Source of the DNA: Candidatus Nanohalobium sp.
GTDB taxonomy: Archaea > Nanohalarchaeota > Nanosalinia > Nanosalinales > Nanosalinaceae
Assembly: GCA_042217545.1 (NCBI GenBank)
Contig: JBDGSM010000017.1
Location: 4,755-62,487, forward strand
DNA: 57,733 bases
Direction of reading: 5' to 3'
The position numbers and the translations under genes are program-made. Under the pieces are notes generated by a model. It was not told the DNA's origin. It saw nothing but the letters and a program-made list of their open reading frames with translations, and searched no databases. Of this stretch, positions 1-57,733 are shown one piece after another (positions within the stretch are counted from its first letter, which is position 1; each line of letters starts with the position of its first letter).

Positions 1-1
1 T

Positions 2-1918
2 GATTGGAGATCTGGAAGCAAAAAGATTATCTTTCCTATGAGCGATGAATGCCCACAAAACGGAGGAAACAGCTGTGACCAGGCAGATAGAAACTCTGTT
101 GATTCAGCAAAAGCTATAGCCTCCAGCAACAACATAGAGGTCTACCCTGTATGGGGAGAAGGAACAAACAGCCAAGAAAGAGGACTTATGAAAGAACTCG
201 CTCAAGGAACAGGAGGTGAGGCCTCCTCCAAAGGAAGTGCCTCAAACCTTGCAGACTTTATCGTCGAGGCTGCAGGAGCAGGCGGAAAGAACTACGTTGG
301 AGGAGAGAGCACATGTACTATGCCTCCTGTAAAAACCTATGAAGGTTCTGCACAGATCGTTTTCGCTGCAGATGCTTCAGCGAGCTTCCCAGATGAATGG
401 AACTCTATATGCAGCAGGGTGCAGACAACTATAGATGAACTGGAGGCCAAAGGCCTTAAGACGAACGTCAGCATCTATGTCCCAGGTCAGCCAGGAGGCA
501 AGAATAATGGAGAGGGCGGCGCTATGAGCGGTTACGATTTCACAAGCGGAAATGTTCCTTCCTGTGTTGCCTCTGCTGAAAATAATGCGGTTTCAAGCAA
601 GTACGGTAAAGGAATTACAGAGTGGAACGGTACAGGCCTTGTTAATTATAAGCCCTCCAAGGATTTCGGGCTTGAGGCCTGGGGGGTCTTCTCTAAGTGG
701 ATCTTGGAGAATCATCAGTGGAATCAGAGCGCTGACAAGAGGATGATGTTCGTTATAGGAGATTACGATCCTACAGGTGGCGGAAGCACTAGCGACTTCA
801 GAACGATTGACGGTACAGATGTCCTTGATAATGAAACAGAAATTGTGAGAAACGTTACAAACCTGTCAGATAACAAACATGTCAATATCTATACTGTTGC
901 AGGCGACATGGAATACACAGGGACTGACATGTACGGAGATCCCAGTAAAAACGACGCAGTGGAACTTATGGAAAGAACAGCTTCGAAGACAGGCGGCGAG
1001 TTCATGAGATACAGTAATTCTGATCAGATTCCTAGCATGATAAAGAAGATGTTTGTAAGCTTCGAGAGCAGCGACAGCCAGGGCTCAAGAACATGCAGGA
1101 ACGCCACATATAATTTCGGGGAAATGCACGGCTCGAAAGCCACTAACACAGGAGGAATCCTGAGAAGTACATTCCCTGCCTCTATCAGGCAATCCGGAAA
1201 CCTTACAACCCCTGCTACCGTAAAAATCACGTTGAGACAGGGTTCAATTGAAAAACTGGCAGGCGGGATAAATAAGGCGATCAAAACAGGTAAGAGACTC
1301 AACGAGAACACGACAGTATACGTAAGTCTCAGTAACAGCAAGGCCTTAACTGTAGGAAGTCATCAAATCCAGAGGCAGGAAACGACAGATTATATACTTC
1401 AGAATCCAGGCGGGGACAAGGTGATCTCAGTCGATGATGACCTCATAATAGGTGTAAACGGTGAAAAAGTGTTCAGTGAGAGAAGCGGTGCTCCTTCAAA
1501 TATAGACTTTTCAAATCCTGCGAACCAGTTCAAGGCCTATAAAGGAGCTAGTTTACAGTTGATAGCGATCAACAGCAAGAATCCGAGCTTAAGACTGGAT
1601 AAGTTAGAACTAGCATGTGCTCCAGGAGAGCAATGCTCTGGCACTCAAACCCTTAATAACGCAACTATACAGGCCTCAAAGAACTCTAATCCTACTGAAT
1701 ATACAGAACTTGGAGGAATCGGCTCATTCTTCCACAACTTCACAACAGTCAAAATAGGGGAAACGAATACATTGACCAGAAAATCTGTTTGTTATGAAGG
1801 CTCAAATCAGTGCATAGCATTAAGGTCTAACAGCGTTCCAAGCCTGGAGATCAGGCCTGGAAGCCACAACATAAGAATAAAATACAGCCCAAGTAACGGA
1901 GTGACTATAGACAAATGA
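2..1918 (+). CDS. Adhesin-like protein with two von Willebrand factor A (vWA) domains, 5'-truncated by the window edge
   Basis: The frame is open from nt 2, with no stop before the ATG at 38. The first residues (KKIIFPMSDECPQNGG) read like the interior of a vWA fold. The second vWA has a MIDAS DxSxS motif (DASAS, nt 371-385) and downstream MMFVIGDYDPTGGG and VAGDMEY motifs. The stop overlaps the next ATG (ATGA at 1915-1918). Confidence 0.7.
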   Translation, partial: DWRSGSKKIIFPMSDECPQNGGNSCDQADRNSVDSAKAIASSNNIEVYPVWGEGTNSQERGLMKELAQGTGGEASSKGSASNLADFIVEAAGAGGKNYVGGESTCTMPPVKTYEGSAQIVFAADASASFPDEWNSICSRVQTTIDELEAKGLKTNVSIYVPGQPGGKNNGEGGAMSGYDFTSGNVPSCVASAENNAVSSKYGKGITEWNGTGLVNYKPSKDFGLEAWGVFSKWILENHQWNQSADKRMMFVIGDYDPTGGGSTSDFRTIDGTDVLDNETEIVRNVTNLSDNKHVNIYTVAGDMEYTGTDMYGDPSKNDAVELMERTASKTGGEFMRYSNSDQIPSMIKKMFVSFESSDSQGSRTCRNATYNFGEMHGSKATNTGGILRSTFPASIRQSGNLTTPATVKITLRQGSIEKLAGGINKAIKTGKRLNENTTVYVSLSNSKALTVGSHQIQRQETTDYILQNPGGDKVISVDDDLIIGVNGEKVFSERSGAPSNIDFSNPANQFKAYKGASLQLIAINSKNPSLRLDKLELACAPGEQCSGTQTLNNATIQASKNSNPTEYTELGGIGSFFHNFTTVKIGETNTLTRKSVCYEGSNQCIALRSNSVPSLEIRPGSHNIRIKYSPSNGVTIDK

Positions 1919-2841
1919 TAAAACACAAAGGAGAGGTCTCTCAGGCCGTCATAGTAATTGGAATACTTGCCCTGGTATTTATCACTGTTTCAACTGCTTA
2001 TTTAAGCTTGAACAAAGTAGAACTGCCGCAGGATCAGAATCAGGTAATCCAGGGAAATCATCTGCGGGTATCTGGTAAACTTGCTGCATTAGCGGATAGT
2101 TGCTGGCGGAAAGCAGGGAAAGGGACACGTTCAAAGGTGATGGACTGTTTTAAAGTCAAGGTCTACTCCAATGCGACCGTTACCGAGTCGAATATTTCCA
2201 GGGATCTTGAAGTACTATCCAGAAACAAGTTAGGCCTTACTGGAGGGCCTATACCAGACAGGGAAGTACGTTTAGAGGTGACGTACCTGCCTGTTGAGAA
2301 GAGAGTGAATATTTCTGTTATCAGTGTCTGCAGGCCTTCATCCGGAGATACATGTTTCTCGACTGCCTGCAGCTGTAAAACCGCCTGCGCGCCAGGTTTC
2401 GATCCGGACGGCGATGGAAGCCCTGAGACGAATGCCAAAGGATGTTTGAAGAGCTACAGCTTTACTCCTTCCTATAATCCATGCAGCTCATCTTCATCCT
2501 TAACCTGTTCGGACCCAAGTATATACAGATCCGGTACTAAGTCTGGCAACTACTTTACTTTCGATATAGGAAGTCACGTAGGCCTTTTGAACGTGACTCT
2601 GGTTAGTCGTTCAAGTAACTCTTTCTACGGGTTCCGTATGGCTGAAGCGGAAAATAGGATTTCTCCTAGAAAAGTAGTAGGTTACGGAAGCGTCGACAGG
2701 AAGCTGTTTACAGGCAAAGGAAACCTCAGTATCTCAGGCCTTCCTAATGGACAGTACGCGGCCTTTGTCTGGGGTTGTGATAAAGGCAGCATCCCTAGCA
2801 ACTGCAGGTGGTTAAGGCCTTTCGAGTTCGAGAAGAATTAA
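1915..2841 (+). CDS. Pilin-like secreted protein (short charged N-terminus, one hydrophobic helix, Cys-rich ectodomain)
   Basis: The N-terminus MIKHKG/EVSQAVIVIGILALVFITV resembles an archaeal class III (prepilin) signal. ATGA overlap with the upstream vWA gene. The C-terminal part is Cys/Ser-rich. Confidence 0.6.
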   Translation: MIKHKGEVSQAVIVIGILALVFITVSTAYLSLNKVELPQDQNQVIQGNHLRVSGKLAALADSCWRKAGKGTRSKVMDCFKVKVYSNATVTESNISRDLEVLSRNKLGLTGGPIPDREVRLEVTYLPVEKRVNISVISVCRPSSGDTCFSTACSCKTACAPGFDPDGDGSPETNAKGCLKSYSFTPSYNPCSSSSSLTCSDPSIYRSGTKSGNYFTFDIGSHVGLLNVTLVSRSSNSFYGFRMAEAENRISPRKVVGYGSVDRKLFTGKGNLSISGLPNGQYAAFVWGCDKGSIPSNCRWLRPFEFEKN

Positions 2842-2897
2842 TTAGGCGTTTTTTAATGATGAGTTAATTAAAGAAGCGTCGACAATGTTTTCTCCAT

Positions 2898-3452
2898 ATG
2901 AGTAAAGGCCTTGGAATCAAGATCATAGGAGGCATGACGCTCGCCCTTTTAGGAGTTTCTGTGCTGCTGGTCACTTTCTCCTCAAACTTTGGAGGGGGTT
3001 CTGGCGGTGTCTTCTGCAGTACGTATGAGAGCGTAAGTATAGTGTTCCCTGGCAAGAAATCTCCTCCGCCAGAGGGATGTGGGAAGAGCAGGACTATAGA
3101 TTACAAGGCTATCGAAGTAAGCAGCAGTGAAAGGCTTAGCCTCCGGCTTTCAAACGCAGTTCTATCGTGCTGGAACAAGTACAAAGGCTACAATACCTCA
3201 GGTGAGTTCTGCGAGGGCTGGAATATCAAAAAACTTCCAAATCCTGTAAACGAATCAAGTTTCACTCAGGAACTGAAACAGAACGGTTTATGCCCCAGCA
3301 GGATCGATAACAGCGTAGCAGAATATGGTTCAACGACATGCGGGTCCAAAAACCAGATATACTTTGGAGTAGAAAAAATTTCAGAGGGAGATTTCATCGT
3401 GATAGAGTACAACACGACATCTTCAGGAACTCAGAGGATAGAGGTGAAATAA
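2898..3452 (+). CDS. Pilin-like small secreted protein
   Basis: The N-terminus MSKG/LGIKIIGGMTLALLGVSVLLV has a KG followed by a hydrophobic helix. Same strand and operon context as its neighbours. Confidence 0.55.
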   Translation: MSKGLGIKIIGGMTLALLGVSVLLVTFSSNFGGGSGGVFCSTYESVSIVFPGKKSPPPEGCGKSRTIDYKAIEVSSSERLSLRLSNAVLSCWNKYKGYNTSGEFCEGWNIKKLPNPVNESSFTQELKQNGLCPSRIDNSVAEYGSTTCGSKNQIYFGVEKISEGDFIVIEYNTTSSGTQRIEVK

Positions 3453-3453
3453 A

Positions 3454-3876
3454 ATGTCGATGTCTCTTGACTACCTCGGAAAACTTGTCATAGTACTGGT
3501 AGTCGTAGCAGTGGCGATAGGGATGATAACCACGTTCAGAGAACAGGTAGAGGATACAAAACCTACACCCGGAGGAGATCAGGGTCCAGGCCTTGAAATA
3601 GTAAAGATTTCAGGAGGCCACTCCAACGCTGTATCGAAAGTAGCAAATTTGATAACTCTCTGCCATCAGAGATCGCTTAACAAAGGCTTCAAAGATCTTT
3701 CATGCTTCGTAGCCCGGAAACAATCAGGTTCGTTCAGCATAACACCGTCAGAATTAAAGGCAAAGCTGGAAACCAGTGTTGAAAACGCCACCACGTTCAG
3801 GGCCTCTACATACGACCGTAGCTCTATAATAATCAACTACGATGCACGTCCGAAAAAGGTGATAGTGAAGAAATGA
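3454..3876 (+). CDS. Small protein with N-terminal transmembrane helix (pilin-like)
   Basis: The ATG lies 2 nt after the previous stop. The N-terminus is MSMSLDYLGKLVIVLVVVAVAIGMITTF. Confidence 0.55.
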   Translation: MSMSLDYLGKLVIVLVVVAVAIGMITTFREQVEDTKPTPGGDQGPGLEIVKISGGHSNAVSKVANLITLCHQRSLNKGFKDLSCFVARKQSGSFSITPSELKAKLETSVENATTFRASTYDRSSIIINYDARPKKVIVKK

Positions 3877-4358
3877 AGGGCGACATCGCCATGGAAAAAC
3901 TAGGCGTGCTCGTCCTGGTAATGATAATGACCGCAATAGGCCTCCAGATAATCTCAAGCCTGAAGGAAAGCGCCGCAAAAACCGACCTACAGGTAAAAAA
4001 GGCCTACCCTGATGTAAACTATCCTTACTGCTCTGATTACAGCTCAGGGCAGGAAATCACTAAGCAGCAGTTCTACAAGATACTGTACTACCGATTGGAT
4101 AACACCTGTAACTTGACGGAGCAAAAAGTAACCTCGGGCTTCGTACTGAAAAAGCAGATGCTTGAAGAAAAAGCCAGAGAATTAGGCCTCGTCGACAGCA
4201 GTGGAGATCTTCTTGTTTTCTACAGAGGAACCTGTAGCAAAGCGGAAAACCTGGACCTTCAGGGCCTTTCAGTTGGAAAAACTGAAAAAGAGTTCCTGTA
4301 CAGGCCTGGAGATGAGATAAAGTTCGTAGGTACTGGAAAAGAGGTGGCTCTATGTTAG
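3873..4358 (+). CDS. Small protein with N-terminal transmembrane helix (pilin-like)
   Basis: ATGA overlap with the previous gene. MKG/DIAM..KLGVLVLVMIMTAIGLQII matches the K-G-hydrophobic class III pattern. An alternative ATG exists at 3891. Confidence 0.55.
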   Translation: MKGDIAMEKLGVLVLVMIMTAIGLQIISSLKESAAKTDLQVKKAYPDVNYPYCSDYSSGQEITKQQFYKILYYRLDNTCNLTEQKVTSGFVLKKQMLEEKARELGLVDSSGDLLVFYRGTCSKAENLDLQGLSVGKTEKEFLYRPGDEIKFVGTGKEVALC

Positions 4359-4876
4359 GAAACTCTAAAGGCCTTTCCACTTCTGTATGGATCTGGATAG
4401 TCGGAGGGCTTGTCGTTGCTTTGCTGACGTTTACCGTGACCTTTCAGAGCCTTGTGAACGTCGGTAACACAAGTGCCAGGAACAATGTTGTTGATCAGTT
4501 CGGAGATATCAGGAATACCGCAAGGCTTTACTGCATGAGAGGAGAAGGTTCTCTTACAACCAAGACAGTTTCTCTCAGCGGAGTGAGGGCGGTTTACGCA
4601 GCTGATTCGAAAGGTAACCCTGATCCCCGAGTTCCTAACTACATCTCCGAGGGCCAGACAAATACCGGCAAGTACATGTGCCTGAAGTTTGAGAACAGCG
4701 CTAACCCGTACAACTGTGTGAAGATGCGGTGCCAGGTCAATATGACCTACATCGGTAAGCCTCTGAAAGGCTCCGACATGTACATCCTTGGAAGAAAAGA
4801 CGGCAGCTTCGAATTCAAGCTCACGATCAAGAAGCTCGAAAACCAGCTAAGAATCAATGCCTCACACGTACCTTAA
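4352..4876 (+). CDS. Pilin-like small secreted protein
   Basis: MLGNSKG/LSTSVWIWIVGGLVVALLTF is the best class III signal-like match in the cluster (KG then LSTS then a hydrophobic helix). It overlaps the previous gene by 7 nt. Confidence 0.6.
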   Translation: MLGNSKGLSTSVWIWIVGGLVVALLTFTVTFQSLVNVGNTSARNNVVDQFGDIRNTARLYCMRGEGSLTTKTVSLSGVRAVYAADSKGNPDPRVPNYISEGQTNTGKYMCLKFENSANPYNCVKMRCQVNMTYIGKPLKGSDMYILGRKDGSFEFKLTIKKLENQLRINASHVP

Positions 4877-5679
4877 CTCCCAGTACTCGAGTAACGCGAA
4901 AGACCGTAACTCCAGAAACCATAGGCAAGCAAATAGAAAAACGGACCTACTACAAGCGTAAGGCCTTGAAAGACTGCAGGAGCTTCTTTTCCAAGCAGAA
5001 ATGTAGCCGGATAGAATGAGGCAAACGCTATCGGGAAAGCAGCCGTGAAAAAGGCCTTTAGAGTAGCTGAGTATATGGTGAGAGGGTACTTTCTGAAGCT
5101 TGCAAGGTCGTAGAAAATCCTGAAAATCGATTTTGTTCTACCTGTCCAGAAACCTGTAGTCGCAAATACGAGGAAGACAGATCCCACTGTCAGTACACCG
5201 CTGATCATCGCAAGTAGAAGGTAAACAACCTTGAAAGGAGTAAAAACAGCAACTTCAAGGTGAGGTAAAGTATAAGCTATTAATGCCAGGCTCGCAATGA
5301 TATCGGAAACTGCAAATGTCTGGATATAACTTCCGTATACCTGGAAAAGAACATTTAGAGGCCTTACTTTGTAACGGTCCAGCCTGCCTCGTACAATATA
5401 GTGTTCTCCAAGTGAGAAAGGCCCGAATCCGAAAAATCCGTGGATGTTCAGTATCAGCCGGCCTACACCTGTTAAAAACAGCAGTTCATATATACTCCAT
5501 CCCTGGAGGCTTTCGATCTGTGTAAAGATAAGGCCTATGAAAGCTACCGATGCTGCCAGGCTTACAAGCTGGTTCACGCTGCCCAGAAGGAAATCAGTCT
5601 TGTAGACCAGCTTGGTCTTTATGAACGTGATAAAGAACTTCCTGTAGGTCCTCCAGTGCCTCTTAACTTCTTCAAACAT
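4873..5679 (-). CDS. ABC-2 family transporter permease (COG3694-like), copy 2
   Basis: 268-aa polytopic membrane protein. It is a paralogue of 6506-7345, with the same N-terminal KxxL(V)YK(T/A)DF motif and the same C-terminal YSSTGS. Confidence 0.8.
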   Translation of the reverse strand: MFEEVKRHWRTYRKFFITFIKTKLVYKTDFLLGSVNQLVSLAASVAFIGLIFTQIESLQGWSIYELLFLTGVGRLILNIHGFFGFGPFSLGEHYIVRGRLDRYKVRPLNVLFQVYGSYIQTFAVSDIIASLALIAYTLPHLEVAVFTPFKVVYLLLAMISGVLTVGSVFLVFATTGFWTGRTKSIFRIFYDLASFRKYPLTIYSATLKAFFTAAFPIAFASFYPATFLLGKEAPAVFQGLTLVVGPFFYLLAYGFWSYGLSRYSSTGS

Positions 5680-5685
5680 CTTTTT

Positions 5686-6474
5686 TCAACCTCCCTGTAC
5701 AGTTAGTTTTGTCCTAGCTTTTTTCCACGCAAGATGCGCTACAATGAGCAGTACAAGAACCCAGGCGAACTGTAGGCCTAGAATTTTCACTGCTTCAAAA
5801 CCTGTTTTCTGCATCAGAAATATCTGTATCGGGCCGTCCACCATGTACTTGAAAGGAAGCAAATTGAAAACCAGTGAAAGATCAGGTGGAAGGAGATAGA
5901 GAGGAAACATGACTCCAGAAAACAGCTTCTGCACAGTACTCCTGACACCTCTGATGCTCCAGTCCACTTTGGTCCAGAAGATAAGCATGGATGTAGTATA
6001 AGAAAGCAGCATAACCAGGTTAAGGCCTAGAAACAGGCTCAAACCGAAGTAAAAAACGTTAAGGCCTTTCGGCAGCTTTACCTGCAGGTAAAATATACCG
6101 AGTAAAAGTACAGGTAGTGCCCTGGTGAAGACCCGGAAAATCGCTACTCCCAGTTTCTTGAAGTAGGCCTGGGAGAACAGTGAAATCGGCCTCTTCAGCT
6201 CATTGACTATAGTGCCTTTTCTTACCCTCTCGCCTATCAATCCCTCTATACTTATGAACAAAGCTCCAGATACGACCTGCCCTACCACGATGTAAGTCAT
6301 TACCTGTGTCAGGCTCGAACTTAGGGTTCCAGAGGCTGCTATGGCCTGCCAGATGTAATAGTAGAGAACAATATAAAGCACCGAGGATACAAGGCCTGTA
6401 GCTGCATCTAGCCGGTATGCGGAGGCCTCTTTGAATCCTATCTTGGTTAGCTCCCAGTACTTGGCAGTATTCAC
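5686..6474 (-). CDS. ABC-2 family transporter permease (COG4587-like), copy 2
   Basis: 262-aa polytopic membrane protein. It is a paralogue of 7349-8131; both end in LAW(K/R)KA(R/K)TKLTVQGG. Confidence 0.8.
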   Translation of the reverse strand: MNTAKYWELTKIGFKEASAYRLDAATGLVSSVLYIVLYYYIWQAIAASGTLSSSLTQVMTYIVVGQVVSGALFISIEGLIGERVRKGTIVNELKRPISLFSQAYFKKLGVAIFRVFTRALPVLLLGIFYLQVKLPKGLNVFYFGLSLFLGLNLVMLLSYTTSMLIFWTKVDWSIRGVRSTVQKLFSGVMFPLYLLPPDLSLVFNLLPFKYMVDGPIQIFLMQKTGFEAVKILGLQFAWVLVLLIVAHLAWKKARTKLTVQGG

Positions 6475-6505
6475 AGTTACAGAAGAATTTTCCGGCAGGA
6501 AGGTT

Positions 6506-7345
6506 TTAACTTCCTGTGCTCGAGTAATTCGAGAGGCCTACCTTCCAGAAACTGTAGGATAAAGCGAAAAGAATCGGTCCTGCTGCTATCGAGGCTAACT
6601 GCCAACTTCTCCAGCCTTCTCTTCCGAGGAAGTAAGTCGCCGGGAAGAACGAGGCAAAGGCTATCGGTATCACCGAGACCAAAATGATCTGGATAGTTGT
6701 GGAATAGATACTATAGGGATACCGTCTGTACTCGCTGAGCCGGAAGATCAGCCAGATAGCGCTGCGGGATTTACCTGTCCAGAAACTTGTCGTCGCAAAT
6801 GCCATGTAAGCTGCTGCGAAGACTAGTACTCCGGATGCTAGGAAAGCTACCCCAAACAAGAGGTTCGAAAGTGTCAGTAACTGGAGGCCTAACTGGTTCG
6901 CCGAATAAATTATAAGAGCCGTGTTGGCTATCAGTTTGGAAAGATTGTTATCAGAGACCTCATCCGCATAGACCTGGAAAAGCGGGCTGAGAGGCCTTAC
7001 AAGGAACCTATCCATCTTTCCCTCTACCACATAATCCTCCAGGCTGAACATGTTGAACAGGAAGATATGATGGAAGTTCATTATGAAACCTCCTATGCCT
7101 GCGAGGAAGAGCATTTCGTTGAACGTCCAGCCGTTGATAGTCTCAACCTGTGTGAATATCAAGGTTAAGAAGGCCAGCGAAGCTCCAAGGTTCACTAACT
7201 GGGCTACAAAACCTACTGCAAAGTCCGCCTTGTAAACCAGCCGAGTTTTCCAGTACTGCTTGAAGTAGTACCAGTAAATCGATAGATACTTCTTCAAAGC
7301 TCCAAACTTGGATTCTTCAACCGTAGGTGTCTTTGTCTCCGGCAT
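6506..7345 (-). CDS. ABC-2 family transporter permease (COG3694-like), copy 1
   Basis: 279-aa membrane protein, paralogous to 4873-5679. It lies 3 nt downstream of the preceding permease gene. Confidence 0.8.
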   Translation of the reverse strand: MPETKTPTVEESKFGALKKYLSIYWYYFKQYWKTRLVYKADFAVGFVAQLVNLGASLAFLTLIFTQVETINGWTFNEMLFLAGIGGFIMNFHHIFLFNMFSLEDYVVEGKMDRFLVRPLSPLFQVYADEVSDNNLSKLIANTALIIYSANQLGLQLLTLSNLLFGVAFLASGVLVFAAAYMAFATTSFWTGKSRSAIWLIFRLSEYRRYPYSIYSTTIQIILVSVIPIAFASFFPATYFLGREGWRSWQLASIAAGPILFALSYSFWKVGLSNYSSTGS

Positions 7346-7348
7346 CTT

Positions 7349-8131
7349 TTATCCCCCCTGTACCGTTAATTTTGTTTTAGCTTTTCTCCACGCAAGCTCT
7401 CCAAGTACCGCGATAACTATTATCCAGAATACCTGTAGGCCAAAAATATTCAGTATCTCTCGACCGGTAGCCTCCATAGTAAAGATCCTGATAGGTGCAT
7501 CAGCCATAGCCTGGAACGGAAGTAAATCAAATACCGAGGCAAGACCTCCAGGCAGGAGATATAGCGGGAACAGGACCCCTGAGAAGACGTCCTGGATGTT
7601 TGATCTCATAGCTCTGATCCCCCAGCCGATCTCCGTCCAGAAAACAAGCATCGAAGTCAGGAAAGAGAAAGCAAACACTAAATTGAAGCTCAGGATTAAA
7701 GCTACGATAAATCCTGCAGCATTCAGTGGTGTAGGAGTCTGCATATCCAGGAATAGAAGGCCTATCACAAGTACTGGAAGGCCTTTTGTTAAAGTGTTGA
7801 AAAGCATTTTTCCGATCAGATAACAGTAGATCTGAAGTCTAAGCGATACAGGCCTCTTTAATTCGTTGACTATGGTTCCTTCTCGTACTCTTTCTGATAG
7901 ATAGCCTTCTACTTCTGTAAACACCGAGTTCGATATTACCTGTCCCAGGAGAATGTATGTGAGGACTCCTGAAAGCGGTACTGCGAGCTGTCCGGATGCA
8001 TCTATCGCCGTCCAGATAGCATAGACCATGATCAGATAGAGAATTGATGCGACCAGCGACATGACTGCATTGAACCGGTAGGCCGTCATCTCCCGGAATC
8101 CCATCCGGACGAACTCCAGATACTTCCCCAT
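7349..8131 (-). CDS. ABC-2 family transporter permease (COG4587-like), copy 1
   Basis: 260-aa membrane protein directly downstream (2-nt gap) of the ATPase gene. Paralogous to 5686-6474. Confidence 0.8.
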   Translation of the reverse strand: MGKYLEFVRMGFREMTAYRFNAVMSLVASILYLIMVYAIWTAIDASGQLAVPLSGVLTYILLGQVISNSVFTEVEGYLSERVREGTIVNELKRPVSLRLQIYCYLIGKMLFNTLTKGLPVLVIGLLFLDMQTPTPLNAAGFIVALILSFNLVFAFSFLTSMLVFWTEIGWGIRAMRSNIQDVFSGVLFPLYLLPGGLASVFDLLPFQAMADAPIRIFTMEATGREILNIFGLQVFWIIVIAVLGELAWRKAKTKLTVQGG

Positions 8132-8133
8132 AA

Positions 8134-9117
8134 TTACTCCTCGGCTAATCCTTCGTTGTAGATTTTCTTGACTACTGCTTCGATATCCGGTTCCTTGACA
8201 TGGAAATCGCTGATCTCGTAGTTGTTCAGGACTTCCTGCATGAGATCGCTTGCTGAAATTATCTCTCTGTCGAAGACTACTTCTACACCCTGTTCTGTAT
8301 CTATAATATCTTTTATGCCTTCAGTCTCCAGTTCTATAACTTCATCTGTCTCTAAAACAAGTCTTCTGGATGAGAAGCGGTCAACTAGATCATCTAACTG
8401 GCCGTCATAAATTTTCTTGCCTTCATCGAGAACGACGATTCTATCACATAAATCCTCTATATCGTCGATGTCGTGTGTGGTCAGCATGACCGTGATATTC
8501 TTTTCCTCGTTCATTTTCCGGATGAAGTCTCTGATCCTTTCCTTTACTGCTACGTCAAGGCCTATGGTCGGCTCATCTAAGTATACAATTTTTGGGTGAT
8601 GCAGGAACGCCGCTGCAAGTTCACACCGCATTTTCTGGCCCAGGCTCAGTTTTCTGACAGGTTGATCCCAGAAATCACTCAACTGAAGGACTTCATCAAA
8701 CTCCTCGATCCTTTGATCATAGTCTTCATCACTTACCTCATAAATTTCTTTGAGAAGTTTAAACGATTCTTTGACAGGTAAGTCCCACCATAACTGGGTT
8801 TTCTGGCCGAATACAACCCCTATGTTCATGGCGTTCTTCTTCCTGTGCCTGTGAGGGTCGAGGCCATTGACCTCTATTCTTCCCGAGGAAGGTTCTAGGA
8901 TCCCTGTCAGCATCTTTACTGTAGTGGATTTTCCTGCTCCGTTCGCACCGATATAGCCGATCATCTCGCCTTCATCTATCTCAAGGTTCAGGCCTTCCAC
9001 CGCGCGGATCTCCTCGTACTCACGGCTTATGAAGGATTTGAGGTATCCTCTGAGGCCTTCTCCCTGGTTGTAGATCCTGAAGGTCTTGTTCAGGTTTTCA
9101 GCTTCTATAAGACTCAT
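8134..9117 (-). CDS. ABC transporter ATP-binding protein (COG4586-like)
   Basis: Walker A GANGAGKST, ABC signature LSLGQKMR, Walker B IVYLDEPT and H-loop TTHD. It is the first gene of a five-gene minus-strand operon. Confidence 0.9.
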   Translation of the reverse strand: MSLIEAENLNKTFRIYNQGEGLRGYLKSFISREYEEIRAVEGLNLEIDEGEMIGYIGANGAGKSTTVKMLTGILEPSSGRIEVNGLDPHRHRKKNAMNIGVVFGQKTQLWWDLPVKESFKLLKEIYEVSDEDYDQRIEEFDEVLQLSDFWDQPVRKLSLGQKMRCELAAAFLHHPKIVYLDEPTIGLDVAVKERIRDFIRKMNEEKNITVMLTTHDIDDIEDLCDRIVVLDEGKKIYDGQLDDLVDRFSSRRLVLETDEVIELETEGIKDIIDTEQGVEVVFDREIISASDLMQEVLNNYEISDFHVKEPDIEAVVKKIYNEGLAEE

Positions 9118-9180
9118 GAATAGAACTTTCTAGAGAAGTTTTAAGAAAACAGACATTGCCGGGAAGTGACTCATCATTTT

Positions 9181-9465
9181 TCAGGAGACAGGAAGCTCCA
9201 TGGCTTCATCCAGTTCCTGTTCTACAGCCTCCTCAATATCATCATAACTTCCGAAAACGTAGTCGCCATCCCCGAATTTCAGGTGGTAGAGCTCGTCTCC
9301 TTCACTGTTTACGTAGAGTTCGTCCTCAAACCATTCGTCTTCTCCGTCACGGAAGCCTGTGAGGAAATCAACGACGAACTGGTAGCCTCCAGAGATCTCT
9401 GAGTAGTCTTCAAGATCGATATCTACTGTATCCTCGAAGTAGAAGCCGACTTCGATGTCCCTCAT
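9181..9465 (-). CDS. Small hyper-acidic hypothetical protein co-transcribed with XPB
   Basis: 94 aa and very D/E-rich. The ATG lies 3 nt after the XPB stop. I recognise no family. Confidence 0.5.
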   Translation of the reverse strand: MRDIEVGFYFEDTVDIDLEDYSEISGGYQFVVDFLTGFRDGEDEWFEDELYVNSEGDELYHLKFGDGDYVFGSYDDIEEAVEQELDEAMELPVS

Positions 9466-9468
9466 GGC

Positions 9469-11103
9469 TTACTCCTTTACAGAGACCGAGACTCCTTTCT
9501 CCTTCAGGAGTTCGACCTGCTGCTTCACGAAGTCCTCCTCGTTGCTACCCTTCGTGGCGACCATGTAGACCTCTGCGTCGCCGAAAGGCCTCATGACTCT
9601 TCCAGCCCTCTGAGTTGCCTGTCTTCTGCTACCGCCCTGTCCTGACATTATGATCCCGATCTCCGCATCAGGAAGGTCAAGGCCTTCATCTCCGATCCTT
9701 GAAACTATTATTGTGGTAAGTTCGTCGTTTCTGAACATATGGAAGTAGTCCTCGCGATCCTCGAACTCTGTCTCGCCTGAGATGAATGGTACATCGTACT
9801 CCTTTGAGAGGTCTTCACCCTGGTCAAGCCAGTCACAGAAGATAATGGTCTTCCTGTCATCATGCTCGTCAAGCAGGTCTTCCAGTACCTGTTTCTTGGC
9901 CGGGTTCTTCGAGGCAACTATCGCCTTCTTGATGCCCGAGGCCTGCTCGTACTTATGCCTGTAGAAATCAGAGGCCCACTCCACCAGCTGAATATCCACT
10001 TCAGGCTTTTTCACGTATCCCTGGTTGAAGAAACGAGCCCAATCGCCTCCGATCTCCTGTCCAATCAAAGCAAAGATGTCCTTTTCCTTGGAGTCCTCTC
10101 TCACAGGCGATGCGGAAAGGCCTACACGCCGGGTCGACTGAAGTGAAGCTGTCTTCCTGAACAACTGGCTTGGAATGTGGTGTACCTCGTCGAAGATGAT
10201 CAGGCCCCACTCCTTTCTGAACAGGTTCGTTTTCTCACCTGCCATATGATATGTCGCGATCGTGACGTCGTTCATCTCCTTCTCGTCTCCGTGGTACTCT
10301 CCGATCTGATCCTCCGTAATCGTTGTCTTATCCAGCAGTTCACGTTTCCACTGCCCCACAAGATTCCTCTGAGGAACAAGAACAAGCGTAGGAGAGTCAA
10401 CCTTCGCCATAAGGCCTATACTTGTAACAGTCTTACCCGAACCCGCAGGATTTGCCAGAACTGCTGCCTTCTTGCTGTAGGCCTTCTCCACGTACTCTTC
10501 CTGGTAATCGCGGAGCTCTACATCTTCTTTCAGATCTGCTCCGATCTTTGTATCGCTTTCACGGAACTTGGAGTTGTCCTCCACCGGGTAACCTTTCTTC
10601 AGCAGGGCCTGCTTGATCTGTGCCCTAGATTTGCTTCCCATAGCGATCCTGGACTGTGTATCGGAAAGATCTACGGCCAGATTATCTCTTACATCGTCTA
10701 TGCCTCGCGCCCACTCCATCCTTTCCTTATTGGAAGCTACAAGGGCATGGTAACGGCCTTTATGTTCGATCGAGAAGATTTCCTGCTTCTCGTAAGTTCT
10801 CTCCACCCATTCGATGAACCGAGGCCTTGAACCGACTAGTTCAGTGTAGATCTCCTTCATCTCCTCAAGTGAGAGGTCGGAGTTCCAGATGTCCATCTCT
10901 TTGACCTGGAACTTGTAGTGGTCGCCCGAAGAAGTCTCCATATGCGCTATGCTGGAGATCCTGTTCAGTGTTTCATCCGCCGGATTCGTTAAGATTATCT
11001 CGCGCTGAGGCTCGAAGAAAACCACTTCTTCCTCGTTCTCCATCTCAAGAATTTTCTCTTCAAGTTCTTCGCGCGACATCTCAGAAAGTTTTTCTTCCAT
11101 CAT
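9469..11103 (-). CDS. xpb: XPB/Rad25-type SF2 DNA helicase
   Basis: Walker A ANPAGSGKT, motif II DEVHH, the XPB-typical RED motif (SPVREDSKE) and motif VI QRAGRVMR. The open frame extends to 11223. I prefer the MMEEK start at 11103, because the longer form would overlap the divergent gene at 11203 and remove its promoter space. Confidence 0.85.
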   Translation of the reverse strand: MMEEKLSEMSREELEEKILEMENEEEVVFFEPQREIILTNPADETLNRISSIAHMETSSGDHYKFQVKEMDIWNSDLSLEEMKEIYTELVGSRPRFIEWVERTYEKQEIFSIEHKGRYHALVASNKERMEWARGIDDVRDNLAVDLSDTQSRIAMGSKSRAQIKQALLKKGYPVEDNSKFRESDTKIGADLKEDVELRDYQEEYVEKAYSKKAAVLANPAGSGKTVTSIGLMAKVDSPTLVLVPQRNLVGQWKRELLDKTTITEDQIGEYHGDEKEMNDVTIATYHMAGEKTNLFRKEWGLIIFDEVHHIPSQLFRKTASLQSTRRVGLSASPVREDSKEKDIFALIGQEIGGDWARFFNQGYVKKPEVDIQLVEWASDFYRHKYEQASGIKKAIVASKNPAKKQVLEDLLDEHDDRKTIIFCDWLDQGEDLSKEYDVPFISGETEFEDREDYFHMFRNDELTTIIVSRIGDEGLDLPDAEIGIIMSGQGGSRRQATQRAGRVMRPFGDAEVYMVATKGSNEEDFVKQQVELLKEKGVSVSVKE

Positions 11104-11202
11104 GCCACTATCCTTTGAAGCGGAAACTTTAAATCTGTAAAAACTTCCAGCACGGCAGACTCCGAGGCCTCTTTTTAACCTTTCAAAACCCAAAAAATCG
11201 AC
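11104..11202. promoter_or_regulatory. Divergent promoter region (XPB operon / methyltransferase-rpoL operon)
   Basis: 99-nt spacer if XPB starts at 11103. It contains CTTTAAATCTGTAAAAAC A/T boxes. Confidence 0.35.
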
Positions 11203-11808
11203 GTGAAAACCCAGCTCCAGCAAAAGCTTTCAAAGGTCAAGGACTTCCAGAATCCAAGGATCTCCCTTGAACAGTACATCACGCCGGCAGCTCTCGCCGC
11301 GGACACAGTCTACACCGCACACATGCAGAACGACATCGAAGGCCTGACAGTCGCCGACCTCGGAACAGGCACAGGGATCCTTGCGATCGGAGCAGCGCTC
11401 GCCGGAGCGGAGAAAGTAAAGGCCTTTGATACAGATGATGAGGCCCTGAGACAGGCAAAGGAAAACGCCGAGAAGCTCGGCGTGAAAGAGTTCATCGATT
11501 TCAAGGCCTGTGATATAGAAGAAGTTGAAGAGGAGGTAGATACAGTCTTGATGAACCCTCCTTTTTCCGTTCACTCGGATGTAGGCCTCAGTTTCTGGGG
11601 AAAGGCCTGCGAGATCTCCGGGAATGTTTACGGTATCTCTCCTCGCGGCGCTCGGGAACCTATAAAAGATTTTGTCGGGAACTCCAGTCATGAAGTTTTG
11701 GGGGTAGAGGCCTTTTCGATAGGCCTGCCTCCAAGCTACGGCTTTCATACTGAGGAGAGCCGTGAAACCCCTGTAGATTTGATCATCACGGGAAAGGTGA
11801 ACCAATAA
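11203..11808 (+). CDS. SAM-dependent N6-adenine RNA methyltransferase (COG2263/METTL5-like)
   Basis: N-terminal LEQYITP, SAM motif I DLGTGTGILAIGAALAGA and catalytic NPPF. 201 aa, the typical archaeal length. Confidence 0.75.
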   Translation: MKTQLQQKLSKVKDFQNPRISLEQYITPAALAADTVYTAHMQNDIEGLTVADLGTGTGILAIGAALAGAEKVKAFDTDDEALRQAKENAEKLGVKEFIDFKACDIEEVEEEVDTVLMNPPFSVHSDVGLSFWGKACEISGNVYGISPRGAREPIKDFVGNSSHEVLGVEAFSIGLPPSYGFHTEESRETPVDLIITGKVNQ

Positions 11809-12054
11809 ATGGATCTTGACATTACAGAAAAGGACGACAGATGGATTGTAGATTTCAAACAGAACCACACTCTGGCAAATCTTGTCAGGAAAGCTGTCTG
11901 GGAGAACGGCGGAGAAGCCGGATACGATAAAGGACATCCTCTGGGTGGGGAAAGCCACCTGATCGTGAAGTCGGACAGTCCTGGAGATGACCTGGAAGAC
12001 GCTACCGAGACAGCCAGGGAATGGATGGAAGACCTGCAGGGACAGGTCAGCTGA
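11809..12054 (+). CDS. rpoL: DNA-directed RNA polymerase subunit L (Rpo11)
   Basis: 81 aa. The QNHTLANLVRKAV...GYDKGHPL...HLIVKS pattern matches the RpoL/Rpb11 family. The ATG directly follows the upstream stop. Confidence 0.8.
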   Translation: MDLDITEKDDRWIVDFKQNHTLANLVRKAVWENGGEAGYDKGHPLGGESHLIVKSDSPGDDLEDATETAREWMEDLQGQVS

Positions 12055-12106
12055 ACCCGGAATCTTTCTTTAACTCCGGTTTCGTACAGAAATCCTGTTA
12101 GGACCT

Positions 12107-12643
12107 ATGAAAGATGGGGCGCGTATCCTGGGTGTCGACGACGCATCCTTCTCCTTCGAAGATAAGGAAACTTTTCTCACAGGCGTGGTCTACCGGGGAA
12201 CCGAGTTCATAGAAGATATCAAAACTGTTTCTATAGGCGTAGACGCAGAAAATGCCACTGAAAAACTCGTTGAACTCCATGAAAAATGTAACAACACCCG
12301 TCAGATCAAAGCAGTTCTCATCGACGGCATCAGCTTCGCAGGCTTCAACATTATAGACCTGGAAAAAGCTTCAGAGAAACTTAGAAAGCCTGTCATCGCA
12401 GTGACCAAGAACAGGCCTGACCGGGAGGACTTCCGGGAAACCATGGAGCGGACCGGCAACTACGACAGAAAGTTCGAAGAGCTAAGGGATCCTGTGGAAC
12501 TGGATCTTGAGGACGGAACTGCCTACATACAGTTCTCCGGTTGTTCTGAGGAAGAGGCCTGTAAAATCGTAGAGAACTCGATCATCCACGGCCAGGTGCC
12601 TGAGGCCATCCGCGTAGCGCATATGGTAGGCCGGGCGTTTTAG
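12107..12643 (+). CDS. DUF99/UPF0215 family protein (endonuclease V-like fold)
   Basis: The N-terminus RILGVDDASFSF and the 178-aa length fit the archaeal UPF0215 family. Confidence 0.65.
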   Translation: MKDGARILGVDDASFSFEDKETFLTGVVYRGTEFIEDIKTVSIGVDAENATEKLVELHEKCNNTRQIKAVLIDGISFAGFNIIDLEKASEKLRKPVIAVTKNRPDREDFRETMERTGNYDRKFEELRDPVELDLEDGTAYIQFSGCSEEEACKIVENSIIHGQVPEAIRVAHMVGRAF

Positions 12644-12680
12644 GTTTTGATTAAAAACGATAAGGCCTCAAACTAGGTTT

Positions 12681-13430
12681 ATGGAAATCAGGGAGTTCTG
12701 GGAAAACCTTCAGGAAAGAGAGCTGTTCCGTGAGTTCTACTTCCTTGGCATCGCCTTGATACTTGCTTTCGGAACGTTACAGACCGCAGGAACAGTTCTA
12801 CATACTCAAAAGCCTGTCGTCTCCGTTGTTTCATGTTCAATGTATCCCGAGCCTGGAGAACACGGCCTTCACAAGGGCGACATCCTTCTCGTGCAGGGAA
12901 CTAACTGGAACGACATCAAGGTAGGCGATACAGTAGTCTACAAGGTTCCGGATCATATAGAGTTCAATGTAGGCGGAAAGAAGTACACGCTGGAGGCCAG
13001 CGACTCCAATCCACATCCTTCTGTCGATACAGCAGCCGGAAGAGTAGTACTGGAGAAAGTAGCCAGAGGCCCTGGAGTCAAGGACAAGGCCCTGATCTCT
13101 ATAGATGGCAGGAAAAAGGTTGTAGACGAGGGAGAGAGCTACCAGATCAACGGGAAAGAGTTCAATGTAGGCAGTATCTCGACGATGCCGATACCCGTGG
13201 TCCATAGAGTGGTGAGCAAGAGCAAGTCACACCTGGAGACCAAAGGCATCAACAATCCCGGACAGCTGGATTTCGAGCAGCATGTGAAGCCCGACCAGAT
13301 CTATGGAACGGTAGCTACAATCATTCCGCGTGTAGGCCTGATCAAGATCCTGGCCATGGATTTCCTCGGCTTCAACGGCGACAAGCCTTTCGTACTGGAC
13401 GTCTACCACCCATGCAAGCTGGAGGCCTGA
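12681..13430 (+). CDS. Signal peptidase I, archaeal/Sec11 type (S26B), with a long insertion
   Basis: N-terminal TM helix, Ser box SCSMYP, GDILLV, His box PVVHRVV and TKGINNPGQLD (a GDNN-like box). Confidence 0.75.
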   Translation: MEIREFWENLQERELFREFYFLGIALILAFGTLQTAGTVLHTQKPVVSVVSCSMYPEPGEHGLHKGDILLVQGTNWNDIKVGDTVVYKVPDHIEFNVGGKKYTLEASDSNPHPSVDTAAGRVVLEKVARGPGVKDKALISIDGRKKVVDEGESYQINGKEFNVGSISTMPIPVVHRVVSKSKSHLETKGINNPGQLDFEQHVKPDQIYGTVATIIPRVGLIKILAMDFLGFNGDKPFVLDVYHPCKLEA

Positions 13431-13450
13431 AACCCTGGTTCACCGAACCG

Positions 13451-13458
13451 ATTTAAAG
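13451..13458 (+). promoter_or_regulatory. TATA-like box of the tfs gene (leaderless spacing)
   Basis: ATTTAAAG is centred about 29 nt upstream of the ATG at 13483. Confidence 0.4.
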
Positions 13459-13482
13459 GTTTATCGGGTAATACGTGGAAAC

Positions 13483-13818
13483 ATGGAGTTCTGTGACGAC
13501 TGCGGAGGAATACTTGTCTCGGAGAAGAAGGACGGAGAAACAGTTATGCAGTGTAGAAACTGCGGTAACATCCAGGACGTGGACTCCGAAGACGTGAAAG
13601 TAACTGAAAAGAAAGAAGAAGACCCAATGGACCGTCTCAACGTCAACGAAGAAGGAGACGACGAGAGCACAAGGCCCACTACGGATAGAGAATGCAAGAA
13701 ATGCGGCGAGGAAACCACACAGGAATGGTGGCTTGAGCAGACAAGAGCATCAGATGAGCCACCTACACGGTTCTACAGATGCAAACAGTGCGGCAACGTA
13801 GAGAAAGAATACGATTAA
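13483..13818 (+). CDS. tfs: Transcription factor S (TFS / RpoM-like)
   Basis: N-terminal Zn ribbon CDDC..CRNC. C-terminal Zn ribbon CKKC...QTRASDEPPTRFYRCKQCG carrying the acidic DE loop. Confidence 0.85.
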   Translation: MEFCDDCGGILVSEKKDGETVMQCRNCGNIQDVDSEDVKVTEKKEEDPMDRLNVNEEGDDESTRPTTDRECKKCGEETTQEWWLEQTRASDEPPTRFYRCKQCGNVEKEYD

Positions 13819-14384
13819 GGCCTTTCTACCCTTATCTCCTCACTGTCAAACTCGTCGGCAAGATAGTTGATCGAGGATCTTAACTTGGATATTTCTCTCT
13901 GAACGTGCTTCTTCTGCGCGTTGAAATCAGCTTCATCCAGTTTATCCTCCTGAATATCTTCAAGTCTACCAAGCCTCTGCTCAAGGTTCAAAAGATCATC
14001 CTGGAGCTCTTGGCGTTCATTCCCCGCTTTCTCAAGCTCTTCCTCTAACTGGGATACGCGCTGCTCCAGCTTGGAGGTCTTGGAACCGACAGTGGAAAGC
14101 TTGGACATGTTCTCATTGATATCGTCGATGTTCTGCTGCTGGACGCCGAGAATCTGATCCATCACCCCCATCGCCTTATCAAGCTTATCGGAGAGATTGT
14201 TCTGAAGGTTATCCACCTGCTGCTTCAGCCTGGAATCCGTGGACTGGCTCTGCTGGACCTTTGACTCGTAGTCCTGAAGCGCATCATCCAGAGCATTAAC
14301 CCGGGACTCCAGATTTTCCAGCCGCTGCGACATGTTCTGCACCGCTTCCGAGGCCTGCTCTCCGTCCTTGCCGAGAATATCCAT
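13815..14384 (-). CDS. Coiled-coil hypothetical protein
   Basis: 189 aa with heptad-rich Q/E/L/D composition. Its stop overlaps the TFS stop in a convergent TTAA. Confidence 0.6.
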   Translation of the reverse strand: MDILGKDGEQASEAVQNMSQRLENLESRVNALDDALQDYESKVQQSQSTDSRLKQQVDNLQNNLSDKLDKAMGVMDQILGVQQQNIDDINENMSKLSTVGSKTSKLEQRVSQLEEELEKAGNERQELQDDLLNLEQRLGRLEDIQEDKLDEADFNAQKKHVQREISKLRSSINYLADEFDSEEIRVERP

Positions 14385-14476
14385 ACAAAGAACTTTACAG
14401 AAACCAGTATTTGAAACCTTCCCCCTCCGGCTCTAACCCAATCAGAGTTATAACAGTTAGAACCTCGGAAAAAGTT

Positions 14477-14812
14477 ATGCCACCAGAGCAACAGCAGAGG
14501 AGGGCGCCAGCAAGGCCTAAAAAAATCGAAGACATCGACCCGCAGAACGATATCAGAGTAAGGATAATCGGAACAGTGCTCTCAAAAGATCAGGATGCAG
14601 TAACGATCGACGACGGAACCGGCTCAGTGGAAGCTTTCCTCGATGAGGACGCCCTGGAAGATATAGAGGAAAATCAGCGCGTAAGAGTATTCGGAAGAGT
14701 TCTTCCAACACCAGACAGCTTTGAGATACAGGGAGAGATCGTTCAAAGCCTTGAAGGCCTTGATCCGGAGCTCTACGACAGAGTTAAAAAAGTTGTTAGC
14801 ACATCTGAGTAA
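14477..14812 (+). CDS. OB-fold nucleic-acid-binding protein (RPA-like small subunit)
   Basis: VRIIGTVLSKDQDAVTIDDGTGSVEAFL...VRVFGRV is an OB-fold (tRNA_anti-codon/RPA) pattern. I prefer the ATG at 14477 over the TTG at 14411. It lies immediately upstream of PCNA. Confidence 0.6.
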   Translation: MPPEQQQRRAPARPKKIEDIDPQNDIRVRIIGTVLSKDQDAVTIDDGTGSVEAFLDEDALEDIEENQRVRVFGRVLPTPDSFEIQGEIVQSLEGLDPELYDRVKKVVSTSE

Positions 14813-14830
14813 CATAAGAGGTAATTTGAA

Positions 14831-15583
14831 ATGTTCAAAGCTGAACTCGAGGACGTAGGACTTCTAAAGGACTCAATGAAAACCATCTCAGACCTGATAA
14901 GTGAAGGCCTCTTCCAGCTACAGGAAGACGGAATAAAGCTTGTCGCTGCGGACCCTGCGATGGTAGGCCTTGTCGACTACATGCTTGAGGAAGACGTTTT
15001 CGAAAGCTACGACCTTGACGAGGAGACAAAGGTAGGCCTCAACCTGGAGAACCTTTACTCGATCCTCAGAAGAGCAAACAGCGACGATACTATCACGCTT
15101 GAACTGAAGGAGGACGACTCCAAGTTCCACATTAAAATGGAGAACTCCTCGACCAGGAACTTCTCCCTTCCAATTTTGAACCTTTCCGAGGACGACATCC
15201 CAAGTACTGACCAGCTTGACTTCACTTTCGAAGCAGAGCTGGATACCAACGTCCTTGAAGGTGCCATCAAGGATGCGATGGTCGTATCCGACGCGGTAAC
15301 GATCTCTGCTGACGGCGAAAGCCTGGAGATCGCGGCCGACGGAGACCAGTCCAACGTCAACTTCAAGATCACGGATGGTTCAGAAGGAGTCCTGGAGATG
15401 GACGGTTCCGACGCAAAATCCATGTTCTCACTGGACTACCTATCCAAGATGATCGGAGCAAAGAAGCTCAACGACACAGTAACAGTCAAGCTCGGCGAAG
15501 ACTTCCCGATGAGACTTGAATTCGTCAGGCCTGACGAAGTAGACCTGAGCTTCGTACTCGCGCCTCGTATCGAGGAAGAATAA
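14831..15583 (+). CDS. pcn: DNA polymerase sliding clamp PCNA
   Basis: 250 aa with a typical archaeal PCNA N-terminus (MFKAELEDVGLLKDSMKTISDLISEG). A GAGGT Shine-Dalgarno at 14818-14822 lies 8 nt upstream. Confidence 0.9.
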   Translation: MFKAELEDVGLLKDSMKTISDLISEGLFQLQEDGIKLVAADPAMVGLVDYMLEEDVFESYDLDEETKVGLNLENLYSILRRANSDDTITLELKEDDSKFHIKMENSSTRNFSLPILNLSEDDIPSTDQLDFTFEAELDTNVLEGAIKDAMVVSDAVTISADGESLEIAADGDQSNVNFKITDGSEGVLEMDGSDAKSMFSLDYLSKMIGAKKLNDTVTVKLGEDFPMRLEFVRPDEVDLSFVLAPRIEEE

Positions 15584-15636
15584 CCTTCCCACATATCATT
15601 CTTTATATTTCTCTTTCTATCAGAGAGTGGTCGAAG

Positions 15637-16032
15637 ATGAAGCTAGACGAAGACTATACGCTGCAGGAACTGGAGAACGGCGTCGAAGACCTGAAAAATC
15701 CTCTGAGCTCTGCGGTGAAAAATCCTGAGGTTTACAGAGACGCGACAGAGGCCTTTTCAGGTAAGATCGGCTCCTATACTTCAGGCGACCTGTACCGGAT
15801 GCTTGAAGATCCCGAGGCCTCCCAGCAGCAACTTGGCTTTTTCTCCTCGGCTATGCAGGAGTTAGGCCTTGTATTTGACAGCGATGGGTCGCTGCTTGAC
15901 CGTGAGTACGGGCGCCGCAGAACGTCTGGAGAAATTACCGGGATGAGGAGCTCTGGGAAGGCCTTAGAGAAGATCTTGAACTTCTGTATAGTGAAGAAGT
16001 TGTCCCTGTTCGGCAGAGTTAAAGATTTTTAG
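15637..16032 (+). CDS. Hypothetical protein
   Basis: 131-aa ORF. An A/T box (CTTTATATTT, 15601-15610) lies about 30 nt upstream. No family recognised. Confidence 0.5.
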   Translation: MKLDEDYTLQELENGVEDLKNPLSSAVKNPEVYRDATEAFSGKIGSYTSGDLYRMLEDPEASQQQLGFFSSAMQELGLVFDSDGSLLDREYGRRRTSGEITGMRSSGKALEKILNFCIVKKLSLFGRVKDF

Positions 16033-16048
16033 CCGTAATTTTGTGTTC

Positions 16049-16774
16049 ATGGAGGTAAGTTTCGAGGGCGAGGCCTATCCTTCTGAAGACGAACGGATAG
16101 AATTTGGCTACGAGCCTAACCGGGTCTATATCCTGAGCGGCAGCGAAAAAGTACAGGATAAACAGCATTTCAGAGGTTTCTCCACGGAAGAGATACTTGA
16201 AGAACTTGATGAGGCCTTTCTAGGGTTCGAGTACGTCAACGGCGACATGCTGGTGGACGAAGATGAGAATCCTTCGGGAGGGCCTGGAGACGTCCCGCTT
16301 TACCAGAGAGAAGCTGTTCCCGCGGAGCTGAGGCCTGGAGACGAGTGGGAGGAAGCGCTCCGCGAGATCGAAAGTATGAACAGTTCTGTTGCAGATTCCT
16401 CTTTCTCGGTAGTTTTCTACAACGATAACAGAGTCCATGACGTGGATCGACTGGGAGATGAGATCCAGAACACCTCTGTCAGCGCGTTCCCAGATATCAG
16501 AGGCCTCCAGCTCGTGGCTTACTGGCCCCAGACAAAGCAGGCGAACCTGATCCAGTACAGCGACGAAGTTCACGTACCGGAAGAACCTCTCGGAGACGAG
16601 AGAGGAGCACTCATAGATCACGAAGGAGACTTCAGGACAGTGGAGTATCCGAGAGACGAGGAAGGCATAAGAAGACTTTTACAGCAACACGAAGACTGGA
16701 ACATCACGAAGAACACGCTCGGAAGCCACGAGCTTCCGCCCGAGATCTTCATGGAGGAGTTCCAGCAGGAATAA
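16049..16774 (+). CDS. Acidic hypothetical protein
   Basis: ORF with halophile-type acidic composition. An ATG is at 16049 and an in-frame GTG at 16043. No family recognised. Confidence 0.55.
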   Translation: MEVSFEGEAYPSEDERIEFGYEPNRVYILSGSEKVQDKQHFRGFSTEEILEELDEAFLGFEYVNGDMLVDEDENPSGGPGDVPLYQREAVPAELRPGDEWEEALREIESMNSSVADSSFSVVFYNDNRVHDVDRLGDEIQNTSVSAFPDIRGLQLVAYWPQTKQANLIQYSDEVHVPEEPLGDERGALIDHEGDFRTVEYPRDEEGIRRLLQQHEDWNITKNTLGSHELPPEIFMEEFQQE

Positions 16775-16780
16775 AGGCCT

Positions 16781-17575
16781 TCACCCTGTCTCGGCGGCCA
16801 CGTACCCGACAGTGTCCTCGAAAGGAGATATCTCTGTACTTGCGAACTCCTGGGCTTTCTCGGCAGCCTCAGCCATGACTTCACTGTTCCAGGGGATCTC
16901 GAACGCGTACGGAAGGCCAAAATCCGTCTCAAGAGAGGCCTCGCTTCCGTTGATACCTTTCAGCTTCTCCAGGATTTCCTCGTCTCTGTGTACGTTGCTG
17001 TCCATGGCGTCCATGAACTCCACCTGGTAGTCTTTCAGGCTTCCATCCCTGAAGTAGTCGAAGACAAGGCCTTCGCTCGCCACGCGGTCCATCTCCTCCA
17101 GCATCTCCTCATCGTCCACCAGGTGGTAGACGCGTGGCGCGACAATGTACTCCACGGCGTCGTCCTCGAAAGGAAGCTCCGTTCCGTCTCCGAGAACCTG
17201 TTGATCGCTTCTATCCAGTTCCGAGGCCAGTTCCTGGGCCTCACGGCTGACGTCGACCGAGACTGTCTCGTAGCCCTGTCTGGAGAGCCGTTCGGAGAAC
17301 CTGCTCGTGCCTCCGCCCAGCTCCATCACAGTGTCTCCGGGAGAAGCGCCGAGGCCTTCCAGCGCCTCTTCATAGTTCGAGGCCTGTCTCTCGAAGACGT
17401 TCATGCCTCCTCTGCTTCCGTAACGGATGAGGTCGTAAAGCTCGACGTCCTCCTGGTACGGATCGATGCTGTCGTCCCTGAAGTATGCTACCCTGCCCCA
17501 GAATCCGGGGTCGAGTCCTTCTCCTTTCTGTATCCTTTCCAGCCTCTCACGGCCTTTCTCCATGGGGTCGAGCAT
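16781..17575 (-). CDS. Class I SAM-dependent methyltransferase
   Basis: Motif I VMELGGGTSRF, then an acidic residue after beta-2 (TVSVDVS), then LPFEDDAVEYIV (Methyltransf_11-like). Confidence 0.75.
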   Translation of the reverse strand: MLDPMEKGRERLERIQKGEGLDPGFWGRVAYFRDDSIDPYQEDVELYDLIRYGSRGGMNVFERQASNYEEALEGLGASPGDTVMELGGGTSRFSERLSRQGYETVSVDVSREAQELASELDRSDQQVLGDGTELPFEDDAVEYIVAPRVYHLVDDEEMLEEMDRVASEGLVFDYFRDGSLKDYQVEFMDAMDSNVHRDEEILEKLKGINGSEASLETDFGLPYAFEIPWNSEVMAEAAEKAQEFASTEISPFEDTVGYVAAETG

Positions 17576-17647
17576 ACCCCGATGTTGCTTTCAAATCTTA
17601 AAAGAAGAATCCGTGGATTTAACCCTCTCCAGCACCAAAAATGGTCC

Positions 17648-18037
17648 ATGGCGAAGGAAGAACCTGATGAGGAAGAACTGAAGGAAAGGCTGAGCGAGGA
17701 GGAATACAGAATCTTGAGGGAGGCGGACACGGAGAGGCCTGGAACCGGCGAATATCTGAAGAAGGACGATGAAGGCGTCTACCGGTGCAAGGCCTGTGGT
17801 CAGAAGCTGTTTGACTCAGACACGAAGTTCGAGTCCGATCAATGGCCCAGTTTCTATGACGCGATTGAAGGAAGCGTCGAGTTCAAGGAGGATCGGAAAC
17901 TTGTTACGAAGAGGACCGAGGTGGTCTGCTCGAACTGTGGCTCACATCTCGGCCATGTCTTCGACGACGGACCGGAGCCGACAGGGAAGCGCTTCTGCAT
18001 AAATTCGAAGGCCTTAGACTTTGAAGACCGGGAATAA
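17648..18037 (+). CDS. msrB: Peptide-methionine (R)-S-oxide reductase MsrB
   Basis: Zn-site CxxC pairs (CKACG, CSNCG), HLGHVFDDGP and the catalytic RFCINS. Only the last 130 codons of the 16988-18037 ORF are used; the rest is antisense to the methyltransferase gene. Confidence 0.9.
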   Translation: MAKEEPDEEELKERLSEEEYRILREADTERPGTGEYLKKDDEGVYRCKACGQKLFDSDTKFESDQWPSFYDAIEGSVEFKEDRKLVTKRTEVVCSNCGSHLGHVFDDGPEPTGKRFCINSKALDFEDRE

Positions 18038-18097
18038 ACATCTGGAAACGGGAAGACTTTCGGACGGTTTTTTACAGTTTGCCGAGAAAAATTCAGT

Positions 18098-19489
18098 ATG
18101 GGGGACGAGGAGGGGGAAAGGCCTCAGGACTGGAAGATAAGACAGTACTACGAACAGGACGAGCTGGCCGACAAGTTTCTTGAACTAGCGGAGTACCGCG
18201 AGATCGCACCGACCTATCCAAACGGCTACGGGAAGAGGCCTGACGCCATAAACTTCCGTGGAGACTTTGAAGACCTCGTGAAAAACGGGGCCGTAGCCTT
18301 TCATGCATCTGTAGAGCGGTGGAGAAACCCTCTTCTGATTGACAACGTATCGAACCTGGACGACCTCAGAACTACCTGGGATCTGGTCATGGATATAGAC
18401 TGCGACTACAGCTTTGAGCTCGCGAAGGAGACTGCAGAGCTCCTGATAGAAGAGCTCCGCCAGCACGGCATAGACAACATCAGCATAAAGTTCTCAGGCA
18501 ACAGAGGCTTCCATATCGGAGTGAGAGGCGAAGCGTTTCCTCAGAACATAAATGACGAAGGTTTCAAAGATCTCTACCCAGACCTGGCACGTGGAATAGT
18601 CGACTACCTCAGAGAACAGTTGAAAGAACAGATGATTGAAAAAGTAGAGGAGTACGGTTACAGGGGGGAGATGGAGACGGATGAAGGCCTTGATCCATAC
18701 CAGGTGTCGGATATAGAGAACGACTGGGGTCAGCGCCACCTCTTCCGCATGCCCTATAGCTTACATGACGGGAGCTGGCTTGTATCACTGCCTATAAGGC
18801 CTGAAGAGATCGAGGGCTTCGAGAAGGAACAGGCCAGGATGGAAAACGTAGACTTCGAGGTAGACTTCCTGAAAACTTTCGAGGAAGGTGAGGCGAAGAA
18901 CCTGGCGATCCAGGCGATGGATTTCATACAGGAACGAAGGAAAAAGAAACAGGAGGAGCGTTTCAGTGAGGACAGGGAGTTTTCCAGGCCTGAAGATGCT
19001 ATTCCGGAGAAGTACTTCCCTCCTACGATCAAGAATATTCTGGAAGGCCTTGAGGACGGCAGGAAACGTGGCCTGTTTATCTTGATTAATTTTTACCGGA
19101 CTGTGGGTTATTCCTGGGAGGAGATCGAGTCGAAGATCTGGCAGTGGAACGAGAGGAACAAGGAGGAGCTGCGTGAGGCCTACGTGAAAGGACAGTTGAA
19201 CTGGCACAGGGACCGTGACGAGGATGTTCCTCCGCCGAACTACGATGCCAACGGATACTATAGAGATATGCAGGTGTACGAAGGCGATAACCTTGAGGAG
19301 CAGGTGCCGAATCCCGTGAGCTACGCGTTCAGGCAGGCGAAGAAGCGTAACAGCGATAGCGGAGAAGGTGAGGACGATGGAGAAGATCTTGTTTGCCCTT
19401 ACTGTGGTAAGGAGTACGAGATGGAGAGTTACTACAAGAAACATGTGCGCCAGTGTGATGGCGACGGCGAGGTCAGGAAGATCTCGTGA
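18098..19489 (+). CDS. priS: DNA primase: PriS catalytic (AEP) domain fused to a PriL C-terminal-like helical domain and a terminal Zn finger
   Basis: AEP motifs DLVMDIDCD (DxD), SGNRGFHIGV and FRMPYSLH. Residues encoded around 19009-19150 (YFPPTIKNILEGLEDGRKRGLFILINFYRTVGYSWEEI) resemble the PriL-CTD FPPC(I/M) region. CPYCG...HVRQC lies at the C-terminus. Confidence 0.85.
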   Translation: MGDEEGERPQDWKIRQYYEQDELADKFLELAEYREIAPTYPNGYGKRPDAINFRGDFEDLVKNGAVAFHASVERWRNPLLIDNVSNLDDLRTTWDLVMDIDCDYSFELAKETAELLIEELRQHGIDNISIKFSGNRGFHIGVRGEAFPQNINDEGFKDLYPDLARGIVDYLREQLKEQMIEKVEEYGYRGEMETDEGLDPYQVSDIENDWGQRHLFRMPYSLHDGSWLVSLPIRPEEIEGFEKEQARMENVDFEVDFLKTFEEGEAKNLAIQAMDFIQERRKKKQEERFSEDREFSRPEDAIPEKYFPPTIKNILEGLEDGRKRGLFILINFYRTVGYSWEEIESKIWQWNERNKEELREAYVKGQLNWHRDRDEDVPPPNYDANGYYRDMQVYEGDNLEEQVPNPVSYAFRQAKKRNSDSGEGEDDGEDLVCPYCGKEYEMESYYKKHVRQCDGDGEVRKIS

Positions 19490-19530
19490 ACATAGAACGT
19501 AAAAAACTTGCAAGAGTCGGGTAATGTAGG

Positions 19531-20178
19531 ATGGGGGAAGACGATGCGATCACGTTCAGCGAACTCAGAAAGATTCAGAAGCAGGAGAGACGGCAGGACG
19601 ACCTGTCAGAACTAGATGAAGACTTCGTAGCAGACGTCGTCGAGTATTTGAGCAGGAAGAAAGATGTCTCCGGCGAATCCCGCGAATACAAGAACGCGAG
19701 AAGAGTTTTCAGGAAGATAATTTCACTAAGAGAAGACAAGATCGTTAAAAATGCGCAGCTAGCAGTTTCATCAAACGTCAGCATAGAGGAGATGAACGTT
19801 CTCCCAAGAGAAAAACAGTTGTTCAGGGAGCTCAGAGATAACTTCTCGGACCACAGGGACAGGATCAGCGACTTCCTCGAAAGCGAGGAAGAAAATGTGA
19901 ATCCACAGAACCCTGAGATGGCGCCGAAGGCCTCGGAACAGGATGAACCCGAAGAAGAAACCAGTGAAGAGGATCATGAGGATGAAGACGAGAAACAGGA
20001 CGATCTTCCAGACCCTGAGGACGGATACAAGATAGTTGAGATAAACTCGGACGTACCCGAGTTCATGGGGACCGACCTGGAGGCCTACGGGCCTTTCGAG
20101 GAAGGAGATACTGCAGAAGTCCCCGATGATAACGCAGAGATACTTGAGAACCGTGGAAACGCCGAGGTGATAAAGTGA
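19531..20178 (+). CDS. GINS subunit (Gins51/Gins15-like; A domain, acidic linker, B domain)
   Basis: The N-terminus ITFSELRKIQKQERR...DFVADVVEYL...REDKIVKNA matches the GINS A-domain pattern. The C-terminal part VEINSDVPEFMGTDLEAYGPFEEGDTAEVPDDNAEIL matches the B-domain pattern. It is adjacent to the primase gene. Confidence 0.6.
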   Translation: MGEDDAITFSELRKIQKQERRQDDLSELDEDFVADVVEYLSRKKDVSGESREYKNARRVFRKIISLREDKIVKNAQLAVSSNVSIEEMNVLPREKQLFRELRDNFSDHRDRISDFLESEEENVNPQNPEMAPKASEQDEPEEETSEEDHEDEDEKQDDLPDPEDGYKIVEINSDVPEFMGTDLEAYGPFEEGDTAEVPDDNAEILENRGNAEVIK

Positions 20179-20816
20179 ACGTCGACAAAGTCTACGCAGT
20201 CAGCGGAGCACTGATAACAGAAAAACTGGACGAGATAGGAGACCTGGCAGAGGCCCTTCAGCAGGGAGAAGAACAGGTTCTTGTAGTCACCGGTGCAGGA
20301 GGCCTGAAGGAGTACATCCATGCCGCGGGAGAGTTCGGAAACCAGGGAGAACAGGATCTGGTCGGTATCGCCGCAACGCGGTTGAATGCGAAGACTTTGA
20401 TGACCGCGATGGAGGCCTATCCCGACACGCCGAAGACGGCCGAGGAGATCAGGAAAGCCGCTTCTACAGGTCAGAACGTTGTAATGGGAGGCCTTACACC
20501 AGGTCATTCCACGGACGCTGTGGCGGCTATCGCTGCTGAGATACTTGAAGCGGATCTGTATATCGCTACTACTGTTGACGGTGTCTATGACAGGCCTCCG
20601 GAGGAGGAAAATGCCAAGAGGTTTGATGAGATCTCTACTGGGCGTCTGCGTGAGGTGGTTTCCGGGAACAATGAGGCGGGAGGCCACGAATTGATTGATT
20701 TGACTGCGATCGATATAATCGAGCGTTCCAGTACTTCCACGAAGATCTTCGAAGGTTCTCTGGAGAACATTGAGAGGCCTGAGGAGGCCCTGGGCACGCG
20801 GATAGTTCCCAGGTGA
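20175..20816 (+). CDS. pyrH: UMP kinase, archaeal type
   Basis: VVTGAGGLKEY, GIAATRLNA, VMGGLTPGHSTDAVAA and ATTVDGVYD motifs. The GTG start overlaps the upstream stop (GTGA). Confidence 0.85.
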   Translation: MNVDKVYAVSGALITEKLDEIGDLAEALQQGEEQVLVVTGAGGLKEYIHAAGEFGNQGEQDLVGIAATRLNAKTLMTAMEAYPDTPKTAEEIRKAASTGQNVVMGGLTPGHSTDAVAAIAAEILEADLYIATTVDGVYDRPPEEENAKRFDEISTGRLREVVSGNNEAGGHELIDLTAIDIIERSSTSTKIFEGSLENIERPEEALGTRIVPR

Positions 20817-20854
20817 AAGGAGGTCTTTTAAAGTTTAACATCGGGTTTCTGGTT

Positions 20855-21157
20855 ATGGTCAAGATTCCAAAGGAGCAGCGCAGGTACTGTCCGAGCTGTG
20901 ATGAACATACGGAGCAAACTGTAAAGGAAGCGACTAACAGATCTGCCAGTCCCTGGAGCAAGAAGCACAGGAAGAGGCAGAGAAAGATCGATAAAGGATA
21001 CGGTTCCTTCCCGTTCGAAGATCCTTCACATCTCGCGAGAGGAAAAAGTAATCCTACTTCCAGCAAGCACGATCTGCAGTTCTCATGCAAAGAATGCGGT
21101 AAGTCCTGGAAGCCTAGAAACCAGCCAAGAGCAGCAAAGTTCGAGATCGAGAGGTAG
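20855..21157 (+). CDS. rpl44e: 50S ribosomal protein L44e (eL42)
   Basis: MVKIPKEQRRYCPSCDEHTEQ...CKECGK is the four-Cys zinc-ribbon family pattern. I prefer the ATG at 20855 over the GTG at 20813. An A/T box TTTTAAAGTTT lies about 25 nt upstream. Confidence 0.85.
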   Translation: MVKIPKEQRRYCPSCDEHTEQTVKEATNRSASPWSKKHRKRQRKIDKGYGSFPFEDPSHLARGKSNPTSSKHDLQFSCKECGKSWKPRNQPRAAKFEIER

Positions 21158-21208
21158 AAATATAATATGACCAAAAATCAAAGATTTTCTGGGCACGCAA
21201 AAAATCAC

Positions 21209-21217
21209 GGGGGTGAT
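21209..21217 (+). promoter_or_regulatory. Shine-Dalgarno sequence of rps27e
   Basis: GGGGGTGAT ends 6 nt upstream of the GTG start at 21224. Confidence 0.5.
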
Positions 21218-21223
21218 TTTTGA

Positions 21224-21397
21224 GTGGCACGTAATTTTTACAGAGCGAAATGCGATGAATGTGGAAACGAGCAGATACTCTTTTCCAGAGCTTCAAGCAA
21301 AGTAGAATGCCTTGTCTGCGGTACAGTTATCGCAAGGCCTACAGGCGGAAAGGCAGAGCTCAACGCAGAAGTCGTAGAAAACCTTGAAGTAGAGTAA
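21224..21397 (+). CDS. rps27e: 30S ribosomal protein S27e
   Basis: Absent from the ORF track because it is under 60 aa. GTG start, translation MARNFYRAKCDECGNEQILFSRASSKVECLVCGTVIARPTGGKAELNAEVVENLEVE. It shows the C4 zinc ribbon and haloarchaeal-type length. A GGGGGTGAT Shine-Dalgarno lies at 21209-21217. Confidence 0.8.
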   Translation: MARNFYRAKCDECGNEQILFSRASSKVECLVCGTVIARPTGGKAELNAEVVENLEVE

Positions 21398-21455
21398 ACC
21401 GCTTCAAGGCCTTTTTCACGTATATTTTTATTCTACTTTACCACATACTTTCTCC

Positions 21456-21890
21456 ATGAGTTTTCTTGAACCTGTAGAGGATAAGCTTTCCGCATCTTAC
21501 CCATTCGGAGGCGATGATTTACTCCAGCAGGTGGTCGGCAGCATAATCCTGATCTCGCCTTTCGTCTTCACACAGGAGGTCTGGCAGACCGCCGGGAATA
21601 TGTCCAGATACAACGCAATGATAGCGCTTTTCTTCACATTTCTCATAGGACACGGAGTTCTTTACATCGCGAAAAGAGATCGTGACTGGGAGAAGGAGAG
21701 AAAGATTTTCGGCGTCACGTGGAGATACATCTCCCTGATGCTGGTAGCCTTCGGGACTGTACTGCTGATGATCTTTATCTCCTCGGCACGGGAAACATTC
21801 TCAGCAGGCCTCTGGCAGACATTCAAGGTAGTTTCAATCATATCGATCTTCTCCGTCATAGGAGCGGCAGTGACCGACAGTCTGATCTGA
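21456..21890 (+). CDS. Integral membrane protein (about 4 TM helices)
   Basis: 144-aa hydrophobic ORF. An A/T box TATATTTTTATT lies about 30 nt upstream. Confidence 0.6.
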   Translation: MSFLEPVEDKLSASYPFGGDDLLQQVVGSIILISPFVFTQEVWQTAGNMSRYNAMIALFFTFLIGHGVLYIAKRDRDWEKERKIFGVTWRYISLMLVAFGTVLLMIFISSARETFSAGLWQTFKVVSIISIFSVIGAAVTDSLI

Positions 21891-21931
21891 ACCTCGACGT
21901 ATTTTTAAGAATCACATCCTATTTCCCCAGT

Positions 21932-22687
21932 ATGCGCTGGTACAAAGACAAACCTGACGAAGGCGATTTCGTCGTAATAACACTTACAGACGTCGACAAG
22001 AACTCGGCGTACGCAGACCTTGAAGAATACAAAGACGTCCATGGCCTTCTCCACATATCCGAAGTCTCCCGCTCATGGGTTCAGGACATCAGAAAAGAAC
22101 TGGAGGAAGGCGAAAAAACTGTCGCACAGGTAATAGAAGTCGACGACGACAGTATCAACCTATCCATCAAGAGAGTAAACGAGAACCAGAAGAGAGATGC
22201 CATGGAGCGCTGGAACAAGGAGAAAAAAGCAGAGGCCTTCATAGAAGATCTTGCAGAGAGTCTGGGAAGAGACAAAGATGAAGTATACGAGGAAATCGGC
22301 TTCAAGATGCAGGAAGAGTTCGGATCAAGCTTCCACGGTTTCGAAGTATCCGTAGCCCGTGAAGACCGGTTGAGAGAAATGTTCGAAGACGAAGTAGTCG
22401 ACGCAATCCAGGATGTAGCCAGCAAAAACATCGACCTGAAGCAGGAAAAATTTGAAGGCGAAATCGATCTTGAGTTCAACCAGGGCAACGGAGCAGATCT
22501 CATAAAACAGGCCTTCAAAGATCAGGAAGAAGGGGTAAAAGTAAAGTACATTTCAGCACCTAAATACTCAATAAAGGCCTGGGGCAGGACACAGGAACTT
22601 GCAAAGAAAAGAATAGACAACGCTGTAGATCAGATAAGGGAAAAGGCCGACGAACTGGACGGCGAATTCGAATTCTCCCGCGCTTAA
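21932..22687 (+). CDS. eif2a: Translation initiation factor aIF2 alpha subunit
   Basis: S1 domain GDFVVITLTDV...HGLLHISEVSRSWVQDIRKEL..G followed by the helical and alpha-beta domains. I chose the ATG at 21932 rather than the 21719 ORF start, which overlaps the membrane-protein gene. Confidence 0.9.
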   Translation: MRWYKDKPDEGDFVVITLTDVDKNSAYADLEEYKDVHGLLHISEVSRSWVQDIRKELEEGEKTVAQVIEVDDDSINLSIKRVNENQKRDAMERWNKEKKAEAFIEDLAESLGRDKDEVYEEIGFKMQEEFGSSFHGFEVSVAREDRLREMFEDEVVDAIQDVASKNIDLKQEKFEGEIDLEFNQGNGADLIKQAFKDQEEGVKVKYISAPKYSIKAWGRTQELAKKRIDNAVDQIREKADELDGEFEFSRA

Positions 22688-22706
22688 AGTTCCCCGGTGA
22701 ACTCCA

Positions 22707-22853
22707 ATGATTAAAAAGTGTCCGGAATGCAGTAACTACACGTTGAAAGAGGAGCACTGCGGCGTGGAGACCAGGCAGGCAAGGCCTCCAAAGTTCTCTT
22801 TCCCCGACAAGTACGGGAAGTACCGCCGCAGAACCAAACGCAAAGGTGAATAA
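22707..22853 (+). CDS. nop10: H/ACA RNP component Nop10
   Basis: Absent from the ORF track (48 aa). Translation MIKKCPECSNYTLKEEHCGVETRQARPPKFSFPDKYGKYRRRTKRKGE shows the Nop10 Zn ribbon and the PPKFSPxDKY motif. It has the conserved position after aIF2-alpha. Confidence 0.8.
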   Translation: MIKKCPECSNYTLKEEHCGVETRQARPPKFSFPDKYGKYRRRTKRKGE

Positions 22854-22859
22854 CACAGC

Positions 22860-23624
22860 ATGTCCAAGACTGAACTGAAGCTGGAGAAAGAACCGGAAGT
22901 AGAAAACCCTATCTTCATAGAAGGCCTGGCAGGAATAGGCCACATAGGAAGGAACTGCGTCAGCTACATTGCTGACAACTTAGGTGCAGAAAAGATAGGT
23001 GAGATACACAGCCACCACTTCCCACCGTACACCATAGTAACTGATGAAAAAGAAGTGGAGATGATCAAGAACAATATCTACCAGCTTCAGAGAGACGACG
23101 CCGAAGACATAATACTTCTGGAAGGAAACGCACAGGCCTCCAATCCCGAAGGCCATTACGACATCGCAGAACAGATACTTAGCTTTATAGAGGACGCAGA
23201 CGCAAGCGAAATCGTAACGATCGGCGGATACGGCACCGGAGATGTAGTGGAAGATCCTGAAGTATTCGGAGCTGTCACAGACGGCGATCAACGTGAAAAA
23301 TACCGGGAACACCTGGAGTTCGATCACGATGTGGGACAGATCGTAGGAGTCTCAGGCCTACTGGTGTCAATGGGTGAGAAAAGAGGATTCGACGGAGTAT
23401 GCATCCTTGGAGAGACACCAGGCTTCCTGCTCAGCGATCCAAAGTCAACAGAGGCAGTCCTCCAGGCCCTGGAGGAAATTCTTGAAGTAGACCTTGACTA
23501 CTCGGATCTCGACGACAAGGTCCAGGAATCACAGGAAGTGCTTAAAAAACTTCAGAACCTCAAAGATTCACAGAGCCCGGACCAGGACCAGCAGAAAGGC
23601 TCCGACCTGGGCTACATAGGATGA
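22860..23624 (+). CDS. PAC2-family proteasome assembly chaperone-like protein (COG1938)
   Basis: PIFIEGLAGIGHIGRNCVSYI...HSHHFPP matches the family N-terminus. Acidic C-terminal tail. Confidence 0.7.
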   Translation: MSKTELKLEKEPEVENPIFIEGLAGIGHIGRNCVSYIADNLGAEKIGEIHSHHFPPYTIVTDEKEVEMIKNNIYQLQRDDAEDIILLEGNAQASNPEGHYDIAEQILSFIEDADASEIVTIGGYGTGDVVEDPEVFGAVTDGDQREKYREHLEFDHDVGQIVGVSGLLVSMGEKRGFDGVCILGETPGFLLSDPKSTEAVLQALEEILEVDLDYSDLDDKVQESQEVLKKLQNLKDSQSPDQDQQKGSDLGYIG

Positions 23625-23794
23625 TAAACATGACAGAATACACAAGATACGAGAAAGCAAGAATCCTCGGCGCAAGAAGCCTCCAGATCGCAATGGGAGC
23701 ACCAGCCTTCGTCGACACAGAAGACTCAGAAGAACCAATAAAGATCGCCGAGAAAGAAATGAGAGAAGGAAAACTCCCGATCACAGTAGCCTGA
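23621..23794 (+). CDS. rpoK: DNA-directed RNA polymerase subunit K (Rpo6)
   Basis: Absent from the ORF track (57 aa). Translation MINMTEYTRYEKARILGARSLQIAMGAPAFV...KIAEKEMREGKLPITVA. ATGA overlap with the upstream stop. An alternative ATG exists at 23630. Confidence 0.8.
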   Translation: MINMTEYTRYEKARILGARSLQIAMGAPAFVDTEDSEEPIKIAEKEMREGKLPITVA

Positions 23795-23816
23795 AACCTT
23801 TCCCTCTCTATCTTCT

Positions 23817-26800
23817 CTACTTTTCCTCCATAACCTCTATATACTTCTCCTCAACAAGCCTGGCGGCCTTACCGTCCGAACCATCCAGATAACGGTTCAC
23901 CAGCTCGTCGAGATCGTCCGACACGTCGAACTCCACGTCATCCTCCTTGCCCTCCTCCACAAGATCAAGCAGAAGATACAGAAGGAGGCCCTCCATCAGA
24001 TCCATATCGGATTCGATCAACTGTTCCGATACATCCCTACTCATCGACTGGAAGGCCTTGATCGCCGAAGCAGTATCACCTCGATCAACAGCATCCTGGA
24101 ACCGGGAGAACCTGTGCTCAAACAGCTTCATCTCCAGCTCGTCCCTTATCCAGTGCCTGAAATGGAACAACAGAATGATCAGGCCGGCGAAAACCGCAGC
24201 CACAAACACAGTAACTGCCACACCACTGACTTGAGACCTCTCATTATTCCTGTCCTCAGGCCTCTGAAGCGTAAAAGTCCTCTTAACCGTTCTGTTTCCG
24301 CATTTGACACGGTAACTTGTATTTCCGTACCTTAACTGTTCAGAATAGCTTATCCAAGATGTGGAGAAGTTTTTCAGGAGCTCTCCATCTCTCCGGATCA
24401 TGCATGGAGCTTTCCTGTTCAAAGTAGCATTTATGTGAACTCTTGAATCATTCACAGTAAACACCGCTACCTCTCTAAACCTGATAGGCGGTTCAGTCCT
24501 GTTCACCGCAAGAACAAGAGGTTCAGAGTAACTTGAAGCATTTCCGCGCTCCGAATAGTCAACTGTGATCGAAGAAACATTTCTTGTCCCTCTTTCCTCC
24601 TTGACAGTGTAATTATTGCTTGTACGGGCGTTCTGGACGGAGATACTCTGATCATTCCGATCTATAACAAGCAAGGAGTCAGCCGAACAGGCCTGATCAA
24701 CCACAAGCTCCGAACTGCCCTGATACAGCTTTCTGGTCGCGTTAACACATGAATCCGCACCGTAAAACTTTCTCAAACTTGTGTTGACCCCTATACTATT
24801 GAGGAAGCTTCTGTTCCACTCCATACTGGAAGTATTGTTGTATTCAATCGTAATATTCTCAGGCTCCTTCTCAGGCTCGCCACCAGGAGGATTAAAGAAC
24901 GATCCGGAAGAACTGGCTCCAGAACCCCCTGTAGAGTTCTGCTTCTTTTTCTTCGCCTTCACTTCTATACTCCTGACAAGAGCATCCCTGTAAGCGCTAT
25001 TGGACGAAGTTATGCAGGAAGCATTCCTGGAACCAGCTGAGACGGCTTTCAGATCCCAGCTCTCAGTAGATGAATTACCGTAGTCCAGGTCGCCTATACT
25101 GTAGTAAGACTGGTTCGACTCCAGCGAAAGGCCTTTACTCAGAGAGATATTCATCGAAAGATCCTTGATAACCGTATTGTTAAGCTCGTTCCCGACCGAA
25201 CAGGTGGCCTTGAACGTATCACCAACTTTTAGAGAACTTTTGGAGACGCTGAACGTGTCGTTTACCTTCAGCTTCACGGGCATAGTATACGAGGCCTTCC
25301 AGAACAGATCCATGAAGTTGCCCTGGACAAGAGGCGAGTCACAGGCAGTATCCTTCTTGAAAGGTCCGCAGTACCCCTTGGCAGTAGTATTAAGCAGCGA
25401 ATCCCTGTAAGGAGAGGAGTAATCAGAGTTACTGTTGAGATAAGCGCTCTGGAACAGGCTCAAAACCTCTGTATGCTGGTCCGGAGTGCAGTTACCAACA
25501 CAGTAACCAGTGTAGTTGCTGGAGATATTTGAGGCATTCCCTGTAACGCTCAAGTTCCTGAACGATTCATTGAACATAGAACTTGACTTCCATAGAGCAC
25601 TTCCGAGCTCAGCAGAACCGTTCATCGAAAGAGCTTTTTCTGTAAGGTTCAATGCCTTTTCACGGTAAGTTCTGTTACCTGTAACTGTGTAGGCCTCCAG
25701 GTAGCCTTTAATCATAGATGCCTGGCCCAGAGAGCTGTTACATCGGAAAGAGTAATCATAGGTCTGATTCCAGACATCACAGTCCTGTGCAGATCCTCTT
25801 GTATAGTTGAGAGCTTTCTGATAATAGGAATTTTTCCCAGTCTCCCTGTACGCGGAGAAGAGTGAAGATATCATCTTTCCCTGTTTCGTGCTTCCCTCAA
25901 CAACCTCATCAGCACCATTCGCCCCCTCACTGCAACTCATATATCCATCCTTCACCGTACAGAGCGGCGTATATGCTATGGACGTTACGTAAGGCCTTGA
26001 AACCAGGTTTTTCAGAATAAAGCTGTTGAGCTGGCTGAAATTAAAGCCGAGCAGTGATGCGACGCCCTGGATCATCGAGGCCTGTAATGCAAAGTTTTCA
26101 CATGAGTAGTCTCCACTGCGGGGCTGGCACCCTGTGTTAGGATTGTTGGTGGAGAAAGCTGTCGCCTCATCGATGAAGTTCTGCTTGATAAGAGATGGAG
26201 CAAACCTGAAAGTCCCGTTAGCCGGGAAGATCGTGTTCCGGGATTTATACCGGTACTCGTACGGTGCCTGTCTCGTAAGATTCTTTCCCGGTATTGTGCA
26301 GTTTTCAAAGAACGATAGCTTGCATTCTCTCCATGTCGAGGCGTTTTTCCTTCTGTACTGAACCCTGGGTTCTTGCAAAGGGCCTTGCATCTTGACATTG
26401 ACCGACATATTCCGTCCTAAGACCGTTTTATCGGGTATTCTCGGACTGTAGAAGCCAGGCCTGAGATCTTTCTGAAGACGGTAGGCCCTCCAGTAGTTCA
26501 GAGAGTTCATGCCCTGAATATTGGGATATTTACACGCTGTCTGGTTCCACGAGCATATGTCTGCGACTCTGGAGGATGTCAGGTTGACGGCATTCCTGTA
26601 GTAGCCGTAGTCACCAGTATACAGGTAGCCTCGCCAGAGAGCATTCTTGAGATCGGCAAACCTTCTGGTAGAGCAGTTAGTACATCTGTCCAGCCATTTC
26701 TTCGTCCTGTTCTCCGCCGCATCCGGGTAGCTGCTGTTCGAAGTATACAGATATCCTCTGAGGTAAGCCGAGATAGTTCTCGGCCCGGTATAATTGGTTT

Positions 26801-27728
26801 CGGTCAGGTTCTCTGCTATGTCCTTAAACGTGCTGTTGCCGGTCATGCTGTAGGCAGACCAGTAACCCAGAGCCATAGAGGCCTGAGCCCTGCTGTTCTC
26901 ACACCTGAAAGTGTCATTCCATACATCACACGTGTTGGCAGATCCTCCAGTATAATTAACGGCGAGCTCTCTAACAGTTTCGTTGCCTGCCAGCCTGTAG
27001 GCCTCCCACATGGCGTATATCATCGTTCCCTGTCTCGTCCCGGCGTTAGCGTCCTCCTCTACCGATCCTCCGTACTGCTCACAGTTGAAGTCCTTATCAG
27101 GATCACACGTGGCTGTAGCACCTCCGTAAGATCCCAGAGTGAAGTTGTAGAATCTTTCCCTGTTCTCCTTGGTGCGGTTAAGACTGTAGCGAGCTGCAGA
27201 GGAGAGGATCATGTATGCCTGAAACTGTTCGTATTCACATGTGAAGTCGTTGGACTTAAACTGGCAGTAAGTACCTCCAGCACTCTCAGTATCTGAAGAG
27301 TTCATAAACTTCCGCTTCAAAGTTTTATTAAGCGATGAAATGCCTAAAGCACGGTAACTATCCGGAAACTTCTCCTGACCGGAGAGAAACCGGTAACGAT
27401 ATCTATCCCTGCTATCAAACAGTTTTCCAGGCACCTGAACCCTGTAACTCCCGTTAGAATAAGTCATAGAGAACTTACTTGTCCGCTCCATCGGCGGAGC
27501 GATTTCAAGACTGACGTTCTGATCCTGCTGGCCCTGTACCGAAAAGTTTACCGGTTCGCCGGTTGAAGCATAGAGACTCGAGTTCTGCATCTTAAGGCCT
27601 GCAGCAGTACAGGTGAGACCTATCACGAGAAACGCTGCTAGAGCCGCTTTACCTCCTGTTGTGATCTCGGATTCAGGCCTCATATTATATACATGATTTT
27701 TTTGTGAATCGCTCTTACTTATAATCAT
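23817..27728 (-). CDS. Large type I membrane surface protein with an internally duplicated beta-domain plus Cys-bracketed alpha-hairpin repeat region
   Basis: 1,303 aa. It has an N-terminal signal/anchor (KAALAAFLVIGLTCTAAG) and a C-terminal TM helix (VAVTVFVAAVFAGLIILLF, around nt 24170-24240) followed by a roughly 115-aa acidic cytoplasmic tail. Very many N-x-S/T sequons. Confidence 0.8.
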   Translation of the reverse strand: MIISKSDSQKNHVYNMRPESEITTGGKAALAAFLVIGLTCTAAGLKMQNSSLYASTGEPVNFSVQGQQDQNVSLEIAPPMERTSKFSMTYSNGSYRVQVPGKLFDSRDRYRYRFLSGQEKFPDSYRALGISSLNKTLKRKFMNSSDTESAGGTYCQFKSNDFTCEYEQFQAYMILSSAARYSLNRTKENRERFYNFTLGSYGGATATCDPDKDFNCEQYGGSVEEDANAGTRQGTMIYAMWEAYRLAGNETVRELAVNYTGGSANTCDVWNDTFRCENSRAQASMALGYWSAYSMTGNSTFKDIAENLTETNYTGPRTISAYLRGYLYTSNSSYPDAAENRTKKWLDRCTNCSTRRFADLKNALWRGYLYTGDYGYYRNAVNLTSSRVADICSWNQTACKYPNIQGMNSLNYWRAYRLQKDLRPGFYSPRIPDKTVLGRNMSVNVKMQGPLQEPRVQYRRKNASTWRECKLSFFENCTIPGKNLTRQAPYEYRYKSRNTIFPANGTFRFAPSLIKQNFIDEATAFSTNNPNTGCQPRSGDYSCENFALQASMIQGVASLLGFNFSQLNSFILKNLVSRPYVTSIAYTPLCTVKDGYMSCSEGANGADEVVEGSTKQGKMISSLFSAYRETGKNSYYQKALNYTRGSAQDCDVWNQTYDYSFRCNSSLGQASMIKGYLEAYTVTGNRTYREKALNLTEKALSMNGSAELGSALWKSSSMFNESFRNLSVTGNASNISSNYTGYCVGNCTPDQHTEVLSLFQSAYLNSNSDYSSPYRDSLLNTTAKGYCGPFKKDTACDSPLVQGNFMDLFWKASYTMPVKLKVNDTFSVSKSSLKVGDTFKATCSVGNELNNTVIKDLSMNISLSKGLSLESNQSYYSIGDLDYGNSSTESWDLKAVSAGSRNASCITSSNSAYRDALVRSIEVKAKKKKQNSTGGSGASSSGSFFNPPGGEPEKEPENITIEYNNTSSMEWNRSFLNSIGVNTSLRKFYGADSCVNATRKLYQGSSELVVDQACSADSLLVIDRNDQSISVQNARTSNNYTVKEERGTRNVSSITVDYSERGNASSYSEPLVLAVNRTEPPIRFREVAVFTVNDSRVHINATLNRKAPCMIRRDGELLKNFSTSWISYSEQLRYGNTSYRVKCGNRTVKRTFTLQRPEDRNNERSQVSGVAVTVFVAAVFAGLIILLFHFRHWIRDELEMKLFEHRFSRFQDAVDRGDTASAIKAFQSMSRDVSEQLIESDMDLMEGLLLYLLLDLVEEGKEDDVEFDVSDDLDELVNRYLDGSDGKAARLVEEKYIEVMEEK

Positions 27729-27832
27729 GTACGGCCCGATCTCTCGGAGCAGGGACTCTTAATCGATTGTTTTAAATACGAGCGCCAGTTCATGTTCTTT
27801 AGAGGCGAGGGATTCTTCTTATCAGCAGAAAA
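27729..27832. promoter_or_regulatory. Divergent promoter region between the 1,303-aa and 8,305-aa surface-protein genes
   Basis: 104-nt spacer with a near-palindromic A/T box GTTTTAAATAC (about 27768-27778) usable in both directions. Confidence 0.4.
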
Positions 27833-30800
27833 ATGGGATTAAAGTCCTCGGGAAAAAGAGCGGTAGCAATACTGTTAGTGATTCTCTTAATCGGTACGGT
27901 CGCCGGTCACTCGCTGAAGATTCTTGACACGTCTAACTCTTTCAGGACTTCACAGGGGAAAAGTAACTGGACTGTCAGCTTCAACTCCTCGCAGACAGGA
28001 AAACTGAAAATTGAGATACTTCAGGGCTCCTCGAAGATAGATTTCGATAAACTTCAGTACAAACTCTCAGGCAAATGGAATGACCGGTCATACAACGTAA
28101 GCGGGAACACACTCACCACCAACTGGGATGGCAATCACCCCGAAGGCAGGATTGCCTTCTCAGTCCAGAAATACGGGCGGTACAGGGCAAACATCTCGAT
28201 AGGCGGGAGAGAAGTCTCTGTTGGAAACCCTAGTAAAGCAGAGCAACAGAACTTCGGTTTCGACGTCAGCGATCCTACAAACTCCTTTAATCTCTGCGCT
28301 CTAACCAATAACTTCTGGAAATGCAATCCCGGACCCGAAGAACCCGGAGCATCAGGGAAAGTAGTCAACTTAAACCCTGAAGTCCAGAAAAAGTTCAAAG
28401 TACCCCGAAACTCGAAAATCAACCACTTCTCAATCAAACTCAGCACAGTCGAAGGAAGGCCTGTCCTGAACCTCACCGGACAAGGCACCCTCTTCACAGA
28501 TATCGCCTCGAATAACCTGAAGGAGATCCTCACATACCAGGGACAGAACATAAATGCGTACAACTCATCAGGCAACAAGATCTGGACATACAATGCGAAC
28601 AACACAATTAATAACATCAAAAGTGGGAACGAGATTATCCAGGGCAACAAGAAAGAAGTTCTCGCCGCCACAAAAAACTCAACCCTCATGATAGACCACC
28701 AGGGCAACCTAACCTGGGCTGACAGAGGAAACGAATACTACCACATCGCAGCAGGAGAGCTTTCCTCCGAAAGAAAAACTTACAGGAACGATGACGGAAA
28801 GGCAGAAGGCCTGGCATGCATAGGATGTACGAACGAAACAGTAATCCAGCTCCCGTACAACATAACAACAGGAAACGGCACTTACTACATAAAAACAGCT
28901 TTAAACAAGTACAAGAACTCTGGAGATCTGAAACTGAAGGCAAACGGAACCACATACGATATAGACGAATCCCGAATTGAAGAAAAAGCAGTAAGAGAGT
29001 TCAAGAACGATTCAGGAAAAATAGAGGACATGGCAGAGATCGGACCAGGCAATATAACCTTCCAGGCCTTCAAACCCAATCTGAAGGCGAAGGATTTCTA
29101 CCTGAAACTTCCTCTTGCAAGGGCCTCTTCAACTACCTCAGACCTGAAGCTTGAGATCAGTGGAAGCAAGTACAGCATTCCTTCAGGAGAAGTGAGCAGC
29201 GTGGTCGACCCCAACTTCACTTATTCGACACAGAGCAGTGCAGAGGCCCTGAGAAATATAGGGAACGGCGAGGCAGTTTACAAAACAGGTTTTGATCCGG
29301 GCTCCAACACCTCCATCTATGTTGGAGGACGGTTCAATAGTATAGGAAGCAATGCAGACATCAAGGTCAAGCTCAACGGGACCAGCTACACTATCGATGG
29401 AAGCGACATCTCTGTCAACAACATCAAAGAGTTCAAAGCTGACGACGGAAAAGCAGACGGATCTTCAAGGCTGAAGGCCTCAACTAACTCTACCTTCAAC
29501 CTGCATTACTCGATGCCATCAGATATCAACTCAGAGAAAGTATACGTGAAAGCTGGATTCACGTACAGCGGCGACAAGAGCGGCAACCCATTCGTGAAAG
29601 CAGGCGGCTCAAAGTACTACTTCCCTAAATCACAGATTACCGAAACCAGCGACGTAACGAGATACGTCAATGATAATCAGCGAGACAATTACAGCTGTAT
29701 CGGCTGTAACTCCAGTAATCAACGGGCGCCTGTCTTCGATCTCTCTGCACTGAACGTCTCGACCTTGAAAGCCGAGAACGCCAGGATCAGCGCCCGGATG
29801 TGTAGCGTAGGTAACAGAGTAGACGATCTGAAGCTAAGCGGAGTCGGACTAGGATCCAATGTCTACAATGTCAACGTTTCCAAGATCCATGCCTGTAGCA
29901 AGGGATTCCAGGACGTCAAGATACCTGTTCAGCCAGGAGACCTGGCCGAGGACAACTTTATCTTCAGATGCAGCAACTGTAACAAGACCAGCTACTACAG
30001 GCTGGCATCAGATAACTCGACAGGAGGAAAATACAGCCAGTACCTTGTAGGAGGCGCACCTACAGGAATCTCCAGCGACTACATGATAAACGTCACTACA
30101 GATACCTCGCTCAACTACAGCTGGGCCGAGGCAGCCGTACCGGACACCGCAGTAAACCAGGGCGACAACGTAACGATAGGATGCGACGGCTGCTCCGGTT
30201 CAAGCAGTTACAGGCTGATGACCGATGGAAGCAACTCAGGAAACTCCTACTACTTCAACAACTCGCTCAAAAAAATATCCAGCGACTACATGACAAGAAT
30301 CTGGACCAACACATCCCTCAACTACGACACAGCATACACCAGAGTCAACAGCAGCGACATAGGACCAAATACAAACATTTCATTCAGTTCAACAGGAAAC
30401 TACAACATCCTGGTCGACAAAAACAACTCAGGAAACTCCTACTACGCAGGAAACCCTCTTAACGGAGAGTACAAAACAAGAATAGAGGAAAGGCCTGTAA
30501 ACTACAGTTACACAAAGATAAAAATCAACGAATCCGAACTCAACGCAGACAACGCCACCTTATCCTGCCAGAACTGCGGCAGCTCCTACTATATCGGCCT
30601 CGAGCCATCCTCAGGCCTCAAAATATCAGGAACAGCAGACTTCATAGGGAAAAAGGACTTCGGCGCCGATGCCAGAGTATGGACCAACACAAGCCTGGAA
30701 TACGATACTATAAGGACGCCTGTAAACTGGAAAGATCTTGGAAAAGATGTAAACGTTTCCTACTTCTGCCAGGGATGCAGCGGCAAGGCCTTCAACGTCC

Positions 30801-33800
30801 TAATCGACAATAATTCAAACTCTTCCTCCTGGAAGTACAGCAACGGATACAGAGGCCTTAATGGAGGCCTTATGTCGAGCGTGGAGTTCTACGGCTCGAA
30901 TCCTGGAGATGAGATCGTGGGTTCAAGGCTCTTCCCTTCAGCTATAGTTGCAATGGATAGCTCGGGGAACCAGCTCTGGAACTACAGTACAAGTGAGATG
31001 ACTTACTCCGTGAATATAGGCCCGGTAGTTCCAAACAGTATCGGTAACGAGGTCGTGATCGCGACCAAGAAGAAGATCAGGATCCTGGACTCCTCAGGCA
31101 ACGTCCTGAAGACATATCCCTCGGGAAGCTCCAAATGGTTCCGTGCCACCACACTTGAGGACCTGAACTCGGACTCAAAGGACGAGATAGTTACAGGCAC
31201 GGACTCCGGCCACGTGATTGCCCTGGACCAGAATTTGAGCGTGATCTGGAACCAGGGCGTGGGAAGCAAGGTGAATGGCCTTACATCAGGAAACCTTTCG
31301 AAAAGCCCAGGACCGGAGATCCTTGCAGGCCTCCAGGACAGCTCACTCGTACTTTTCAATTCCTCAGGCCAGCAGATACAGAGCTACTCAAGGCCTGAAG
31401 CAGTAACGAATCTCGAAAGTGGCAACGTGCTTACACGTCCAGGACAGGAGATCGGGGTATCCACCTCTCAGAGCCGGCTTTTCAACTTCTACAATCTTCC
31501 GGAGGACCTCTACCTCAGTTCCGGAGGCAACCAGCTCTGGAACGGCTCAGGCCTTTTCACCGGCACAAAAACAGTCTCGAACTCCTCTATAGTACAGGGG
31601 ATGAACAACCAGCTCTCAGGCTGCGGGACAAAGAGTTGCAACCTCTCCTTCACCCTGGGATCAAGTACAGGAGGAAAAGTCCTTCTCTCAGATCCAGAAC
31701 TCGACTTCACGTACAACCTGTCGGACACCTACGACTATACGACAAACGTGACCAAATGGGCAAAGACATCAGGATTCAGCTCAGACAAGAAACTGATGTA
31801 CAAGGCCTCCCGAATCAAATACACACAGACACCCGCAATACCCATCAGGGTAAACAGAATCTTCCTGCCAGGAGGAGTCGGAACAACAAAAGTCGTCTTC
31901 AACAACAACTCATTCCAGAACAACGCATACTCCCTGGACCTGCCGAGAAGCCTCAGATACTGGAGATTCAACTTCCTGGGAACAAGACCTACCGACTACA
32001 TCTGGTACAACTCCTCGAAAAAGGCCTCACCGATCTCAGTAACCAAAGGCAACCTGACAGGTAGTTCACCAGCTTCAAGGAACGTCACGGTCGCCAGAGC
32101 AACGGAGAAGACCGACGTTACCTTCAGGAACGTCACCGTGAATATACCAGTAAACACTTCAGAAGTAGTAAAAGACGCATTCCTGAAAGCCGACTGGAAC
32201 GGAGACGGAAACTACGTAAACATTACCCCTTCAGAGACAGGATGCAGCAGCTTCAGAAACGTTACAGGAGATACAAGAACCTGGAAAGTCTGCAAAACAG
32301 TGAACGGGAACGGAAAAGTGGACGAATTCCGGATCGTTCAGCCAGAGATCGGAAACAGCTCCAGCACACACAATGAAACAGTTTACAAACTCGCCGGCAT
32401 AACAAACATCGCTCCAACCCTGAACAGGCTGGACGTCTCACCTTCCTCCACCTACTGGGGACAGGACTTCAACTTCACCTCCGACTTCAGCGACGCCGAG
32501 GGTAACAGCCTGAACGCCTCGCTCTGGCTGAAAAAGGATTCAAACTGGACGAAAAAAGCCTCATCTCAGTTCACCGGCTCCCATAATTTCACCCTGACAT
32601 CGGACAGGAACTGGACAGGAGCCGTCGACTACAAGGTAAGCTACTACGACGTCAAGAACGGATCACGGCTTCACGACGCCGTGAACTCCAGCACCGAGTC
32701 GTTCGTGGTCGAGGCCCACGACACGAACGTCAGCTACAGGTACGGCGCAGGCCTCGAGCTTGACAGGACAGGAGAGACAGGCAAACTCGGTGGCGTGGTA
32801 TACGACGAGGATGACGGAGGCAAGCTGAACTCGTACACCAGTGATCTCTACTGCTTCCTCTACATGAACGGTACGGCACAGTCCGTCACAAAGATCAATG
32901 GAACAGGATACTGCAGCTTCAGCCTGGCAGACCTGAAGAGAGACTTAGGCCTCTACAACTGGCATATACAGACCTACAGCAGCAAAGGATACTTCAAGAA
33001 AAGCAACAGCGCAACAAAGAACCTGACCCTTCTCGGCAACTTCACTGTAGACACCAACTTCTCAAAGAGGACTGCTTTCAGAGGTAACGGAACAGTAAAG
33101 TACAGTTACGAAAACATCCAGGACGCACTCGGGAACTCTGTCTCACCGACTTACAACGTGACCTGGGGCTCTGCAAATAACCTGACAGTAGAAGGCACAC
33201 AGCAACTCTCCGGCTCCTCAGTCTCAGGAACATTCACAGGCATCACAGACACAACTCCATTAGGCCTGACACCGATGAAACTAAACCCGAGACAGGAAAA
33301 CTTCAACAACGAGTCCTTCGTGAAGCAGGTAAGAGTGCTGGGCCTTATCACCCCGAACCTCTACCCAAGCAAAAACACGGTATTCCCGAAGAACGACCTG
33401 GTCAACCTCACAGCAAGACTGAGAGACAGGCAAAGCAACCAGATAACACAGGCCTCAGTGGACTTCAACACGCCACCAGGTTTCTGTACAGCGACCTACC
33501 AGAACAGAAATGTCTACAAATGCCAGTACAACCCTGACAACTCCCTCGCAGCAGGAACCTACAACTGGAGCATCGACGCCACAAGACAGAACTACAGATT
33601 GAACGATACGAAAAGCCAGATCAACGTCGGAACCGGTATCAGAGCAGACTCAAACGTCACAACCGGAACCGTTTACAGATATTCAAAGGCCTCAGGCAGC
33701 AACACAGTCTACTACAACGTCACAGACATCAGAGACGACACAGGACAGCTTGACAACGTCTCATGGAAAGCCCTGTGGGAAGGAAGCATAATACAGAGCG

Positions 33801-36800
33801 GAAAAACCAACTCAACCGGATTCAACTTCTCCTACACAGTACCAGAGAACCAAAACCCAGGTTCCAAAACTGCAAAACTAAAACTGGAGAAAACCGGGTA
33901 CAGAAAATACACCGACACCTCCACAGTTGACGTAGACGGAAGCATCAACGCATCCCTGGAGACAAGGCCTAACGAAAACCTCACAGCAACCCTGCGCGAC
34001 ATGAAGGACAACCCCATCTCGGGATCCTCAGTAACTTTCCACACGCCTCCCGGACAGTGCCTTAAGAAGTACAGCATCGGCAACAAGTACTACTGCGAGT
34101 ACAACGCAGATCAAGGCCTCTCAAAAGGCCAGTACAGATGGAATATCTCAGTAAACGATCCTGACTACAGCTACCAGCAGAACAAATCAGCCAATATATC
34201 CATCCAATCACAGATATCCGCAAACCTGACGCTTCAATCAGGGCCTTACTACAGGGCGAACAGCTCCACAAGCAATCCTACAAATCCTTCGCTGCAGATA
34301 GCTAACTCAAATCCAAGCTCCGTTAACTACACCATCTCTCTCGGAGGGAAGACTGTCGCATCAGGCCAGGTCAGTGGAGGCAGCAAATACCTAACATTTA
34401 ACGTACCTGACACTGCCTCACTGGGCACTCAGACAGTTACGATCAACCTGAAGAAGAATGGTTACGAGGACCTGACGAAGACATTTGGAAGGGAGATCCG
34501 GGGAACTCTGACAGCAGATCTCTACCAGGCGGAAGACGTCTTCAGGAACAACTCGGTCACGAGAAACAACTACAATCTGACAACCAACCTGAAGGCAAAC
34601 ATCACCAACGCCCTTGGACAACAGGTAGGAGGCCTCTCCACCAGCTTCAACATCCCCGGAGGAGAATGCATCACCTCATACAGCAACAGTTACAACTATT
34701 CATGCACCTATGATCCAAACATCCTGGCCAGCGTCGGCAACCAGACCTGGAGTGTCACCGCCTCCGCAGCAGGATACGAACCAGTTACTTCCAACCAGGG
34801 AAGCTTCTACCTGAAAAACGTTATCAGGCCTGACTTCCTATCCTCAGGAGAAGGATACAGAAGGGACAGAACCAAGAGCCTGAAAGTCCAGGCCCTCAAC
34901 CCTTCAGACAACTCAGTAGATGCATCATACACCTCATCATATTACATAGGACCGGACTACCTCGGCGGCAACTCGGGAACAGGCACGGTCTCATTCTCAT
35001 GGAGCCCTTCATGCACCAGAAGCGTCGGAGGATACACGATCGATGCAAATATCACAAGCAACGATCCCCGGTACGAAGTCTACCAGGGACAGGACTCAGG
35101 AAACATAAGCGTAAGAGCAGACCTGAACCTCAATATCTCCAGCCCTCTCAACAGCTCAGTTTCAGGAAAGAACTACCAGCAGGGCAGCAACGTCAACCTG
35201 GCAACAGACCTGGCCACACAGTGCGGAGACCCCGTCAACATGTCAGGCACAGACATAATCTGGAAGGCCTCAGACAGAGACACAACGAAGATCATCAGCT
35301 CAGGTAAAACAGCTTCATGGAACATACCAGAAAGCTTCACTGGAGAGACAAACATCACCGCATACGGAGACAACTACTACTACGTAGGCGGATCGGACAC
35401 CAACAAGATCCTGATAGAACGAGTACTCAACATAAACACCACAGGAGGATTCACAGACAAACTCAGGACATTCGGAGGAAGCTACGACTATCCATTCTCC
35501 GCAGAAATAATAACCGGAGACGGAAAAAAGGCCTACAACTCCTCACTCAACGAAAACTGGAACAAATTCAACATCAGCTTCTACGTAGACGGCAACAAAG
35601 TCAAAGAACTACGCACGGACAGCCAGGGAAGCGTCAACACCACGATCAACCTTGGATCACAATACAACCCCGGAACCCACACACTGAAGGCCTACCTAGA
35701 AAACACGACGGCCATAAACACCACGATACTCAACGACAAGTACACCAAGGACATCAAACTAACAGACCAGGCCTCAGTCGACATGAGCAGACCCAAGAGC
35801 GGGCAAAAATCCTACGGCCAGGAAGTAAACCTTATCTCCTCTATCAACACCGCTACAGGAAACGAGAACGCTCTCAACATAGACTACAACTGGATATTCA
35901 AGGACAACGACACCCAGAGATACATCAGCTCCTCAAAGGTCAGCTCATGGATAATACCATCATATGCCTACGGACCAGGAAACATCTCAGTAGTAGCGCA
36001 GAACGACTACCTGACAACAGCCACGAACACTACAGACGTCACAGTAAATAGGAAGACAAACATCGAAAAATACGACCCCTACAAGTACGTAGAGCCGGAT
36101 ACGGTCAACAAACTAAACGCCACGATAGATATTCCAGGCCTTCAGAACAAATCAGGCTACAAAGTAACCTTCTGGACAGGCAGCTACAGCAACCAGCACA
36201 CCGTAAAAACAGGGCCCAACGGAACAGCAACCTACAAATGGAACACCTCAGGCCTATCAAAAGGAGCTTACAACACAGGAGTCTTCATAAAAGACGCCCC
36301 ACCCTCATACTTCAAAGCAGTAGACCCTAAATCAGTGAACAGGACGCTTGTAATCCCTGACAAGTTGAACATCTCAGCCTACTACAGAGACAACAACGAG
36401 GAGAACGCCAACGGCAACAACTTCCCTAACCTCCCCGACAAAGTTGTCTACAGGAACCCAGGTCCCTGGAAGAACCCGGACAAGATCTTCCTGGCTGCCA
36501 ACGTCACCACTCCTTTCGCCAACTCAGGCGACAAGTACGATGTAGAAAACGCAACAGTAGACTTCTGGATAAATGGAACAAGCGACAACGGCCAGCAGAT
36601 AACCGAAAAAATCGGCCAGGACAACGTAAACCTGACAGCGTTCCAGCAAGGCCTCAATGACAACAAAGACCAGTGGTGGGACGAATACACCGCACACACC
36701 AGCTGGAACCCGAGAGGAAACTTGCCCGTCGGCGCCTACAACCTGAAGATCAACGCAACGCATCCAGTACCAGGCTTCAACCCCGATCCGATAAGAAGGC

Positions 36801-39800
36801 CTCTCGAGATCAGAGGAGTCCTCAATATCACAATAACTGATCCTCCAGCCTGGGAGGACACCTACCAGATGGACAACCTTACGTTCTCCGCACAGGTGGA
36901 GGACATGAACGGGAACGACATCCCGGTTAGTTCTCTTGACCAGGCAATCTGGACACTCCAGGAGGACGGATGCGCTAACAGCGGCGATGCCGGAGCTTCG
37001 GGCTGGAGTGCAGGGACCTTTGACTGGAGCAGCGCAATAGCTCACGGACCGAAGACAGGCTCCCTGAGTTCCTGGATCGTCATGGGCAACACAGGATACT
37101 ACAATATCGGTGGAGGGGAGCTTGTATGGTTGAACGCCGAGAAACAGTACTTCAACGTGACAAGAAACGAGTACAGAAGAGGTTTCACAGATTGCTCCGC
37201 AGTACACCACCAGGAAGATGGACCTAAGGGCCAGATCAACAGCCAGTTCGAGGGAGACAGAGAGGACAGAGTCGGCATCCAGCACGACATGAGAGCGAGG
37301 ACAGAGTCAGTCGTAAGCGAGCCATCACAGACCGAGGTCGCAACAAACAACAGGGATATGCTGAACATCACCGCCAGGTACTACGAGTTCAACACGACCC
37401 AGGGCCTCCCCAACGACTTCGAGGGGACGTACCACGCTACCTGTAAGGAATGCACGCAGTCAAAGAACAAGAATCTAAGCCAGAGCGCCTACTCCTACAG
37501 AGATCAGGATGTCGCACAGTTCAGGTTCAACTTCTCAAACGAGAAATACAGGAAGAACTACACCTTCACGATCTGGGCAACATCCAGCGATTCAGACTTC
37601 GGAGCGGTCGATCCTTACGCAACAGATAGCAGAGAATACAGAGTATACAAAAGCCTGGGAAGCGGGACGGGAAGTGTAAACATCAACGGGAAATGTGAGA
37701 ACGGGGAGACCGCGGTCTCGGCTCCACCAGACTGTGGATTCGACAACCTGCCAGAGCATTACTGGCTGAACCAGACCGCAGACCCAGGTATAAACGCTTC
37801 AGACAAGAACCCTGCCAGCAACGATACCCAGTACAACGAGTTCAGGAACACCAGCAGCCCAGCATATGAAAACAACAAGGCCTGGTACGCAGCCCACAGC
37901 CACTACAGTAGCGAGTACGCAGGAGGATGTGACTTCGACGGGAAGGAGGACGACAAGTATGAGGAACCTGACGTATGTCCGGACTACTTCTCATCCGACA
38001 ACAAGCCGCAGATCAAGTCAACCCAGGTCAACCCACCTTACGTTAAATCAGGGAACCAGGCAAATGTCACGGCAAAGGTCAGAGATATCGATGGAGACCT
38101 GCAGAGCGTAGACCTGATAGACAAATCCACGAATTCCAAGGTAACATCCATGAGCACAACCTCGGGCTCATGTACCACCTACTGCACATTCACCACAACC
38201 ATCACCGTGTCAAGCGTCAAGACATACTATGTGAAGGCCCAGGACTCGGCGAACAACACTGCGACAGGCAACAACGTGGACGCAAGAACCGACGACAACC
38301 CGGTCAACATAACAAACGTGACAGTACTCGGCCAGGACCCCAGGAAGAAAAATGCAAACCTCGACGTAGATATGAACGTTTCAAACGTCGATATACCAGG
38401 AGGCGCCACACCGGACTCGATAAAAGAAGCAAATATAGAAGGAAAAACGCCTTACGTCCTGAAACACGGTTCAAACTGGGCGGTACTGGAACAGACCATC
38501 ACGGCAGATCCAAACGATGAAACTGTCAACGTAAACGTCACAGAGTACCCCGGATACCAGGACTCAGCAACAGCCACATACAACGTCGACAATACCATCC
38601 CAAACGTCACGAACGAACAGGTCACTCCAAGCCTGGTGAAGAACGGCGACAAAGTCAACTTCACAGCAACCATAACAGACAACGCCCTCGACAGAGAATA
38701 CATCAAAAGAACAGACAACGGAAACAAGGTCTGCACAAACAGCAGTTTCACCAATACAGGAGGAGACACCTACAAATGCAGTATCAACGCGCCTTACAAG
38801 ACAGGAAGCTTCACATACCGATTCTACGCAATGGACAAAGCCGACAACACAAACGACAGCGAAACAGTTACACTCTCAGTCGACAGCCATCCTCCAGAGA
38901 TCACAGGCCTCTCCAGCGACAAATACATCAGGCCTAACCAGACAGTCACGATCTCGGCGAACGTCAACGATGTGGAAGGCCATCTTGACTCTGCAATGCT
39001 GGTCACGATGAACCAGTTCTACAACGACAGCATGAATGTCGTATGTGACGACCAGGAGTTCCAGGGAAGCTGCCAAGTGTCGCCGAACAAGTCAACGGAC
39101 TACATGATCTACGCCAACGACACGCTCGGCAACGAAAACCTGAACTTCTCACAGGACTACGTAGAAGTCAAGGTAGACGAGTTCAAACCTAACGTAGAAC
39201 TTCAAAACCAGGAAACCAACTTCTCCGGCACAGTAAACATCAAGGCAAGAGTGAACGACACACCGCCAGAAGTAGCAAACGGAGGATTCGAACAAGGAAA
39301 CACAGGACAGTGGAAATTCACACAGAGTAGCACAAACATCACGAACGGAACAGGCTACTGTACTGACGACAACGGAGACGGAACAAGCTACTGCGCATTC
39401 TTTGACGGAAGCGTATATCCAAAAACGACAGCACAGAACAACATAACAGGACAAAAGGCCGACAGAATTGCAGGAAAAAGCGTAGAATTCTCAGGAAGCC
39501 TCTGGGGAGAAAGAAACAACTTTGGACTAGAAACGGACTCCAGCAAGGCCTCATACAAAGAATACGGTGGAGAAGACGATGCAAGGTTCCACATCAAGGC
39601 CTGGGATGGATCGAACAACCTGATCAAAGACAAGAAAGGGGTATGGGCCTCACACTACACATCAAACCGCACCTCAGGGGAAATGACAAACGTATCAAAC
39701 GGTTTCAAAGTACCTTCCTCAGCTAAGACAATCTCCGTGCAGCTGGACGGAGGAGACCTGCAAGGCAGCGCGGCAAACGCCTACGACTCCTTCTTCGACA

Positions 39801-42800
39801 GCATAAAACTCGGGCCTTCCAACCTGGACACCAGCTCTGTCAAGTACGCGTTCAGCAATAGCAGCGGTAACTACACCAGCAGCGGAGCCGGCTTCGGAAG
39901 CCTTCCTCACGACACAGGAAACAACTTCTCGACAAGCGTGGACACCACAGGACTTGAAGACGGATACTACATGCTGACAGTAAAGGCCTCGGACGCCGTA
40001 AACAACCAGGCCATCTACAGGAAAGAAGTGAAAGTTGACAACGAGCCACCGGAGATCGACTTCAGAGAAAACATAAGCAGGAAAGCAAAGATCACGGTCT
40101 CCGACGGAAGCAACCAGAAGAAAATAACTCTAAGGCCTGGAATCGAGAAATACCCGGTTTCCTTCTCAGGCACTTCTGGCAGCGCCACCTTGGATATCCT
40201 GATGAACTCCAGCACTCCGCTCGAGACAGGCCTGATTAACTCCCTGGTCCTCAAGGCCTCAGACGGATCAGTAATCAGAAATATCAGCACAGAAAGCCAG
40301 TGGGACCAGGGCAGCTACAGCGGGCTTTCAACTGACGGCAGAACCAGTTCCGCCCTGGGCCTTGGCAGCCAGAACGGAAGCTCCGGAGATAGTTTAGTAG
40401 GATACTGGAGATTCAACAGAAAAGTTTCAGGTAAAGGCGGAACCATTCCGGACAGCTCAGGCAACTCCAATAAAGCCACGCTACTGAACGGATCGGACAT
40501 AACAGGCGATGGAATCTACAGTACCAACTCAGTTGATCTTAACGGCATCAACCAGTCAGTCAGGGCCGATAAAAGTGCGGACCTGAACTCGAGCTCCCTG
40601 ACATTCTCGACATGGTTCAAGATGGACAGAAACCTTACATGCAGCAGCAATAACAACTGGAGAAGCTTTGCACACAAAGGCAGTAGCACCTCAGGAAGCA
40701 ACCGTGGATGGGACATAGTGCTTGAAGAGGGCGGAGCAACAGCATTCGACGTGAACGGAACACGGTGGTGGCCTGACAGTTTCCACGACGAGAAAGTCGG
40801 TTATCCTCTCGACGAATGGCATCACTACACTTACACCTACAAAGCAAGCACAGGAAGAATGGCGTTCTACAAAGACGGAAAGCTCATCGATTACTACTAC
40901 AAAGAACCAGGACCTATCCGGCCAGCAGCATCACAGCTCAAAATAGGTGGCGGCACAGACACAGGCTGCCCATCAGGCTCTGGATACGTACCAGGTTCCT
41001 ACGACGAAGTCCAGGTCTACGACCAGGCACTCGCAAAAAGCCAGATCCAGGACCTCTACAGCAAAACAAGCAACGCCTACAAAGGAACCTACACAGACAG
41101 CTTCAGCACTTCAAAAGCTGTAAAAAGCATCGAAGTAAATACAGACAACCTCTGGAACAGCAGAGTACAGAACACAGAGACCTTCAATATCAGCATCTTC
41201 GACGAACTGCTGAACGACGACCCATCCACCTACAAGTACAGGATCAACGGCGGAAGCTACCAGAGCATTCAGAACCTCGGAAACAGCAGCTTCTCCGCAA
41301 CAAAGGACACCACAGGCCTCTCAAACGGCTGGAACAGTATCGAGGCAAAGGCCTCAGATACGGAAGGCAACACCGGTACGAAGAGATTCAGATTCTTCGT
41401 GGACAACCAGAACCCATCTATCTCAGCCATCTCAGCAAACACTTCGATCACCAACGGCGATACAGTAGGCCTCTCGGCAGACATATCCGACAGCAGTCTC
41501 AACGCATCATCCGTCAACTTCACACTGATCAACGCCACAGACCAGGCCTTTGAGAAAGATCCCAGCGAGAGCTGCGATTACACCAGTTCAAAGTTGAGCT
41601 GTAGCTCTGCCTGGACTCCCTCAGGCCTAAAAGACGGCAGCTACAACTTCAAGGTCCACGCATCGGACTTAATGGGTCACAAAGCCTCGAACCAGGATCC
41701 TGGAGAGAGCTTCTACCTCGATACCAAGAAGCCTAACATCACCTCTTCAGGCATCAACGACTCATTCGTCCAGTCAAGTCAGAACCTGCTTGTATGGGCC
41801 TTGGCGAACGACGACCACAATGTTTCAACTGTTAAAGCAGAGGGATACAGCCTCAGCGAACAGCCAGCAGGCAACTGGAGCAGCGTGATACCGGTAACGG
41901 ACGGCGTAGTTAATCTGACAGTTAAGGACGTCGCAGGTAACAAGAAGAGCTACGGAAATCTGAACTACACGATCGACGATAAAAGACCTCAGATCTCAGG
42001 CCTAACCTCAAACGCCAGTGCAGACTTTGCACAGGGCGACCAGGTCGTAAGATTCGAACTAAACGCTTCCGACAGCCACATGAGAAGTGTAGGCCTGAAG
42101 AACAGGAGCTCAGGAAAATACGTGGGCATGGTGAACGGTTCCAAGCAGACATGGTACCTCAAAATAAGGCCTAAACAGCTAGGCCTTGTGGAACAGGAAT
42201 ACAATCTAACAGCCAGAGCTATCGACAAGGCAGACAACCTGAGAAAGGATTACTACAATATTACAATCGACAACAGTCCTCCAAGGATCAAAAAAGTCGT
42301 CCTGAACGATACAGTCATCCGTTCCAACACAGAAATCGCCGTGAACGCCACTGTAAACGATAGAGCTCCCGACTGGGTGAACGCGAACGGGGTCAACCTT
42401 TCACAGAACGGAAACCTCTGGAAAGGAACGATAAACGTCAATCTTTCGACGGAGAACCCTGTAAACGTCACCGCGGAGGACCTGGCAGGTAACTTCAACT
42501 CAAACGCTTCAGTAGGCTACACAATAGACAATACCGCACCAACGATCTCCGCCTTTGTTTCAAACGCATCTTCGGGAGTCACAAGATCCGATGCAGAACT
42601 CAGGTTCAACGTCTCGACGAGCGACGCAAACATGAGAAACGTCACGGTGCAGGGAGAAGGCCTAACCCAGGGCAGCCCGTGGTTCCTCAAAGCCACGCCA
42701 GGAAGCCTCGGCTGCGCAACAGGAGTCGCAGACCAGAACTGTACCTTGACCGCCAAATCCACAGACAAAGCGGACAACACCCAGAGCAGGGATCTAAACA

Positions 42801-45800
42801 TCACAGTAGACGATGTAAGGCCTGACGTCGGCAACTTCACCAGCAACGTATCCATAATAAGGCCTGGATCAGCAGTCTACTTCACTGCAGACATCGACGA
42901 CGCGAATGTAAGGAACGTAACAGTCAGGAACTCTACCGACACCGTCTGTGAGATGACACGGGTCTCGGGTACAAACTACAGCTGCTCGACCCAGTTATAC
43001 AACTCTTCAGATTACTTCGTCGACGCCTTAGACCTGGCAGGTAACGTGAACGATACACAGAGCGTGAACATCGAGACAGATACCACGCCACCACGGTTCC
43101 TGAGCTTCGGATCGAACGCCACTTACAACGCAAGCAGAAGCGGCGCCAATCTCAACTTCACTGCTGTAGCAGAGGACCTAAGACTGGAAAAGGTCAGTAT
43201 CGGCGGAATAAAAGCCAGTAACCTGAGTTCAACTTACTCCCTGGTCAGGACGCCTGGAGAGCTAGGATGTCCAACCACAGGAGAAAGCGTCTGCGGAATA
43301 AGCTTCTACGCAGAGGACGTCCCGGGCAACTCAAAGAACAGGACGTACAACCTGACAGTCGACAACATCGATCCAGATATCAACCTGGTGAAAATCGACG
43401 ACCAGATAATCCAGTCAAACTCCACAGTCAAGGCCACGGTGAACGTGAGCTCGGAGACAGATACAGACCTTGAATACGTGAAAGCTGAAGGTCAAGGCCT
43501 TACCTGGAACGGCTCCCTATGGACCGGGAACATCAAGGTGGACAACGACGGCTACGTCAACGCATCCACAAAGGACAAAGCCGGGAACACCGACCTCAAT
43601 GAATCAGTACAGTACATAATAGACGATCAGGCTCCAAACGCCTACAGCTTCAACTCAAACACATCTCAGGACGTCAGCAGAAGCGACAAAGTCCTTAACT
43701 TCAACCTTAACGCGAACGACAACTACCAGCTCAGAGATGTCAAGATATGGAACAAGACATCAGGCAAAAAGCTGGACATGACCAACACCGGAGGAACCAG
43801 ATACGCAGTAAACACCACGCCAGCATCCCTGGGCTGTCCTGAAGGAGTAAACAGAAAGAGCTGCGACCTCACAGTCACCGCAACCGACAGGGCAGACAAC
43901 AAGGCCAACACGAGCTACACCCTTACAACGGATGATATAGCACCAGACATCCAGGACATCAATTTCAACGACACGGACACCGTTGTCAAACCTAACAAGA
44001 CCCTGAAAACAAACCTTACACTTGTAGACGACAAACAGAGCACTATCTCAGAGCTCAAGGTCGAAAACCAGTCAATCAGCCAGAAAAGCAAGAACAGTAC
44101 AGGAGGCCTGAAAAGCATATGGGAAGGATCTATCACGATCGACAACGACGGCTTCCTCAATATCACCGCCAGAGATCAGGCAGGAAACACCAACACAGAC
44201 AACTCCACAGAATACATAGTCGATGATACAAGTCCTACAATCCAGAACCTGAATACAAACTCCAGCAACGGGGTAATCAGAAGCGACCAGACACTAAACA
44301 TAACCGTGAACGCCAGTGACCGATACAACCTCTCCTCAGTGACAGTGAACGGCCTGAATATGCACAAGACCGGCAAATGGATATGGAACAGGGCAGACAC
44401 CGCCGGAGACCTCGGATGTACCACGGACGGCAACTGTGAACTCCAAGCAAAAGCCTTTGACCAGGCAGGATGGAACAGCAGCACAAGAAAGTACCTGAAA
44501 ATCGACAACACGAATCCAAACGTAGGAACACTGACAGCACTGAACGCCAGCGACGGAAGCCCTGACGCAGCACTCGGTAAATGGAACCTGGACTGGAGAC
44601 TTTTCAACACGACAGATGCAACCAACCTGACAGTAAAGCTATACGCCATAAACGGTACGACAGGAAAAAGCACCGGCGGCAACACGACAGTCCTGAAGCA
44701 GTTCAACCAGACGTCCTACAGAACAGTCAAGAGGCCTGTATACTTCAACGCCACCAACGGGACCTACACGCTGGTCGCAAACGTAACAGACGAAGCAGGA
44801 AACCGTGTCAACACGACTTACAGGCTTGCGATCACGGCCCAGCCTCCGGAGATACCTGATGCCTGGGCTTCAAACAAGAGGCCTGAAGAGGACCGGGAAA
44901 AGGCCACGATCAAGGCTAACATAACCGATACCAACGAGATCGATACGACAAAGATGACCATCCTGAACACAGGCAAGACATTCACCAACCTGACACTGCT
45001 CCAGCCAGCTACAGGAAATAGAACAGGAGGCATATACGGTGTAGACTACACACCGCCGGATAATGGATACTACAACATCAGTGTAACCGGTATAGACGGG
45101 ACAGACGAGAGGAGAACAGAGGAATTCGACAGAGTCTTCAAGGCCATAGGCAAGACCTCTGGAAACCTGTCGATGAACGCCCAGAGAACGGTATTCGACA
45201 ACATAACCCAGAACTACACCGGAAGAACACCTGTAGATGTAAACTTCACGAACACAGGTCTCGCAGGCAGCTACCAGACCTCGATCCAGCCTGCACTGGT
45301 ACAGGCAGGAGTGACCACAAACAGCACAGGGAAGAACTGTGGCAGAGTTGACAACGGTTCCAGCTGCCAGGCAACCATCCTGATAAACGTATCTCCACAG
45401 GCTTCACCCGGCACCAAACGTGTCGCGGAGTTCGCTGACTGGGTGAACCCTGACGGCACGAACGCCAGCATCTCCGACACCCTGGGCCTTACAGTCAAGA
45501 AGAACCCCGTACTGAAGCTCCGGAAAGACAAGATCTCAAAGGATGTATGGTGGAACCAGAAGGTTAACGTGACAAACCTAAGCGCATACAGCTTTGGTAA
45601 CTACAAGCTGAAGAACGTTACTGCAACCGTCTCGCAGAGCTACCTGAACAACAGCGCAACCAACAACCTGCTTGGCAGCTATTACAGGTTCTTCGGCGAA
45701 GGAAATAACGTCTCAAAGGACGAGACCGGGAATAGCTCCTTCCAGGTCCAGATACCCGACAAAGGAAGATATATCTTCGAACTGAAATCAAAGGCCTCAA

Positions 45801-48800
45801 ACAACCAGAACTGCGGAGGAAACCAGTGCAGCGACACCAAAGTCGTCGACCTGGATGTCTTCAGGAAGACAGATGTCAACTTCCTGACCTCGCCTGGCGA
45901 AAAATACCGGGGCAGCAACTACCTCCAGGCCAGAGTGGTCAACGGAGAAGGGAACAACGTAAACGGCTACACTGTAGGCTTCTACGACAACGGAAGCCTG
46001 ATACAGAACGTCTCAATGTCCGGAGGCCTGGCAGACTTCAACTGGAACACCGAGCAGAAACAGCTCGGCTTCCACAACCTTACAGCCAGGATATGGGACG
46101 ACGAATCCAACCACTTCAGAACTATCGACAGCACGGAGAGTGTCGGAGTCACATTGAACGACAGCCTCCAGATCTCCCGGGACATCAACGACAGGGACAT
46201 GTACTGGTACGACAACCAGACCGACCACAACGTAACCCTTAACTATACTGTAAGGAACAGAAACGGCTACTCGGTCGAAAACGCAACAGTCTCCCTCATA
46301 TCCAATTCATCCGACAAGTTCAAACATGTAGGAAGCTGCAGGACAGATCCAAACGGTAAATGCAACATCACATGGAACACAAACGTCTCGACACCAGTCA
46401 ACGCCACAATAAGATCAAAGGCCTACAAGAACAGGTACTACGATAACTCAACAACCAACGACAGTATTGTAGAGATCAAAGGAGGATTCTCAGTGGAGAT
46501 AGGCGTCCCAGACACAGGCCTCAACTGGAAGAACGACACTGACCTTATAGTAGGCAGAAACCAGTATCTCAAAGCCCTGATCACTGATGAAAACGGTACA
46601 TCGGTAACGCCTAACAATATCAACTGGACTATCAACACCTCCTCAGGCTACAAGCAGATTGGAAACAGCAAGAACCTGACCTGGACAGTCTCAGGAGTTT
46701 CAACAGGGCCTCATGAGTTGAACGTAAGTACAGAGACCCAGCAAGGTGTGAAAACAAGCGATACGGTCAACGTGGGCGTCTACGAACCAGTCGATATCTC
46801 AGTGAACAGCGTATCCCCGGGCAACACAGAAAGAAAGAACTCGACAGTCCAGATAAACGCGAACGTAACAAATACGAGGACAGGAAATCCTCTGGACGGA
46901 TACAGATGCAAGCTTTCGGACCAGAGCGAAGGAGAGTTCATAAACTCCACACAGTCCCTGTCCTCAGGCCTCTGCACCATGACCTGGAACACAGAATACA
47001 CGGACTTCGTGGGCACACACAACCTCAGGATAGATATACCTGAAAACAGGACGGGAACATGGTACCTGCCAGTCAAGAACTCGGCCGAGACAAGATCAGT
47101 TACACTTACAGAGAAACTGAACCTCTCAGTCCAGAAGCCCAGGGGCATAATCCACAGATACACATCACAGGATCTCCAGGCAGAGGCCAGGAACGCATAC
47201 AACAAGACCTCAGCCACGATAGAATGGAGACACGGAGGCAGCAACGTACAGCCAAACGGAACAGGCAAACAGGGCGACTGGAACACGTCAGGCCTAAGCC
47301 TGGGAGCTTACCGGCTGAACACAACCGCCTCAAAGCCCCAGTACACCTCGGACCTCGTGAGAAACAACCTCACAGTCTACGGGTACAGCAAGGTTAATTT
47401 CAACGAGTCAGGCCTCTACACCTCCGGAGATCGGATCAACCTATCCTTCAGAGCGGAAGATGTCAACACCACAACAGGAATAGCAGATTACCCGGTCCAG
47501 GTGTACCGGAAGTACGAGAACGGAAGCTACAAGGCCTGGAGAAACGGTACCACCGGAAGCTCTGGCTGGTACAACACGACCTGGAACACAACAAACGACA
47601 GCATAGGAGACTACAAGCTGAAAGCAGACATCAGCGACAACTCGACTCTTTACTACAACAACACTAACAGCAACGTGACCAGAAGCTTCTTTGTCGGAGG
47701 CACTCTCAACCTCAACATAACCGGCCTCAGCAAGGAAACAGTCTACCGGGACCAGCTCACGGAGCCTTCGGAAACGGTGATAGAGGCGAACGTCACTAAT
47801 GGAGGTATCCCGGTCAGTAATGCCGCCAAGGTAGAGTTCGACTTCTCCGGGAAAAAAATCGGTGAATGCCTCACAAACTCGACAGCAACCACCGGATTAT
47901 GTAACATCACATGGAACCCGGGCAGCGACAGGAAAGTCGGAGTCCAGAACATAACCGCACAGGCCTCCGCAGATAACTACTTCAACTCCAGTAAAGCCAG
48001 GAGGCAGATCGAGATCAGGACAGGAATCAGGCCTTACTTCAGAGACAAGAAGGAGACAGCAAGCTTCAACTTCTCCAGCAAACAGGGCCTCAACATCACC
48101 CCACAGGTTATCGAAACATTCACCGGCGACGGAGTCGGAAACTACAACTTCAACCTGGGATACGGGGACAGGAAAGACGATATCGAAGTGGAGACCTCAA
48201 AGAAGGCCTGGAGCAACGACTCGGCAACCCTGGCCGATATGAACAGCAGCCTGGCGATCAGCGGAACATCAACAGTCAACGTCTCAGCAGAGGACAGGGA
48301 GATAATAACTCTAAACGTCTCGAAAGCAACAGAGAACTTCAGCCTGGGCTTCAGGAGAAACAGTTCCTGGAAACAGGCCTTCAAAGGAAGCTTCAACGGA
48401 ACCAGAAACCTGGAGATACCTGACGGCAAGATAAAAGCCCTGAACATCTCCACCTCAGGCAACATCACCCTGGAAAGCCTGAAGCTGGTTGACACGGACC
48501 TGGCGAACAGGAAGGAGCTGATGAGACGGCGCATACTGGGACAGTTCGGAAACTCCAGGATGAACTTCGAGAACTCCAAACCACACAACGATTACAGCAG
48601 ATGCATGAACTCGGGAAGCTGCGTTCTCAACGGCACATACGTCGGAACAGAACCCGGCTTCAACGACAGCGTGGAAGGTAGCAGGACTCCCGGAGTGTTC
48701 AGCGGAAAAGCCCTGCTCGCCAACATCACCAACATGTCCGCAAACGATTCAGTCAGCATCCGAAGGCCTTACCTGGAGTACTACCCCGGGGAGAAGAACT

Positions 48801-51800
48801 TCAGCTCGTCGGATCTGCTTAGCTTCTGGATCCAGAGCGATATTCCATTCAACATGACTGTTGAGGACGGACCTGACGGTTCAGGAGTATGCAGCTACAG
48901 GGAGAGCTACAACAGCACGGATCTCTGGGAACTCAAACAGTACAACCTCTCGGAGTACAGAGAGCAGTGTGGGGTCGGAGTAGCCCAGATCTCCTGGAAC
49001 TTCCACCACCGAGGGACTGGAAACGTCTCCACGCTGGTAGGCCTCGACCAGGTAAGCAAGCTCACACCCGCAAAGACCAACGTCAACGGGACCAGGAACC
49101 TGGAACTGCTGCCCGGAAAGACAGGTCAGTACGACTTCAAGCTGGGGATCAAACAGTCCGGATTCTACAACCTCTCACAGAGCACGGCTTTCAAGACGAT
49201 CAACATCAACACTGGAAGAGGAAGAAAGAGCGTCGCAGGCAAGAAAATCGGCGGAGAAACCCAGAGAAAGGAAATAGCGCCTACAGGACAGGTCAACACA
49301 ACAGACTTCTGGGTAGAACCCGACTACATCAACGCCACGGTAGCAGCAGAAACCTACGGAACGTTCGGAAAAGCAACGATCTACAACAACAAGACCAAAG
49401 ACCTGTTCCTCCAGCTCTACGAAGGAAACAGAGCAGACCTGCTCGACGTACAGGACAACGTCACCGTAAAGGCCAGCACCCCCAGAACACAGGAACTGCA
49501 CGATGTAGGCCTCGGCTTCAACAGTTCACAGCCCGGAACCTACAACGGAACAGTTACGTTCTTCGATCCAGCAACAAGGAACTACGACACAGTAAACGTA
49601 ACACTCAACGTCAGAAACATTATAATGAATATCGTGAACACCTCTGCGGAACACGGCAGGGACAACATCACTTCAGGAGACACGATAACGGCCTACGCCA
49701 ACGTCACATACAATAATACAAAACAGATCAGCGACGCAGGATGGAAGGCCTCAATACAGGGAGATAAATGCTCGAACGTTAACTCCAAATACATAAACAG
49801 CACAGGCCTCTGGAAGATCAGCTGCAGCGCCCCCGGCATCAAGAAGAATCCGGTAAACGTCAGCTACGAACTCACAGCGCTGAAGGACAACCTGGAGATA
49901 AAGGCGAGGAAAGGCCTGAAGTACAGAGATGTCACACCTCCTTTCGTGGTCTCGAAGACCGGGGACAACGTAAGACAGGGAGAAAACGCCACAGTCCGTC
50001 TTGAGGCAGTCGACAACGTTGGAATAGACAACGTCACCGGTACGGGAATCTATCTCGGGAACAGTACCAAGGTCGGAAACGTCTCTTTCAGCAAGGTCAA
50101 CGGCAGATACGTCGGAAACCTGACACATACAGGCAGTAAAGGAGACTACGATGTGAAGGCCAGACTTGAAGACGTGAACGGCCACACAAGAACGGTAAGA
50201 ATACCTGTATCCGTCTTCCCATTCGTCAACTTCACAGGATCCATGAAGGATATGAAAGCGGACTTCAGATTCCAGAGGCCTTCCTCGAACACCACCCTGA
50301 TAGATGCATCCACGGACGAGAGCTACAACCTGAAGGTCCAGAACAGGAGCTATGACGTCAACATAGATGTACAGCCTGACAGGCCTGAAAAAGTAGGTGA
50401 ACCAGTACACAACATAGAGTTCATAAACACGTCGGTTAAAGGGAACATGACAGATCCTGTGTCTGTGTCGCCTGTGGAGAACGGAAACCCGGTCAACTTC
50501 CAACACCCATCAGGAACGACGAACAACACCTTCACAGGAGTATCCATTAACAGCAGCTTCAACTTCAGCAAGGCAACCATCACCTTGAACTACTCGAACA
50601 ACGAGGACTTTGACGAAGCAGACGAGAACAACCTCCGTGTCTTCAAATGTGAGTACGGAGCCGCAGGAAAATGTAATACCTCGGACTGGAGGCAGCTGAA
50701 CACCACCATCAACATAACAGAGAACACTGTGAAAAGCTCCACCAACAGCACATCATCCTACATCGTTGAGAGGCTTTACACACCTAACAACAACCAGGGC
50801 GGAAACCAGGGACAGCAGAACAAAAACAAGAAGAAAAACAAGAACGGCGGCTTCCCAGGAGGCCTTACAGGAAACGGAAAGAACAGCAACCAGTCCAAAC
50901 AAGATAACAAGTCCGATATCGCCAAAGAACCGTTCATCCTGTCGCCACATATCTTCCAGCCTATCATGTTCCGTGGAGACGAGAGAACATTCCTCCTGAA
51001 GATCGAAAACAACAGGGAAAAGACGATCAACCTGAACATGAGTATTGAAGGCGAGCTCAGGAAACTGCTGGGGCCTAAACACAGCTCCATGAACATCTCA
51101 GCGAACTCCACCGCCGTAACAGAGCTGAGAGCCTCTATCCCTGAGGACGCAAAGATCAAGACATACACCGGGCAGATAATCGCCCAGTACGGAAACGTGA
51201 CAGTTAACAGCTCCCAGTCGATCCTGGTATCAAGGAAAGGTTCCGAAGGCTTCCATCTGAACGTTAAGGCCTTGACCAAGAACGTGGAGCCAGGTTCGAA
51301 CTTCAGCTTCCAGACAAAGATAAACAAGATCACCCTAGAGACTCCGCTCCAGGTAAATATGACGCATTACTTCAGGGAGAGTGATACGGACAAAGTTATA
51401 CTGAAACTGAACAATTCATTCAAAGTAAGCGACAGTAAAACCATTAAGAGAAAGATATCGACCAAAGATATTCCTTCAGGAAGTTACTATGTCCAGACCG
51501 TTGCAAAGGCCGGTAACACGACAGTTGTTGACTCAGCGACTGTTGTTATCAAGGAAAGCTTCTGGACGCCGTTGAAGACCCGGGCCTTGATACTGATAAT
51601 CGCAGTCATCCTGATCAGTGTCCTTGGATGGAAAGGTTACCAGTACTACTGGACGAAGAAGGAGGAAGAAGCACGTTACGTCTTCCCAGTAGATTACAAC
51701 AGACTACCAGATGAAATAGAGGACAATTACTGGGTCGGAAAGATCGCAGAGACAGAGAAAGATGCGTACATCGATCCAAGCGACCTCACAACCCACGCGA

Positions 51801-52750
51801 TCGTATCAGGATCGACAGGATCCGGTAAATCCGTCACCGCAAACGTGATCGCGGAAGAAGCACTTGAAAACGACGTACCGGTAATCGTGTTCGATCCTAC
51901 AGCGCAGTGGACAGGATTCGTAAAGGAACTCAAAGACGATGACCTCGAGGAACACTACGACAGATTTGAAATGGATCCTCAGGAGGATTCAAAGCCTTAC
52001 AGGGGAGTCATCAAGGAGGTAAGCTCGGCAGAACCGGATATCAACTTCGAGGACCTGCAGAACGAGGGAGAGATCACAGTATTCACACTCAACCAATTGA
52101 CAACTGAGCAGTTCGATGAAGCAGTCAGGAATATAATCGACCAGATATTCGACAAGGATTGGGAGGAGAGCCCAGACCTGGAGATGCTTGTAGTCTTTGA
52201 CGAAGTGCACAGACTGCTGGAGGAATACGGTGGAGAAGGAGGTTACGAAGCACTGGAGAGAGGAGCCAGAGAATTCAGAAAATGGGGAATAGGCCTCATG
52301 ATGTGCAGCCAAGTCACAGCAGACTTCAAACAAGCCATCAGCGGAAACATAATGACAGAAATACAAATGCAAACCAAATCCATGGAAGACATAAACAGTG
52401 TAGAGAAAAAATACGGCGAGGAGTTCGCCAAGAGAATCTCCTCGGAAGACGTGGGTACGGGAATGATACAGAACTCGAATTACAATGATGGAGAACCATG
52501 GTTCGTCGACTTCAGGCCTACCTACCACAACCCACACAAAATCCCAGACAGCGAAATGAAAAAATACCACAACCTCTCCGAGAAACTTGACAGTATCAGG
52601 AAAGAGCTGGACAGACGGGAGGAAGAAGGAAAGGACCTGAGAGACAAGGGGCTGGAACTCCAGCTGGCCGAAAACAAACTCAAGGAAGGCAGATTCAAAA
52701 TGGCAAACATGTACATAGACAGCCTCAAAGACGAGATGGATCTAGGATGA
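27833..52750 (+). CDS. Giant (8,305 aa) multi-domain surface adhesin-like protein ending in a TM helix and a cytoplasmic HerA/FtsK-type ATPase domain
   Basis: A single stop-free frame of 24,918 nt. The N-terminal signal peptide is KRAVAILLVILLIGTVAG/HS. Domain grammar is consistent along the whole length; see the domain features and findings. Confidence 0.85.
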   Translation: MGLKSSGKRAVAILLVILLIGTVAGHSLKILDTSNSFRTSQGKSNWTVSFNSSQTGKLKIEILQGSSKIDFDKLQYKLSGKWNDRSYNVSGNTLTTNWDGNHPEGRIAFSVQKYGRYRANISIGGREVSVGNPSKAEQQNFGFDVSDPTNSFNLCALTNNFWKCNPGPEEPGASGKVVNLNPEVQKKFKVPRNSKINHFSIKLSTVEGRPVLNLTGQGTLFTDIASNNLKEILTYQGQNINAYNSSGNKIWTYNANNTINNIKSGNEIIQGNKKEVLAATKNSTLMIDHQGNLTWADRGNEYYHIAAGELSSERKTYRNDDGKAEGLACIGCTNETVIQLPYNITTGNGTYYIKTALNKYKNSGDLKLKANGTTYDIDESRIEEKAVREFKNDSGKIEDMAEIGPGNITFQAFKPNLKAKDFYLKLPLARASSTTSDLKLEISGSKYSIPSGEVSSVVDPNFTYSTQSSAEALRNIGNGEAVYKTGFDPGSNTSIYVGGRFNSIGSNADIKVKLNGTSYTIDGSDISVNNIKEFKADDGKADGSSRLKASTNSTFNLHYSMPSDINSEKVYVKAGFTYSGDKSGNPFVKAGGSKYYFPKSQITETSDVTRYVNDNQRDNYSCIGCNSSNQRAPVFDLSALNVSTLKAENARISARMCSVGNRVDDLKLSGVGLGSNVYNVNVSKIHACSKGFQDVKIPVQPGDLAEDNFIFRCSNCNKTSYYRLASDNSTGGKYSQYLVGGAPTGISSDYMINVTTDTSLNYSWAEAAVPDTAVNQGDNVTIGCDGCSGSSSYRLMTDGSNSGNSYYFNNSLKKISSDYMTRIWTNTSLNYDTAYTRVNSSDIGPNTNISFSSTGNYNILVDKNNSGNSYYAGNPLNGEYKTRIEERPVNYSYTKIKINESELNADNATLSCQNCGSSYYIGLEPSSGLKISGTADFIGKKDFGADARVWTNTSLEYDTIRTPVNWKDLGKDVNVSYFCQGCSGKAFNVLIDNNSNSSSWKYSNGYRGLNGGLMSSVEFYGSNPGDEIVGSRLFPSAIVAMDSSGNQLWNYSTSEMTYSVNIGPVVPNSIGNEVVIATKKKIRILDSSGNVLKTYPSGSSKWFRATTLEDLNSDSKDEIVTGTDSGHVIALDQNLSVIWNQGVGSKVNGLTSGNLSKSPGPEILAGLQDSSLVLFNSSGQQIQSYSRPEAVTNLESGNVLTRPGQEIGVSTSQSRLFNFYNLPEDLYLSSGGNQLWNGSGLFTGTKTVSNSSIVQGMNNQLSGCGTKSCNLSFTLGSSTGGKVLLSDPELDFTYNLSDTYDYTTNVTKWAKTSGFSSDKKLMYKASRIKYTQTPAIPIRVNRIFLPGGVGTTKVVFNNNSFQNNAYSLDLPRSLRYWRFNFLGTRPTDYIWYNSSKKASPISVTKGNLTGSSPASRNVTVARATEKTDVTFRNVTVNIPVNTSEVVKDAFLKADWNGDGNYVNITPSETGCSSFRNVTGDTRTWKVCKTVNGNGKVDEFRIVQPEIGNSSSTHNETVYKLAGITNIAPTLNRLDVSPSSTYWGQDFNFTSDFSDAEGNSLNASLWLKKDSNWTKKASSQFTGSHNFTLTSDRNWTGAVDYKVSYYDVKNGSRLHDAVNSSTESFVVEAHDTNVSYRYGAGLELDRTGETGKLGGVVYDEDDGGKLNSYTSDLYCFLYMNGTAQSVTKINGTGYCSFSLADLKRDLGLYNWHIQTYSSKGYFKKSNSATKNLTLLGNFTVDTNFSKRTAFRGNGTVKYSYENIQDALGNSVSPTYNVTWGSANNLTVEGTQQLSGSSVSGTFTGITDTTPLGLTPMKLNPRQENFNNESFVKQVRVLGLITPNLYPSKNTVFPKNDLVNLTARLRDRQSNQITQASVDFNTPPGFCTATYQNRNVYKCQYNPDNSLAAGTYNWSIDATRQNYRLNDTKSQINVGTGIRADSNVTTGTVYRYSKASGSNTVYYNVTDIRDDTGQLDNVSWKALWEGSIIQSGKTNSTGFNFSYTVPENQNPGSKTAKLKLEKTGYRKYTDTSTVDVDGSINASLETRPNENLTATLRDMKDNPISGSSVTFHTPPGQCLKKYSIGNKYYCEYNADQGLSKGQYRWNISVNDPDYSYQQNKSANISIQSQISANLTLQSGPYYRANSSTSNPTNPSLQIANSNPSSVNYTISLGGKTVASGQVSGGSKYLTFNVPDTASLGTQTVTINLKKNGYEDLTKTFGREIRGTLTADLYQAEDVFRNNSVTRNNYNLTTNLKANITNALGQQVGGLSTSFNIPGGECITSYSNSYNYSCTYDPNILASVGNQTWSVTASAAGYEPVTSNQGSFYLKNVIRPDFLSSGEGYRRDRTKSLKVQALNPSDNSVDASYTSSYYIGPDYLGGNSGTGTVSFSWSPSCTRSVGGYTIDANITSNDPRYEVYQGQDSGNISVRADLNLNISSPLNSSVSGKNYQQGSNVNLATDLATQCGDPVNMSGTDIIWKASDRDTTKIISSGKTASWNIPESFTGETNITAYGDNYYYVGGSDTNKILIERVLNINTTGGFTDKLRTFGGSYDYPFSAEIITGDGKKAYNSSLNENWNKFNISFYVDGNKVKELRTDSQGSVNTTINLGSQYNPGTHTLKAYLENTTAINTTILNDKYTKDIKLTDQASVDMSRPKSGQKSYGQEVNLISSINTATGNENALNIDYNWIFKDNDTQRYISSSKVSSWIIPSYAYGPGNISVVAQNDYLTTATNTTDVTVNRKTNIEKYDPYKYVEPDTVNKLNATIDIPGLQNKSGYKVTFWTGSYSNQHTVKTGPNGTATYKWNTSGLSKGAYNTGVFIKDAPPSYFKAVDPKSVNRTLVIPDKLNISAYYRDNNEENANGNNFPNLPDKVVYRNPGPWKNPDKIFLAANVTTPFANSGDKYDVENATVDFWINGTSDNGQQITEKIGQDNVNLTAFQQGLNDNKDQWWDEYTAHTSWNPRGNLPVGAYNLKINATHPVPGFNPDPIRRPLEIRGVLNITITDPPAWEDTYQMDNLTFSAQVEDMNGNDIPVSSLDQAIWTLQEDGCANSGDAGASGWSAGTFDWSSAIAHGPKTGSLSSWIVMGNTGYYNIGGGELVWLNAEKQYFNVTRNEYRRGFTDCSAVHHQEDGPKGQINSQFEGDREDRVGIQHDMRARTESVVSEPSQTEVATNNRDMLNITARYYEFNTTQGLPNDFEGTYHATCKECTQSKNKNLSQSAYSYRDQDVAQFRFNFSNEKYRKNYTFTIWATSSDSDFGAVDPYATDSREYRVYKSLGSGTGSVNINGKCENGETAVSAPPDCGFDNLPEHYWLNQTADPGINASDKNPASNDTQYNEFRNTSSPAYENNKAWYAAHSHYSSEYAGGCDFDGKEDDKYEEPDVCPDYFSSDNKPQIKSTQVNPPYVKSGNQANVTAKVRDIDGDLQSVDLIDKSTNSKVTSMSTTSGSCTTYCTFTTTITVSSVKTYYVKAQDSANNTATGNNVDARTDDNPVNITNVTVLGQDPRKKNANLDVDMNVSNVDIPGGATPDSIKEANIEGKTPYVLKHGSNWAVLEQTITADPNDETVNVNVTEYPGYQDSATATYNVDNTIPNVTNEQVTPSLVKNGDKVNFTATITDNALDREYIKRTDNGNKVCTNSSFTNTGGDTYKCSINAPYKTGSFTYRFYAMDKADNTNDSETVTLSVDSHPPEITGLSSDKYIRPNQTVTISANVNDVEGHLDSAMLVTMNQFYNDSMNVVCDDQEFQGSCQVSPNKSTDYMIYANDTLGNENLNFSQDYVEVKVDEFKPNVELQNQETNFSGTVNIKARVNDTPPEVANGGFEQGNTGQWKFTQSSTNITNGTGYCTDDNGDGTSYCAFFDGSVYPKTTAQNNITGQKADRIAGKSVEFSGSLWGERNNFGLETDSSKASYKEYGGEDDARFHIKAWDGSNNLIKDKKGVWASHYTSNRTSGEMTNVSNGFKVPSSAKTISVQLDGGDLQGSAANAYDSFFDSIKLGPSNLDTSSVKYAFSNSSGNYTSSGAGFGSLPHDTGNNFSTSVDTTGLEDGYYMLTVKASDAVNNQAIYRKEVKVDNEPPEIDFRENISRKAKITVSDGSNQKKITLRPGIEKYPVSFSGTSGSATLDILMNSSTPLETGLINSLVLKASDGSVIRNISTESQWDQGSYSGLSTDGRTSSALGLGSQNGSSGDSLVGYWRFNRKVSGKGGTIPDSSGNSNKATLLNGSDITGDGIYSTNSVDLNGINQSVRADKSADLNSSSLTFSTWFKMDRNLTCSSNNNWRSFAHKGSSTSGSNRGWDIVLEEGGATAFDVNGTRWWPDSFHDEKVGYPLDEWHHYTYTYKASTGRMAFYKDGKLIDYYYKEPGPIRPAASQLKIGGGTDTGCPSGSGYVPGSYDEVQVYDQALAKSQIQDLYSKTSNAYKGTYTDSFSTSKAVKSIEVNTDNLWNSRVQNTETFNISIFDELLNDDPSTYKYRINGGSYQSIQNLGNSSFSATKDTTGLSNGWNSIEAKASDTEGNTGTKRFRFFVDNQNPSISAISANTSITNGDTVGLSADISDSSLNASSVNFTLINATDQAFEKDPSESCDYTSSKLSCSSAWTPSGLKDGSYNFKVHASDLMGHKASNQDPGESFYLDTKKPNITSSGINDSFVQSSQNLLVWALANDDHNVSTVKAEGYSLSEQPAGNWSSVIPVTDGVVNLTVKDVAGNKKSYGNLNYTIDDKRPQISGLTSNASADFAQGDQVVRFELNASDSHMRSVGLKNRSSGKYVGMVNGSKQTWYLKIRPKQLGLVEQEYNLTARAIDKADNLRKDYYNITIDNSPPRIKKVVLNDTVIRSNTEIAVNATVNDRAPDWVNANGVNLSQNGNLWKGTINVNLSTENPVNVTAEDLAGNFNSNASVGYTIDNTAPTISAFVSNASSGVTRSDAELRFNVSTSDANMRNVTVQGEGLTQGSPWFLKATPGSLGCATGVADQNCTLTAKSTDKADNTQSRDLNITVDDVRPDVGNFTSNVSIIRPGSAVYFTADIDDANVRNVTVRNSTDTVCEMTRVSGTNYSCSTQLYNSSDYFVDALDLAGNVNDTQSVNIETDTTPPRFLSFGSNATYNASRSGANLNFTAVAEDLRLEKVSIGGIKASNLSSTYSLVRTPGELGCPTTGESVCGISFYAEDVPGNSKNRTYNLTVDNIDPDINLVKIDDQIIQSNSTVKATVNVSSETDTDLEYVKAEGQGLTWNGSLWTGNIKVDNDGYVNASTKDKAGNTDLNESVQYIIDDQAPNAYSFNSNTSQDVSRSDKVLNFNLNANDNYQLRDVKIWNKTSGKKLDMTNTGGTRYAVNTTPASLGCPEGVNRKSCDLTVTATDRADNKANTSYTLTTDDIAPDIQDINFNDTDTVVKPNKTLKTNLTLVDDKQSTISELKVENQSISQKSKNSTGGLKSIWEGSITIDNDGFLNITARDQAGNTNTDNSTEYIVDDTSPTIQNLNTNSSNGVIRSDQTLNITVNASDRYNLSSVTVNGLNMHKTGKWIWNRADTAGDLGCTTDGNCELQAKAFDQAGWNSSTRKYLKIDNTNPNVGTLTALNASDGSPDAALGKWNLDWRLFNTTDATNLTVKLYAINGTTGKSTGGNTTVLKQFNQTSYRTVKRPVYFNATNGTYTLVANVTDEAGNRVNTTYRLAITAQPPEIPDAWASNKRPEEDREKATIKANITDTNEIDTTKMTILNTGKTFTNLTLLQPATGNRTGGIYGVDYTPPDNGYYNISVTGIDGTDERRTEEFDRVFKAIGKTSGNLSMNAQRTVFDNITQNYTGRTPVDVNFTNTGLAGSYQTSIQPALVQAGVTTNSTGKNCGRVDNGSSCQATILINVSPQASPGTKRVAEFADWVNPDGTNASISDTLGLTVKKNPVLKLRKDKISKDVWWNQKVNVTNLSAYSFGNYKLKNVTATVSQSYLNNSATNNLLGSYYRFFGEGNNVSKDETGNSSFQVQIPDKGRYIFELKSKASNNQNCGGNQCSDTKVVDLDVFRKTDVNFLTSPGEKYRGSNYLQARVVNGEGNNVNGYTVGFYDNGSLIQNVSMSGGLADFNWNTEQKQLGFHNLTARIWDDESNHFRTIDSTESVGVTLNDSLQISRDINDRDMYWYDNQTDHNVTLNYTVRNRNGYSVENATVSLISNSSDKFKHVGSCRTDPNGKCNITWNTNVSTPVNATIRSKAYKNRYYDNSTTNDSIVEIKGGFSVEIGVPDTGLNWKNDTDLIVGRNQYLKALITDENGTSVTPNNINWTINTSSGYKQIGNSKNLTWTVSGVSTGPHELNVSTETQQGVKTSDTVNVGVYEPVDISVNSVSPGNTERKNSTVQINANVTNTRTGNPLDGYRCKLSDQSEGEFINSTQSLSSGLCTMTWNTEYTDFVGTHNLRIDIPENRTGTWYLPVKNSAETRSVTLTEKLNLSVQKPRGIIHRYTSQDLQAEARNAYNKTSATIEWRHGGSNVQPNGTGKQGDWNTSGLSLGAYRLNTTASKPQYTSDLVRNNLTVYGYSKVNFNESGLYTSGDRINLSFRAEDVNTTTGIADYPVQVYRKYENGSYKAWRNGTTGSSGWYNTTWNTTNDSIGDYKLKADISDNSTLYYNNTNSNVTRSFFVGGTLNLNITGLSKETVYRDQLTEPSETVIEANVTNGGIPVSNAAKVEFDFSGKKIGECLTNSTATTGLCNITWNPGSDRKVGVQNITAQASADNYFNSSKARRQIEIRTGIRPYFRDKKETASFNFSSKQGLNITPQVIETFTGDGVGNYNFNLGYGDRKDDIEVETSKKAWSNDSATLADMNSSLAISGTSTVNVSAEDREIITLNVSKATENFSLGFRRNSSWKQAFKGSFNGTRNLEIPDGKIKALNISTSGNITLESLKLVDTDLANRKELMRRRILGQFGNSRMNFENSKPHNDYSRCMNSGSCVLNGTYVGTEPGFNDSVEGSRTPGVFSGKALLANITNMSANDSVSIRRPYLEYYPGEKNFSSSDLLSFWIQSDIPFNMTVEDGPDGSGVCSYRESYNSTDLWELKQYNLSEYREQCGVGVAQISWNFHHRGTGNVSTLVGLDQVSKLTPAKTNVNGTRNLELLPGKTGQYDFKLGIKQSGFYNLSQSTAFKTININTGRGRKSVAGKKIGGETQRKEIAPTGQVNTTDFWVEPDYINATVAAETYGTFGKATIYNNKTKDLFLQLYEGNRADLLDVQDNVTVKASTPRTQELHDVGLGFNSSQPGTYNGTVTFFDPATRNYDTVNVTLNVRNIIMNIVNTSAEHGRDNITSGDTITAYANVTYNNTKQISDAGWKASIQGDKCSNVNSKYINSTGLWKISCSAPGIKKNPVNVSYELTALKDNLEIKARKGLKYRDVTPPFVVSKTGDNVRQGENATVRLEAVDNVGIDNVTGTGIYLGNSTKVGNVSFSKVNGRYVGNLTHTGSKGDYDVKARLEDVNGHTRTVRIPVSVFPFVNFTGSMKDMKADFRFQRPSSNTTLIDASTDESYNLKVQNRSYDVNIDVQPDRPEKVGEPVHNIEFINTSVKGNMTDPVSVSPVENGNPVNFQHPSGTTNNTFTGVSINSSFNFSKATITLNYSNNEDFDEADENNLRVFKCEYGAAGKCNTSDWRQLNTTINITENTVKSSTNSTSSYIVERLYTPNNNQGGNQGQQNKNKKKNKNGGFPGGLTGNGKNSNQSKQDNKSDIAKEPFILSPHIFQPIMFRGDERTFLLKIENNREKTINLNMSIEGELRKLLGPKHSSMNISANSTAVTELRASIPEDAKIKTYTGQIIAQYGNVTVNSSQSILVSRKGSEGFHLNVKALTKNVEPGSNFSFQTKINKITLETPLQVNMTHYFRESDTDKVILKLNNSFKVSDSKTIKRKISTKDIPSGSYYVQTVAKAGNTTVVDSATVVIKESFWTPLKTRALILIIAVILISVLGWKGYQYYWTKKEEEARYVFPVDYNRLPDEIEDNYWVGKIAETEKDAYIDPSDLTTHAIVSGSTGSGKSVTANVIAEEALENDVPVIVFDPTAQWTGFVKELKDDDLEEHYDRFEMDPQEDSKPYRGVIKEVSSAEPDINFEDLQNEGEITVFTLNQLTTEQFDEAVRNIIDQIFDKDWEESPDLEMLVVFDEVHRLLEEYGGEGGYEALERGAREFRKWGIGLMMCSQVTADFKQAISGNIMTEIQMQTKSMEDINSVEKKYGEEFAKRISSEDVGTGMIQNSNYNDGEPWFVDFRPTYHNPHKIPDSEMKKYHNLSEKLDSIRKELDRREEEGKDLRDKGLELQLAENKLKEGRFKMANMYIDSLKDEMDLG
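30890..31500 (+). other. Beta-propeller-like repeat region (FG-GAP/PQQ-like blades) inside the giant protein
   Basis: Repeated blade-like units: GDEIVGS..VAMDSSGNQLWNY, GNEVVIAT..ILDSSGNVLKTY, KDEIVTGTDSGHVIALDQNLSVIWN and GPEILAG..LVLFNSSGQQIQ. Confidence 0.55.
39262..39825 (+). other. CBM4_9-like carbohydrate-binding (jelly-roll) domain inside the giant protein
   Basis: It starts with the hallmark ANGGFEQGNTGQW, ends with ...FFDSIKLGP, and is about 185 aa long. Confidence 0.5.
40386..41060 (+). other. LamG / concanavalin-A-like lectin domain inside the giant protein
   Basis: LVGYWRFN...IPDSSGNSNKATLLNG...LTFSTWFK...WHHYTYTY...MAFYKDGKL...YDEVQVYDQAL is the Laminin_G_3 pattern. Confidence 0.6.
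41716..44503 (+). repeat. Tandem array of about 85-105-aa Ig-like domains in an alternating A/B di-domain super-repeat (about 5 copies)
   Basis: Domain boundaries carry [VIT]D[ND]xxPx[IV] motifs at nt 41716, 41971, 42265, 42524, 42806, 43075, 43358, 43618, 43927, 44219 and 44503. Confidence 0.7.
51584..51640 (+). other. Single C-terminal transmembrane helix of the giant protein
   Basis: ALILIIAVILISVLGW is followed by the positively charged KGYQYYWTKKEEEAR, consistent with positive-inside topology and a cytoplasmic downstream domain. Confidence 0.7.
51670..52747 (+). other. HerA/FtsK-superfamily (DUF87-like) P-loop ATPase domain of the giant protein
   Basis: Walker A GSTGSGKS (nt 51809-51832), Walker B LVVFDEVH (around 52188-52211) and the REFRKWGIGLMMCSQ segment typical of HerA-like ATPases. 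Confidence 0.7.
52232..52722 (+). repeat. 491-bp perfect direct repeat, copy 1 (3' end of the giant gene)
   Basis: Identical base for base to 54106-54596 (offset 1,874 nt). A further 17 identical nt follow a single C/T mismatch at 52723/54597. Confidence 0.9.
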
Positions 52751-54624
52751 AGAAAAAAATAGCACTTATAGGTCTCGCACTGTTGCTTACAGGAACAGCA
52801 GCAGGTATGTCCGTTCACAGCGAGATACCAGCCCTGAGCACGATCTTCAAGCAGAAACAGGAGATATACACCGTGAGGATAACAAACACCAAGAACTTCT
52901 CGCAGACCTACAGCTTAAGGCCTGAGAAAGACCTGGAGAAGCTAGTAAACGTGAGAAGAAAGATCTCTATCGGCGCAGGCGAGTCAAAGGAAGTCAAGAT
53001 TGAAATCAACGGGAAAGGCCTTAGCGACGGACTCTACGCAGGCAATATACTTGTGAAGAGCAATACAGGCGAGGAGAAAGGAATACCTGTCGGTTTCAGA
53101 GTTGTAAGGAAGAAGAACTCCGATCTCCGGCTTGACGTGCAGACAACATCTGGCTCTATGAGGCCTAAAGGAAGCATCAATGTCCTGACCGTACTCTCAT
53201 CGAACGAGGGGAAGAACGTGAGCGGTACAATCACTTACGGCATAAGAGACGCCACTTCCGGAGTCAGGATCTACAAGACGACCCGGAACGTCTCCATAAC
53301 CAGGTTCGGATCCTTCACGCATGAGATAGACCCTTTAACAGAGGTCTCTCTGGGCGAGTACTACATACAGGCCAGGCTGGACACGGGGAACAGGACAGTA
53401 ACTGCGACCGATACCTTCCGGTCAACTAACCCGTTCTGGTCAGCTACAAGGATAAAGATCGCACTCTTCCTCGCAGTCGGAGCGATCATCATAGGCGGAG
53501 GATTCTACACACAGAGATGGTACCAGCAGCACAAGGACGAGGACGCACGGTACGTCTTCCCGGTTGACTACGAGAAGCTACCGGACGAGGGAGAAGACCA
53601 GTACTGGGTCGGAAAAGTGGCAGAGACGGAGAAAGACGCATTCATCAATCCGAAAGACCTGACAACACACGCCATAGTCGCAGGAAGCACAGGATCAGGC
53701 AAATCCGTCACCGCAAACGTCGTAACAGAGGAAGCACTTGAAAACGACGTGCCAGTAGTAGTATTCGATCCTACAGCACAGTGGACAGGATTCGTAAAAG
53801 AACTCAAGGACGACAACGTCGAGGAACACTACGACAGATTCGATCTCAACCCTGAAGACGACACAAAACCCTACCCGGGCATAATCAAAGAAGTGACCAC
53901 AGGAGATCCGGATATCGATTTCCAGCAGCTCAAACAGCCCGGAGAAATAACCGTCTTCACCCTCAATGAACTTACAACAGAACAGTTCGACGACGCAGTT
54001 AGAAGCATCATCGACCAGATATTCGAGATCGAATGGGAGGAAAGCTCAACACTGGAAATGCTGGTCATATTCGACGAAGTCCACCGCCTACTCGAAAAAT
54101 ACGGGGGAGAAGGAGGTTACGAAGCACTGGAGAGAGGAGCCAGAGAATTCAGAAAATGGGGAATAGGCCTCATGATGTGCAGCCAAGTCACAGCAGACTT
54201 CAAACAAGCCATCAGCGGAAACATAATGACAGAAATACAAATGCAAACCAAATCCATGGAAGACATAAACAGTGTAGAGAAAAAATACGGCGAGGAGTTC
54301 GCCAAGAGAATCTCCTCGGAAGACGTGGGTACGGGAATGATACAGAACTCGAATTACAATGATGGAGAACCATGGTTCGTCGACTTCAGGCCTACCTACC
54401 ACAACCCACACAAAATCCCAGACAGCGAAATGAAAAAATACCACAACCTCTCCGAGAAACTTGACAGTATCAGGAAAGAGCTGGACAGACGGGAGGAAGA
54501 AGGAAAGGACCTGAGAGACAAGGGGCTGGAACTCCAGCTGGCCGAAAACAAACTCAAGGAAGGCAGATTCAAAATGGCAAACATGTACATAGACAGTCTC
54601 AAAGACGAGATGGACATGTCTTAA
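52747..54624 (+). CDS. Membrane-anchored HerA/FtsK-type ATPase with two Ig/CARDB-like ectodomains; paralogue of the giant protein's C-terminal module
   Basis: Signal peptide MKKKIALIGLALLLTGTAAG, TM helix IALFLAVGAIIIGGGFY (around 53452-53505), Walker A GSTGSGKS (53683-53706) and Walker B LVIFDEVH. ATGA overlap with the giant ORF stop. Confidence 0.85.
   Translation: MKKKIALIGLALLLTGTAAGMSVHSEIPALSTIFKQKQEIYTVRITNTKNFSQTYSLRPEKDLEKLVNVRRKISIGAGESKEVKIEINGKGLSDGLYAGNILVKSNTGEEKGIPVGFRVVRKKNSDLRLDVQTTSGSMRPKGSINVLTVLSSNEGKNVSGTITYGIRDATSGVRIYKTTRNVSITRFGSFTHEIDPLTEVSLGEYYIQARLDTGNRTVTATDTFRSTNPFWSATRIKIALFLAVGAIIIGGGFYTQRWYQQHKDEDARYVFPVDYEKLPDEGEDQYWVGKVAETEKDAFINPKDLTTHAIVAGSTGSGKSVTANVVTEEALENDVPVVVFDPTAQWTGFVKELKDDNVEEHYDRFDLNPEDDTKPYPGIIKEVTTGDPDIDFQQLKQPGEITVFTLNELTTEQFDDAVRSIIDQIFEIEWEESSTLEMLVIFDEVHRLLEKYGGEGGYEALERGAREFRKWGIGLMMCSQVTADFKQAISGNIMTEIQMQTKSMEDINSVEKKYGEEFAKRISSEDVGTGMIQNSNYNDGEPWFVDFRPTYHNPHKIPDSEMKKYHNLSEKLDSIRKELDRREEEGKDLRDKGLELQLAENKLKEGRFKMANMYIDSLKDEMDMS
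54106..54596 (+). repeat. 491-bp perfect direct repeat, copy 2 (3' end of the 625-aa ATPase gene)
   Basis: Identical to 52232-52722. The upstream parts of the two ATPase domains are only about 80% identical by eye. Confidence 0.9.
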
Positions 54625-54659
54625 ATACAGGCGAAAGCAAATAAACAGTGTAAAATACT

Positions 54660-56930
54660 ATGGGAGTCCTGGACAAGATCAAAGGCAGCAGCACCGACAA
54701 GGACCAAGTAAAGGAAGAAGTGAATGAACAGGTCAAAGAACTCAAGGAACAGGCCTCCAACCAGAAAAAAGAAGAAAACTCACAGGAAGAAATACAGGAG
54801 AAGGACGAGACAACCGAAGAACGTCCAGAACCTGAAGAAATAGAGGAAAAAGAAGAGCAGGAAAGAGAGGAGGAAGAAGCGGAAGAGACCTCACAGGAAG
54901 AAGATTCTGAACAGGTTGAAGAAGAAAGCAGTTCCGAAGATTCTGAGGCCTCAGAAAAAGATGATGAAGCAGACGATGAGCCGGAGACTGTCGGAGCTAT
55001 CGCAAGAGAGGACCAGGACATAGACTACGATCCCGAGGAGCATCAGGACCAGGAAGAGGAAGAAGACGAGATAGAGCTCCAGGACCTTATGCAGAAGACC
55101 GAGAAGCTGGAAGGCCGGTTCGAATCATTCGAGAGCTTCCAGGATCAGGTAAACCAGCGTCTCAGCAATCTTTCCGAGAAGATCGGCGAAGTCCGCTCCA
55201 TGGTCCTGGAACAGGAGAAAGAAGTTGACGACATCAAACAGGGCTACAAGAAGATAGAAGACATCTACGAGGACATGGAGCCCGAAAAGATCAATAAACG
55301 ATTTGAAAAGATCAAGGGCAACGTCGACAAGATCCAAGGCCAATCAGAACAGAACAAAGAACTTCTGGACAACTTACAGAACACCGTAGATGACATAGAA
55401 GACGCACTTGACCAGGTAGACGACTTCGACAACCTGGCGGAGATGCATGAATCACTGCAGAAGAAAGTGGACAAGGTAGAGCAACTCAAACGTGAAGTAA
55501 ACGAGAAAGAATCCAAAGTCGAGTCAATGTTCGGCGAACTGGAGGAAAGACTGCCAGAACTCGACTCAGTAAAACAGAAGACCGAACAGCACGAAGAAAT
55601 GCTACAGAACCAGGTAAAAGACATAGACCAGGTCAAACTCGATTTAGACGACAAACTGGACGAAGAAAGCATCACAGACAAGCTCGAAGAAGTCCTGGAC
55701 GACGAAGAAAAGGATATAGAAGGCCTTGTAACCAGGAAAGACCTCGAAGAGGAAATGCAGGAAGAAAGAGAAAGCCTAAAAGACCTGGAAACAGACGTGC
55801 AAGGCCTGAAGGAGGATATAAAATCCCGACAGGAAGACATAGATGCCGTAGGCGAAAACGAGGAGAAGATACAGGACCTCAAAGACAGGATTCGGGGCCT
55901 GGAGGACACGGCCGAGGAGGAGGACGAAAAAATACAGGAGGAAACCGAAAAGCTCCGCGGAAGACTTGAAGAACTGGAAGGTCATGTAAAGGACAGGGAG
56001 AACATCAAATCAATAGTAAAGACCTACCAGGAGGCAAAGAACAGCAAACTCCAGAGCAGATTTGAAGACATCGAGGAAAGACTTGAGGAAGCGGAGAGCA
56101 ATGATGAAGAGGAAGAACTCCAGGAAGAAGTTCAGGACCTGGAAGAAGAAGTTGAAGGCCTTAAGGACAACCTCAAGACACTTAGAGAGAGCTCCGGCGA
56201 CAAAGAAAAGATCGAAGAGCTTGAAGAACAGTTCAGAGGCCTCGAAGAAGAGCTGGACGAGGAAATGGATGATCTCAAGCAGAACCTGGATAGCGGCGAG
56301 GAGCTCTCGGAACTCGAGGAAAGAATCGGAGAACTCGAGAAACGTGAGAGAGGTCTCGAAGAGAAGATAGACGAAAGAGTTGATGAAAAAGTCTCCGGCG
56401 TACGTGAGAAAGCTGAAAAAGCGGAGAAGAACGGCGACAAGATCGAGATCCTGCGCAAGGACTTCAAAGAAGCAAAGGAGAAGAGAAGCAGCGATGTCGA
56501 AGACCTTGAGGAAGAGGTATCAAACGTACAGGAACGTCTGAACTCCAAGGAAGACCAGGAAGATTTCAACAAGCTTGAGAACCGTGTCGAAGAAGTTGAA
56601 GGCCTGAAAGACGACATTGATAAGATCGAGGAGAACCGTGAACGCCTAGAAAGCCTTAAGAAAGGTGTTAAAGAGCTTCAGGAAGACGAGAACTCGGGCC
56701 AGGAGGACCTGAGGGAGAAGGCCTCAGACCTGGATAAGAAGGTTAGAGAACTTGAGGAGAAAGTCGACGGCGGAAGCAGTCTCGAGGAACGTGTTGAAGA
56801 AATCGAGAAGGAGCTTAAGAACGGCAGGGACCTTGAACAGGAGGTTCAGGAGCTCTCTGAACTTGTGCTAAAACTGGCAAGACAGCAGCAAGGATTCGGC
56901 GATGAAGGAGTACAAGAACGTAGAATGTAG
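54660..56930 (+). CDS. Hyper-acidic coiled-coil protein (756 aa)
   Basis: A roughly 150-aa E/D/S-rich disordered N-terminus is followed by about 600 aa of heptad-like E/K/L/D repeats. It starts 35 nt after the ATPase gene on the same strand. Confidence 0.75.
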   Translation: MGVLDKIKGSSTDKDQVKEEVNEQVKELKEQASNQKKEENSQEEIQEKDETTEERPEPEEIEEKEEQEREEEEAEETSQEEDSEQVEEESSSEDSEASEKDDEADDEPETVGAIAREDQDIDYDPEEHQDQEEEEDEIELQDLMQKTEKLEGRFESFESFQDQVNQRLSNLSEKIGEVRSMVLEQEKEVDDIKQGYKKIEDIYEDMEPEKINKRFEKIKGNVDKIQGQSEQNKELLDNLQNTVDDIEDALDQVDDFDNLAEMHESLQKKVDKVEQLKREVNEKESKVESMFGELEERLPELDSVKQKTEQHEEMLQNQVKDIDQVKLDLDDKLDEESITDKLEEVLDDEEKDIEGLVTRKDLEEEMQEERESLKDLETDVQGLKEDIKSRQEDIDAVGENEEKIQDLKDRIRGLEDTAEEEDEKIQEETEKLRGRLEELEGHVKDRENIKSIVKTYQEAKNSKLQSRFEDIEERLEEAESNDEEEELQEEVQDLEEEVEGLKDNLKTLRESSGDKEKIEELEEQFRGLEEELDEEMDDLKQNLDSGEELSELEERIGELEKRERGLEEKIDERVDEKVSGVREKAEKAEKNGDKIEILRKDFKEAKEKRSSDVEDLEEEVSNVQERLNSKEDQEDFNKLENRVEEVEGLKDDIDKIEENRERLESLKKGVKELQEDENSGQEDLREKASDLDKKVRELEEKVDGGSSLEERVEEIEKELKNGRDLEQEVQELSELVLKLARQQQGFGDEGVQERRM

Positions 56931-57231
56931 ACGCTGCGGCTACCAGTGGTATTCTGAACAGTTTGAAGAGGAAGGTGATGTTCCCAGTCAGTGTCCACGG
57001 TGTTATCAGGAGGCGGTACGTGAGATACCGGAGCCACCTACCAGATTTGATATCTGGAGGGAGGAAACAGCGAAGAAGTGGAACGAGCTGCCCGGAAAGA
57101 TCAAGAAGACAAAGCATAGGGCCGTGGTCTGGAAGGAAAACAACAAACTCCTGATCTCGCTGATCAATACAGGCCTTATCATCACTTTACTGGTTGCCGG
57201 CTTAATTTACCTGCTTTTCGTCCGGGGGTAG
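56902..57231 (+). CDS. Zn-ribbon protein with C-terminal transmembrane anchor
   Basis: CRRCG...CPRC four-Cys ribbon and a C-terminal helix LLISLINTGLIITLLVAGLIYLLF. It overlaps the upstream gene by 29 nt. The start is uncertain. Confidence 0.5.
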   Translation: MKEYKNVECRRCGYQWYSEQFEEEGDVPSQCPRCYQEAVREIPEPPTRFDIWREETAKKWNELPGKIKKTKHRAVVWKENNKLLISLINTGLIITLLVAGLIYLLFVRG

Positions 57232-57233
57232 GA

Positions 57234-57258
57234 GAAAGACTTTAATCCACGCAGATAG
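57234..57258 (+). repeat. 25-nt direct repeat copy 1 (GAAAGACTTTAATCCACGCAGATAG), promoter-like
   Basis: Perfect match to 57600-57624. It contains a TTTAAT box. Confidence 0.8.
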
Positions 57259-57336
57259 TATATCTTCTATCTATTGCTCTGTTACAAATCCAAAGCCTAG
57301 AACACATTTTTAAGCTCCAGACATATAAGTTCGAAT

Positions 57337-57576
57337 ATGAAATCTTTAGTAGAGCTTTTTGTAACCTCCATCGGTATATTCATCGTCGCTGTAGGGATAG
57401 CAGTGTTGGATTCTAGTCTTATTCCCGGGTTATCAGCTTACCGAACTCCTCTGGCTATTCTTATTATCTTACTTGGAGGATCGATTGGAATTTACGGCCT
57501 CGGACTCAACTCCGATGAATCAAAGAAAGATAGGCTCCTTGACTTTTTGGAAGCCCTTCTACAAGGAGCGCCTTGA
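57337..57576 (+). CDS. Small two-helix membrane protein
   Basis: 79-aa hydrophobic ORF flanked by a 25-nt direct repeat. Confidence 0.45.
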   Translation: MKSLVELFVTSIGIFIVAVGIAVLDSSLIPGLSAYRTPLAILIILLGGSIGIYGLGLNSDESKKDRLLDFLEALLQGAP

Positions 57577-57599
57577 TAGGACCTCTAGAAAACCTAAAG

Positions 57600-57624
57600 G
57601 AAAGACTTTAATCCACGCAGATAG
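57600..57624 (+). promoter_or_regulatory. 25-nt direct repeat copy 2; probable enolase promoter (TTTAAT box about 28 nt upstream of the ATG)
   Basis: Perfect match to 57234-57258. The spacing to the ATG at 57638 fits a leaderless archaeal transcript. Confidence 0.45.
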
Positions 57625-57637
57625 AAAGTTTTCTACA

Positions 57638-57733
57638 TGAAAATAGATTCTCTCAAATTAAGAGAAATCATTGATTCAAGGACCAAAACCACTGTAGAAG
57701 CCGAAATAAACGGAAGCTACGGTAAAGCACCTT
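57638..57733 (+). CDS. eno: Enolase, 5' fragment (continues beyond the window)
   Basis: MKIDSLKLREIIDSRTKTTVEAEINGSYGKAP matches the enolase N-terminus pattern (REILDSRGNPTVE). Confidence 0.7.

Follow-up and report, generated by a model that had tools for sequence, protein, structure and literature searches.

AGGCCT, a densely iterated palindrome of a nanohaloarchaeal genome and a possible archaeal counterpart of the cyanobacterial HIP sequences

The closest described system to the one analysed here is that of the iterated palindromes of cyanobacteria, HIP1 (GCGATCGC) and the alternate HIPs GGCGCC, GCCGGC and GCSGC (PMC4390886, PMC5861425). Cognate methyltransferases co-occur with the HIPs, and the ratchet proposed by Elhai presupposes strand-directed repair of the MutS/MutL type (PMC4390886); for HIP1, Xu et al. 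argue for selection (PMC5861425). The only characterised methylation of the hexamer AGGCCT is that by a Photorhabdus PF01555 enzyme, which modifies it as AGGC(m4C)T, a mark that does not deaminate to T (PMC6092372). No earlier description of AGGCCT enrichment in nanohaloarchaea was found in the literature.

The DNA analysed (the window) is a 57,733-bp stretch of a Nanohaloarchaeota genome whose PCNA is 91% identical to that of strain SG9. It includes two large regions:

4873..23624, no strand: conserved housekeeping block, the source of the ortholog comparisons
27833..52750, + strand: giant SPEARE-like ORF of 8,305 aa with an Ig-like domain and a C-terminal HerA/VirB4-type ATPase

The block carries genes for an ABC-2 transporter, XPB helicase, Endo_dU, TFS, PCNA, primase, GINS, L44e, S27e, eIF2-alpha and PAC2. 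AGGCCT occurs exactly 214 times in the window and is its commonest hexamer outright (runner-up CAGGAA, 114), at a density of 3.7 per kb and a mean spacing of 267 bp (CV 0.86). A mononucleotide model predicts 12.9 sites, an order-1 Markov model 14.4 (O/E 14.9) and an order-2 model 40.8 (O/E 5.2), and the word ranks first among hexamers in both Markov models. A previous reading of the window, made from the sequence only, had estimated about 214 sites, some 15-fold over chance, divided roughly 120, 80 and 14 among positions 1-27728, the giant ORF and the rest; the exact counts agree (120, 80 and 14, with 13-15 sites expected overall). It had also placed about two thirds of GGCC tetramers inside AGGCCT, and 214 of 351 (61%) lie there, the remaining NGGCCT and AGGCCN words occurring 6-28 times apiece. 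The near-unity ratio under a maximal-order Markov model that it had named as counter-evidence does appear (193 expected, ratio 1.11), but this value is an artefact, since the pentamers AGGCC (n=267) and GGCCT (n=254) are mostly made up by AGGCCT, and the test is not valid where a word dominates the sub-words it contains. With sub-words counted outside AGGCCT (53, 40 and 137 occurrences), 15.5 sites are expected. Within coding sequence, where 209 sites were observed, shuffling codon order gave an expectation of 17.4 and shuffling synonymous codons 38.5 +/- 5.5 with a maximum of 54. The 14-mers centred on the sites are distinct in 209 of 214 cases, 7- and 8-mer extensions have O/E values of about 1, and no flanking conservation was found around the 214 sites of the window. 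The copies are thus dispersed and independent, and belong neither to a repeat family nor to a longer motif.

Sites are found in every codon phase (47, 71 and 91 in phases 0, 1 and 2) and also between genes, as the following examples illustrate:

1853..1858, + strand: phase 0, AGG-CCT, Arg-Pro (47 sites of this phase)
219..224, + strand: phase 1, gAG-GCC-Tcc (71 sites)
451..456, + strand: phase 2, aaA-GGC-CTt (91 sites)
22575..22580, + strand: eIF2-alpha, AAG-GCC-TGG, Lys-Ala-Trp, an amino-acid replacement tied to site creation
12663..12668, no strand: intergenic, between the Endo_dU gene and the next gene
16775..16780, no strand: intergenic, the whole 6-bp spacer of two convergent genes (TAA-AGGCCT-TCA)
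21407..21412, no strand: intergenic, 10 bp downstream of the S27e gene (21224-21397)
22782..22787, no strand: intergenic, between the eIF2-alpha and PAC2 genes

The examples at 1853, 219 and 451 had been assigned to their phases correctly in the sequence-only reading, and its spacer sites at 12663 and 21407 are intergenic; a third, at 11165, is so only if XPB starts at an internal Met. Most Arg-Pro dipeptides are indeed spelled AGGCCT (47/56, 84%). The phase 1 pattern xAG-GCC-Txx, encoding E/K/Q, Ala and a residue with a T-initial codon, is used in 70 of 106 possible contexts, and the phase 2 pattern xxA-GGC-CTx (x-Gly-Leu) in 91 of 124. Genes on the + strand carry 3.70 sites per kb and those on the - strand 3.99, and the 1,764 nt of non-coding DNA hold 4 sites against 0.28 expected.

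Overall, 73% of the amino-acid contexts able to spell AGGCCT do so in the window, with all three phases saturated to a similar degree. The figure is 80% in the housekeeping block and 70% in the giant ORF (80 sites, 3.2 per kb), so that the pressure also reaches a fast-evolving surface gene. Across 12 enriched loci 68% of opportunities are used, against 8% across 22 non-enriched loci. In strength, the pressure amounts to an odds ratio of about 30 for each potential site. Codon usage has otherwise not shifted: the GGC share of Gly outside Gly-Leu is 0.25 in enriched and 0.27 in non-enriched genomes, the GCC share of Ala is 0.22 and 0.23, and xAG-GCC contexts unable to complete the hexamer are used at 0.15 over a baseline of 0.13. 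In the window's clade, 5/6 matches barred from completion by coding constraint stay at baseline or close to it; the M3_22 lineage shows an excess of 5/6 matches as well. The target of the directional pressure is the complete double-stranded hexamer.

Proteins are affected too. Enriched genomes offer about 60% more opportunities than non-enriched ones (15.6 against 9.8 per 1,000 aa), and for 14 of 34 sites in 11 conserved genes the context is permissive in fewer than 20% of non-enriched relatives. Parallel amino-acid replacements in conserved proteins recur across independent clades. At the eIF2-alpha site listed above, 20 of 24 non-enriched relatives have Thr-Ala-Trp; in the enriched relatives of the window's clade the residues are Lys/Glu-Ala-Trp, spelled with AGGCCT in three of them. 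The pressure is strong enough to fill about 70% of synonymous opportunities and, beyond these, to force amino-acid replacements in conserved proteins. The earlier proposal of a DNA-level rather than protein-level pressure is strengthened by these results: all phases, both orientations and non-coding DNA are affected, the excess exceeds codon-aware nulls, Gly and Ala codon usage is untouched, and amino acids are altered to make sites. The pattern is, as had been remarked, the opposite of restriction-site avoidance.

The trait is patchy among relatives. Enrichment was found in at least three separate nanohaloarchaeal clades, with sister lineages lacking it; enriched taxa were monophyletic in 0 of 200 bootstraps, and clades mixing enriched and non-enriched taxa had 82-100% support. 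Non-enriched genomes include the cultured strain N. constans LC1Nh and one of N. occultus type. The pressure is thus on in some lineages and off in their sisters. At orthologous positions, 58 of 82 sites are shared with SG9 (enriched, 77% nucleotide identity), and 21/30, 22/48 and 13/30 with the enriched genomes L041, M3_22 and VS9-1 (Ca. Nanosalina sp., complete genome NZ_CP180230.1), against 1/42, 1/28 and 1/39 with equally distant non-enriched relatives. Substitutions that build the hexamer hit all six positions and include transversions (e.g. CGGCCG to AGGCCT), and one-off differences among enriched genomes are spread evenly over positions with no C-to-T hotspot. Every copy arose in place through point substitutions. 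Where two neighbouring potential sites lie 9-40 bp apart, both are used in 22 cases, although 57.8 would be expected, and sites are spaced more evenly than Poisson.

The on/off lineages and the whole-hexamer pressure suggest dependence on a discrete factor that lineages can acquire or lose and that recognises AGGCCT all-or-none, as Type II restriction-modification enzymes typically do with their sites. The reading we favour, at slightly less than an even chance, is that AGGCCT is an archaeal HIP-type iterated palindrome upheld by a lineage-specific whole-hexamer reader, the likeliest being an orphan DNA methyltransferase with the specificity of StuI, AGGC(m4C)T. A new complete site would be methylated and then favoured, either because methylation would bias mismatch correction or gene conversion, as in the ratchet that Elhai proposed for the cyanobacterial HIPs, or because methylated sites would serve a cellular function. 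The mark, if AGGCCT is methylated, is probably m4C rather than m5C. In a REBASE survey the enriched M3_22 has one Type II methyltransferase, of the m4C class, with neither endonuclease nor Vsr, and the non-enriched LC1Nh has no m4C enzyme (PMC10609329), a correlation between one enriched and one non-enriched genome in a published table. The M3_22 enzyme could alternatively be of CTAG type, acquired from haloarchaea. No DNA methyltransferase, endonuclease or Vsr gene was found in the window or the approximately 50 nanohaloarchaeal loci read.

A doubtful but serious alternative, the second option raised in the sequence-only reading, is that AGGCCT is a selected recognition site that works without methylation, each copy adding a small benefit, either bound by an abundant lineage-specific DNA-binding protein for nucleoid organisation or protection, or serving as a self-identity tag for DNA uptake, recombination or nuclease control, as DUS/USS and Chi do. 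In divergence data biased repair and selection look alike, and the conservation of orthologous positions among enriched genomes, an argument also used for selection on HIP1 (PMC5861425), fits such a site. So do the 9-40 bp interference and even spacing, which match a protein footprint, the moderate, non-deterministic strength of the pressure, the rarity with which E/K/Q-Ala-Leu contexts are converted (4/27) and the 5/6 matches enriched in the M3_22 lineage, as graded binding affinity predicts. HIP1 has been linked to DNA uptake and type IV secretion genes (10.64898/2026.06.24.733823), and the window carries a VirB4/HerA-type secretion locus; the SPEARE/VirB4 locus is, however, also present in non-enriched nanohaloarchaea (PMC10266531) and therefore does not track the trait. 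The near-baseline level of non-completable 5/6 matches in the window's clade would be unusual for ordinary DNA-binding proteins, some 4,000 sites would have to be selected individually in a symbiont of about 1.1 Mb, a palindrome lacks the orientation information of Chi or KOPS motifs, and no candidate binding protein was identified.

It is unlikely that the pressure is imposed by the host, through haloarchaeal methyltransferase, nuclease or repair proteins reaching symbiont DNA via a cytoplasmic bridge, in which case the patchy distribution would mirror host association rather than symbiont genes. Host switching would also give a clade-level on/off pattern, nanohaloarchaeon and host have been proposed to exchange methyltransferases, with a degree of support from methylome data (PMC11001535), and the symbiont DNA examined yielded no determinant. 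For AGGCCT the idea is nevertheless purely conjectural; enriched genomes come from sites as different as Atacama halite, salterns and Danakil, and saturation near 70% over long evolutionary time demands a very stable supply of host enzyme.

Still less probable is the Dcm/Vsr-type very-short-patch drive put forward in the sequence-only reading, in which an m5C methyltransferase would modify AGGCCT and a mismatch endonuclease or glycosylase turn T:G into C:G within the site, which would accumulate in consequence. In its favour, the excess is phase-independent, CCWGG in E. coli shows a mild excess of this sort, and M.MthTI (GGCC, m5C) with the T/G glycosylase Mig.MthI in Methanothermobacter is an archaeal precedent. 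VSP-type drives produce about 1.3-2 fold enrichment, far below the 15-fold excess seen here. Changes were driven at each of the six positions, the A at position 1 and the T at position 6 among them, and by transversions as well; the even spread of one-off differences likewise speaks against it. The predicted depletion of deamination neighbours was not seen: AGGCTT/AAGCCT has an O/E of 1.49 (1.07 in non-enriched relatives) and AGGTCT/AGACCT 1.41 (1.38). The known AGGCCT methylation is m4C (PMC6092372), and M3_22 is listed without Vsr (PMC10609329).

Least probable of all is a function of AGGCCU in transcripts, for example as a target of an RNA-binding protein or RNase, or through codon pairing: equal density in both orientations is compatible with it, since AGGCCT is its own reverse complement and is present in the transcript either way, and the 9-40 nt avoidance could reflect avoidance of a 6-bp GC-rich mRNA hairpin, but similar saturation in three phases rules against a codon-pair effect, sites fill non-coding spacers including the 6-bp gap of convergent genes, and neither Rfam-style structure nor flanking conservation surrounds them.

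Among other known systems, the CCGG of Helicobacter pylori is likewise an over-represented, unexplained restriction-modification palindrome, with an excess of about 1.4-1.5 fold against about 15 fold for AGGCCT (PMC4687349). Neisseria DUS, Pasteurellaceae USS and Chi are also short words over-represented genome-wide in genes, acting as 'self' marks with amino-acid bias, but they are 8-12 nt long, non-palindromic, orientation-dependent and present at about 1 per kb or less, and are linked with known uptake or RecBCD machinery; the AGGCCT trait is not accompanied by any such machinery. E. coli Dcm/Vsr (CCWGG) is comparable in that a repair bias, specific to a sequence and linked to methylation, alters oligonucleotide frequencies in any frame, yet it works only from T to C at one position, with the T-neighbour depleted and mild effects, none of which AGGCCT shows. 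The StuI-type systems, such as plu1934/plu1935 of Photorhabdus luminescens TT01, use the identical 6-bp word, and a PF01555 N4-cytosine methyltransferase can read exactly AGGCCT (PMC6092372). In Photorhabdus the methyltransferase is paired with an endonuclease and the word is strongly avoided (184 in 5.7 Mb), the reverse of the 15-fold enrichment in the window, which therefore favours an orphan enzyme or another kind of factor.

From the HIPs AGGCCT differs in its word and in its domain, Archaea, in a DPANN episymbiont. Its cognate methyltransferase is putative, and its mark, if it is methylated, is probably m4C, not m5C. It reaches about 3.7 sites per kb where HIP1 saturates at about 1 per kb in Elhai's model (PMC4390886), and its interference over about 40 bp is far below the approximately 1 kb predicted by that model and the 10-90 kb periodicity reported for HIP1. 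Unlike the HIPs, it takes about 70% of synonymous opportunities and clearly remodels amino-acid sequence, and in the window's clade its one-off variants show no general bias towards the outer positions. In common with the HIPs, it is a short GC-rich palindrome, at least 15-fold over-represented in single dispersed copies, found in all frames of genes and between them, conserved at orthologous positions and sporadically present or absent among related genomes; the alternate HIPs are hexamers too, every one with a cognate methyltransferase, and the cause is similarly contested between methylation-biased repair and selection. With the excess in some lineages and its absence from their closest relatives, AGGCCT would thus provide an archaeal counterpart of the still unexplained cyanobacterial HIP1.

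The hexamer AGGCCT occurs 214 times in the 57,733 bp of the window (GC content 49.2%), exactly the number given by the sequence-only reading, and is the most frequent hexamer, followed by CAGGAA with 114 copies. Base composition predicts 12.9 sites, an order-1 Markov model 14.4 and an order-2 model 40.8, and in neither Markov model does any hexamer rank above AGGCCT. The sub-words found outside the hexamer (53 AGGCC, 40 GGCCT and 137 GGCC) predict 15.5 sites, and the excess of roughly 15-fold put forward earlier is thus borne out against expectations of 12.9-15.5 (composition, order-1 Markov and leave-out). The motif is over- rather than under-represented, the opposite of restriction-site avoidance, as had been remarked. 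A majority of GGCC tetramers does lie within the hexamer, although the exact share is 61% rather than two thirds. A maximal-order Markov model, for which a ratio near 1 had been proposed as a refutation, returns 1.11 (193 expected), yet this criterion is invalid here because AGGCCT dominates its own sub-words, accounting for 214 of 267 AGGCC and 214 of 254 GGCCT. Since 7- and 8-mer extensions have observed/expected ratios of about 1, the motif is exactly six bases long. The sites are single and dispersed in flanks of background composition, and 209 of the 214 site-centred 14-mers are distinct, ruling out copies of a repeated element as the source of the excess; REP elements, MITEs and tandem repeats were rejected on the same grounds of unique flanks and non-periodic spacing.

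The genes of the window are archaeal and encode highly acidic proteins. Housekeeping functions include XPB helicase, Endo_dU, TFS, PCNA, primase, GINS, L44e, S27e, eIF2-alpha and PAC2. For PCNA, identity is 91% with Nanohaloarchaea archaeon SG9 and 79% with Ca. Nanohalobium constans. The window is not a one-off assembly product, since two Logan assemblies contain contigs 99.7% identical to it.

Features of the window. Genes were called heuristically as longest ORFs, and the calls were corrected with Pfam.
11203-11808: MTS/PrmA-type enzyme gene
12107-12643, + strand: Endo_dU (PF01949) deoxyuridine endonuclease gene, adjoining replication genes
16781-17575, - strand: class-I SAM methyltransferase gene (Methyltransf_11/25)
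18098-19489, + strand: primase ORF, matching the small subunit clearly (E 2e-6) and the large subunit weakly (E 0.002, under the Pfam cut-off); by these matches it may be a fused PriS-PriL
23817-27728, divergent, upstream of the giant ORF: surface protein of 1,303 aa, rich in Asn-X-Ser/Thr
27833-52750, + strand: giant ORF of 8,305 aa, SPEARE-like, with an Ig-like domain and a C-terminal HerA/VirB4-type ATPase
Within 27833-54624, overlapping the giant ORF by 4 nt: second HerA-type ATPase, 625 aa
27833-54624 as a whole: SPEARE-type secretion locus as in nanohaloarchaea (PMC10266531)

The regional split reported earlier was also exact, with 120 sites in 1-27728, 80 in the giant ORF and 14 elsewhere. 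Sites fall in every codon phase (47 as AGG-CCT, 71 as xAG-GCC-Txx and 91 as xxA-GGC-CTx), at equal density in genes of both orientations (3.70 per kb on the + strand, 3.99 per kb on the - strand) and in non-coding DNA, where 1,764 nt hold four sites against 0.28 expected, one of them constituting the entire 6-bp spacer of two convergent genes; the sequence-only reading had claimed all three. The 209 coding sites compare with 38.5 +/- 5.5 when synonymous codons are shuffled within genes and with 17.4 when codon order is shuffled. Synonymous opportunities, meaning amino-acid contexts able to spell AGGCCT, are used in 208 of 286 cases (73%), and for Arg-Pro in 84%, in line with the earlier impression that most such dipeptides carry the motif. 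The used fraction differs little by gene class, being 0.80 in housekeeping genes, 0.70 in the giant ORF and 0.67 in surface and hypothetical genes. Outside these contexts, GGC makes up 25% of Gly codons (27% in non-enriched relatives, that is, nanohaloarchaeal genomes lacking the AGGCCT excess) and GCC 22% of Ala codons (23%). Contexts barred from completing the hexamer on the xAG-GCC side are used at 0.15, against a baseline of 0.13. On the other barred side (GGC-CTN after a codon unable to end in A) use rises modestly, 0.35 against 0.17, in only 37 contexts. Since codon usage is unchanged and barred xAG-GCC contexts stay at baseline, the force reads mainly complete AGGCCT and not its parts, which is the behaviour of a reader resembling a Type II enzyme and not of a mutational or dinucleotide bias. 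An artefact of composition or codon bias was rejected by Markov orders 1-2, the leave-out expectation, both codon-aware shuffles and the unchanged off-site usage of Gly and Ala codons. The pressure acts on the DNA, strongly, and on the whole hexamer.

Conversion also varies with the neighbouring residues. Only 4 of 27 [E/K/Q]-Ala-Leu contexts in the window are converted, though a synonymous CTR-to-TTR change would suffice, and about 90% are converted where Tyr, Phe, Trp or Cys follows Ala. The rare codons ATA and CTA/TTA are freely used ahead of Gly-Leu.

Relatives were compared over about 20 kb around PCNA from 49 GTDB genomes, N. constans LC1Nh and an N. occultus-type genome; each is represented by 5-20 kb, and enriched status was judged on those loci. 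AGGCCT is 9-22 fold in excess in SG9; in a Nanohalobium-labelled MAG; in M3_22 with one relative; in Ca. Nanosalina VS9-1 and NHA29; and in five further MAGs. It is weakly so (about 5 fold) in one other MAG, L032. It is at chance level in about 35 other nanohaloarchaeal genomes, J07AB43, J07AB56, LC1Nh and the N. occultus type among them. Pooled, enriched genomes use 68% of opportunities and non-enriched genomes 8%, an odds ratio of about 30. The window shares 58 of 82 sites with SG9 at 77% nucleotide identity (about 17 expected from per-base identity), 21 of 30 with the enriched locus L041, 22 of 48 with M3_22 and 13 of 30 with VS9-1. Three non-enriched loci, whose divergence (71-73% nucleotide identity) is similar to that of the enriched relatives except SG9, share 1 of 42 (L006), 1 of 28 (L013) and 1 of 39 (L018); their differences at window sites are spread about evenly over the six positions and are often transversions (e.g. 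CGGCCG).

The effect extends to protein sequence. Opportunities number 15.6 per 1,000 aa in enriched and 9.8 in non-enriched genomes, Arg-Pro has an observed/expected ratio of 1.75 against 1.18, and [E/K/Q]-Ala is followed by a residue with a T-starting codon in 44% against 25% of cases. Of the 34 window sites in 11 conserved genes, 14 lie in contexts usable by fewer than 20% of non-enriched relatives. Amino-acid replacements that create site contexts recur in separate enriched clades, as in eIF2-alpha (Thr-Ala-Trp to Lys/Glu-Ala-Trp), XPB (Arg-Ala-Tyr to Lys-Ala-Tyr), primase (Lys-Pro-Gln to Arg-Pro-Gln) and PCNA (Val-Pro-Asp to Arg-Pro-Asp).

Several of the loci showed features of their own. 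GGCC is strongly depleted in three non-enriched ones, NHA25 (11 against 49 expected), Ca. Nanohalobium constans LC1Nh (11 against 32) and the locus L028 (12 against 34), all with 0-2 AGGCCT per 20 kb, which looks like avoidance of a GGCC-type restriction site. GDGCHC is found 0 times in the 20.7 kb of CP180231.1, consistent with the published GDGCHC restriction-modification system of Ca. Nanohalococcus occultus, which has few such sites (PMC10266531). Two retrieved contigs look mis-binned or mislabelled. JBLGBK010000003.1 (86.8 kb), which bears the label 'MAG: Colwellia polaris', has a PCNA of nanohaloarchaeal type (78% identity), aligns with several window genes and clusters with the nanohaloarchaeal MAGs L008 and L009 in the 11-marker tree; CAZENJ010000098.1, from a 'Thermotogae' MAG, carries an archaeal PCNA (38% identity).

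A neighbour-joining (distance-based) tree of an 11-protein concatenation (2,908 columns, 200 bootstraps) recovered the enriched taxa as a single group in none of the bootstraps. VS9-1 and NHA29 group with non-enriched J07AB43-type genomes inside a clade of 100% support. A non-enriched Nanohalobium group is sister (82%) to the window, SG9 and the locus L004, and together these belong to a clade of 100% support in which the other branch is enriched. M3_22 and the related locus L010 pair with a non-enriched MAG (88%). This topology implies at least three gains, or several losses, of enrichment. Two intermediate states may hint at the direction of change. M3_22 and L010 use 57-66% of opportunities at an opportunity density near baseline (11.5 per 1,000 aa), which looks like a young enrichment; L032 has a raised density (13.5 per 1,000 aa) with only 22% used, which looks like a decaying one.

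Sites in the window are spaced approximately exponentially apart from a short-range deficit, with 18 pairs less than 60 bp apart against about 48 expected. Across 11 enriched loci, neighbouring potential sites 9-40 bp apart are both used in 22 cases against 57.8 expected (p ~1e-6 in each distance bin), and the interference is absent past about 60 bp. Candidate explanations are that a bound protein covers this distance, that a repair signal reaches this far, or that single-stranded DNA or RNA is kept free of a GC-rich hairpin of 6 bp. Such interference has not previously been described for motifs of this kind.

One-off variants differ among enriched lineages. In the window AGGCCC/GGGCCT stands at about 3 times the non-enriched level, AGGCCG/CGGCCT below it, and the inner variants are about equal to it. 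For the M3_22 lineage the three outer variants all stand at 2-5 times that level. Two loci of that lineage, L010 and L011, have 2.4 AGGCCT per kb; their one-sided 5/6 matches (AGGCC followed by a non-T base, and the reverse complement) are raised 2-5 fold and, unlike in the window's clade, hexamer-barred contexts are used at 0.37 against a baseline of 0.13. The AGGCCT reader of the M3_22 lineage may be less strict, or different.

The data require a discrete factor, gained and lost in evolution, that recognises the full AGGCCT palindrome. Pfam scans covering the called ORFs other than the duplicate ABC-2 permease genes (6506-8131), SelR and short ORFs found no DNA methyltransferase or restriction endonuclease in the window, and a search for methyltransferase motifs in six-frame translations of about 50 nanohaloarchaeal loci found no DNA methyltransferase. 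No window gene tracks the trait in a presence/absence table of enriched and non-enriched loci. Two enzymes outside the DNA-methyltransferase families were rejected as determinants, the class-I SAM methyltransferase (16781-17575), which is absent at the syntenic place in SG9 and present in both groups, and the MTS/PrmA-type enzyme (11203-11808), which occurs in enriched and non-enriched loci.

Three facts from the literature are consistent with a methyltransferase. A PF01555 enzyme methylates AGGCCT to AGGC(m4C)T (PMC6092372); in its organism that enzyme is paired with an endonuclease, and AGGCCT is strongly avoided (PMC6092372); and in a REBASE survey the enriched M3_22 has just one Type II methyltransferase, which belongs to the m4C class, and no endonuclease, while the non-enriched LC1Nh has no m4C-class methyltransferase (PMC10609329). 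An orphan AGGCCT methyltransferase is therefore the switch that we favour, if tentatively, and its link to the trait is the weakest step of the argument. Under such a switch, sites would then accumulate through biased correction or selection. The main rival, a binding or identity motif that works independently of methylation, is judged somewhat less likely. A drive of the Dcm/Vsr type, proposed by the sequence-only reading, fared poorly. The deamination products AGGTCT/AGACCT and AGGCTT/AAGCCT, for which depletion was predicted, have observed/expected ratios of 1.41 and 1.49. The model confines the drive to T-to-C at the methylated position. All six AGGCCT positions are driven, transversions included, and one-off differences between enriched pairs contain no C-to-T or positional hotspot, their spectrum being that given by synonymous transitions. 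Such a drive would need an m5C methyltransferase together with a Vsr-type or Mig-type mismatch enzyme. Pfam scans of the called ORFs found none of these in the window, and no Vsr is listed for M3_22 in the REBASE survey (PMC10609329).

More speculatively, and with only a slim chance of being right, AGGCCT might serve certain nanohaloarchaeal lineages as a methylated 'self' tag, placed by them at high density in their own chromosome and depending on a mobile determinant that has been turned on and off several times in a single phylum. Such a tag would separate own DNA from host haloarchaeal DNA arriving via a cytoplasmic bridge and could, for example, spare it from a nuclease scavenging host DNA; alternatively, it could direct uptake and recombination among members of the same species. 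If true, this would be the first genome identity system of the DUS or HIP (highly iterated palindrome) kind in Archaea.

Scans of IMG/VR and metagenomes for clustered AGGCCT, a procedure that favours tandem repeats and chance clusters, returned mostly these. Only two halophile contigs, both with acidic proteomes and both from ERZ1034573, were recovered: L187 (63 sites in 14.9 kb) and L231 (17 sites in 6.5 kb); these are probably further enriched nanohaloarchaea, and a scan of both for methyltransferase motifs gave no signatures. Dispersed, non-repeat AGGCCT was also seen in non-halophile DNA, at an apparent excess of about 5-9 fold that is inflated by ascertainment because the contigs were found through clustered sites. 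These comprise an HK97-type prophage (L110, IMGVR_UViG_2791354938_000002) with a terminase that shares 52% identity with Lactobacillus delbrueckii phage terminases, a phage encoding DnaB (L160, IMGVR_UViG_3300030392_001562) and two metagenome contigs (L250, Ga0247780_1000064, and L261).

Cyanobacteria were found to carry hyper-abundant palindromes thirty years ago, and the choice between biased repair and selection is unsettled there partly because HIP1 is near-universal in the phylum. Nanohaloarchaea offer a natural experiment, with sister lineages at about 70% and about 8% site saturation and with apparently young (M3_22 lineage) and decaying (L032) states both on hand. Complete genomes, only about 1 Mb in size, are available for enriched SG9, M3_22 and VS9-1 and for non-enriched strains including the cultured N. 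constans LC1Nh; N. occultus is also cultured, and its PCNA is carried by a non-enriched genome compared here. The causal gene should therefore be findable by presence and absence and the mechanism testable, the patchy distribution rendering the cause experimentally tractable. That a 6-bp DNA word can drive the same amino-acid replacements in parallel, even in core proteins of replication and translation, bears on DPANN phylogenetics and on models of protein evolution. AGGCCT density also offers an easy means to bin nanohaloarchaeal contigs and to flag foreign DNA in them.

Judged by analogy, the closest precedent for the AGGCCT excess is the cyanobacterial HIP family. Against the at least 15-fold over-representation that marks such palindromes, AGGCCT occurs 214 times where 12.9-15.5 are expected; it is singly dispersed within and between genes and belongs to no longer repeat; and its positions are conserved between orthologs beyond neutral expectation. 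One-off variants of a HIP are expected mainly at its first and last positions, a bias that the window shows for AGGCCC/GGGCCT and not for AGGCCG/CGGCCT. HIP1, with its Dam-like and CGATCG methyltransferases, is GCGATCGC; HIP1 proper is not matched, AGGCCT being another word and its host an archaeon. DNA uptake sequences (DUS/USS) are non-palindromic, 8-12 nt long and orientation-dependent, often form inverted pairs at terminators and are linked to competence machinery; identity with them was rejected, since AGGCCT is a strict 6-mer palindrome without extension whose close pairs are avoided rather than favoured. Under the HIP concept (Elhai 2015, PMC4390886; Xu et al. 2018, PMC5861425), each cyanobacterial HIP is accompanied by its cognate methyltransferase, and one proposal is a repair ratchet biased by methylation (PMC4390886); other authors argue for selection, with HIPs acting in nucleoid structure or in DNA uptake (PMC5861425; 10.64898/2026.06.24.733823). 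Over-representation of restriction-modification sites was rare and mild, about 1.4-1.5 fold, in a systematic survey (PMC4687349). A literature search found no paper linking AGGCCT to nanohaloarchaea, to DPANN or to any hyper-abundance. What is new here is that a HIP-type element occurs in Archaea, that its word is another one and its saturation higher, that it affects protein sequence, and that it shows short-range interference and a patchy distribution.

Follow-up and report, generated by a model that had tools for sequence, protein, structure and literature searches.

A cluster of five genes, spanning 33 kb of the analysed window (the whole stretch of 57,733 nucleotides), almost certainly comes from a new nanohaloarchaeon, a relative of SG9, and is its SPEARE (giant surface-protein) locus, which sits around a pair of genes, for a motor and a coiled-coil protein, that many related symbiotic archaea have conserved. 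Nanohaloarchaea are very small, halophilic archaea with a host-attached way of life. Loci with giant surface proteins have already been published and their descriptions match the window, a link that the first pass did not make; its functional hypothesis, attachment combined with transfer where symbiont and host touch, is in print as well (PMC6642349, PMC10266531). The coiled-coil family, the HerA class of the ATPases and the concerted evolution of the latter are new beyond these two works.

Gene order and relatives of the cluster

All five open reading frames proposed in the first-pass annotation were reproduced in the ORF listing with every coordinate matched (Table 1), and a frame of 8305 codons cannot have arisen by chance. 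The junctions given there also follow arithmetically from the ORF coordinates: a 104-nt spacer between the divergent genes (27729-27832), an ATGA overlap of the giant and small ATPase genes (52747-52750), a 35-nt gap before the coiled-coil gene (54625-54659) and a 29-nt overlap of the latter with the Zn-ribbon gene (56902-56930).

Table 1. Features of the cluster, with positions in the window
Feature	Position	Strand	Basis or remark
1303-aa surface protein, ORF	23817-27728	-	ORF listing
1303-aa protein, TM helix (aa 1165-1183)	24180-24236	-	
ATTATAAGTA block (TACTTATAAT on + strand)	27716-27725	-	candidate TATA box, 1303-aa gene
Conserved GTTTTAAATACG	27769-27780	+	candidate TATA box, giant gene; putative function
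Conserved 5'-leader block GAGGGATTCTTCTTATC	27807-27823	+	downstream of GTTTTAAATACG
Giant 8305-aa adhesin-ATPase, ORF	27833-52750	+	910 kDa
Giant, beta-propeller-like region (aa ~991-1217)	30803-31483	+	weak Pfam match, 1.2e-5, below cut-off
Giant, Laminin_G_3/ConA-like lectin (aa 4238-4406)	40544-41050	+	PF13385, E=4e-17, 63 bits
Giant, best-scoring Big_13 Ig-like domain (aa 4917-4993)	42581-42811	+	PF19077, E=8.8e-16
Giant, single TM helix (aa 7910-7928)	51560-51616	+	hydropathy
Giant, cytoplasmic HerA-clade P-loop ATPase (aa ~7966-8227)	51728-52513	+	DUF87 5e-13, HerA_C; limits transferred from the paralogue's structure model
491-nt tract, giant copy	52232-52722	+	100% identical to 54106-54596
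Giant, C-terminal helical tail	52547-52735	+	after ATPase domain
Small 625-aa ATPase paralogue, ORF	52747-54624	+	
Small ATPase, TM helix (aa 233-266)	53443-53544	+	
Small HerA-clade ATPase domain (aa 286-547)	53602-54387	+	
491-nt tract, small-gene copy	54106-54596	+	identical to 52232-52722
TCTTAAATAC	54619-54628	+	spans stop codon of small ATPase gene
756-aa acidic coiled-coil partner, ORF	54660-56930	+	
Coiled-coil protein, conserved helical core of ~210-250 aa (aa 101-348)	54960-55703	+	alignments
109-aa tail-anchored Zn-ribbon protein, ORF	56902-57231	+	
Zn-ribbon protein, TM helix (aa 82-104)	57145-57213	+	

The giant protein is the orthologue of the 8553-aa SPEARE protein of SG9 and is collinear with it at 61% identity and with the proteins of Nanohalovita and Nanohalococcus at 46% (final ~3330 aa). 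For the small ATPase identity is 74% to AQV86_02330 of SG9, 64% to Nanohalovita and 62% to Nanohalococcus, and the best database match, 75%, points to a different species. The succession giant, small ATPase, coiled coil, Zn ribbon is identical in these three closed genomes and is found in three other loci (L006, L007 and L090), while QJJ-5 (L009) has the last three genes and no adjacent giant one; thus, the synteny test proposed at the first pass shows a four-gene order kept across the nanohaloarchaeal loci examined, i.e. a real conserved unit. The published loci of SG9 (8553-aa protein and AQV86_02330), Nanohalococcus occultus (SVXNc_0300/0299) and Nanohalovita (BNXNv_0298/0297) share with the window the gene order, the giant/small stop-start overlap and the set of signal peptide, beta-propeller, LamG, Ig-like domains, one TM helix, P-loop ATPase and helical tail. 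In contrast to them, the window carries a fresh 491-nt conversion tract and a divergent 1303-aa gene, with none among the matches listed for these three genomes. PAC2 lies downstream in Nanohalococcus but on the opposite flank in the window.

Outside the closest relatives the conservation narrows to two genes. Using an HMM of the coiled-coil core, a homologue was registered by the ATPase in 69 of the 77 assessable loci, in 63 of them directly downstream on the same strand and often with a 4-nt overlap. In an unbiased clustering of neighbours every other family was confined to 23 loci at most, and the coiled-coil protein is the only near-universal partner of the ATPase. Loci of this kind belong to Nanohaloarchaeota, Aenigmatarchaeota, Woesearchaeota, Hydrothermarchaeum and others, and the core itself is represented by 213 representative clusters at E<=1e-10. 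The ATPase and the coiled coil therefore very probably make up a conserved functional module. The idea of a five-gene island survives as that of a conserved unit, but not with all genes equally integral to it, the pair alone being near-universal.

The ATPases and their partner proteins

The giant protein is a 910-kDa glycosylated adhesin with a single membrane passage, whose cytoplasmic end is a HerA-clade ATPase. Its signal peptide (aa 6-24) is followed by an ectodomain heavily rich in N-glycosylation sequons, 372 of which lie there against one in the cytoplasmic part, so that their density switches at the TM helix from 4.7 to 0.27 per 100 aa. Laminin_G_3, Big_13, which belongs to a tandem region of Ig-like repeats (aa ~4500-5450, internal repeat matches), and the weak beta-propeller bear out the lectin/Ig-rich ectodomain expected for this protein. 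Propellers were described in its orthologue by Reva et al. (PMC10266531). The small paralogue shares this ATPase, whereas its extracellular part is limited to two Ig-like domains: behind a signal peptide there are two Ig/FnIII-like beta-sandwiches (aa 21-226), for which Foldseek found matches to WxLIP/RbmA, and the AF2 model (pLDDT 80) ends in a helical tail (aa 559-621). Sequons, TM predictions and this model agree with membrane tethering of both ATPases by one TM helix each, as had been suggested.

By sequence and fold both ATPase domains are nearest to HerA, which specifies the ring-type ATPases of the first-pass annotation. They match DUF87/HerA in Pfam, with FtsK_SpoIIIE below cut-off; the best PDB sequence match of the small paralogue is Sulfolobus HerA 4d2i (1.8e-9), followed by SIR2-HerA and YjgR, and the top Foldseek matches of its ATPase domain are all HerA hexamers. 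PADLOC assigned HerA at 4.9e-16. In NCBIfam the best matches were CedD (3.7e-12), confined to the Walker A region and scoring 45.7 bits against a cut-off of 600, and HerA (1e-9). The motifs of the giant protein are GSTGSGKS (Walker A), FDEVH (Walker B) and REFRKWG, and the catalytic motifs are invariant across 14 diverse homologues. The ATPase genes are not pseudogenes, which would have spoken against the first-pass reading: Walker A, Walker B and the Arg-finger are intact, and a dN/dS of 0.01-0.15 between paralogues indicates strong purifying selection. Against SG9, dN/dS is 0.07-0.08 for the genes of the small ATPase, the coiled coil and the Zn ribbon.

The two ATPase domains evolve in concert, their 491 identical nucleotides being a trace of gene conversion, although metagenome assembly could inflate this identity. 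Within-genome identity of giant and small copies is 86-97%, above that between genomes, in five loci (L003, L004, L007, L035, L023); with dS of ~1 this similarity could reflect old conversion or parallel constraint instead of co-assembly. Tandem pairs of a big and a small ATPase gene were found in 15 other loci. The upstream gene always runs off the locus there and, wherever the 10-kb flank is complete, encodes more than 3188 aa.

The 756-aa protein is indeed an acidic coiled coil, with pI 4.25 and an all-helical sequence. After an acidic, disordered N-terminus and the conserved core it continues as a variable coiled coil with a conserved C-terminal LSELVLKLA motif, and AF2 predicts four long helices. 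No curated family and no structural match was found for the core, so it is gene adjacency that suggests this protein as a docking partner. The 109-aa protein combines CxxC...CxxC (C9, C12, C31 and C34, all invariant) with a C-terminal TM helix, in line with its description as a tail-anchored Zn ribbon. It matches Zn_ribbon_PF0610/FmdB weakly, and homologues with 46-80% identity and the same cysteines occur in SG9, Nanohalovita and Nanohalococcus. Its distribution is essentially nanohaloarchaeal: all nanohaloarchaeal loci examined and L090 have it, and a weak homologue is present in L026.

Proposed mechanism and its alternatives

Taken as a whole, the cluster somewhat probably encodes a host adhesin fused to a membrane-anchored hexameric translocase, which is docked to a coiled-coil partner. 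The ATPase domains would form a HerA-like hexameric ring apposed to the membrane, and in the lineage of the window it may contain a few giant subunits with small ones filling the remainder. Such a mixed ring, for which we see slightly less than an even chance, would explain the gene conversion keeping the two domains alike. It is not obligatory, because in most DPANN loci there is one adhesin-ATPase of 2200-3600 aa and no small paralogue, which five loci with genes >3900 aa lack too. The C-terminal helical tail of the ring might then dock the coiled-coil protein, held at the membrane by the Zn ribbon, while glycans or proteins on the host surface would be bound by the ectodomains, and where the cells touch the ring would spend ATP on moving a polymer. 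HerA, FtsK and the paired, membrane-anchored importers CedB/CedD suggest DNA by analogy as the likeliest polymer, though we give it clearly less than an even chance; protein is the alternative. A conduit is not evident, since there is one TM helix per ATPase subunit and the locus encodes no polytopic channel protein analogous to VirB6 or CedA.

In the Ced system of Sulfolobales (CedB and CedD with CedA/A1/A2) two paralogous TM-anchored HerA-clade ATPases, as in the window, are both needed for DNA import (PMC11868833). Ced acts at cell-cell contact, and a counterpart site is proposed here. Unlike Ced, the window has neither a CedA-like polytopic protein nor CedA1/A2 pilins; its N-terminal domains are extracellular adhesin modules instead of cytoplasmic VirB4-NTD-like folds, and it has a coiled-coil partner, none being reported in PMC11868833. 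HerA translocases (HerA-NurA, SIR2-HerA, DUF4297-HerA), closest in the sequence and fold of the ATPase core, are rings docking a dedicated partner protein. These rings are, however, soluble; they carry a HAS barrel at the N-terminus, and their partner is an enzyme (nuclease, Sir2), whereas in the window a TM helix and an ectodomain replace the N-terminal region and a non-enzymatic coiled coil serves as the partner. In type VII systems (EssC/EccC with EsaA/EssA/EssB) a membrane-anchored ATPase of the FtsK-HerA superfamily shares its operon with a small protein of one TM helix and a large membrane protein exposed at the surface. The likeness is an analogy only, with no detectable homology of the partners, and EssC differs in its tandem ATPase domains and FHA domains.

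A T4SS-like "straw", in which secretion ATPases of the VirB4/TraG family inject effectors into the host (Reva et al. 2023, PMC10266531), is an improbable alternative. VirB4, TraG/TrwB, FtsK and HerA do form one superfamily, weak matches to TraC (1e-6), T4SS-DNA_transf (2.3e-4), TrwB_AAD_bind (2e-4 to 3e-3) and VirB4-like families were obtained in Pfam and NCBIfam, and membrane anchoring with a surface adhesin is T4SS-like (PMC10266531). The VirB4 N-domain PF03135 reported for SVXNc_0299 (PMC10266531), however, was not found in this protein (P0014) even at E<=10, nor, at the same threshold, in P0010 and the N-terminal 268 aa of the window paralogue, where the signal peptide precedes an extracellular Ig-like tandem. 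The best matches are to HerA, with no VirB4, TrwB or FtsK structure among PDB sequence matches or the top 50 of Foldseek; tblastn against 72,556 plasmids gave no match, and the locus lacks VirB6-like, pilin and coupling-protein genes.

Quite improbable, too, is that the ATPase ring and the coiled coil serve only as scaffolding in the cytoplasm by which giant adhesins are clustered, tensioned or remodelled, in inside-out control or force generation, with no substrate crossing the membrane. The lack of a channel protein and the one TM helix of each subunit would suit this role, as would the scaffold-like look of a long variable coiled coil with a conserved core, the conserved cytoplasmic tail of the accessory 1303-aa protein and the fusion of ectodomain and ATPase in essentially all loci. 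Strictly conserved catalytic motifs point, on the contrary, to real ATP turnover, and to our knowledge no characterised member of the FtsK-HerA group acts as an adhesin organiser; they thread DNA or protein.

The original SPEARE model (Hamm et al. 2019), where an ectodomain serine protease and a pore-forming toxin-like region breach the host envelope and a cytoplasmic type III restriction endonuclease degrades imported DNA, appears very improbable, even though ResIII (PF04851) matches both ATPase domains (6e-7 to 1.3e-5) and the SPEARE protein is expressed in Ca. Nha. antarcticus (PMC6642349). The ResIII match covers just the helicase P-loop part under stronger DUF87/HerA and no nuclease domain accompanies it, which largely refutes the restriction nuclease; ten 900-aa tiles of the giant protein gave no match to a protease or toxin family, and Reva et al. 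concluded likewise for the orthologues (PMC10266531). Finally, mere adjacency with the small ATPase as a decaying duplicate is hardly credible and for the four-gene core is refuted by synteny and selection: the genes past the Zn ribbon do vary between genomes (enolase, DEAD_2 helicase, PAC2) and several relatives lack the 1303-aa gene, but genera and phyla share the gene order, in which stops and starts overlap, and dN/dS is low, as given above.

The divergent gene and promoter-like blocks

The 1303-aa protein did not prove to be lectin/Ig-rich. Between an N-terminal signal/anchor and a conserved cytoplasmic tail of ~110 aa it has two tandem Cys-rich (alpha/alpha)-toroid-like modules, with faint (alpha/alpha)6-type matches only (PF06662; PF07944 in homologues) and Cys pairs invariant in the family; all 60 of its 60 NxS/T sequons are in the ectodomain. 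The family is a patchy accessory: homologues with 41-49% identity are divergent to the giant gene in the four closest contigs (L086-L089), others lie near the ATPase-coiled-coil module, also in several distant DPANN lineages (L009, L012, L035, L037, L042, L047, L050, L082), and none was found among the listed matches for SG9, Nanohalovita and Nanohalococcus.

The 10-nt ATTATAAGTA, invariant in four related spacers, is a putative promoter element of this gene. Since it directly abuts the annotated ATG (27726-27728), translation probably starts at M16 (27683), giving 1288 aa, and the N-termini of homologues (1290-1292 aa) fit this start. The divergent spacer would then probably be ~149 nt instead of the annotated 104. 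Another block, TCTTAAATAC, sits 31 nt upstream of the coiled-coil ATG and is nucleotide-invariant in six genomes, although synonymous sites have reached saturation in the comparison of the window with SG9. With TTAAATAC common to this site and to 27773-27780, it may serve as an internal promoter for the coiled-coil/Zn-ribbon pair.

Gene layout and membership in the SPEARE family

Giant surface proteins of the SPEARE kind are the most conspicuous candidates for host attachment and resource extraction by DPANN archaea, and the two published annotations of them contradict each other. Hamm et al. 2019 (PMC6642349) described the "SPEARE" protein family of Nanohaloarchaeota; in the re-reading by Reva et al. 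2023 (PMC10266531) the protein is an Ig-rich giant adhesin that bears a VirB4/TraG-like ATPase and is followed by a second ATPase gene. Judged from its sequence, the locus studied here is a further orthologue of this known, published kind. Its giant protein is thousands of residues long, with a signal peptide, an extracytoplasmic bulk, one TM segment near the C-terminus and a cytoplasmic C-terminal domain. When it was tiled in ten pieces for Pfam, Laminin_G_3 (4e-17) and Big_13 (8.8e-16) were registered together with further weak Ig-like matches (Big_1/Big_3_4) and a weak beta-propeller match in the ectodomain, so that it carries at least one laminin-G domain and several Ig-like adhesion domains. 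DUF87/HerA-central and HerA_C were found both in its C-terminus and in the 625-aa protein, and the cytoplasmic P-loop domain is common to proteins of SG9, Nha. antarcticus and other DPANN. In blastp alignments, for which ~3330 residues were available, the giant is collinear with the 8553-aa protein of SG9 (61% identity) and with proteins of 8880 and 9409 aa (46%), as expected for orthologues. The small ATPase gene lies directly downstream, as in the family re-read by Reva et al. 2023 and likewise in loci L002-L007 of other genomes; its product shares 75% identity with metagenomic proteins, 74% with AQV86_02330 of SG9, 64% with the Ca. Nanohalovita and 62% with the Ca. Nanohalococcus counterpart.

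All five open reading frames of the island and every junction between them, as proposed in the first-pass annotation, were reproduced by a mechanical ORF list.

Coordinates of genes and candidate regulatory elements of the island
Feature	Position	Strand	Basis or context
1303-aa protein	23817-27728	-	mechanical ORF list
TATA-like box	27716-27725		conserved in spacer alignment
TATA-like box	27769-27780		conserved in spacer alignment
Giant 8305-aa protein	27833-52750	+	mechanical ORF list
625-aa small ATPase	52747-54624	+	ORF list; ATGA overlap with giant stop codon
Candidate internal promoter TCTTAAATAC	54619-54628		31 nt upstream of coiled-coil ATG
756-aa coiled-coil protein	54660-56930	+	ORF list; 35-nt gap before gene
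109-aa Zn-ribbon/TM protein	56902-57231	+	ORF list; 29-nt overlap with coiled-coil gene

The topology predicted for the two large proteins (ectodomain, TM segment, cytoplasmic part) is well supported by the distribution of N-x-S/T sequons. Hydrophobic segments of the giant occupy aa 6-24 and 7910-7928, with 372 sequons ahead of the second segment and one behind it, while in the 1303-aa protein all 60 sequons are N-terminal to the TM segment (aa 1165-1183). Sequon density of both ectodomains is ~4.6 per 100 aa. Cytoplasmic parts are very acidic (pI 4.3-4.5) and the ectodomains are not (5.8 for the giant and 8.3 for the 1303-aa protein). Such non-acidic ectodomains (23817-52750) are unusual among exposed proteins of an extreme halophile. 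The flank of the island is occupied by housekeeping genes (XPB-like helicase, PCNA, primase, eIF2-alpha, PAC2), and since tRNA and Rfam scans over the window gave no match, no RNA component is evident.

The ATPase class and the coiled-coil partner

A PDB search with a 14-sequence ATPase profile returned Sulfolobus HerA (4d2i, 1.8e-9), SIR2-associated HerA and YjgR, and no match to VirB4, TrwB or FtsK. The AF2 model of the 625-aa protein (pLDDT 80) predicts a signal helix, two beta-sandwiches, a TM segment, a RecA-like core and a three-helix tail; its TM helix (233-266) leads to the ATPase with two short strands (286-300) between, and a separate HAS-barrel is not evident. With this model HerA hexamers were the sole ATPase matches among the top 50 of Foldseek, and the modelled ectodomain resembles WxLIP/RbmA-type tandem Ig/FnIII modules. 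Walker A (GSTGSGKS), Walker B (FDEVH) and REFRKWG, representing the conserved Arg motif RE(G/F)RK(F/W)G of the HerA clade, are invariant, and both DUF87 and HerA_C exceed Pfam cut-offs in the ATPase domains. The best NCBIfam matches were CedD (3.7e-12) and HerA, all far below cut-offs; with 45.7 bits against 600 for CedD and 15.7 against 700 for CedB the protein falls outside the Ced equivalogs, and with 17.5-18.6 bits against a gathering score of 24 for PF01580 it falls outside FtsK/SpoIIIE. Profile, fold and motifs, together with the missing PF03135 domain and the lack of plasmid relatives described below, thus argue that, within the FtsK-HerA superfamily, the domain belongs to the HerA clade. 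It is not a restriction enzyme, nor is it a demonstrated VirB4. A defence-system identity was rejected, since PADLOC gave only generic HerA models and no Sir2, nuclease or DUF4297 partner was found.

Conservation of the gene neighbourhood, proposed in the first-pass annotation as a check on the island, was confirmed. Three closed genomes keep the four-gene order: the giant is followed by the small ATPase with overlapping stop and start, then by a 512-741-aa and a 108-115-aa protein, and genes past the latter differ. A wider comparison was based on the scan of one genome per GTDB species, which gave at least 575 confirmed ATPase-encoding loci; the best 80 of them were taken, and partners were searched with HMMs on six-frame ORFs. 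A homologue of the coiled-coil core was detected in 69 of the 77 assessable loci among these best 80 of at least 575. It lies directly downstream of the ATPase on the same strand in 63 loci, frequently with a 4-nt overlap, and the pair was found in Aenigmatarchaeota, Woesearchaeota, Nanohaloarchaeota, Hydrothermarchaeum and unclassified DPANN MAGs. When all neighbouring genes were clustered without bias, the ATPase was counted in 83 loci, the coiled coil in 72 and the next family in 23. Among the loci compared, the coiled-coil protein is therefore the sole near-universal partner of the ATPase.

The 756-aa protein contains a strongly conserved core of ~250 aa and, at its C-terminus, a conserved motif. 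When the core was used in a word-indexed search for homologues, only two proteins were found; the family became visible by exhaustive HMMER, which at E<=1e-10 gave 213 clusters of 50% identity with the core matched as one stretch in all. No Pfam (searched with 30 members), NCBIfam or PDB (profile search) counterpart was found past generic coiled-coil noise, to which DUF1664, Laminin_II, SNARE and prefoldin belong; Foldseek with the coiled-coil model gave no match, and no description of this partner was found in the searchable literature. An SMC/Rad50 identity was rejected because matches to NCBIfam SMC/Rad50/ASRP and PADLOC LmuB/JetC are the same generic noise, far below cut-offs.

Most members have a short motif ahead of the core (aa 1-100 of the window protein, 54660-54960; columns 1-60 of the family alignment A4), with an invariant-looking Gly among charged, disordered residues. 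The motif reads TVGAIAREDQDIDYDP in nanohaloarchaea and LLGF(L/V)KK or RYGV(I/T) in other members, and is a candidate for a docking peptide. In five loci (L038, L048, L055, L077, L080) an extra ORF of ~300 aa, e.g. L048 11823-12740, stands between the ATPase and coiled-coil genes (gap ~900-990 nt), and two of the five match the ATPase profile very weakly. Aenigmatarchaeota loci L010, L011, L019 and similar ones have another conserved order, >900-aa protein, ~73-aa protein, ~2950-aa adhesin-ATPase, coiled-coil partner (in L010 3-2747, 2752-2970, 3023-11752 and 11749-12894); the ~73-aa protein occurs in nine loci and the family of the >900-aa neighbour in 23. Contigs L018, L030, L042, L047, L050 and L082 carry the module and were binned as Heimdallarchaeota or Methanosarcinales MAGs, which may reflect either mis-binning of DPANN sequences or real occurrence outside DPANN.

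Paralogous ATPases, accessory genes and possible mechanism

Over the last ~360 codons the giant and small genes share 87% of nucleotides, and a 491-nt tract (52232-52722 and 54106-54596) has zero differences, with 71-84% identity in neighbouring regions. In the window, SG9 and L006, which are closest relatives, giant ATPases group together, and so do the small ones. In L003, L004, L007, L035 and L023 the two domains of the same genome are 86-97% identical in amino acids, exceeding the identity of either to any other genome. Between paralogues dS is 0.5-1.6 and dN/dS 0.01-0.15. This pattern is consistent with episodes of gene conversion and, after them, strong purifying selection, so that both ATPase copies are functional. 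Tandem big and small pairs were found in 15 further loci; the upstream gene runs off the locus every time and exceeds 3188 aa wherever a full 10-kb flank is present. All complete single genes of 2184-3589 aa are without a small paralogue, as are five partial genes of >3900 aa. A mixed ring may be proposed, in which the small subunits would lessen the steric burden that ectodomains of ~900 kDa impose.

The 109-aa protein and its counterparts in the three closed genomes share 46-80% identity, four invariant Cys and a TM segment at the C-terminus; among the loci compared the protein is confined to nanohaloarchaeal ones (including a Nanoanaerosalina-like contig) and one weak homologue. In four related contigs a homologue of the 1303-aa protein (41-49% identity) is encoded divergently from a giant gene. 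Remoter family members adjoin the ATPase/coiled-coil pair in eight loci, with divergent (L012), convergent (L009) or directly following (L047, L050, L082, after the coiled-coil gene) placement; the homologue search turned up none for SG9, Nanohalovita or Nanohalococcus. The family profile gave nothing significant against the PDB, and a fold can be assigned to this protein only weakly. The island is thus real, yet it has layers: its deep core is the near-universal pair of ATPase and coiled-coil genes, the four-gene operon with the Zn ribbon is nanohaloarchaeal, and the 1303-aa family is a patchy accessory. In QJJ-5 (L009, 9707-16540) the small ATPase, coiled-coil and Zn-ribbon genes and a convergent 1303-family gene stand without an adjacent giant gene, and a giant-type fragment is on a separate contig (L008).

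Comparison of the best 80 of at least 575 loci thus yields a cleaner parts list (HerA-clade motor fused to an adhesin, coiled-coil partner, lineage-specific accessories), and a vague "giant adhesin" thereby becomes a defined complex of two to five proteins. What is added to the published picture is the DPANN-wide ATPase and coiled-coil module, the HerA-clade assignment and the concerted evolution of both ATPase domains. The island had been interpreted in the first-pass annotation, as a hypothesis, as an apparatus coupling external attachment to an energy-consuming process at the membrane; the observation is confirmed, and this functional interpretation is supported in part. An adhesin-motor complex is its best-supported form. 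Ectodomains would bind the host, a HerA-type ring apposed to the membrane would dock to the coiled-coil partner, the Zn-ribbon protein might tether this assembly, and the ring would spend ATP on moving a polymer at the host contact. DNA would be the favoured substrate, given the biology of the family and the precedent of CedB/CedD, paired TM-anchored HerA-clade importers (PMC11868833). Unlike Ced, the locus has no polytopic channel protein, which is a real weakness, and a scaffold or force-generating role with nothing translocated is a less probable alternative. The type IV secretion "straw" model, with a VirB4/TraG ATPase, is less tenable. The VirB4 N-domain PF03135 (CagE_TrbE_VirB) was reported for SVXNc_0299, the Nanohalococcus small ATPase, by Reva et al. 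(PMC10266531), but a search at E<=10 detected it neither in this protein (P0014) nor in P0010 or the first 268 aa of the window paralogue, and it was not listed for the full-length 625-aa protein at E<=0.01. The second defining feature, association with a channel, pilins, other secretion parts or conjugative elements, fails as well: no VirB6/CedA-like polytopic channel, pilin or other T4SS part was found among the five genes or the recurrent neighbours in the best 80 of at least 575 loci, and a plasmid or conjugative origin was rejected, as tblastn matched no plasmid. The protease/nuclease model of Hamm et al. is not supported, as no such family was found in the ten Pfam tiles of the giant or in the ATPase region, where ResIII matches only the P-loop helicase part; because Reva et al. 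(PMC10266531) likewise dispute these features, their absence does not disqualify the protein from SPEARE membership.

Returning to the adhesin-motor complex, one may propose, tentatively and with the chances rather against it, a translocation machine for cell contact that is spread across DPANN and separate from T4SS, Ced/Ted and T7SS. Its core would be the HerA-clade ATPase fused to the adhesin, together with the uncurated coiled-coil partner. Nanohaloarchaea would have added three parts: the second ATPase paralogue as a "filler" (mixed ring), the Zn-ribbon protein with its tail anchor and the surface protein of (alpha/alpha)-toroid type. If true, these genome-reduced symbionts would have in it the long-sought means of taking up DNA or other polymers from the host.

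Regulatory sequences and flanks

The coordinates of the divergent promoter spacer recorded in the first-pass annotation were reproduced, but its true length is probably ~149 nt. When the spacer is aligned with those of four related contigs, a block of 10 nt, ATTATAAGTA, directly next to the ATG annotated for the 1303-aa gene, is invariant, and N-termini of the homologues fit a start at M16; both point to the longer spacer, within which the conserved leader of the giant gene is also found. The small ATPase gene ends in 25 nt that, with the ATAC after them, are nearly invariant as nucleotides in six genomes, although synonymous sites between the window and SG9 are saturated. The TCTTAAATAC block in this area and the box of the divergent spacer have TTAAATAC in common, and it may serve as an internal promoter for a leaderless coiled-coil/Zn-ribbon transcript.

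Reva et al. (PMC10266531) singled out PAC2, a proteasome assembly chaperone-like gene, which in Nanohalococcus lies downstream of the operon of the giant protein. In the window (22860-23624; compare L004 13876-14640) it is on the opposite flank, convergent to the 1303-aa gene, and in SG9 enolase takes the place after the operon. The adjacency of PAC2 therefore looks like the rearrangement of a housekeeping flank, and PAC2 not like a part of the operon. An exact 25-nt direct repeat GAAAGACTTTAATCCACGCAGATAG with TATA-like TTTAATCC inside occurs at 57234-57258, after the Zn-ribbon gene and upstream of a 79-aa two-TM ORF (57337-57576), and again at 57600-57624, with 12 nt between it and the start of enolase (57637); it looks like a duplicated promoter.

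Follow-up and report, generated by a model that had tools for sequence, protein, structure and literature searches.

Nanohaloarchaeota possess a described family of giant surface proteins, also called SPEAREs (Hamm 2019, PMC6642349; Reva 2023, PMC10266531). Named members are SVXNc_0300 from Ca. Nanohalococcus occultus (9,409 aa) and BNXNv_0298 from Ca. Nanohalovita (8,880 aa), and a further one is NAR1_1133 from Ca. Nanohaloarchaeum antarcticus (5,998 aa), the species in which expression of a homologue has been observed by proteomics (PMC6642349). These giants combine a Sec signal peptide, an Ig-like domain, a PQQ-like β-propeller, a long Ig-like array, and LamG with one transmembrane (TM) helix near the C-terminus, a conserved cytoplasmic ATPase, and a coiled-coil tail, and a second ATPase gene follows immediately 3′; the protein described below resembles them in all these respects. 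The presence of at least one LamG plus multiple adhesion domains is a SPEARE criterion of Hamm 2019 (PMC6642349), and the paralogous downstream ATPase gene is a feature given by Reva 2023, who disputed the protease and endonuclease features of the family (PMC10266531).

On the cytoplasmic side, the best sequence and structural matches of the giant's ATPase are HerA proteins (HerA-NurA, PDB 4d2i and 9x1m; the SIR2-HerA and DUF4297-HerA defence systems), with which it shares the RecA-like core, the Walker A and B motifs, and the Arg and Gln residues. ATPases of the HerA/FtsK superfamily work as hexameric rings. VirB4/VirD4 (TraG, TrwB) and CedB/CedD belong to the same superfamily and give weak profile matches; VirD4 and CedB have N-terminal TM segments, and thus membrane association in common with our ATPase, and a presumed role at the cell-cell interface is a further likeness. 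On the extracellular side, RTX adhesins (MpIBP, LapA), SiiE, Bap-type adhesins, and the halomucin of Haloquadratum walsbyi are surface-located proteins with Ig-like extender arrays and lectin-type modules, and they work, as the giant may do, by reaching out to bind a partner surface. These proteins are secreted by T1SS or Sec and retained non-covalently or at the outer membrane, and their repeats are often near-identical in DNA, unlike those of the present gene. None of them, halomucin included, is known to be fused to a cytoplasmic ATPase.

Here, we analyze a 57,733-nt stretch of DNA from Candidatus Nanohalobium sp. (hereafter the window) that encodes a giant protein of 8,305 residues. The protein is a member of the described SPEARE/giant surface protein family rather than a new kind of protein. 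New here are the C-terminal copy of the downstream gene, gene conversion apparent in five genomes, the divergence of the ectodomains, and a corresponding gene pair in a Woesearchaeote.

Architecture of the giant protein

A preliminary description of the window had reported a stop-free frame, whose coordinates, plus strand, and 8,305-aa length are exact; it contains zero internal stops and covers 43% of the window. The product, a type-I membrane protein, begins with a Sec-type signal peptide, which is followed by a ~7,900-aa all-β ectodomain. Hydropathy analysis of the full sequence finds hydrophobic segments at two places only, aa 5-32 and 7909-7938. On the outer side there are 372 N-glycosylation sequons and 78 Cys, on the cytoplasmic side one of each, and the pI is 5.8 for the ectodomain versus 4.44 for the acidic, 365-aa cytoplasmic part. 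This asymmetry and the two hydrophobic segments strongly support the earlier reading of a surface protein, and it is a candidate membrane glycoprotein. Its features are the following.

27833..52750, +, giant gene (ATG start, 8,305 aa, one terminal stop, calculated mass 910 kDa)
27833..27910, +, Sec-type signal peptide (K/R n-region and hydrophobic core aa 5-32, from sequence reading)
27917..28225, +, N-terminal Ig-like β-sandwich (aa ~29-131; AF2 head model, strands 5-107, pLDDT 80-90)
28466..28786, +, N-terminal part of the β-propeller, ~2 blades (aa ~212-318; blade HMM, AF2 strand pattern)
28802..29752, +, repeat family R1, ~145-aa units starting DDG.AE..CIGC, inside the propeller
29918..30886, +, repeat family R2, CxxC-bearing units ending ...TNTSLNY (self-BLAST, 32-38% identity)
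30875..31504, +, C-terminal five blades of the β-propeller (aa 1015-1224; Pfam, Foldseek, blade HMM)
33083..34906, +, three ~200-aa double-Ig units with a TPPGxC...YxCxY[ND] motif (self-BLAST, motif search)
39275..39817, +, possible jelly-roll/CBM-like module, starting ANGGFEQGNTGQW and ending FFDSIKL (motif resemblance only)
40544..41050, +, LamG/concanavalin-A-like lectin domain (aa 4238-4406; Pfam Laminin_G_3)
41624..44575, +, A/B Ig-like super-repeat, Big_13-type (~5 copies, ~185-aa period; self-BLAST E to 1e-24)
45818..47932, +, Ig-like units with a G.C.ITWN motif (Big_1, MG2, and Big_7 matches all sub-threshold)
50786..50923, +, N/Q/K-rich low-complexity linker (aa 7652-7697; sequence reading, tandem repeat at nt 50817-50845)
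50933..51550, +, two membrane-proximal β-sandwich (Ig-like) domains (aa 7701-7906; AF2 model, pLDDT ~90)
51557..51670, +, single TM helix (hydropathy peak aa 7909-7938; AF2 helix, module residues 224-257)
51728..52534, +, cytoplasmic HerA/FtsK-superfamily P-loop ATPase (Pfam, PDB sequence matches, Foldseek)
52547..52735, +, C-terminal three-helix (coiled-coil-like) tail ending ...KLKEGRFKMANMYIDSLKDEM (AF2 helices, module residues 550-612)

The signal peptide is likely cleaved between VAG and HS. Modelling predicts that the conserved head, at the distal tip, consists of an Ig-like domain and a β-propeller interrupted by two repeat families. After the Ig-like domain comes a Cys-containing stretch of low confidence (C.F..FW.C.P...EPG..GE), which is conserved in the consensus of the homologue alignment. 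The five C-terminal blades match Beta-prop_CGLA at 28.1 bits (cut-off 26.8) and PQQ_2 at 23 bits, and the Foldseek matches of the AF2 head model are propellers. An HMM built from these blades (aa 1015-1224) and searched over all 8,305 aa matched aa 231-254 (iE 7e-5) and, weakly, aa 263-277, the only other match being a marginal fragment just past the last blade (aa 1228-1237). The propeller therefore appears to be split by the repeat families, with two more blade-like units at aa ~231-277. In R1, which is kept in the head homologues, aa 324-450 pair with aa 470-598 at 28% identity in self-BLAST, and R2 carries CxxC at aa 713, 784, 912, and 979.

Behind the head, the length of the ectodomain would accommodate roughly 60-75 Ig-like modules, in an array interrupted by a variable lectin cassette that comprises LamG and perhaps the CBM-like module. 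The LamG domain is well supported (Laminin_G_3, E=2.1e-18, 67.4 bits, cut-off 27.6), and the A/B super-repeat (aa 4598-5581) matches Big_13 at 58.8 bits in 4 stretches.

Most domain assignments of the preliminary description were borne out. Its signal peptide coincides with one of the two hydrophobic segments. The two families of short repeats are recovered by self-BLAST (aa 324-607 and 696-1018, 27-38% identity), the blades placed at 30.9-31.5 kb by the above-threshold Beta-prop_CGLA score and Foldseek, and the A/B super-repeat by self-BLAST and Big_13. The runs of Ig-like domains and the lectin content, LamG included, stand up to profile and structure tests; the linker is present; hydropathy and AF2 agree on the single TM helix; and the cytoplasmic P-loop ATPase has both its Walker A motif and a DUF87/HerA match. 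Other labels fared less well. The TPPGxC motif occurs in exactly three copies (nt 33470, 34043, and 34652), as stated for 33.4, 34.0, and 34.6 kb, whereas the units at 45.9-48.0 kb, to which it had also been ascribed, carry G.C.ITWN instead. Both sets of units are Ig-like, but the Big_1 label (PF02369) falls at 15.1 bits for those at 33083..34906 and 21.8 bits elsewhere, versus a cut-off of 34.9. The CBM4_9 label (PF02018) is likewise unconfirmed (E=0.5, 11.2 bits vs 25.9, covering 27 profile positions of the N-terminal motif only); for this module, a PDB sequence search gave no match at E ≤ 10 and a homologue search found none. The two domains called CARDB-like are indeed two β-sandwiches in the AF2 model, but have no Pfam CARDB match, and their best PDB matches in Foldseek are WxLIP, RbmA, and transglutaminase C-terminal domains, i.e., a generic Ig-like fold.

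Its Walker motifs, DUF87 match, and HerA-like fold place the ATPase in the HerA/FtsK superfamily. Walker A is GSTGSGKS (aa 7993-8000, nt 51809-51832) and Walker B is LVVFDE (aa 8119-8124, nt 52187-52204). Neither the residues of these two motifs nor the conserved Arg and Gln vary among 57 homologues. The Pfam scores are 52.8 bits for DUF87, which is above the cut-off, and 32 bits for HerA_C; the PDB sequence matches are HerA 4d2i and 8xau, and the top ATPase matches in Foldseek HerA 4d2i, 8woc, and 9x1m. Far from being an appendage, the ATPase makes up the system's conserved core, a point that had been overlooked.

The operon and the short ATPase paralogue

Also overlooked was the place of the giant gene at the head of a conserved operon, in which it is followed by genes for a 625-aa ATPase paralogue, an acidic coiled-coil protein, and a Zn-ribbon membrane protein.

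52747..54624, +, short paralogue, 625 aa (signal peptide, two β-sandwich domains, TM helix, same ATPase, helical tail)
52232..52722, +, 491-nt tract in the giant gene, 100% identical to nt 54106-54596 of the paralogue (nucleotide comparison)
54660..56930, +, highly acidic cytoplasmic coiled-coil protein, 756 aa, pI 4.25 (no TM segment)
56902..57231, +, Zn-ribbon membrane protein, 109 aa (N-terminal CxxC...CxxC zinc ribbon, C-terminal TM helix)

The start codon of the paralogue overlaps the stop codon of the giant gene (ATGA), which suggests translational coupling. The C-terminal 616 aa of the giant are a full-length copy of the architecture of this downstream gene, and homology to the stand-alone ~625-aa family starts at the linker junction. 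The module as a whole, i.e., two β-sandwiches, TM helix, HerA/FtsK-type ATPase, and helical tail, is widespread in DPANN archaea, and the three-helix tail is kept from Nanohaloarchaeota to Woesearchaeota. The resemblance of the two window proteins is confined to one side of the membrane, their cytoplasmic parts being 88% identical and their ecto parts 17%. The same pattern is seen within each of five genomes, where the ATPase domains of giant and paralogue are 79-90% identical, versus 55% between phyla, and the membrane-proximal ectodomains only 17-30%.

We read the 491-nt tract as a probable product of gene conversion. From nt 51660 up to its start, the ATPase-coding regions of the two genes are only 76% identical, and the four other genomes examined contain identical tracts of 80-152 nt between giant and paralogue. 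Nucleotide comparison thus suggests that the two ATPase domains are held alike by gene conversion in five genomes. The 491-nt tract could in principle be an artefact of assembly consensus, but this is disfavored because shorter identical tracts are present in two closed genomes.

The operon is conserved in SG9, the DAL-WCL MAG, and SVXNc. The acidic coiled-coil protein, which resembles SMC and Rad50 only in the manner of coiled coils, is kept downstream in SG9 (55% identity), the DAL MAG, and SVXNc. The Zn-ribbon protein (Zn_ribbon_PF0610, 22 bits, below the cut-off) shares 77% identity with its SG9 counterpart and 70% with that of the DAL MAG, and SVXNc encodes one of 108 aa. A paralogous ATPase gene likewise lies directly downstream of the giant at four other loci, including one from a Woesearchaeote, where the giant reaches 15,808 aa.

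Comparison with SPEARE giants and HerA

The architecture of the window protein agrees with the published descriptions of the giants (PMC6642349, PMC10266531). Its ectodomain has Laminin_G_3 (67 bits), Big_13 (58.8 bits), and internal Ig-like repeats, and the remaining family features were also found: an ORF of several thousand residues, the topology of a signal peptide and one TM helix, the ATPase homology, and the paralogous ATPase directly 3′. Neither a serine protease domain (the 'SP' of the acronym) nor a restriction endonuclease (the 'RE') is among them, since tile-wise Pfam scans of all 8,305 aa gave no protease family and no nuclease domain, with ResIII matching the ATPase core only. 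We do not consider the missing protease disqualifying, because Reva 2023 also disputes this feature.

The SG9 giant (CP012986.1) is collinear and 60% identical over the 3,930 aa compared (aa 4400-8304 of the window protein), and its frame is open and homologous back to about aa 4366. Full-length collinear homologues are P0123 (7,852 aa) and P0125 (7,878 aa), in which the ectodomain is 28-36% identical versus ~60% for the C-terminal module. This module is 68% identical in SVXNc_0300; for the cytoplasmic domain, identity to its counterparts in the giants of SG9, DAL, and SVXNc amounts to 81-90%. The window protein also differs from the other giants. Its best head homologue is only 39% identical; its ectodomain, with a pI of 5.8, is non-acidic and stands apart in this from all others of the family set examined (4.05-4.4); the CBM-like-LamG cassette is absent at the equivalent position in P0123, where 135 unaligned residues face 681 in the window protein; PAC2 lies upstream of the giant instead of downstream of the operon as in SVXNc; and the 491-nt perfect tract is shared with the paralogue.

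HerA proper was considered for the ATPase and rejected: the scores are 32.5 bits for HerA_Thermprot (cut-off 800) and 19.8 for helicase_HerA (cut-off 970), and the neighbours are the paralogue, the coiled-coil protein, and the Zn-ribbon protein, not NurA. Unlike HerA, the ATPase of the window is membrane-anchored through an N-terminal TM helix with an extracellular extension, lacks, as far as our tests go, a HAS-barrel-type N-terminal domain, and is encoded in an operon without NurA, Sir2, or another nuclease partner. Scores so far under the HerA family cut-offs argue that it represents a distinct family within the HerA/FtsK superfamily.

Proposed mode of action and alternatives

Our preferred reading, which we hold to be likely, is that the giant, the SPEARE-type surface protein of a nanohaloarchaeon, would tether the cell to its host and be coupled to a motor in the form of a mixed hexamer. 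Since ATPases of its superfamily are hexameric, we propose a single ring at the symbiont membrane that is built jointly from the giant and the short paralogue, the former contributing few subunits and the latter most. Such a mixed ring would account for ATPase domains that are near-identical and ectodomains that are free to diverge. The ectodomain would reach outward, at full extension possibly as far as ~300 nm, and bind glycans or proteins of the haloarchaeal host envelope. We thus infer the host-adhesin role that the preliminary description had suggested and that has been proposed, likewise by inference, for the homologues (PMC6642349, PMC10266531). At the contact site, ATP hydrolysis would drive some event through the joint action of the ring, the acidic coiled-coil protein, and the Zn-ribbon membrane protein; this may be the movement of DNA or protein, or a mechanical pull. 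Alternatively, gene conversion could reflect a shared cytoplasmic partner, without co-assembly. With one TM helix per subunit, moreover, a ring has only six helices, a poor basis for a wide channel. A wider reading, which we put forward as a rather unlikely one, makes the giant a subunit of a mixed hexameric HerA-type motor, DPANN-wide, that translocates a polymer (e.g., DNA) or pulls the host at the contact, with recurrent gene conversion keeping the ATPase domains interchangeable. This motor reading would extend from Nanohaloarchaeota to Woesearchaeota, the largest giant having 15,808 aa, and, if true, the mixed motor would represent a class of apparatus for transport between archaeal cells that has not been characterised before.

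Transport has been invoked before in the form of a type IV secretion-like 'straw', in which the giant and the downstream ATPase would be VirB4/TraG-type secretion ATPases injecting effectors into the host through the giant (Reva et al. 2023, PMC10266531). The giant's ATPase does belong to the superfamily of VirB4, VirD4, and TraG, it matches T4SS-DNA_transf at 22.6 bits, just over the cut-off of 20.1, and TrwB_AAD_bind at 19.8 bits, weak NCBIfam matches to TraC, TraD, and VirB4-like families exist, and cryo-ET has revealed cytoplasmic bridges in a related consortium (PMC11001535). Yet HerA is the best match by both sequence and fold, with no VirB4, VirD4, or TrwB structure among the top 50, and the NCBIfam T4SS matches all lie at 20-26 bits versus cut-offs of 325-590 (TraC 26 vs 567; VirB4-like 22 vs 325). 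The VirB4 N-terminal domain PF03135 (CagE_TrbE_VirB), reported for SVXNc_0299, was not found at E ≤ 1e-3 in the orthologous 625-aa paralogue or in the C-terminal tile of the giant; no T4SS component (channel, pilin, coupling protein) is present among the operon partners or upstream genes; and Ig-like domains strung together form a rod instead of a conduit. These findings render the straw improbable. About equally doubtful is a motor for import or export of DNA or another polymer, likened to the archaeal Ced system or conjugative coupling proteins, in which a mixed HerA-type ring would translocate nucleic acid over the symbiont membrane at a host contact supplied by the giant ectodomain. The best NCBIfam match is the DNA-translocating ATPase CedD (45 bits), the short paralogue weakly matches CedB, and the nearest structures are HerA DNA translocases. 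In addition, Nanohaloarchaea are not known to possess nucleotide biosynthesis and must import precursors. DNA uptake has also been suggested by Hamm 2019 (PMC6642349). Against this motor, the CedD/CedB scores are far under the family cut-offs (45 bits vs 600) and signify superfamily-level relatedness only, the operon lacks a CedA-like multi-TM channel protein, the analysis identified no DNA-binding domain, and substrate specificity is not deducible from sequence.

The remaining alternatives are less probable still. That the giant is an S-layer-like envelope protein or protective coat of the nanohaloarchaeon itself would suit its membrane anchor, its very large ectodomain with 372 sequons, and the adjacent gene for a second large surface protein (23817-27728). 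We judge it very unlikely, because sequence change is far more rapid in the ectodomain than on the cytoplasmic side (28-36% identity vs ~60% for the C-terminal module) and the lectin cassette is variable, as fits host-recognition proteins, and because an ATPase fusion with a paralogue pair has no known parallel in S-layer proteins. Even less credence can be given to the original SPEARE model of an invasion protein with an S-layer-degrading serine protease, adhesion domains, and a cytoplasmic endonuclease for imported DNA (Hamm et al. 2019, PMC6642349). Adhesion-type domains are present and ResIII matches the cytoplasmic domain at 31.8 bits, but this match is limited to the P-loop ATPase core, which DUF87/HerA fits better; with neither protease nor nuclease families in the tile-wise Pfam search, the profile scans appear largely to refute the model for the window protein, and Reva et al. 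concluded likewise for other members (PMC10266531). A false giant ORF created by chimeric or collapsed repeats is hardly conceivable, even though the window probably derives from a metagenome contig, repeated domains are many, and a 491-nt exact repeat lies at the 3′ end of the gene. The internal repeats are only 25-42% identical in protein, direct DNA repeats in the ORF are 31-52 nt long at 65-77% identity, the only tandem DNA repeat (29 nt, 2.4 copies) lies in the linker, and each copy of the 491-nt tract sits in an intact, distinct context. Collapse, which the preliminary description had named as grounds for refutation, has thus left no sign, and uninterrupted giant homologues occur in the independent closed genomes SG9 and SVXNc, besides the full-length collinear ones.

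The gene also looks native, as had been argued from its AGGCCT density. This hexamer is enriched roughly 15-18x over expectation both inside the ORF (3.2/kb) and in the flanks (4.1/kb), codon usage (RSCU) of the gene and that of its flank genes are correlated (r=0.83), and synteny of the operon extends to three other nanohaloarchaeal genomes. The nearest genomes, SG9 (1.12 Mb) and a 'Ca. Nanohalobium sp.' MAG, are nanohaloarchaeal, in line with the earlier proposal of a halophilic archaeon with a small genome. Upstream, the window encodes PAC2, eIF2-alpha, and a surface protein.

Identity and family of the giant gene

The uninterrupted reading frame reported in the preliminary description proved to be intact, since the ORF list and the translation agree on an ATG start and on a sole, terminal stop:

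27833-52750 (+): giant gene; product 8,305 aa, calculated mass 910 kDa

By eye, a TTTAAATA box can be discerned ~55 nt 5' of the ATG; a sigma-70 promoter/terminator scan of the upstream spacer is uninformative for an archaeon. An assembly artefact caused by repeat collapse was rejected on two grounds. The internal repeats are diverged, with direct DNA repeats of 31-52 nt at 65-77% identity, protein-level repeats at 25-42% identity, and a single tandem array (29 nt, 2.4 copies, in the linker) detected by Tandem Repeats Finder. Moreover, uninterrupted giant homologues are carried by the closed genomes of Nanohaloarchaea archaeon SG9 (CP012986.1) and Ca. Nanohalococcus occultus SVXNc (CP104395.1).

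Proteins of this kind have been described before. Hamm et al. 2019 (PMC6642349) named them SPEARE proteins, of up to 8,553 aa and with expression documented by proteomics, and reported that they carry adhesion domains, one or more LamG domains, a TM helix in the C-terminal part, and a cytoplasmic domain that is conserved. Reva et al. 2023 (PMC10266531) re-analysed giants of 9,409 and 8,880 aa, rejected the protease and endonuclease assignments, and arrived at a layout in which a signal peptide and an Ig domain precede PQQ-like propellers, an array of ~75 Ig domains, and a TM helix, with a VirB4/TraG-like ATPase and a coiled coil at the end of the giant and a second ATPase gene downstream. Judged by its sequence, the window giant is a divergent full-length member of this SPEARE/giant surface protein family, with all of its structural features. 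As in the members re-analysed by Reva et al., tile-wise Pfam searches detected neither a protease nor a nuclease domain, and the toxin domains that the original SPEARE model also includes were not found either. The giant itself, its interpretation as an adhesin, and the downstream ATPase are all already published in kind, and the preliminary finding is largely a rediscovery.

The C-terminal 616 aa, used as the query of a genome scan, retrieved SG9 and a MAG labelled 'Ca. Nanohalobium sp.' as relatives. The assembly index yielded no exact match to the downstream protein. The SG9 giant is collinear with aa 4400-8304 at 60% identity, and homology in an unbroken frame extends upstream as far as the LamG end (~aa 4366), the limit of the SG9 locus compared. 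For the N-terminal head, a k-mer-prefiltered protein search returned one weak match, and for the CBM-like and LamG cassette (nt ~39.3-41.1 kb) none. Reading the head as an orphan is a search artefact: when aa 1-1200 were searched exhaustively with HMMER, 368 relatives emerged. E was below 1e-30 for 19, and these include complete giants (7,852 and 7,878 aa) whose collinearity with the window protein runs from the signal peptide through to the C-terminal tail.

Ectodomain modules and membrane topology

Pfam searches with 3,000-aa tiles missed both the LamG domain and the propeller, which were recovered with domain-sized tiles; long N/S/T-rich tiles therefore lose sensitivity. The LamG domain of the preliminary description corresponds to Laminin_G_3 (E=2e-18, aa 4238-4406), and its beta-propeller-like blades, at aa ~1015-1224, match Beta-prop_CGLA slightly above and PQQ_2 slightly below the cut-off. 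The AlphaFold2 model of aa 25-1224 (16 homologues, mean pLDDT 78.6) is all-beta, and its best PDB matches are beta-propellers. An HMM built from the blades at aa 1015-1224 detected additional blade-like units at aa 231-277 and elsewhere in the giant only a marginal fragment (aa 1228-1237), which suggests that a ~700-aa insertion, holding both families of short repeats, interrupts the propeller. These two families were themselves recovered by internal protein repeat comparison. The A/B super-repeat scores 58.8 bits with Big_13, and the N/Q/K-rich linker, TM helix, and P-loop ATPase are likewise confirmed by sequence, Pfam, and the AlphaFold2 model. Three TPPGxC...YxCxY[ND] motifs are present as described, at nt 33470, 34043, and 34652; the units of 45.9-48.0 kb, to which the same motif had been ascribed, bear another.

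Three domain labels were not confirmed. CBM4_9 reaches only E=0.5 in Pfam, Big_1 stays at or below 21.8 bits where the cut-off is 34.9, and the CARDB-like domains have no Pfam match and are modelled as two generic beta-sandwiches. PDB sequence searches gave no match for the N-terminal 4,500 aa or for the CBM-like tile. The cassette is absent at the corresponding position in the 7,852-aa homologue, and in a further homologue (P0130) the sole LamG-region match sits at a different position, making shuffling of the cassette likely.

The giant has only two hydrophobic segments, aa 5-32 and aa 7909-7938, and its composition changes sharply across the second:

N-x-S/T sequons: 372 (4.7 per 100 aa) between the segments (ectodomain), 1 after the second
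Cys: 78 between the segments, 1 after the second
pI: 5.8 in the ectodomain, 4.44 in the 365-aa part after the second segment (cytoplasmic)

These contrasts mark the giant as a type-I membrane protein whose ectodomain is presumably glycosylated and contains disulfides, and whose cytoplasmic domain is of the acidic 'salt-in' type. The ectodomain (27833-51556; D+E 10.3%, K+R 9.5%) is atypically non-acidic both for a halophile and for the family, as all seven homologous ectodomains compared, including that of the 60%-identical SG9 protein, have a pI of 4.05-4.4. The cytoplasmic proteins encoded in the window are acidic. A difference in salinity, or glycans that contribute the charge, may account for the non-acidic ectodomain.

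The gene next to the giant, in divergent orientation, encodes another type-I surface protein:

23817-27728 (-): 1,303 aa, basic (pI 8.3), with 29 Cys and 60 sequons; hydrophobic segment at the N-terminus, TM helix at aa 1165-1194, acidic tail in the cytoplasm

It contains about six Cys-flanked repeats (...C..F.CE....QASM..GY..AY..TGN.T) and has no significant match in Pfam or NCBIfam.

The ATPase pair and its proposed role

Directly after the N/Q/K linker begins a 616-aa module that is homologous over its full length to stand-alone proteins of ~625 aa in Nanohaloarchaeota, Aenigmarchaeota, and Woesearchaeota. One of these is encoded next to the giant, its start overlapping the giant's stop (ATGA):

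52747-54624 (+): short paralogue, 625 aa

Further 3' are genes for a very acidic 756-aa coiled-coil protein and for a Zn-ribbon protein of 109 aa whose TM helix is C-terminal, both of which are kept in SG9, the DAL-WCL MAG, and SVXNc. In a Woesearchaeote locus (JAIPIC010000001.1, 52802-74901), a called gene of 15,808 aa ends in the same TM-ATPase module; a 699-aa paralogue comes next and, slightly further on, another gene of >4,143 aa. The 15,808-aa product would be among the largest archaeal proteins. The PAC2 gene lies upstream of the giant in the window (22860-23624), and in Ca. Nanohalococcus occultus a 254-aa PAC2 gene lies directly downstream of the four-gene operon. This placement on opposite sides indicates local rearrangement and weakens the functional link between PAC2 and the giant proposed by Reva et al.

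Pfam places the giant ATPase closest to DUF87/HerA (52.8 bits), together with HerA_C and weaker ResIII, FtsK, T4SS-DNA_transf, and TrwB matches on the same P-loop core, and PDB sequence searches returned HerA-type proteins only. In the AlphaFold2 model of the last 616 aa (57 homologues, mean pLDDT 89.8), a pair of beta-sandwiches is followed by a long TM helix, which leads into a RecA-like core with a three-helix tail. For its ATPase part, the top Foldseek matches are the HerA hexameric translocases 4d2i, 8woc, and 9x1m, with no VirB4, VirD4, or TrwB entry within the top 50. The 57 homologues show no variation in the Walker A, Walker B, Arg, and Gln residues. In NCBIfam, the DNA-translocating ATPase CedD ranks best, followed by HerA, TraC, and TraD, all far below the curated cut-offs (e.g. 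45 vs 600 bits). A role in defence, as a HerA of the Sir2-HerA type, was rejected, because PADLOC gave only superfamily-level HerA matches of ~56 bits and no effector partner. Because of these results, we file the ATPase as a distinct family in the HerA/FtsK superfamily, nearer HerA than VirB4.

Comparison across genomes provides evidence that the conserved unit is the pair of giant and short paralogue and that their ATPase domains evolve in concert.

Protein identities between and within the two types
Membrane-proximal ectodomains, giant vs short, within one genome: 17-30%
Giant-type ectodomain modules, across four nanohaloarchaea: 48-70%
Short-type ectodomain modules, across four nanohaloarchaea: 38-60%
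Cytoplasmic domains, giant vs short, within one genome: 79-90%
Cytoplasmic domains, Woesearchaeote pair: 90%
Cytoplasmic domains, Woesearchaeote vs nanohaloarchaea: ~55%

Longest identical DNA tracts between giant and short genes
Window: 491 nt, 52232-52722 = 54106-54596, direct repeat; ~76% identity upstream of the tract
SVXNc: 152 nt
Woesearchaeote: 106 nt
DAL-WCL MAG: 97 nt
SG9: 80 nt

Perfectly identical tracts on a background of ~70-76% identity in all five genomes indicate recurrent gene conversion, confined to the ATPase domain of the pair. We found no mention of such conversion in the publications consulted, and we consider the concerted evolution and the DPANN-wide spread the parts worth pursuing.

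Beyond the observed architecture, topology, homology, operon, and concerted evolution, we propose that the distal head, together with the lectin cassette, binds components of the host envelope, with the Ig-like array serving as an extender. Hexameric rings are the usual assembly in the HerA/FtsK superfamily. The giant and the short paralogue may co-assemble in one such ring, in which case their ATPase domains would have to remain interchangeable; the concerted evolution points to a mixed-ring motor of this kind. The ring would work together with the coiled-coil and Zn-ribbon proteins.

Sequence data do not discriminate between a DNA-translocase, a protein-secretion, and a mechanical reading of the ring. 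As the specific mechanism, a T4SS 'straw' would agree with the published VirB4/TraG-like assignment and seems unlikely for an ATPase placed nearer HerA. A DNA motor would suit the CedD and HerA matches and, with scores so far below the cut-offs, is similarly improbable. The preliminary interpretation of an adhesin for attachment to a host cell envelope is supported by our results. Giant surface proteins make up 2-4% of the ~1-Mb nanohaloarchaeal genomes and are leading candidates for a putative role in host recognition and exploitation by these obligate symbionts of haloarchaea.

Base composition and AGGCCT

The density of AGGCCT had been taken to argue for a native gene, and it is indeed similar in the giant ORF (3.2/kb) and its flanks (4.1/kb), each roughly 15-18 times expectation. 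As codon usage (RSCU, r=0.83 against 23 flank genes) and GC content (50.3% in the ORF, 48.4% in the flanks) are also similar and the operon is syntenic in relatives, we regard the gene as native. Its flanking genes are archaeal (eIF2-alpha, PAC2, primase, XPB-type helicase).

AGGCCT is the most over-represented hexamer of the window (1-57733), with 214 copies against ~13 expected (16.5-fold). It occurs in all three codon frames inside the giant ORF, and the SG9 and DAL-WCL loci show an excess of ~17-21-fold too. Palindromes are seldom so strongly enriched, since genomes tend to avoid restriction sites; a literature search gave no explanation for the excess. One region of the window has a lower GC content (~45-46%) and encodes basic membrane proteins:

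4873-9117 (-): four permease genes of the ABC-2 family (PF06182), clustered with an ABC ATPase gene

Follow-up and report, generated by a model that had tools for sequence, protein, structure and literature searches.

Why should a HerA/FtsK-type ATPase be joined to a giant extracellular protein, and why does the same module recur as a gene of its own immediately downstream? In the window, the 57,733-nt stretch of DNA analysed here, the locus is very probably of the SPEARE type and comes from an uncultured nanohaloarchaeon, a tiny halophilic symbiont among the DPANN archaea; it is laid out as a four-gene operon that encodes, in order, a giant adhesin-ATPase, a module-only short paralogue, an acidic coiled-coil protein and a protein with a zinc ribbon and a C-terminal TM helix (Table 1). 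SPEARE proteins were described as a giant ectodomain followed by a C-terminal TM helix and a cytoplasmic P-loop domain (Hamm et al. 2019, PMC6642349). The first product of the operon has 8,305 aa, a signal peptide and a single TM helix at residues 7918-7933 with 372 residues behind it, and its P-loop domain matches ResIII (3.2e-07, 30.8 bits). A sequence-only reading had taken the covalent link between motor and adhesin for an uncharacterised architecture, yet this very link is what defines the SPEARE proteins of nanohaloarchaea (Hamm et al. 2019, PMC6642349).

Table 1. Coordinates of the operon features in the window.
Feature	Position	Strand	Evidence
Giant SPEARE-type gene, 8,305 aa	27833..52750	+	continuous ORF
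Giant: beta-sandwich pair, residues 7706-7912, ending in juxtamembrane SFWT motif	50948..51568	+	ecto-pair profile
Giant: single TM helix (ALILIIAVILISVLGW)	51584..51631	+	read from sequence
Giant: HerA-clade ATPase and C-terminal helical hairpin	51671..52747	+	Pfam DUF87 1.1e-13, HerA_C 1.5e-07
Walker A GSTGSGKS	51809-51832 (giant), 53683-53706 (small)	+	
Walker B (L/V)(V/I)FDEVH	52187-52210 (giant), 54061-54084 (small)	+	
REFRKWG	52268-52288 (giant), 54142-54162 (small)	+	
Identical 491-nt block, copy 1	52232..52722	+	100% DNA identity
Identical 491-nt block, copy 2	54106..54596	+	100% DNA identity
Stand-alone module gene, 625 aa, signal peptide first	52747..54624	+	ORF, Pfam, AlphaFold2 model
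Small protein: two beta-sandwich domains	52807-53424	+	AlphaFold2 model
Small protein: TM helix	53458-53505	+	
Small protein: helical hairpin	54421-54609	+	AlphaFold2 model
Partner gene, 756-aa acidic (36% D+E) all-helical coiled-coil protein	54660..56930	+	conserved ORF, AF2
Conserved core of acidic partner, motifs EKLEGRFE, SE(K/R)IGEVRSMVLE, SKxESMFGEL	55047-55760	+	
Fourth operon gene, 109 aa	56902..57231	+	CxxC...CxxC zinc ribbon N-terminal, TM helix C-terminal

The closest relatives of the 625-aa protein are nanohaloarchaeal, with SG9 first at 74% identity, followed by Nanohalobium, Nanohalovita and Nanohalococcus, and the protein is 72-75% identical to SG9 AQV86_02330 and its close relatives. 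The order of giant, small, 512-741-aa acidic and 108-115-aa protein is common to three complete genomes, and giant orthologues at the equivalent position measure 8,553 aa in SG9 (locus L002), 8,880 aa in Nanohalovita (L003, BNXNv_0298/0297) and 9,409 aa in Nanohalococcus (L004, SVXNc_0300/0299), the last being the largest published. The ATGA overlap of the two ATPase genes noticed earlier lies at 52747-52750, and a tight overlap is kept in the three complete genomes. The ATPase and a second ATPase gene directly downstream have been described for SVXNc_0300/0299 and BNXNv_0298/0297 (Reva et al. 2023, PMC10266531, section 11); gene conversion, the coiled-coil and zinc-ribbon partners and the fact that the small protein repeats the entire module are undescribed in that paper. 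New with respect to the published locus are therefore the placement of the ATPase nearest to HerA/DUF87 by sequence and fold, the ~600-aa module as a DPANN-wide unit, the apparent gene conversion, and the conserved partner genes.

The giant consists of a Sec-type signal peptide at its N-terminus (MGLKSSGKRAVAILLVILLIGTVAGHS), a ~7,700-aa S/N/T/G-rich ectodomain of diverged internal repeats with offsets of ~180-200 aa, and the ~600-aa module. No Pfam family matched residues 1-7,690 at E <= 0.001, serine-protease and laminin-G domains included; the presence of these and other adhesion domains in SPEARE proteins has been disputed (Reva et al. 2023, PMC10266531). As proposed in the sequence-only reading, the last ~600-610 aa of the giant are homologous to the 625-aa protein (BLASTP 60% identity over 603 aa, 712 bits, E = 0), and the peptides quoted there all occur in the two proteins. 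In both, a pair of beta-sandwich domains is followed by a single TM helix, then a P-loop ATPase and, at the C-terminus, a helical hairpin. The AlphaFold2 model of the 625-aa protein (pLDDT 86) contains a signal-peptide helix at residues 2-14, beta-sandwiches at 21-120 and 127-226, a TM helix at 233-266, which aligns with that of the giant, a RecA-like core at 286-547 and the hairpin at 559-621; the hairpin is strongly conserved among 40 aligned relatives. An ecto-pair profile built from 38 relatives, with the row of the giant itself excluded, matches residues 7706-7912 of the giant (window 50948-51568) at E = 5e-43 and 133 bits, and each of the other Ig-like repeats of the giant at <= 6 bits. 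Judged by these profile scores, the ectodomain homology of the two proteins is specific despite ~18% identity. The earlier label "Ig/CARDB-like" holds in part: relatives give weak generic Ig-like matches (FixG_C and HYDIN/VesB-like Ig in Pfam; RbmA and WxLIP in Foldseek), and CARDB is absent from the Pfam tables. The signal peptide and single TM helix of both proteins predict a cytoplasmic ATPase, as also concluded by Hamm et al. 2019 (PMC6642349) and Reva et al. 2023 (PMC10266531).

The ATPase was expected to belong to the FtsK-HerA superfamily, and profile searches place it in the HerA/DUF87 clade. Walker A, Walker B (FDEVH), REFRKWG and SQ are intact in both copies and invariant across 40 aligned relatives, all of which (40/40) match both DUF87 and HerA_C. 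The two window proteins score 52.2 and 43.9 bits against DUF87 (Pfam cut-off 23.2) and 30.9 and 30.8 bits against HerA_C (cut-off 22). In a PDB profile search the best solved-structure matches are all HerA, the first being 4d2i at 9e-10, and 4d2i is also the top Foldseek match (8e-13), with all ATPase matches among the best 50 rows being HerA. The ATPase is nearest to HerA/DUF87 by sequence and fold, and it has the superfamily hallmarks of Walker A, Walker B with a catalytic Glu, an Arg-rich motif and, in the model, a RecA-like fold; R469 may be the arginine finger. It differs from HerA in the strict sense, as the AlphaFold2 model has no HAS barrel and the operon genes include no NurA or other nuclease; between TM helix and ATPase core the model shows ~20 residues with two short strands. 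Membership of other families was rejected. For VirB4, the N-terminal domain PF03135 was not found in the window proteins by Pfam or, even at E <= 10, in P0014 (SVXNc_0299), P0010 (BNXNv_0297) and P0004; AAA_10 reaches 24.0-25.4 bits (cut-off 27.5), and the PDB profile search returned no VirB4 structure at E <= 1. For VirD4/TraG, TrwB_AAD_bind scores 17-18 bits (cut-off 20.5), T4SS-DNA_transf totals 20.6 bits with no single stretch passing, and the operon holds no T4SS genes. FtsK/SpoIIIE is excluded by PF01580 scores of 17.5-20.1 bits (cut-off 24) and the single TM helix, and CedB/CedD by NCBIfam scores of 45.7 bits for CedD (cut-off 600) and 15.7 for CedB (cut-off 700). In the PDB profile search DotL appears at E = 0.008 and FtsK structures at E = 0.05.

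Most related loci carry an acidic ORF of 300-850 aa right after the ATPase gene, and these ORFs have a common core (phmmer, E ~1e-8 to 1e-200). The AF2 model of the window protein is all-helical and found no fold match in the PDB. The 109-aa fourth gene overlaps the acidic partner gene by 29 nt; counterparts of 108-118 aa lie at the equivalent position in six loci (L002, L003, L004, L006, L007, L009), and ORF calls in L085 and L086 match in size and position. The operon codes for no multi-pass channel protein resembling VirB6/CedA or the FtsK TM domain, and no VirB6, VirB2 or VirD4-like neighbours were found in the operons of the window and of the three complete genomes.

Beyond these loci the module has at least 559 relatives in species-representative genomes. 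In most loci the ATPase sits at the C-terminal end of ORFs of 2,100-3,950 aa, and extracellular repeats N-terminal to the module range from none to > 7,000 aa. At E <= 1e-30, 335 clusters match, and 68 of 139 newly returned top representatives are >= 2,000 aa. The ~600-aa module is thus a specific conserved unit across DPANN, usually fused to ectodomains of 1,000-7,900 aa. The small module appears to be the core of the system, because it occurs with both partner genes in L086, where there is no giant gene, and in L009, where the ~9.7 kb upstream contain no other ATPase-bearing ORF.

The two ATPase-coding regions do not diverge evenly. Upstream of the identical 491-nt block, ATPase-coding DNA is ~63-88% identical between the two genes, and third-codon-position identity outside identical tracts is mostly 30-60%. 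Identical ATPase-coding tracts measure 491, 152, 92 and 80 nt, those of 80-152 nt being carried by the three complete genomes. Ectodomains cluster by orthologue, with identities between genomes of 47-70% (giant) and 38-60% (small) and between paralogues of 17-25%, whereas in many DPANN tandem loci the best match of an ATPase is its in-locus paralogue. The sequence comparison indicates that the ATPase-coding regions of both genes are homogenised by recurrent gene conversion, and the 491-nt block is most likely one such tract. Gene conversion together with the conserved coupling is compatible with mixed giant/small rings and no proof of co-assembly, because conversion would be expected wherever similar repeats lie in tandem.

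How might such a pair work? We propose that the ATPase domains assemble, as in HerA, into hexameric rings, which would be pressed against the inner membrane face. Only ~20 residues lie between TM helix and ATPase, and the TM helix would stand in for the N-terminal HAS barrel of HerA. The short paralogue would supply the majority of ring subunits, and the giant would join or nucleate rings, so that a ~0.9-MDa host-binding stalk is tied to the motor; rings combining a single giant with several small subunits, as the sequence-only reading suggested, would fit this arrangement. Where the symbiont touches its host, ring and coiled-coil partner could then drive ATP-dependent movement of a polymer through the symbiont membrane. 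By analogy with CedB/CedD, FtsK, SpoIIIE and TraB, the moved polymer would most likely be host nucleic acid; the paired TM-anchored HerA-clade ATPases CedB/CedD, which import DNA, are a precedent (PMC11868833). It is unlikely that six single-pass helices form a pore as wide as dsDNA, which counts against transport through the ring, as does the lack of a channel protein in the operon. Ectodomain peptides and TM/cytoplasmic peptides were recovered in different size fractions (Hamm et al. 2019, PMC6642349), and therefore the giant may be cleaved, uncoupling stalk from motor. The ring, co-assembly and substrate steps are jointly tentative; blended with the locus identity, the whole explanation has a probability of roughly 0.55.

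Some alternatives question the data or the domain label. The abrupt switch from ~75% to 100% DNA identity resembles a collapsed or chimeric repeat, and the 491-nt identity alone could in principle be assembly collapse of a metagenomic contig. The tandem duplication itself is secure, since the pair occurs with equal overlap in three complete genomes and in many MAGs; the complete genomes have shorter identical tracts of their own, and the flanks of the block differ, reading through in frame into different stop contexts, so that an artefact is very improbable. The proposal that a type III restriction endonuclease makes up the cytoplasmic domain and degrades imported host DNA (Hamm et al. 2019, PMC6642349) could draw on ResIII matches of 3e-07 to 1e-05 across the P-loop region. 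These ResIII/DEAD matches span only the generic Walker A-Walker B core and score below DUF87, and no nuclease domain was detected in Pfam or NCBIfam; the label, also rejected by Reva et al. 2023 (PMC10266531), is effectively refuted and hardly credible.

The other two concern function. Reva et al. 2023 envisaged a "straw" with VirB4/TraG-type ATPases, in which the giant forms or guides a channel and effector proteins are injected into the host. VirB4 and VirD4 also lie within the FtsK-HerA superfamily, the sub-threshold matches extend over AAA_10, TrwB_AAD_bind, T4SS-DNA_transf and TraC/TraD, and Ca. Nanohalococcus and Haloferax are reported to be joined by cytoplasmic bridges (PMC11001535). 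We consider this unlikely, as the PF03135 domain claimed for SVXNc_0299 and BNXNv_0297 is the one absent there, the small proteins begin instead with a signal peptide and two beta-sandwich domains, and the structure matches, AAA_10 scores and operon neighbours described above point away from VirB4. Alternatively, the ATPase may be a mechanochemical anchor or organiser with no conduit, in which rings linked to a cytoplasmic coiled-coil protein cluster, tension or remodel adhesins and membrane where the host is contacted, or help to assemble and turn over the giant, and giant and small protein are separate homo-oligomers. The long acidic coiled-coil partner conserved beside the ATPase in most related loci, the strongly conserved hairpin, the lack of a channel protein and the poor pore-forming capacity of single-pass anchors all agree with this. 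It is nonetheless doubtful: a cytoskeletal role for a partner that has no recognisable fold relative is a guess. To our knowledge, every characterised member of the HerA/FtsK clade threads a polymer through its central pore, which also argues against a pure anchor.

Polymer movement by a membrane-bound HerA-like ring thus remains our preferred reading, and known systems share parts of it. FtsK/SpoIIIE/TraB and VirD4/TrwB likewise place an N-terminal membrane anchor before a P-loop motor that forms rings and belongs to this superfamily, but have two to four TM helices and no extracellular adhesin, whereas the window ATPase has one TM helix and no gamma domain. HerA of S. solfataricus (PDB 4d2i) matches in the RecA-like core, Walker A/B and (A)RE(G/F)RK(F/W)G(V/I)G...SQ; it has a HAS barrel where the window module, which is membrane-anchored, has a TM helix and extracellular domains. 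In contrast to HerA-NurA and the Sir2-HerA and DUF4297-HerA defence complexes, the window ATPase is accompanied by no NurA, Sir2 or other nuclease. The Ced DNA-import system of Sulfolobales (PMC11868833) also relies on a pair of paralogous, TM-anchored ATPases of the HerA clade that cooperate at the membrane, and CedD is the best NCBIfam match of the window ATPase, covering the Walker A region only; the window ATPase has no VirB4-like N-terminal domain and is accompanied by no CedA or pilin genes, and Ced proteins have no large ectodomain. The published SPEARE proteins of SG9 (8,553 aa) and Ca. Nanohaloarchaeum antarcticus (5,998 aa; Hamm et al. 2019, PMC6642349) are likewise giants that lie largely outside the cytoplasm, carrying a TM helix close to the C-terminus and, on the cytoplasmic side, a conserved P-loop domain; the window represents another species, with serine-protease and laminin-G domains undetected by Pfam in its giant. 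Ca. Nanohalococcus occultus (L004) and Ca. Nanohalovita haloferacivicina (L003) carry orthologous operons with a second ATPase gene directly downstream; their giants were described with a signal peptide, ~75 Ig-like domains (the authors' estimate), a TM helix, an ATPase and a coiled coil, the ATPase being termed VirB4/TraG-like and a VirB4 N-terminal domain being reported in the small protein (Reva et al. 2023, PMC10266531). Ca. Nanopetramus SG9 (L002) has the same tandem of giant and 625-aa protein as the window, with small proteins 74% identical and giants 88-91% identical in the ATPase parts and 70% in the ecto-plus-TM parts.

The last 610 residues of the giant protein aligned end to end with the product of the next gene (603 aa, 60% identity, 712 bits), bearing out the sequence-only reading that the two are homologous and share one architecture, and every peptide quoted in that reading was located in the two proteins. 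The Walker A (GSTGSGKS) and Walker B (FDEVH) motifs that it had reported were confirmed in both copies, and a REFRKWG...SQ motif is likewise present in both. Modelled with AlphaFold2 on a 40-sequence alignment (mean pLDDT 86), the 625-aa protein consists of a signal-peptide helix, two beta-sandwich domains (residues 21-120 and 127-226), a single long TM helix (233-266), a RecA-like core (286-547) and, at the C-terminus, a helical hairpin (559-621); the proposed topology with a cytoplasmic ATPase was supported. The ectodomain pairs of the giant and the small protein share only ~18% identity. A profile of this pair made from 38 family members, with the giant's own sequence excluded, matched giant residues 7706-7912 (E = 5e-43) and none of the giant's remaining repeats at more than 6 bits. 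Because this match is specific, the module in the giant is real and starts at about 50948. Its beta-sandwich domains are generic Ig/FnIII-like domains, and the earlier 'CARDB' label found no specific support. Pfam assigned no family to giant residues 1-7,690 and did not confirm the protease, laminin-G and beta-propeller domains that have been reported for its orthologues.

The best relatives of the small protein are nanohaloarchaeal and come from SG9 (74%), then from Ca. Nanohalobium, Nanohalovita and Nanohalococcus, and next from Aenigmatarchaeota and Woesearchaeota; archaeal housekeeping genes, PCNA, primase, GINS, eIF2-alpha and XPB among them, lie elsewhere in the window. SG9, Nanohalovita and Nanohalococcus share one gene order: a giant (8,553, 8,880 and 9,409 aa, respectively), a 623-628-aa gene that overlaps or abuts it, an acidic protein of 512-741 aa and a protein of 108-115 aa. 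Hamm et al. 2019 (PMC6642349) coined the name SPEARE for such giants and described them as extracytoplasmic for the most part, with a TM helix close to the C-terminus and a conserved 'type III restriction' domain in the cytoplasm; they noted similar domains in other DPANN lineages. The four SPEARE genes of SG9 make up 4% of its genome, and proteomics of Ca. Nha. antarcticus detected the giant. Reva et al. 2023 (PMC10266531) gave the domain the new annotation 'VirB4/TraG-like ATPase', described a terminal coiled coil and recognized the directly downstream gene as a further ATPase of the same family. The central novelty claim of the sequence-only reading, that the architecture is uncharacterised, therefore fails because these two studies already describe the loci, and the window locus adds one more species to a locus type that is already published.

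The placement of the ATPase in the HerA/FtsK superfamily held, and four independent tests support HerA/DUF87 as its nearest kin there. In Pfam, DUF87 (44-52 bits) and HerA_C (31 bits) exceeded their cut-offs, and AAA_10, FtsK_SpoIIIE and TrwB_AAD_bind all fell below theirs. NCBIfam gave weak local matches only, with CedD and HerA first; CedD, an ATPase of the Sulfolobales Ced DNA-import system (PMC11868833), was rejected as the family since its score of 45.7 bits lies below the cut-off of 600 and its match is confined to the Walker A region. The best eight matches of a profile search against PDB sequences were all HerA or HerA-like (4d2i at 9e-10), with DotL at 0.008, FtsK at 0.05 and no VirB4 at E <= 1. 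Foldseek against the PDB placed HerA 4d2i first (8e-13), and all ATPases among the 50 matches listed were HerA assemblies. The VirB4 N-terminal domain PF03135 has been reported in SVXNc_0299 and BNXNv_0297 (PMC10266531); it was undetectable in both even at E <= 10, and their N-termini consist of a signal peptide followed by two beta-sandwich domains. Given the lack of PF03135, the lack of VirB4 matches at E <= 1 in the profile search and the closeness of HerA, the published VirB4/TraG membership was rejected.

The sequence-only reading had overlooked that the two ATPase genes share a 491-nt block with 100% DNA identity. The ATPase-coding DNA upstream of this block is ~63-88% identical, with a third-codon-position identity of 35-70%. 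The same mosaic is found in three complete genomes, in which the longest identical tracts measure 152 nt (Ca. Nanohalococcus), 92 nt (Ca. Nanohalovita) and 80 nt (SG9) and third-position identity outside the tracts is mostly 30-60%. Ectodomains cluster strictly by orthologue (47-70% identity for the giant and 38-60% for the small protein across genomes, 17-25% between paralogues), and the closest match of an ATPase part often lies within its own genome. Together with the identical tracts, these sequence patterns point to an old duplication followed by recurrent gene conversion confined to the ATPase-coding part. Assembly collapse in a metagenomic contig keeps some probability as a source of the perfect 491-nt block and could apply to that block alone; the duplication as a whole is secure and is not an assembly artefact, as the same mosaic and gene order occur in the three complete genomes.

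At least 559 relatives turned up when one genome from each GTDB species was scanned, and at the best 80 loci the ATPase usually forms the C-terminus of an ORF of 2,100-3,950 aa or longer. The tandem of a large fused and a small gene recurs in several DPANN lineages, with the genes mostly overlapping or nearly abutting. HMMER, run exhaustively against 1.84 billion representatives, gave 335 clusters at E <= 1e-30. Because 109 of the 139 newly returned top HMMER matches are at least 1,000 aa long (68 reach 2,000, 27 reach 4,000 and 3 reach 7,000), fusion to a large ectodomain is the norm for this motor family. A nanohaloarchaeal contig (JGI Ga0136447_1000001, 392022-405890) carries genes for a 622-aa module, a 679-aa acidic protein and a 108-aa protein with no giant gene upstream of the module gene, and at another related locus (L009) no second ATPase-bearing ORF lies within ~9.7 kb upstream. 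The short module and its partners look like the core of the system and the giant like an optional add-on. The contig without a giant also fits the published absence of giant proteins from Ca. Nanohalobium constans.

Family members were also seen in MAGs labelled as non-DPANN (loci L029, L039, L044, L047, L077, 'Methanosarcinales'; L017, 'Heimdallarchaeota'; L071, L075, Hydrothermarchaeota). These may be mis-binned DPANN contigs or reflect a genuinely wider distribution, and the position of L075 on a 1.9-Mb Hydrothermarchaeum contig argues for at least some non-DPANN cases being real. In the 40-sequence alignment, many small-protein relatives from non-halophilic DPANN carry an N-terminal Cys motif, CG...C........C..DC, which the nanohaloarchaeal proteins lack. 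A more distant subfamily (proteins P0203, P0204, P0209, P0211, P0214, P0216, P0238 and P0249) has an N-terminal signal anchor, a different ectodomain of ~600 aa and, after the ATPase, a K/E-rich tail of 350-700 aa that repeats F..HV....KNDFADWI motifs (HVxxxKNDFADWI); these proteins were rejected as fusions with the coiled-coil partner because their tails, read by eye, lack its conserved core.

At most related loci an acidic ORF equivalent to the partner gene lies directly 3' of the ATPase gene, and these ORFs have in common a ~220-aa core with motifs including EKLEGRFE, SE(K/R)IGEVRSMVLE and SKxESMFGEL. A single-sequence search for relatives of the partner gave 2 matches and a 3-sequence profile 12. 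Its AF2 model, whose pTM is low (0.28), shows three long helices and had no Foldseek match in the PDB. The operon encodes neither a multi-pass channel protein nor a pilin.

Features of the window, with coordinates in nt
Feature	Coordinates	Strand	Remarks
Giant ORF, 8,305 aa	27833..52750	+	continuous ORF
Small ORF, 625 aa	52747..54624	+	overlaps giant ORF by ATGA
Partner, 756 aa, acidic, all-helical	54660-56930	+	36% D+E
Fourth gene, zinc ribbon and C-terminal TM helix	56902-57231	+	conserved in nanohaloarchaea
491-nt block, first copy	52232-52722		
491-nt block, second copy	54106-54596		
ORF, 626 aa	38-1918	+	listed ATG at 38
ORF, 308 aa	1915-2841	+	overlaps 626-aa ORF
ABC-2 family permease genes (PF06182)	4873-9117	-	four paralogues in a row
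Membrane protein, 1,303 aa	23817-27728	-	divergent from giant gene
Skewed region	28001-56000	+	spans giant gene and operon

Across a 104-nt intergenic gap from the giant gene lies the gene for the 1,303-aa membrane protein, which has an N-terminal anchor, a repeated ectodomain rich in Cys, Trp, Tyr and Asn, a C-terminal TM helix and an acidic cytoplasmic tail; its sole Pfam match, C5-epimerase (E = 8e-4), is under the cut-off, and it may be a further host-interaction surface protein. Neither the 626-aa nor the 308-aa ORF matches a Pfam family, and the S/N/G-rich product of the former may be a further surface protein. The permease array adjoins one ABC ATPase gene and is unusual in a genome of ~1 Mb. 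In the skewed region AT skew is strong and sustained (+0.26 to +0.51) and GC skew is mostly negative, owing to the A-rich, C-over-G coding of S/N/T/D/E-rich proteins. Searches of the window for tRNAs and Rfam families gave no match.

The analysis demonstrated the architecture, the integrity of the catalytic motifs, a HerA-like fold, the conservation of the operon and the concerted evolution of the ATPase parts. We put at roughly one in four the probability that the giant and its short paralogue jointly form a membrane-embedded motor of HerA type, a hetero-hexamer in which one subunit carries a host-binding stalk of ~0.9 MDa and whose ring is linked to a coiled-coil protein dedicated to it in the cytoplasm, as a DPANN-wide device, distinct from T4SS, Ced and FtsK, that builds or powers a conduit for host nucleic acids or proteins. 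The ATPase domains would assemble into HerA-like rings that lie flush against the inner membrane face, made mostly of short subunits, which a giant subunit would join or nucleate. Together with the coiled-coil partner, the ring would then move a polymer where the symbiont contacts its host; analogy with CedB/CedD, a TM-anchored pair of the HerA clade, and with FtsK, SpoIIIE and TraB makes nucleic acid the most likely polymer. This model is weakened in that six single-pass helices would not form a good pore, that the operon has no channel gene, and that proteomics, in which 'cytoplasmic' peptides appeared only below 315 kDa, hinted at cleavage of the giant (Hamm 2019, PMC6642349). Competing with this motor are a T4SS-like 'straw' for effectors (Reva 2023) and an organiser that is coupled to the coiled-coil protein and forms no conduit. 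A nuclease model is disfavoured, and the restriction-endonuclease label in the literature fails, because no nuclease domain was detected.

For nucleotides, lipids and amino acids, DPANN archaea rely on their hosts. Among candidates for moving material between the DPANN cell and its host, the SPEARE operon stands out most, since its genes occupy a measurable part of a ~1-Mb genome and the giant has been seen by proteomics; if giant and short paralogue do co-assemble, it would be the long-sought conduit device of DPANN symbionts. The architecture itself is no discovery. New here are the assignment to HerA rather than VirB4 (no VirB4 N-terminal domain, no nuclease), the definition of the ~600-aa module as a core that is conserved and duplicated as a whole, the gene-conversion mosaic of the ATPase paralogues, a pair of conserved partner genes overlooked in published models, and the finding that large fusions are prevalent across DPANN. 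These additions serve specialists and leave the category of the locus unchanged, and they provide concrete, testable targets for cultivated nanohaloarchaeon-haloarchaeon co-cultures. The window ATPase is no HerA orthologue: its locus lacks a nuclease partner, and in the position of the HAS barrel it has a TM helix.
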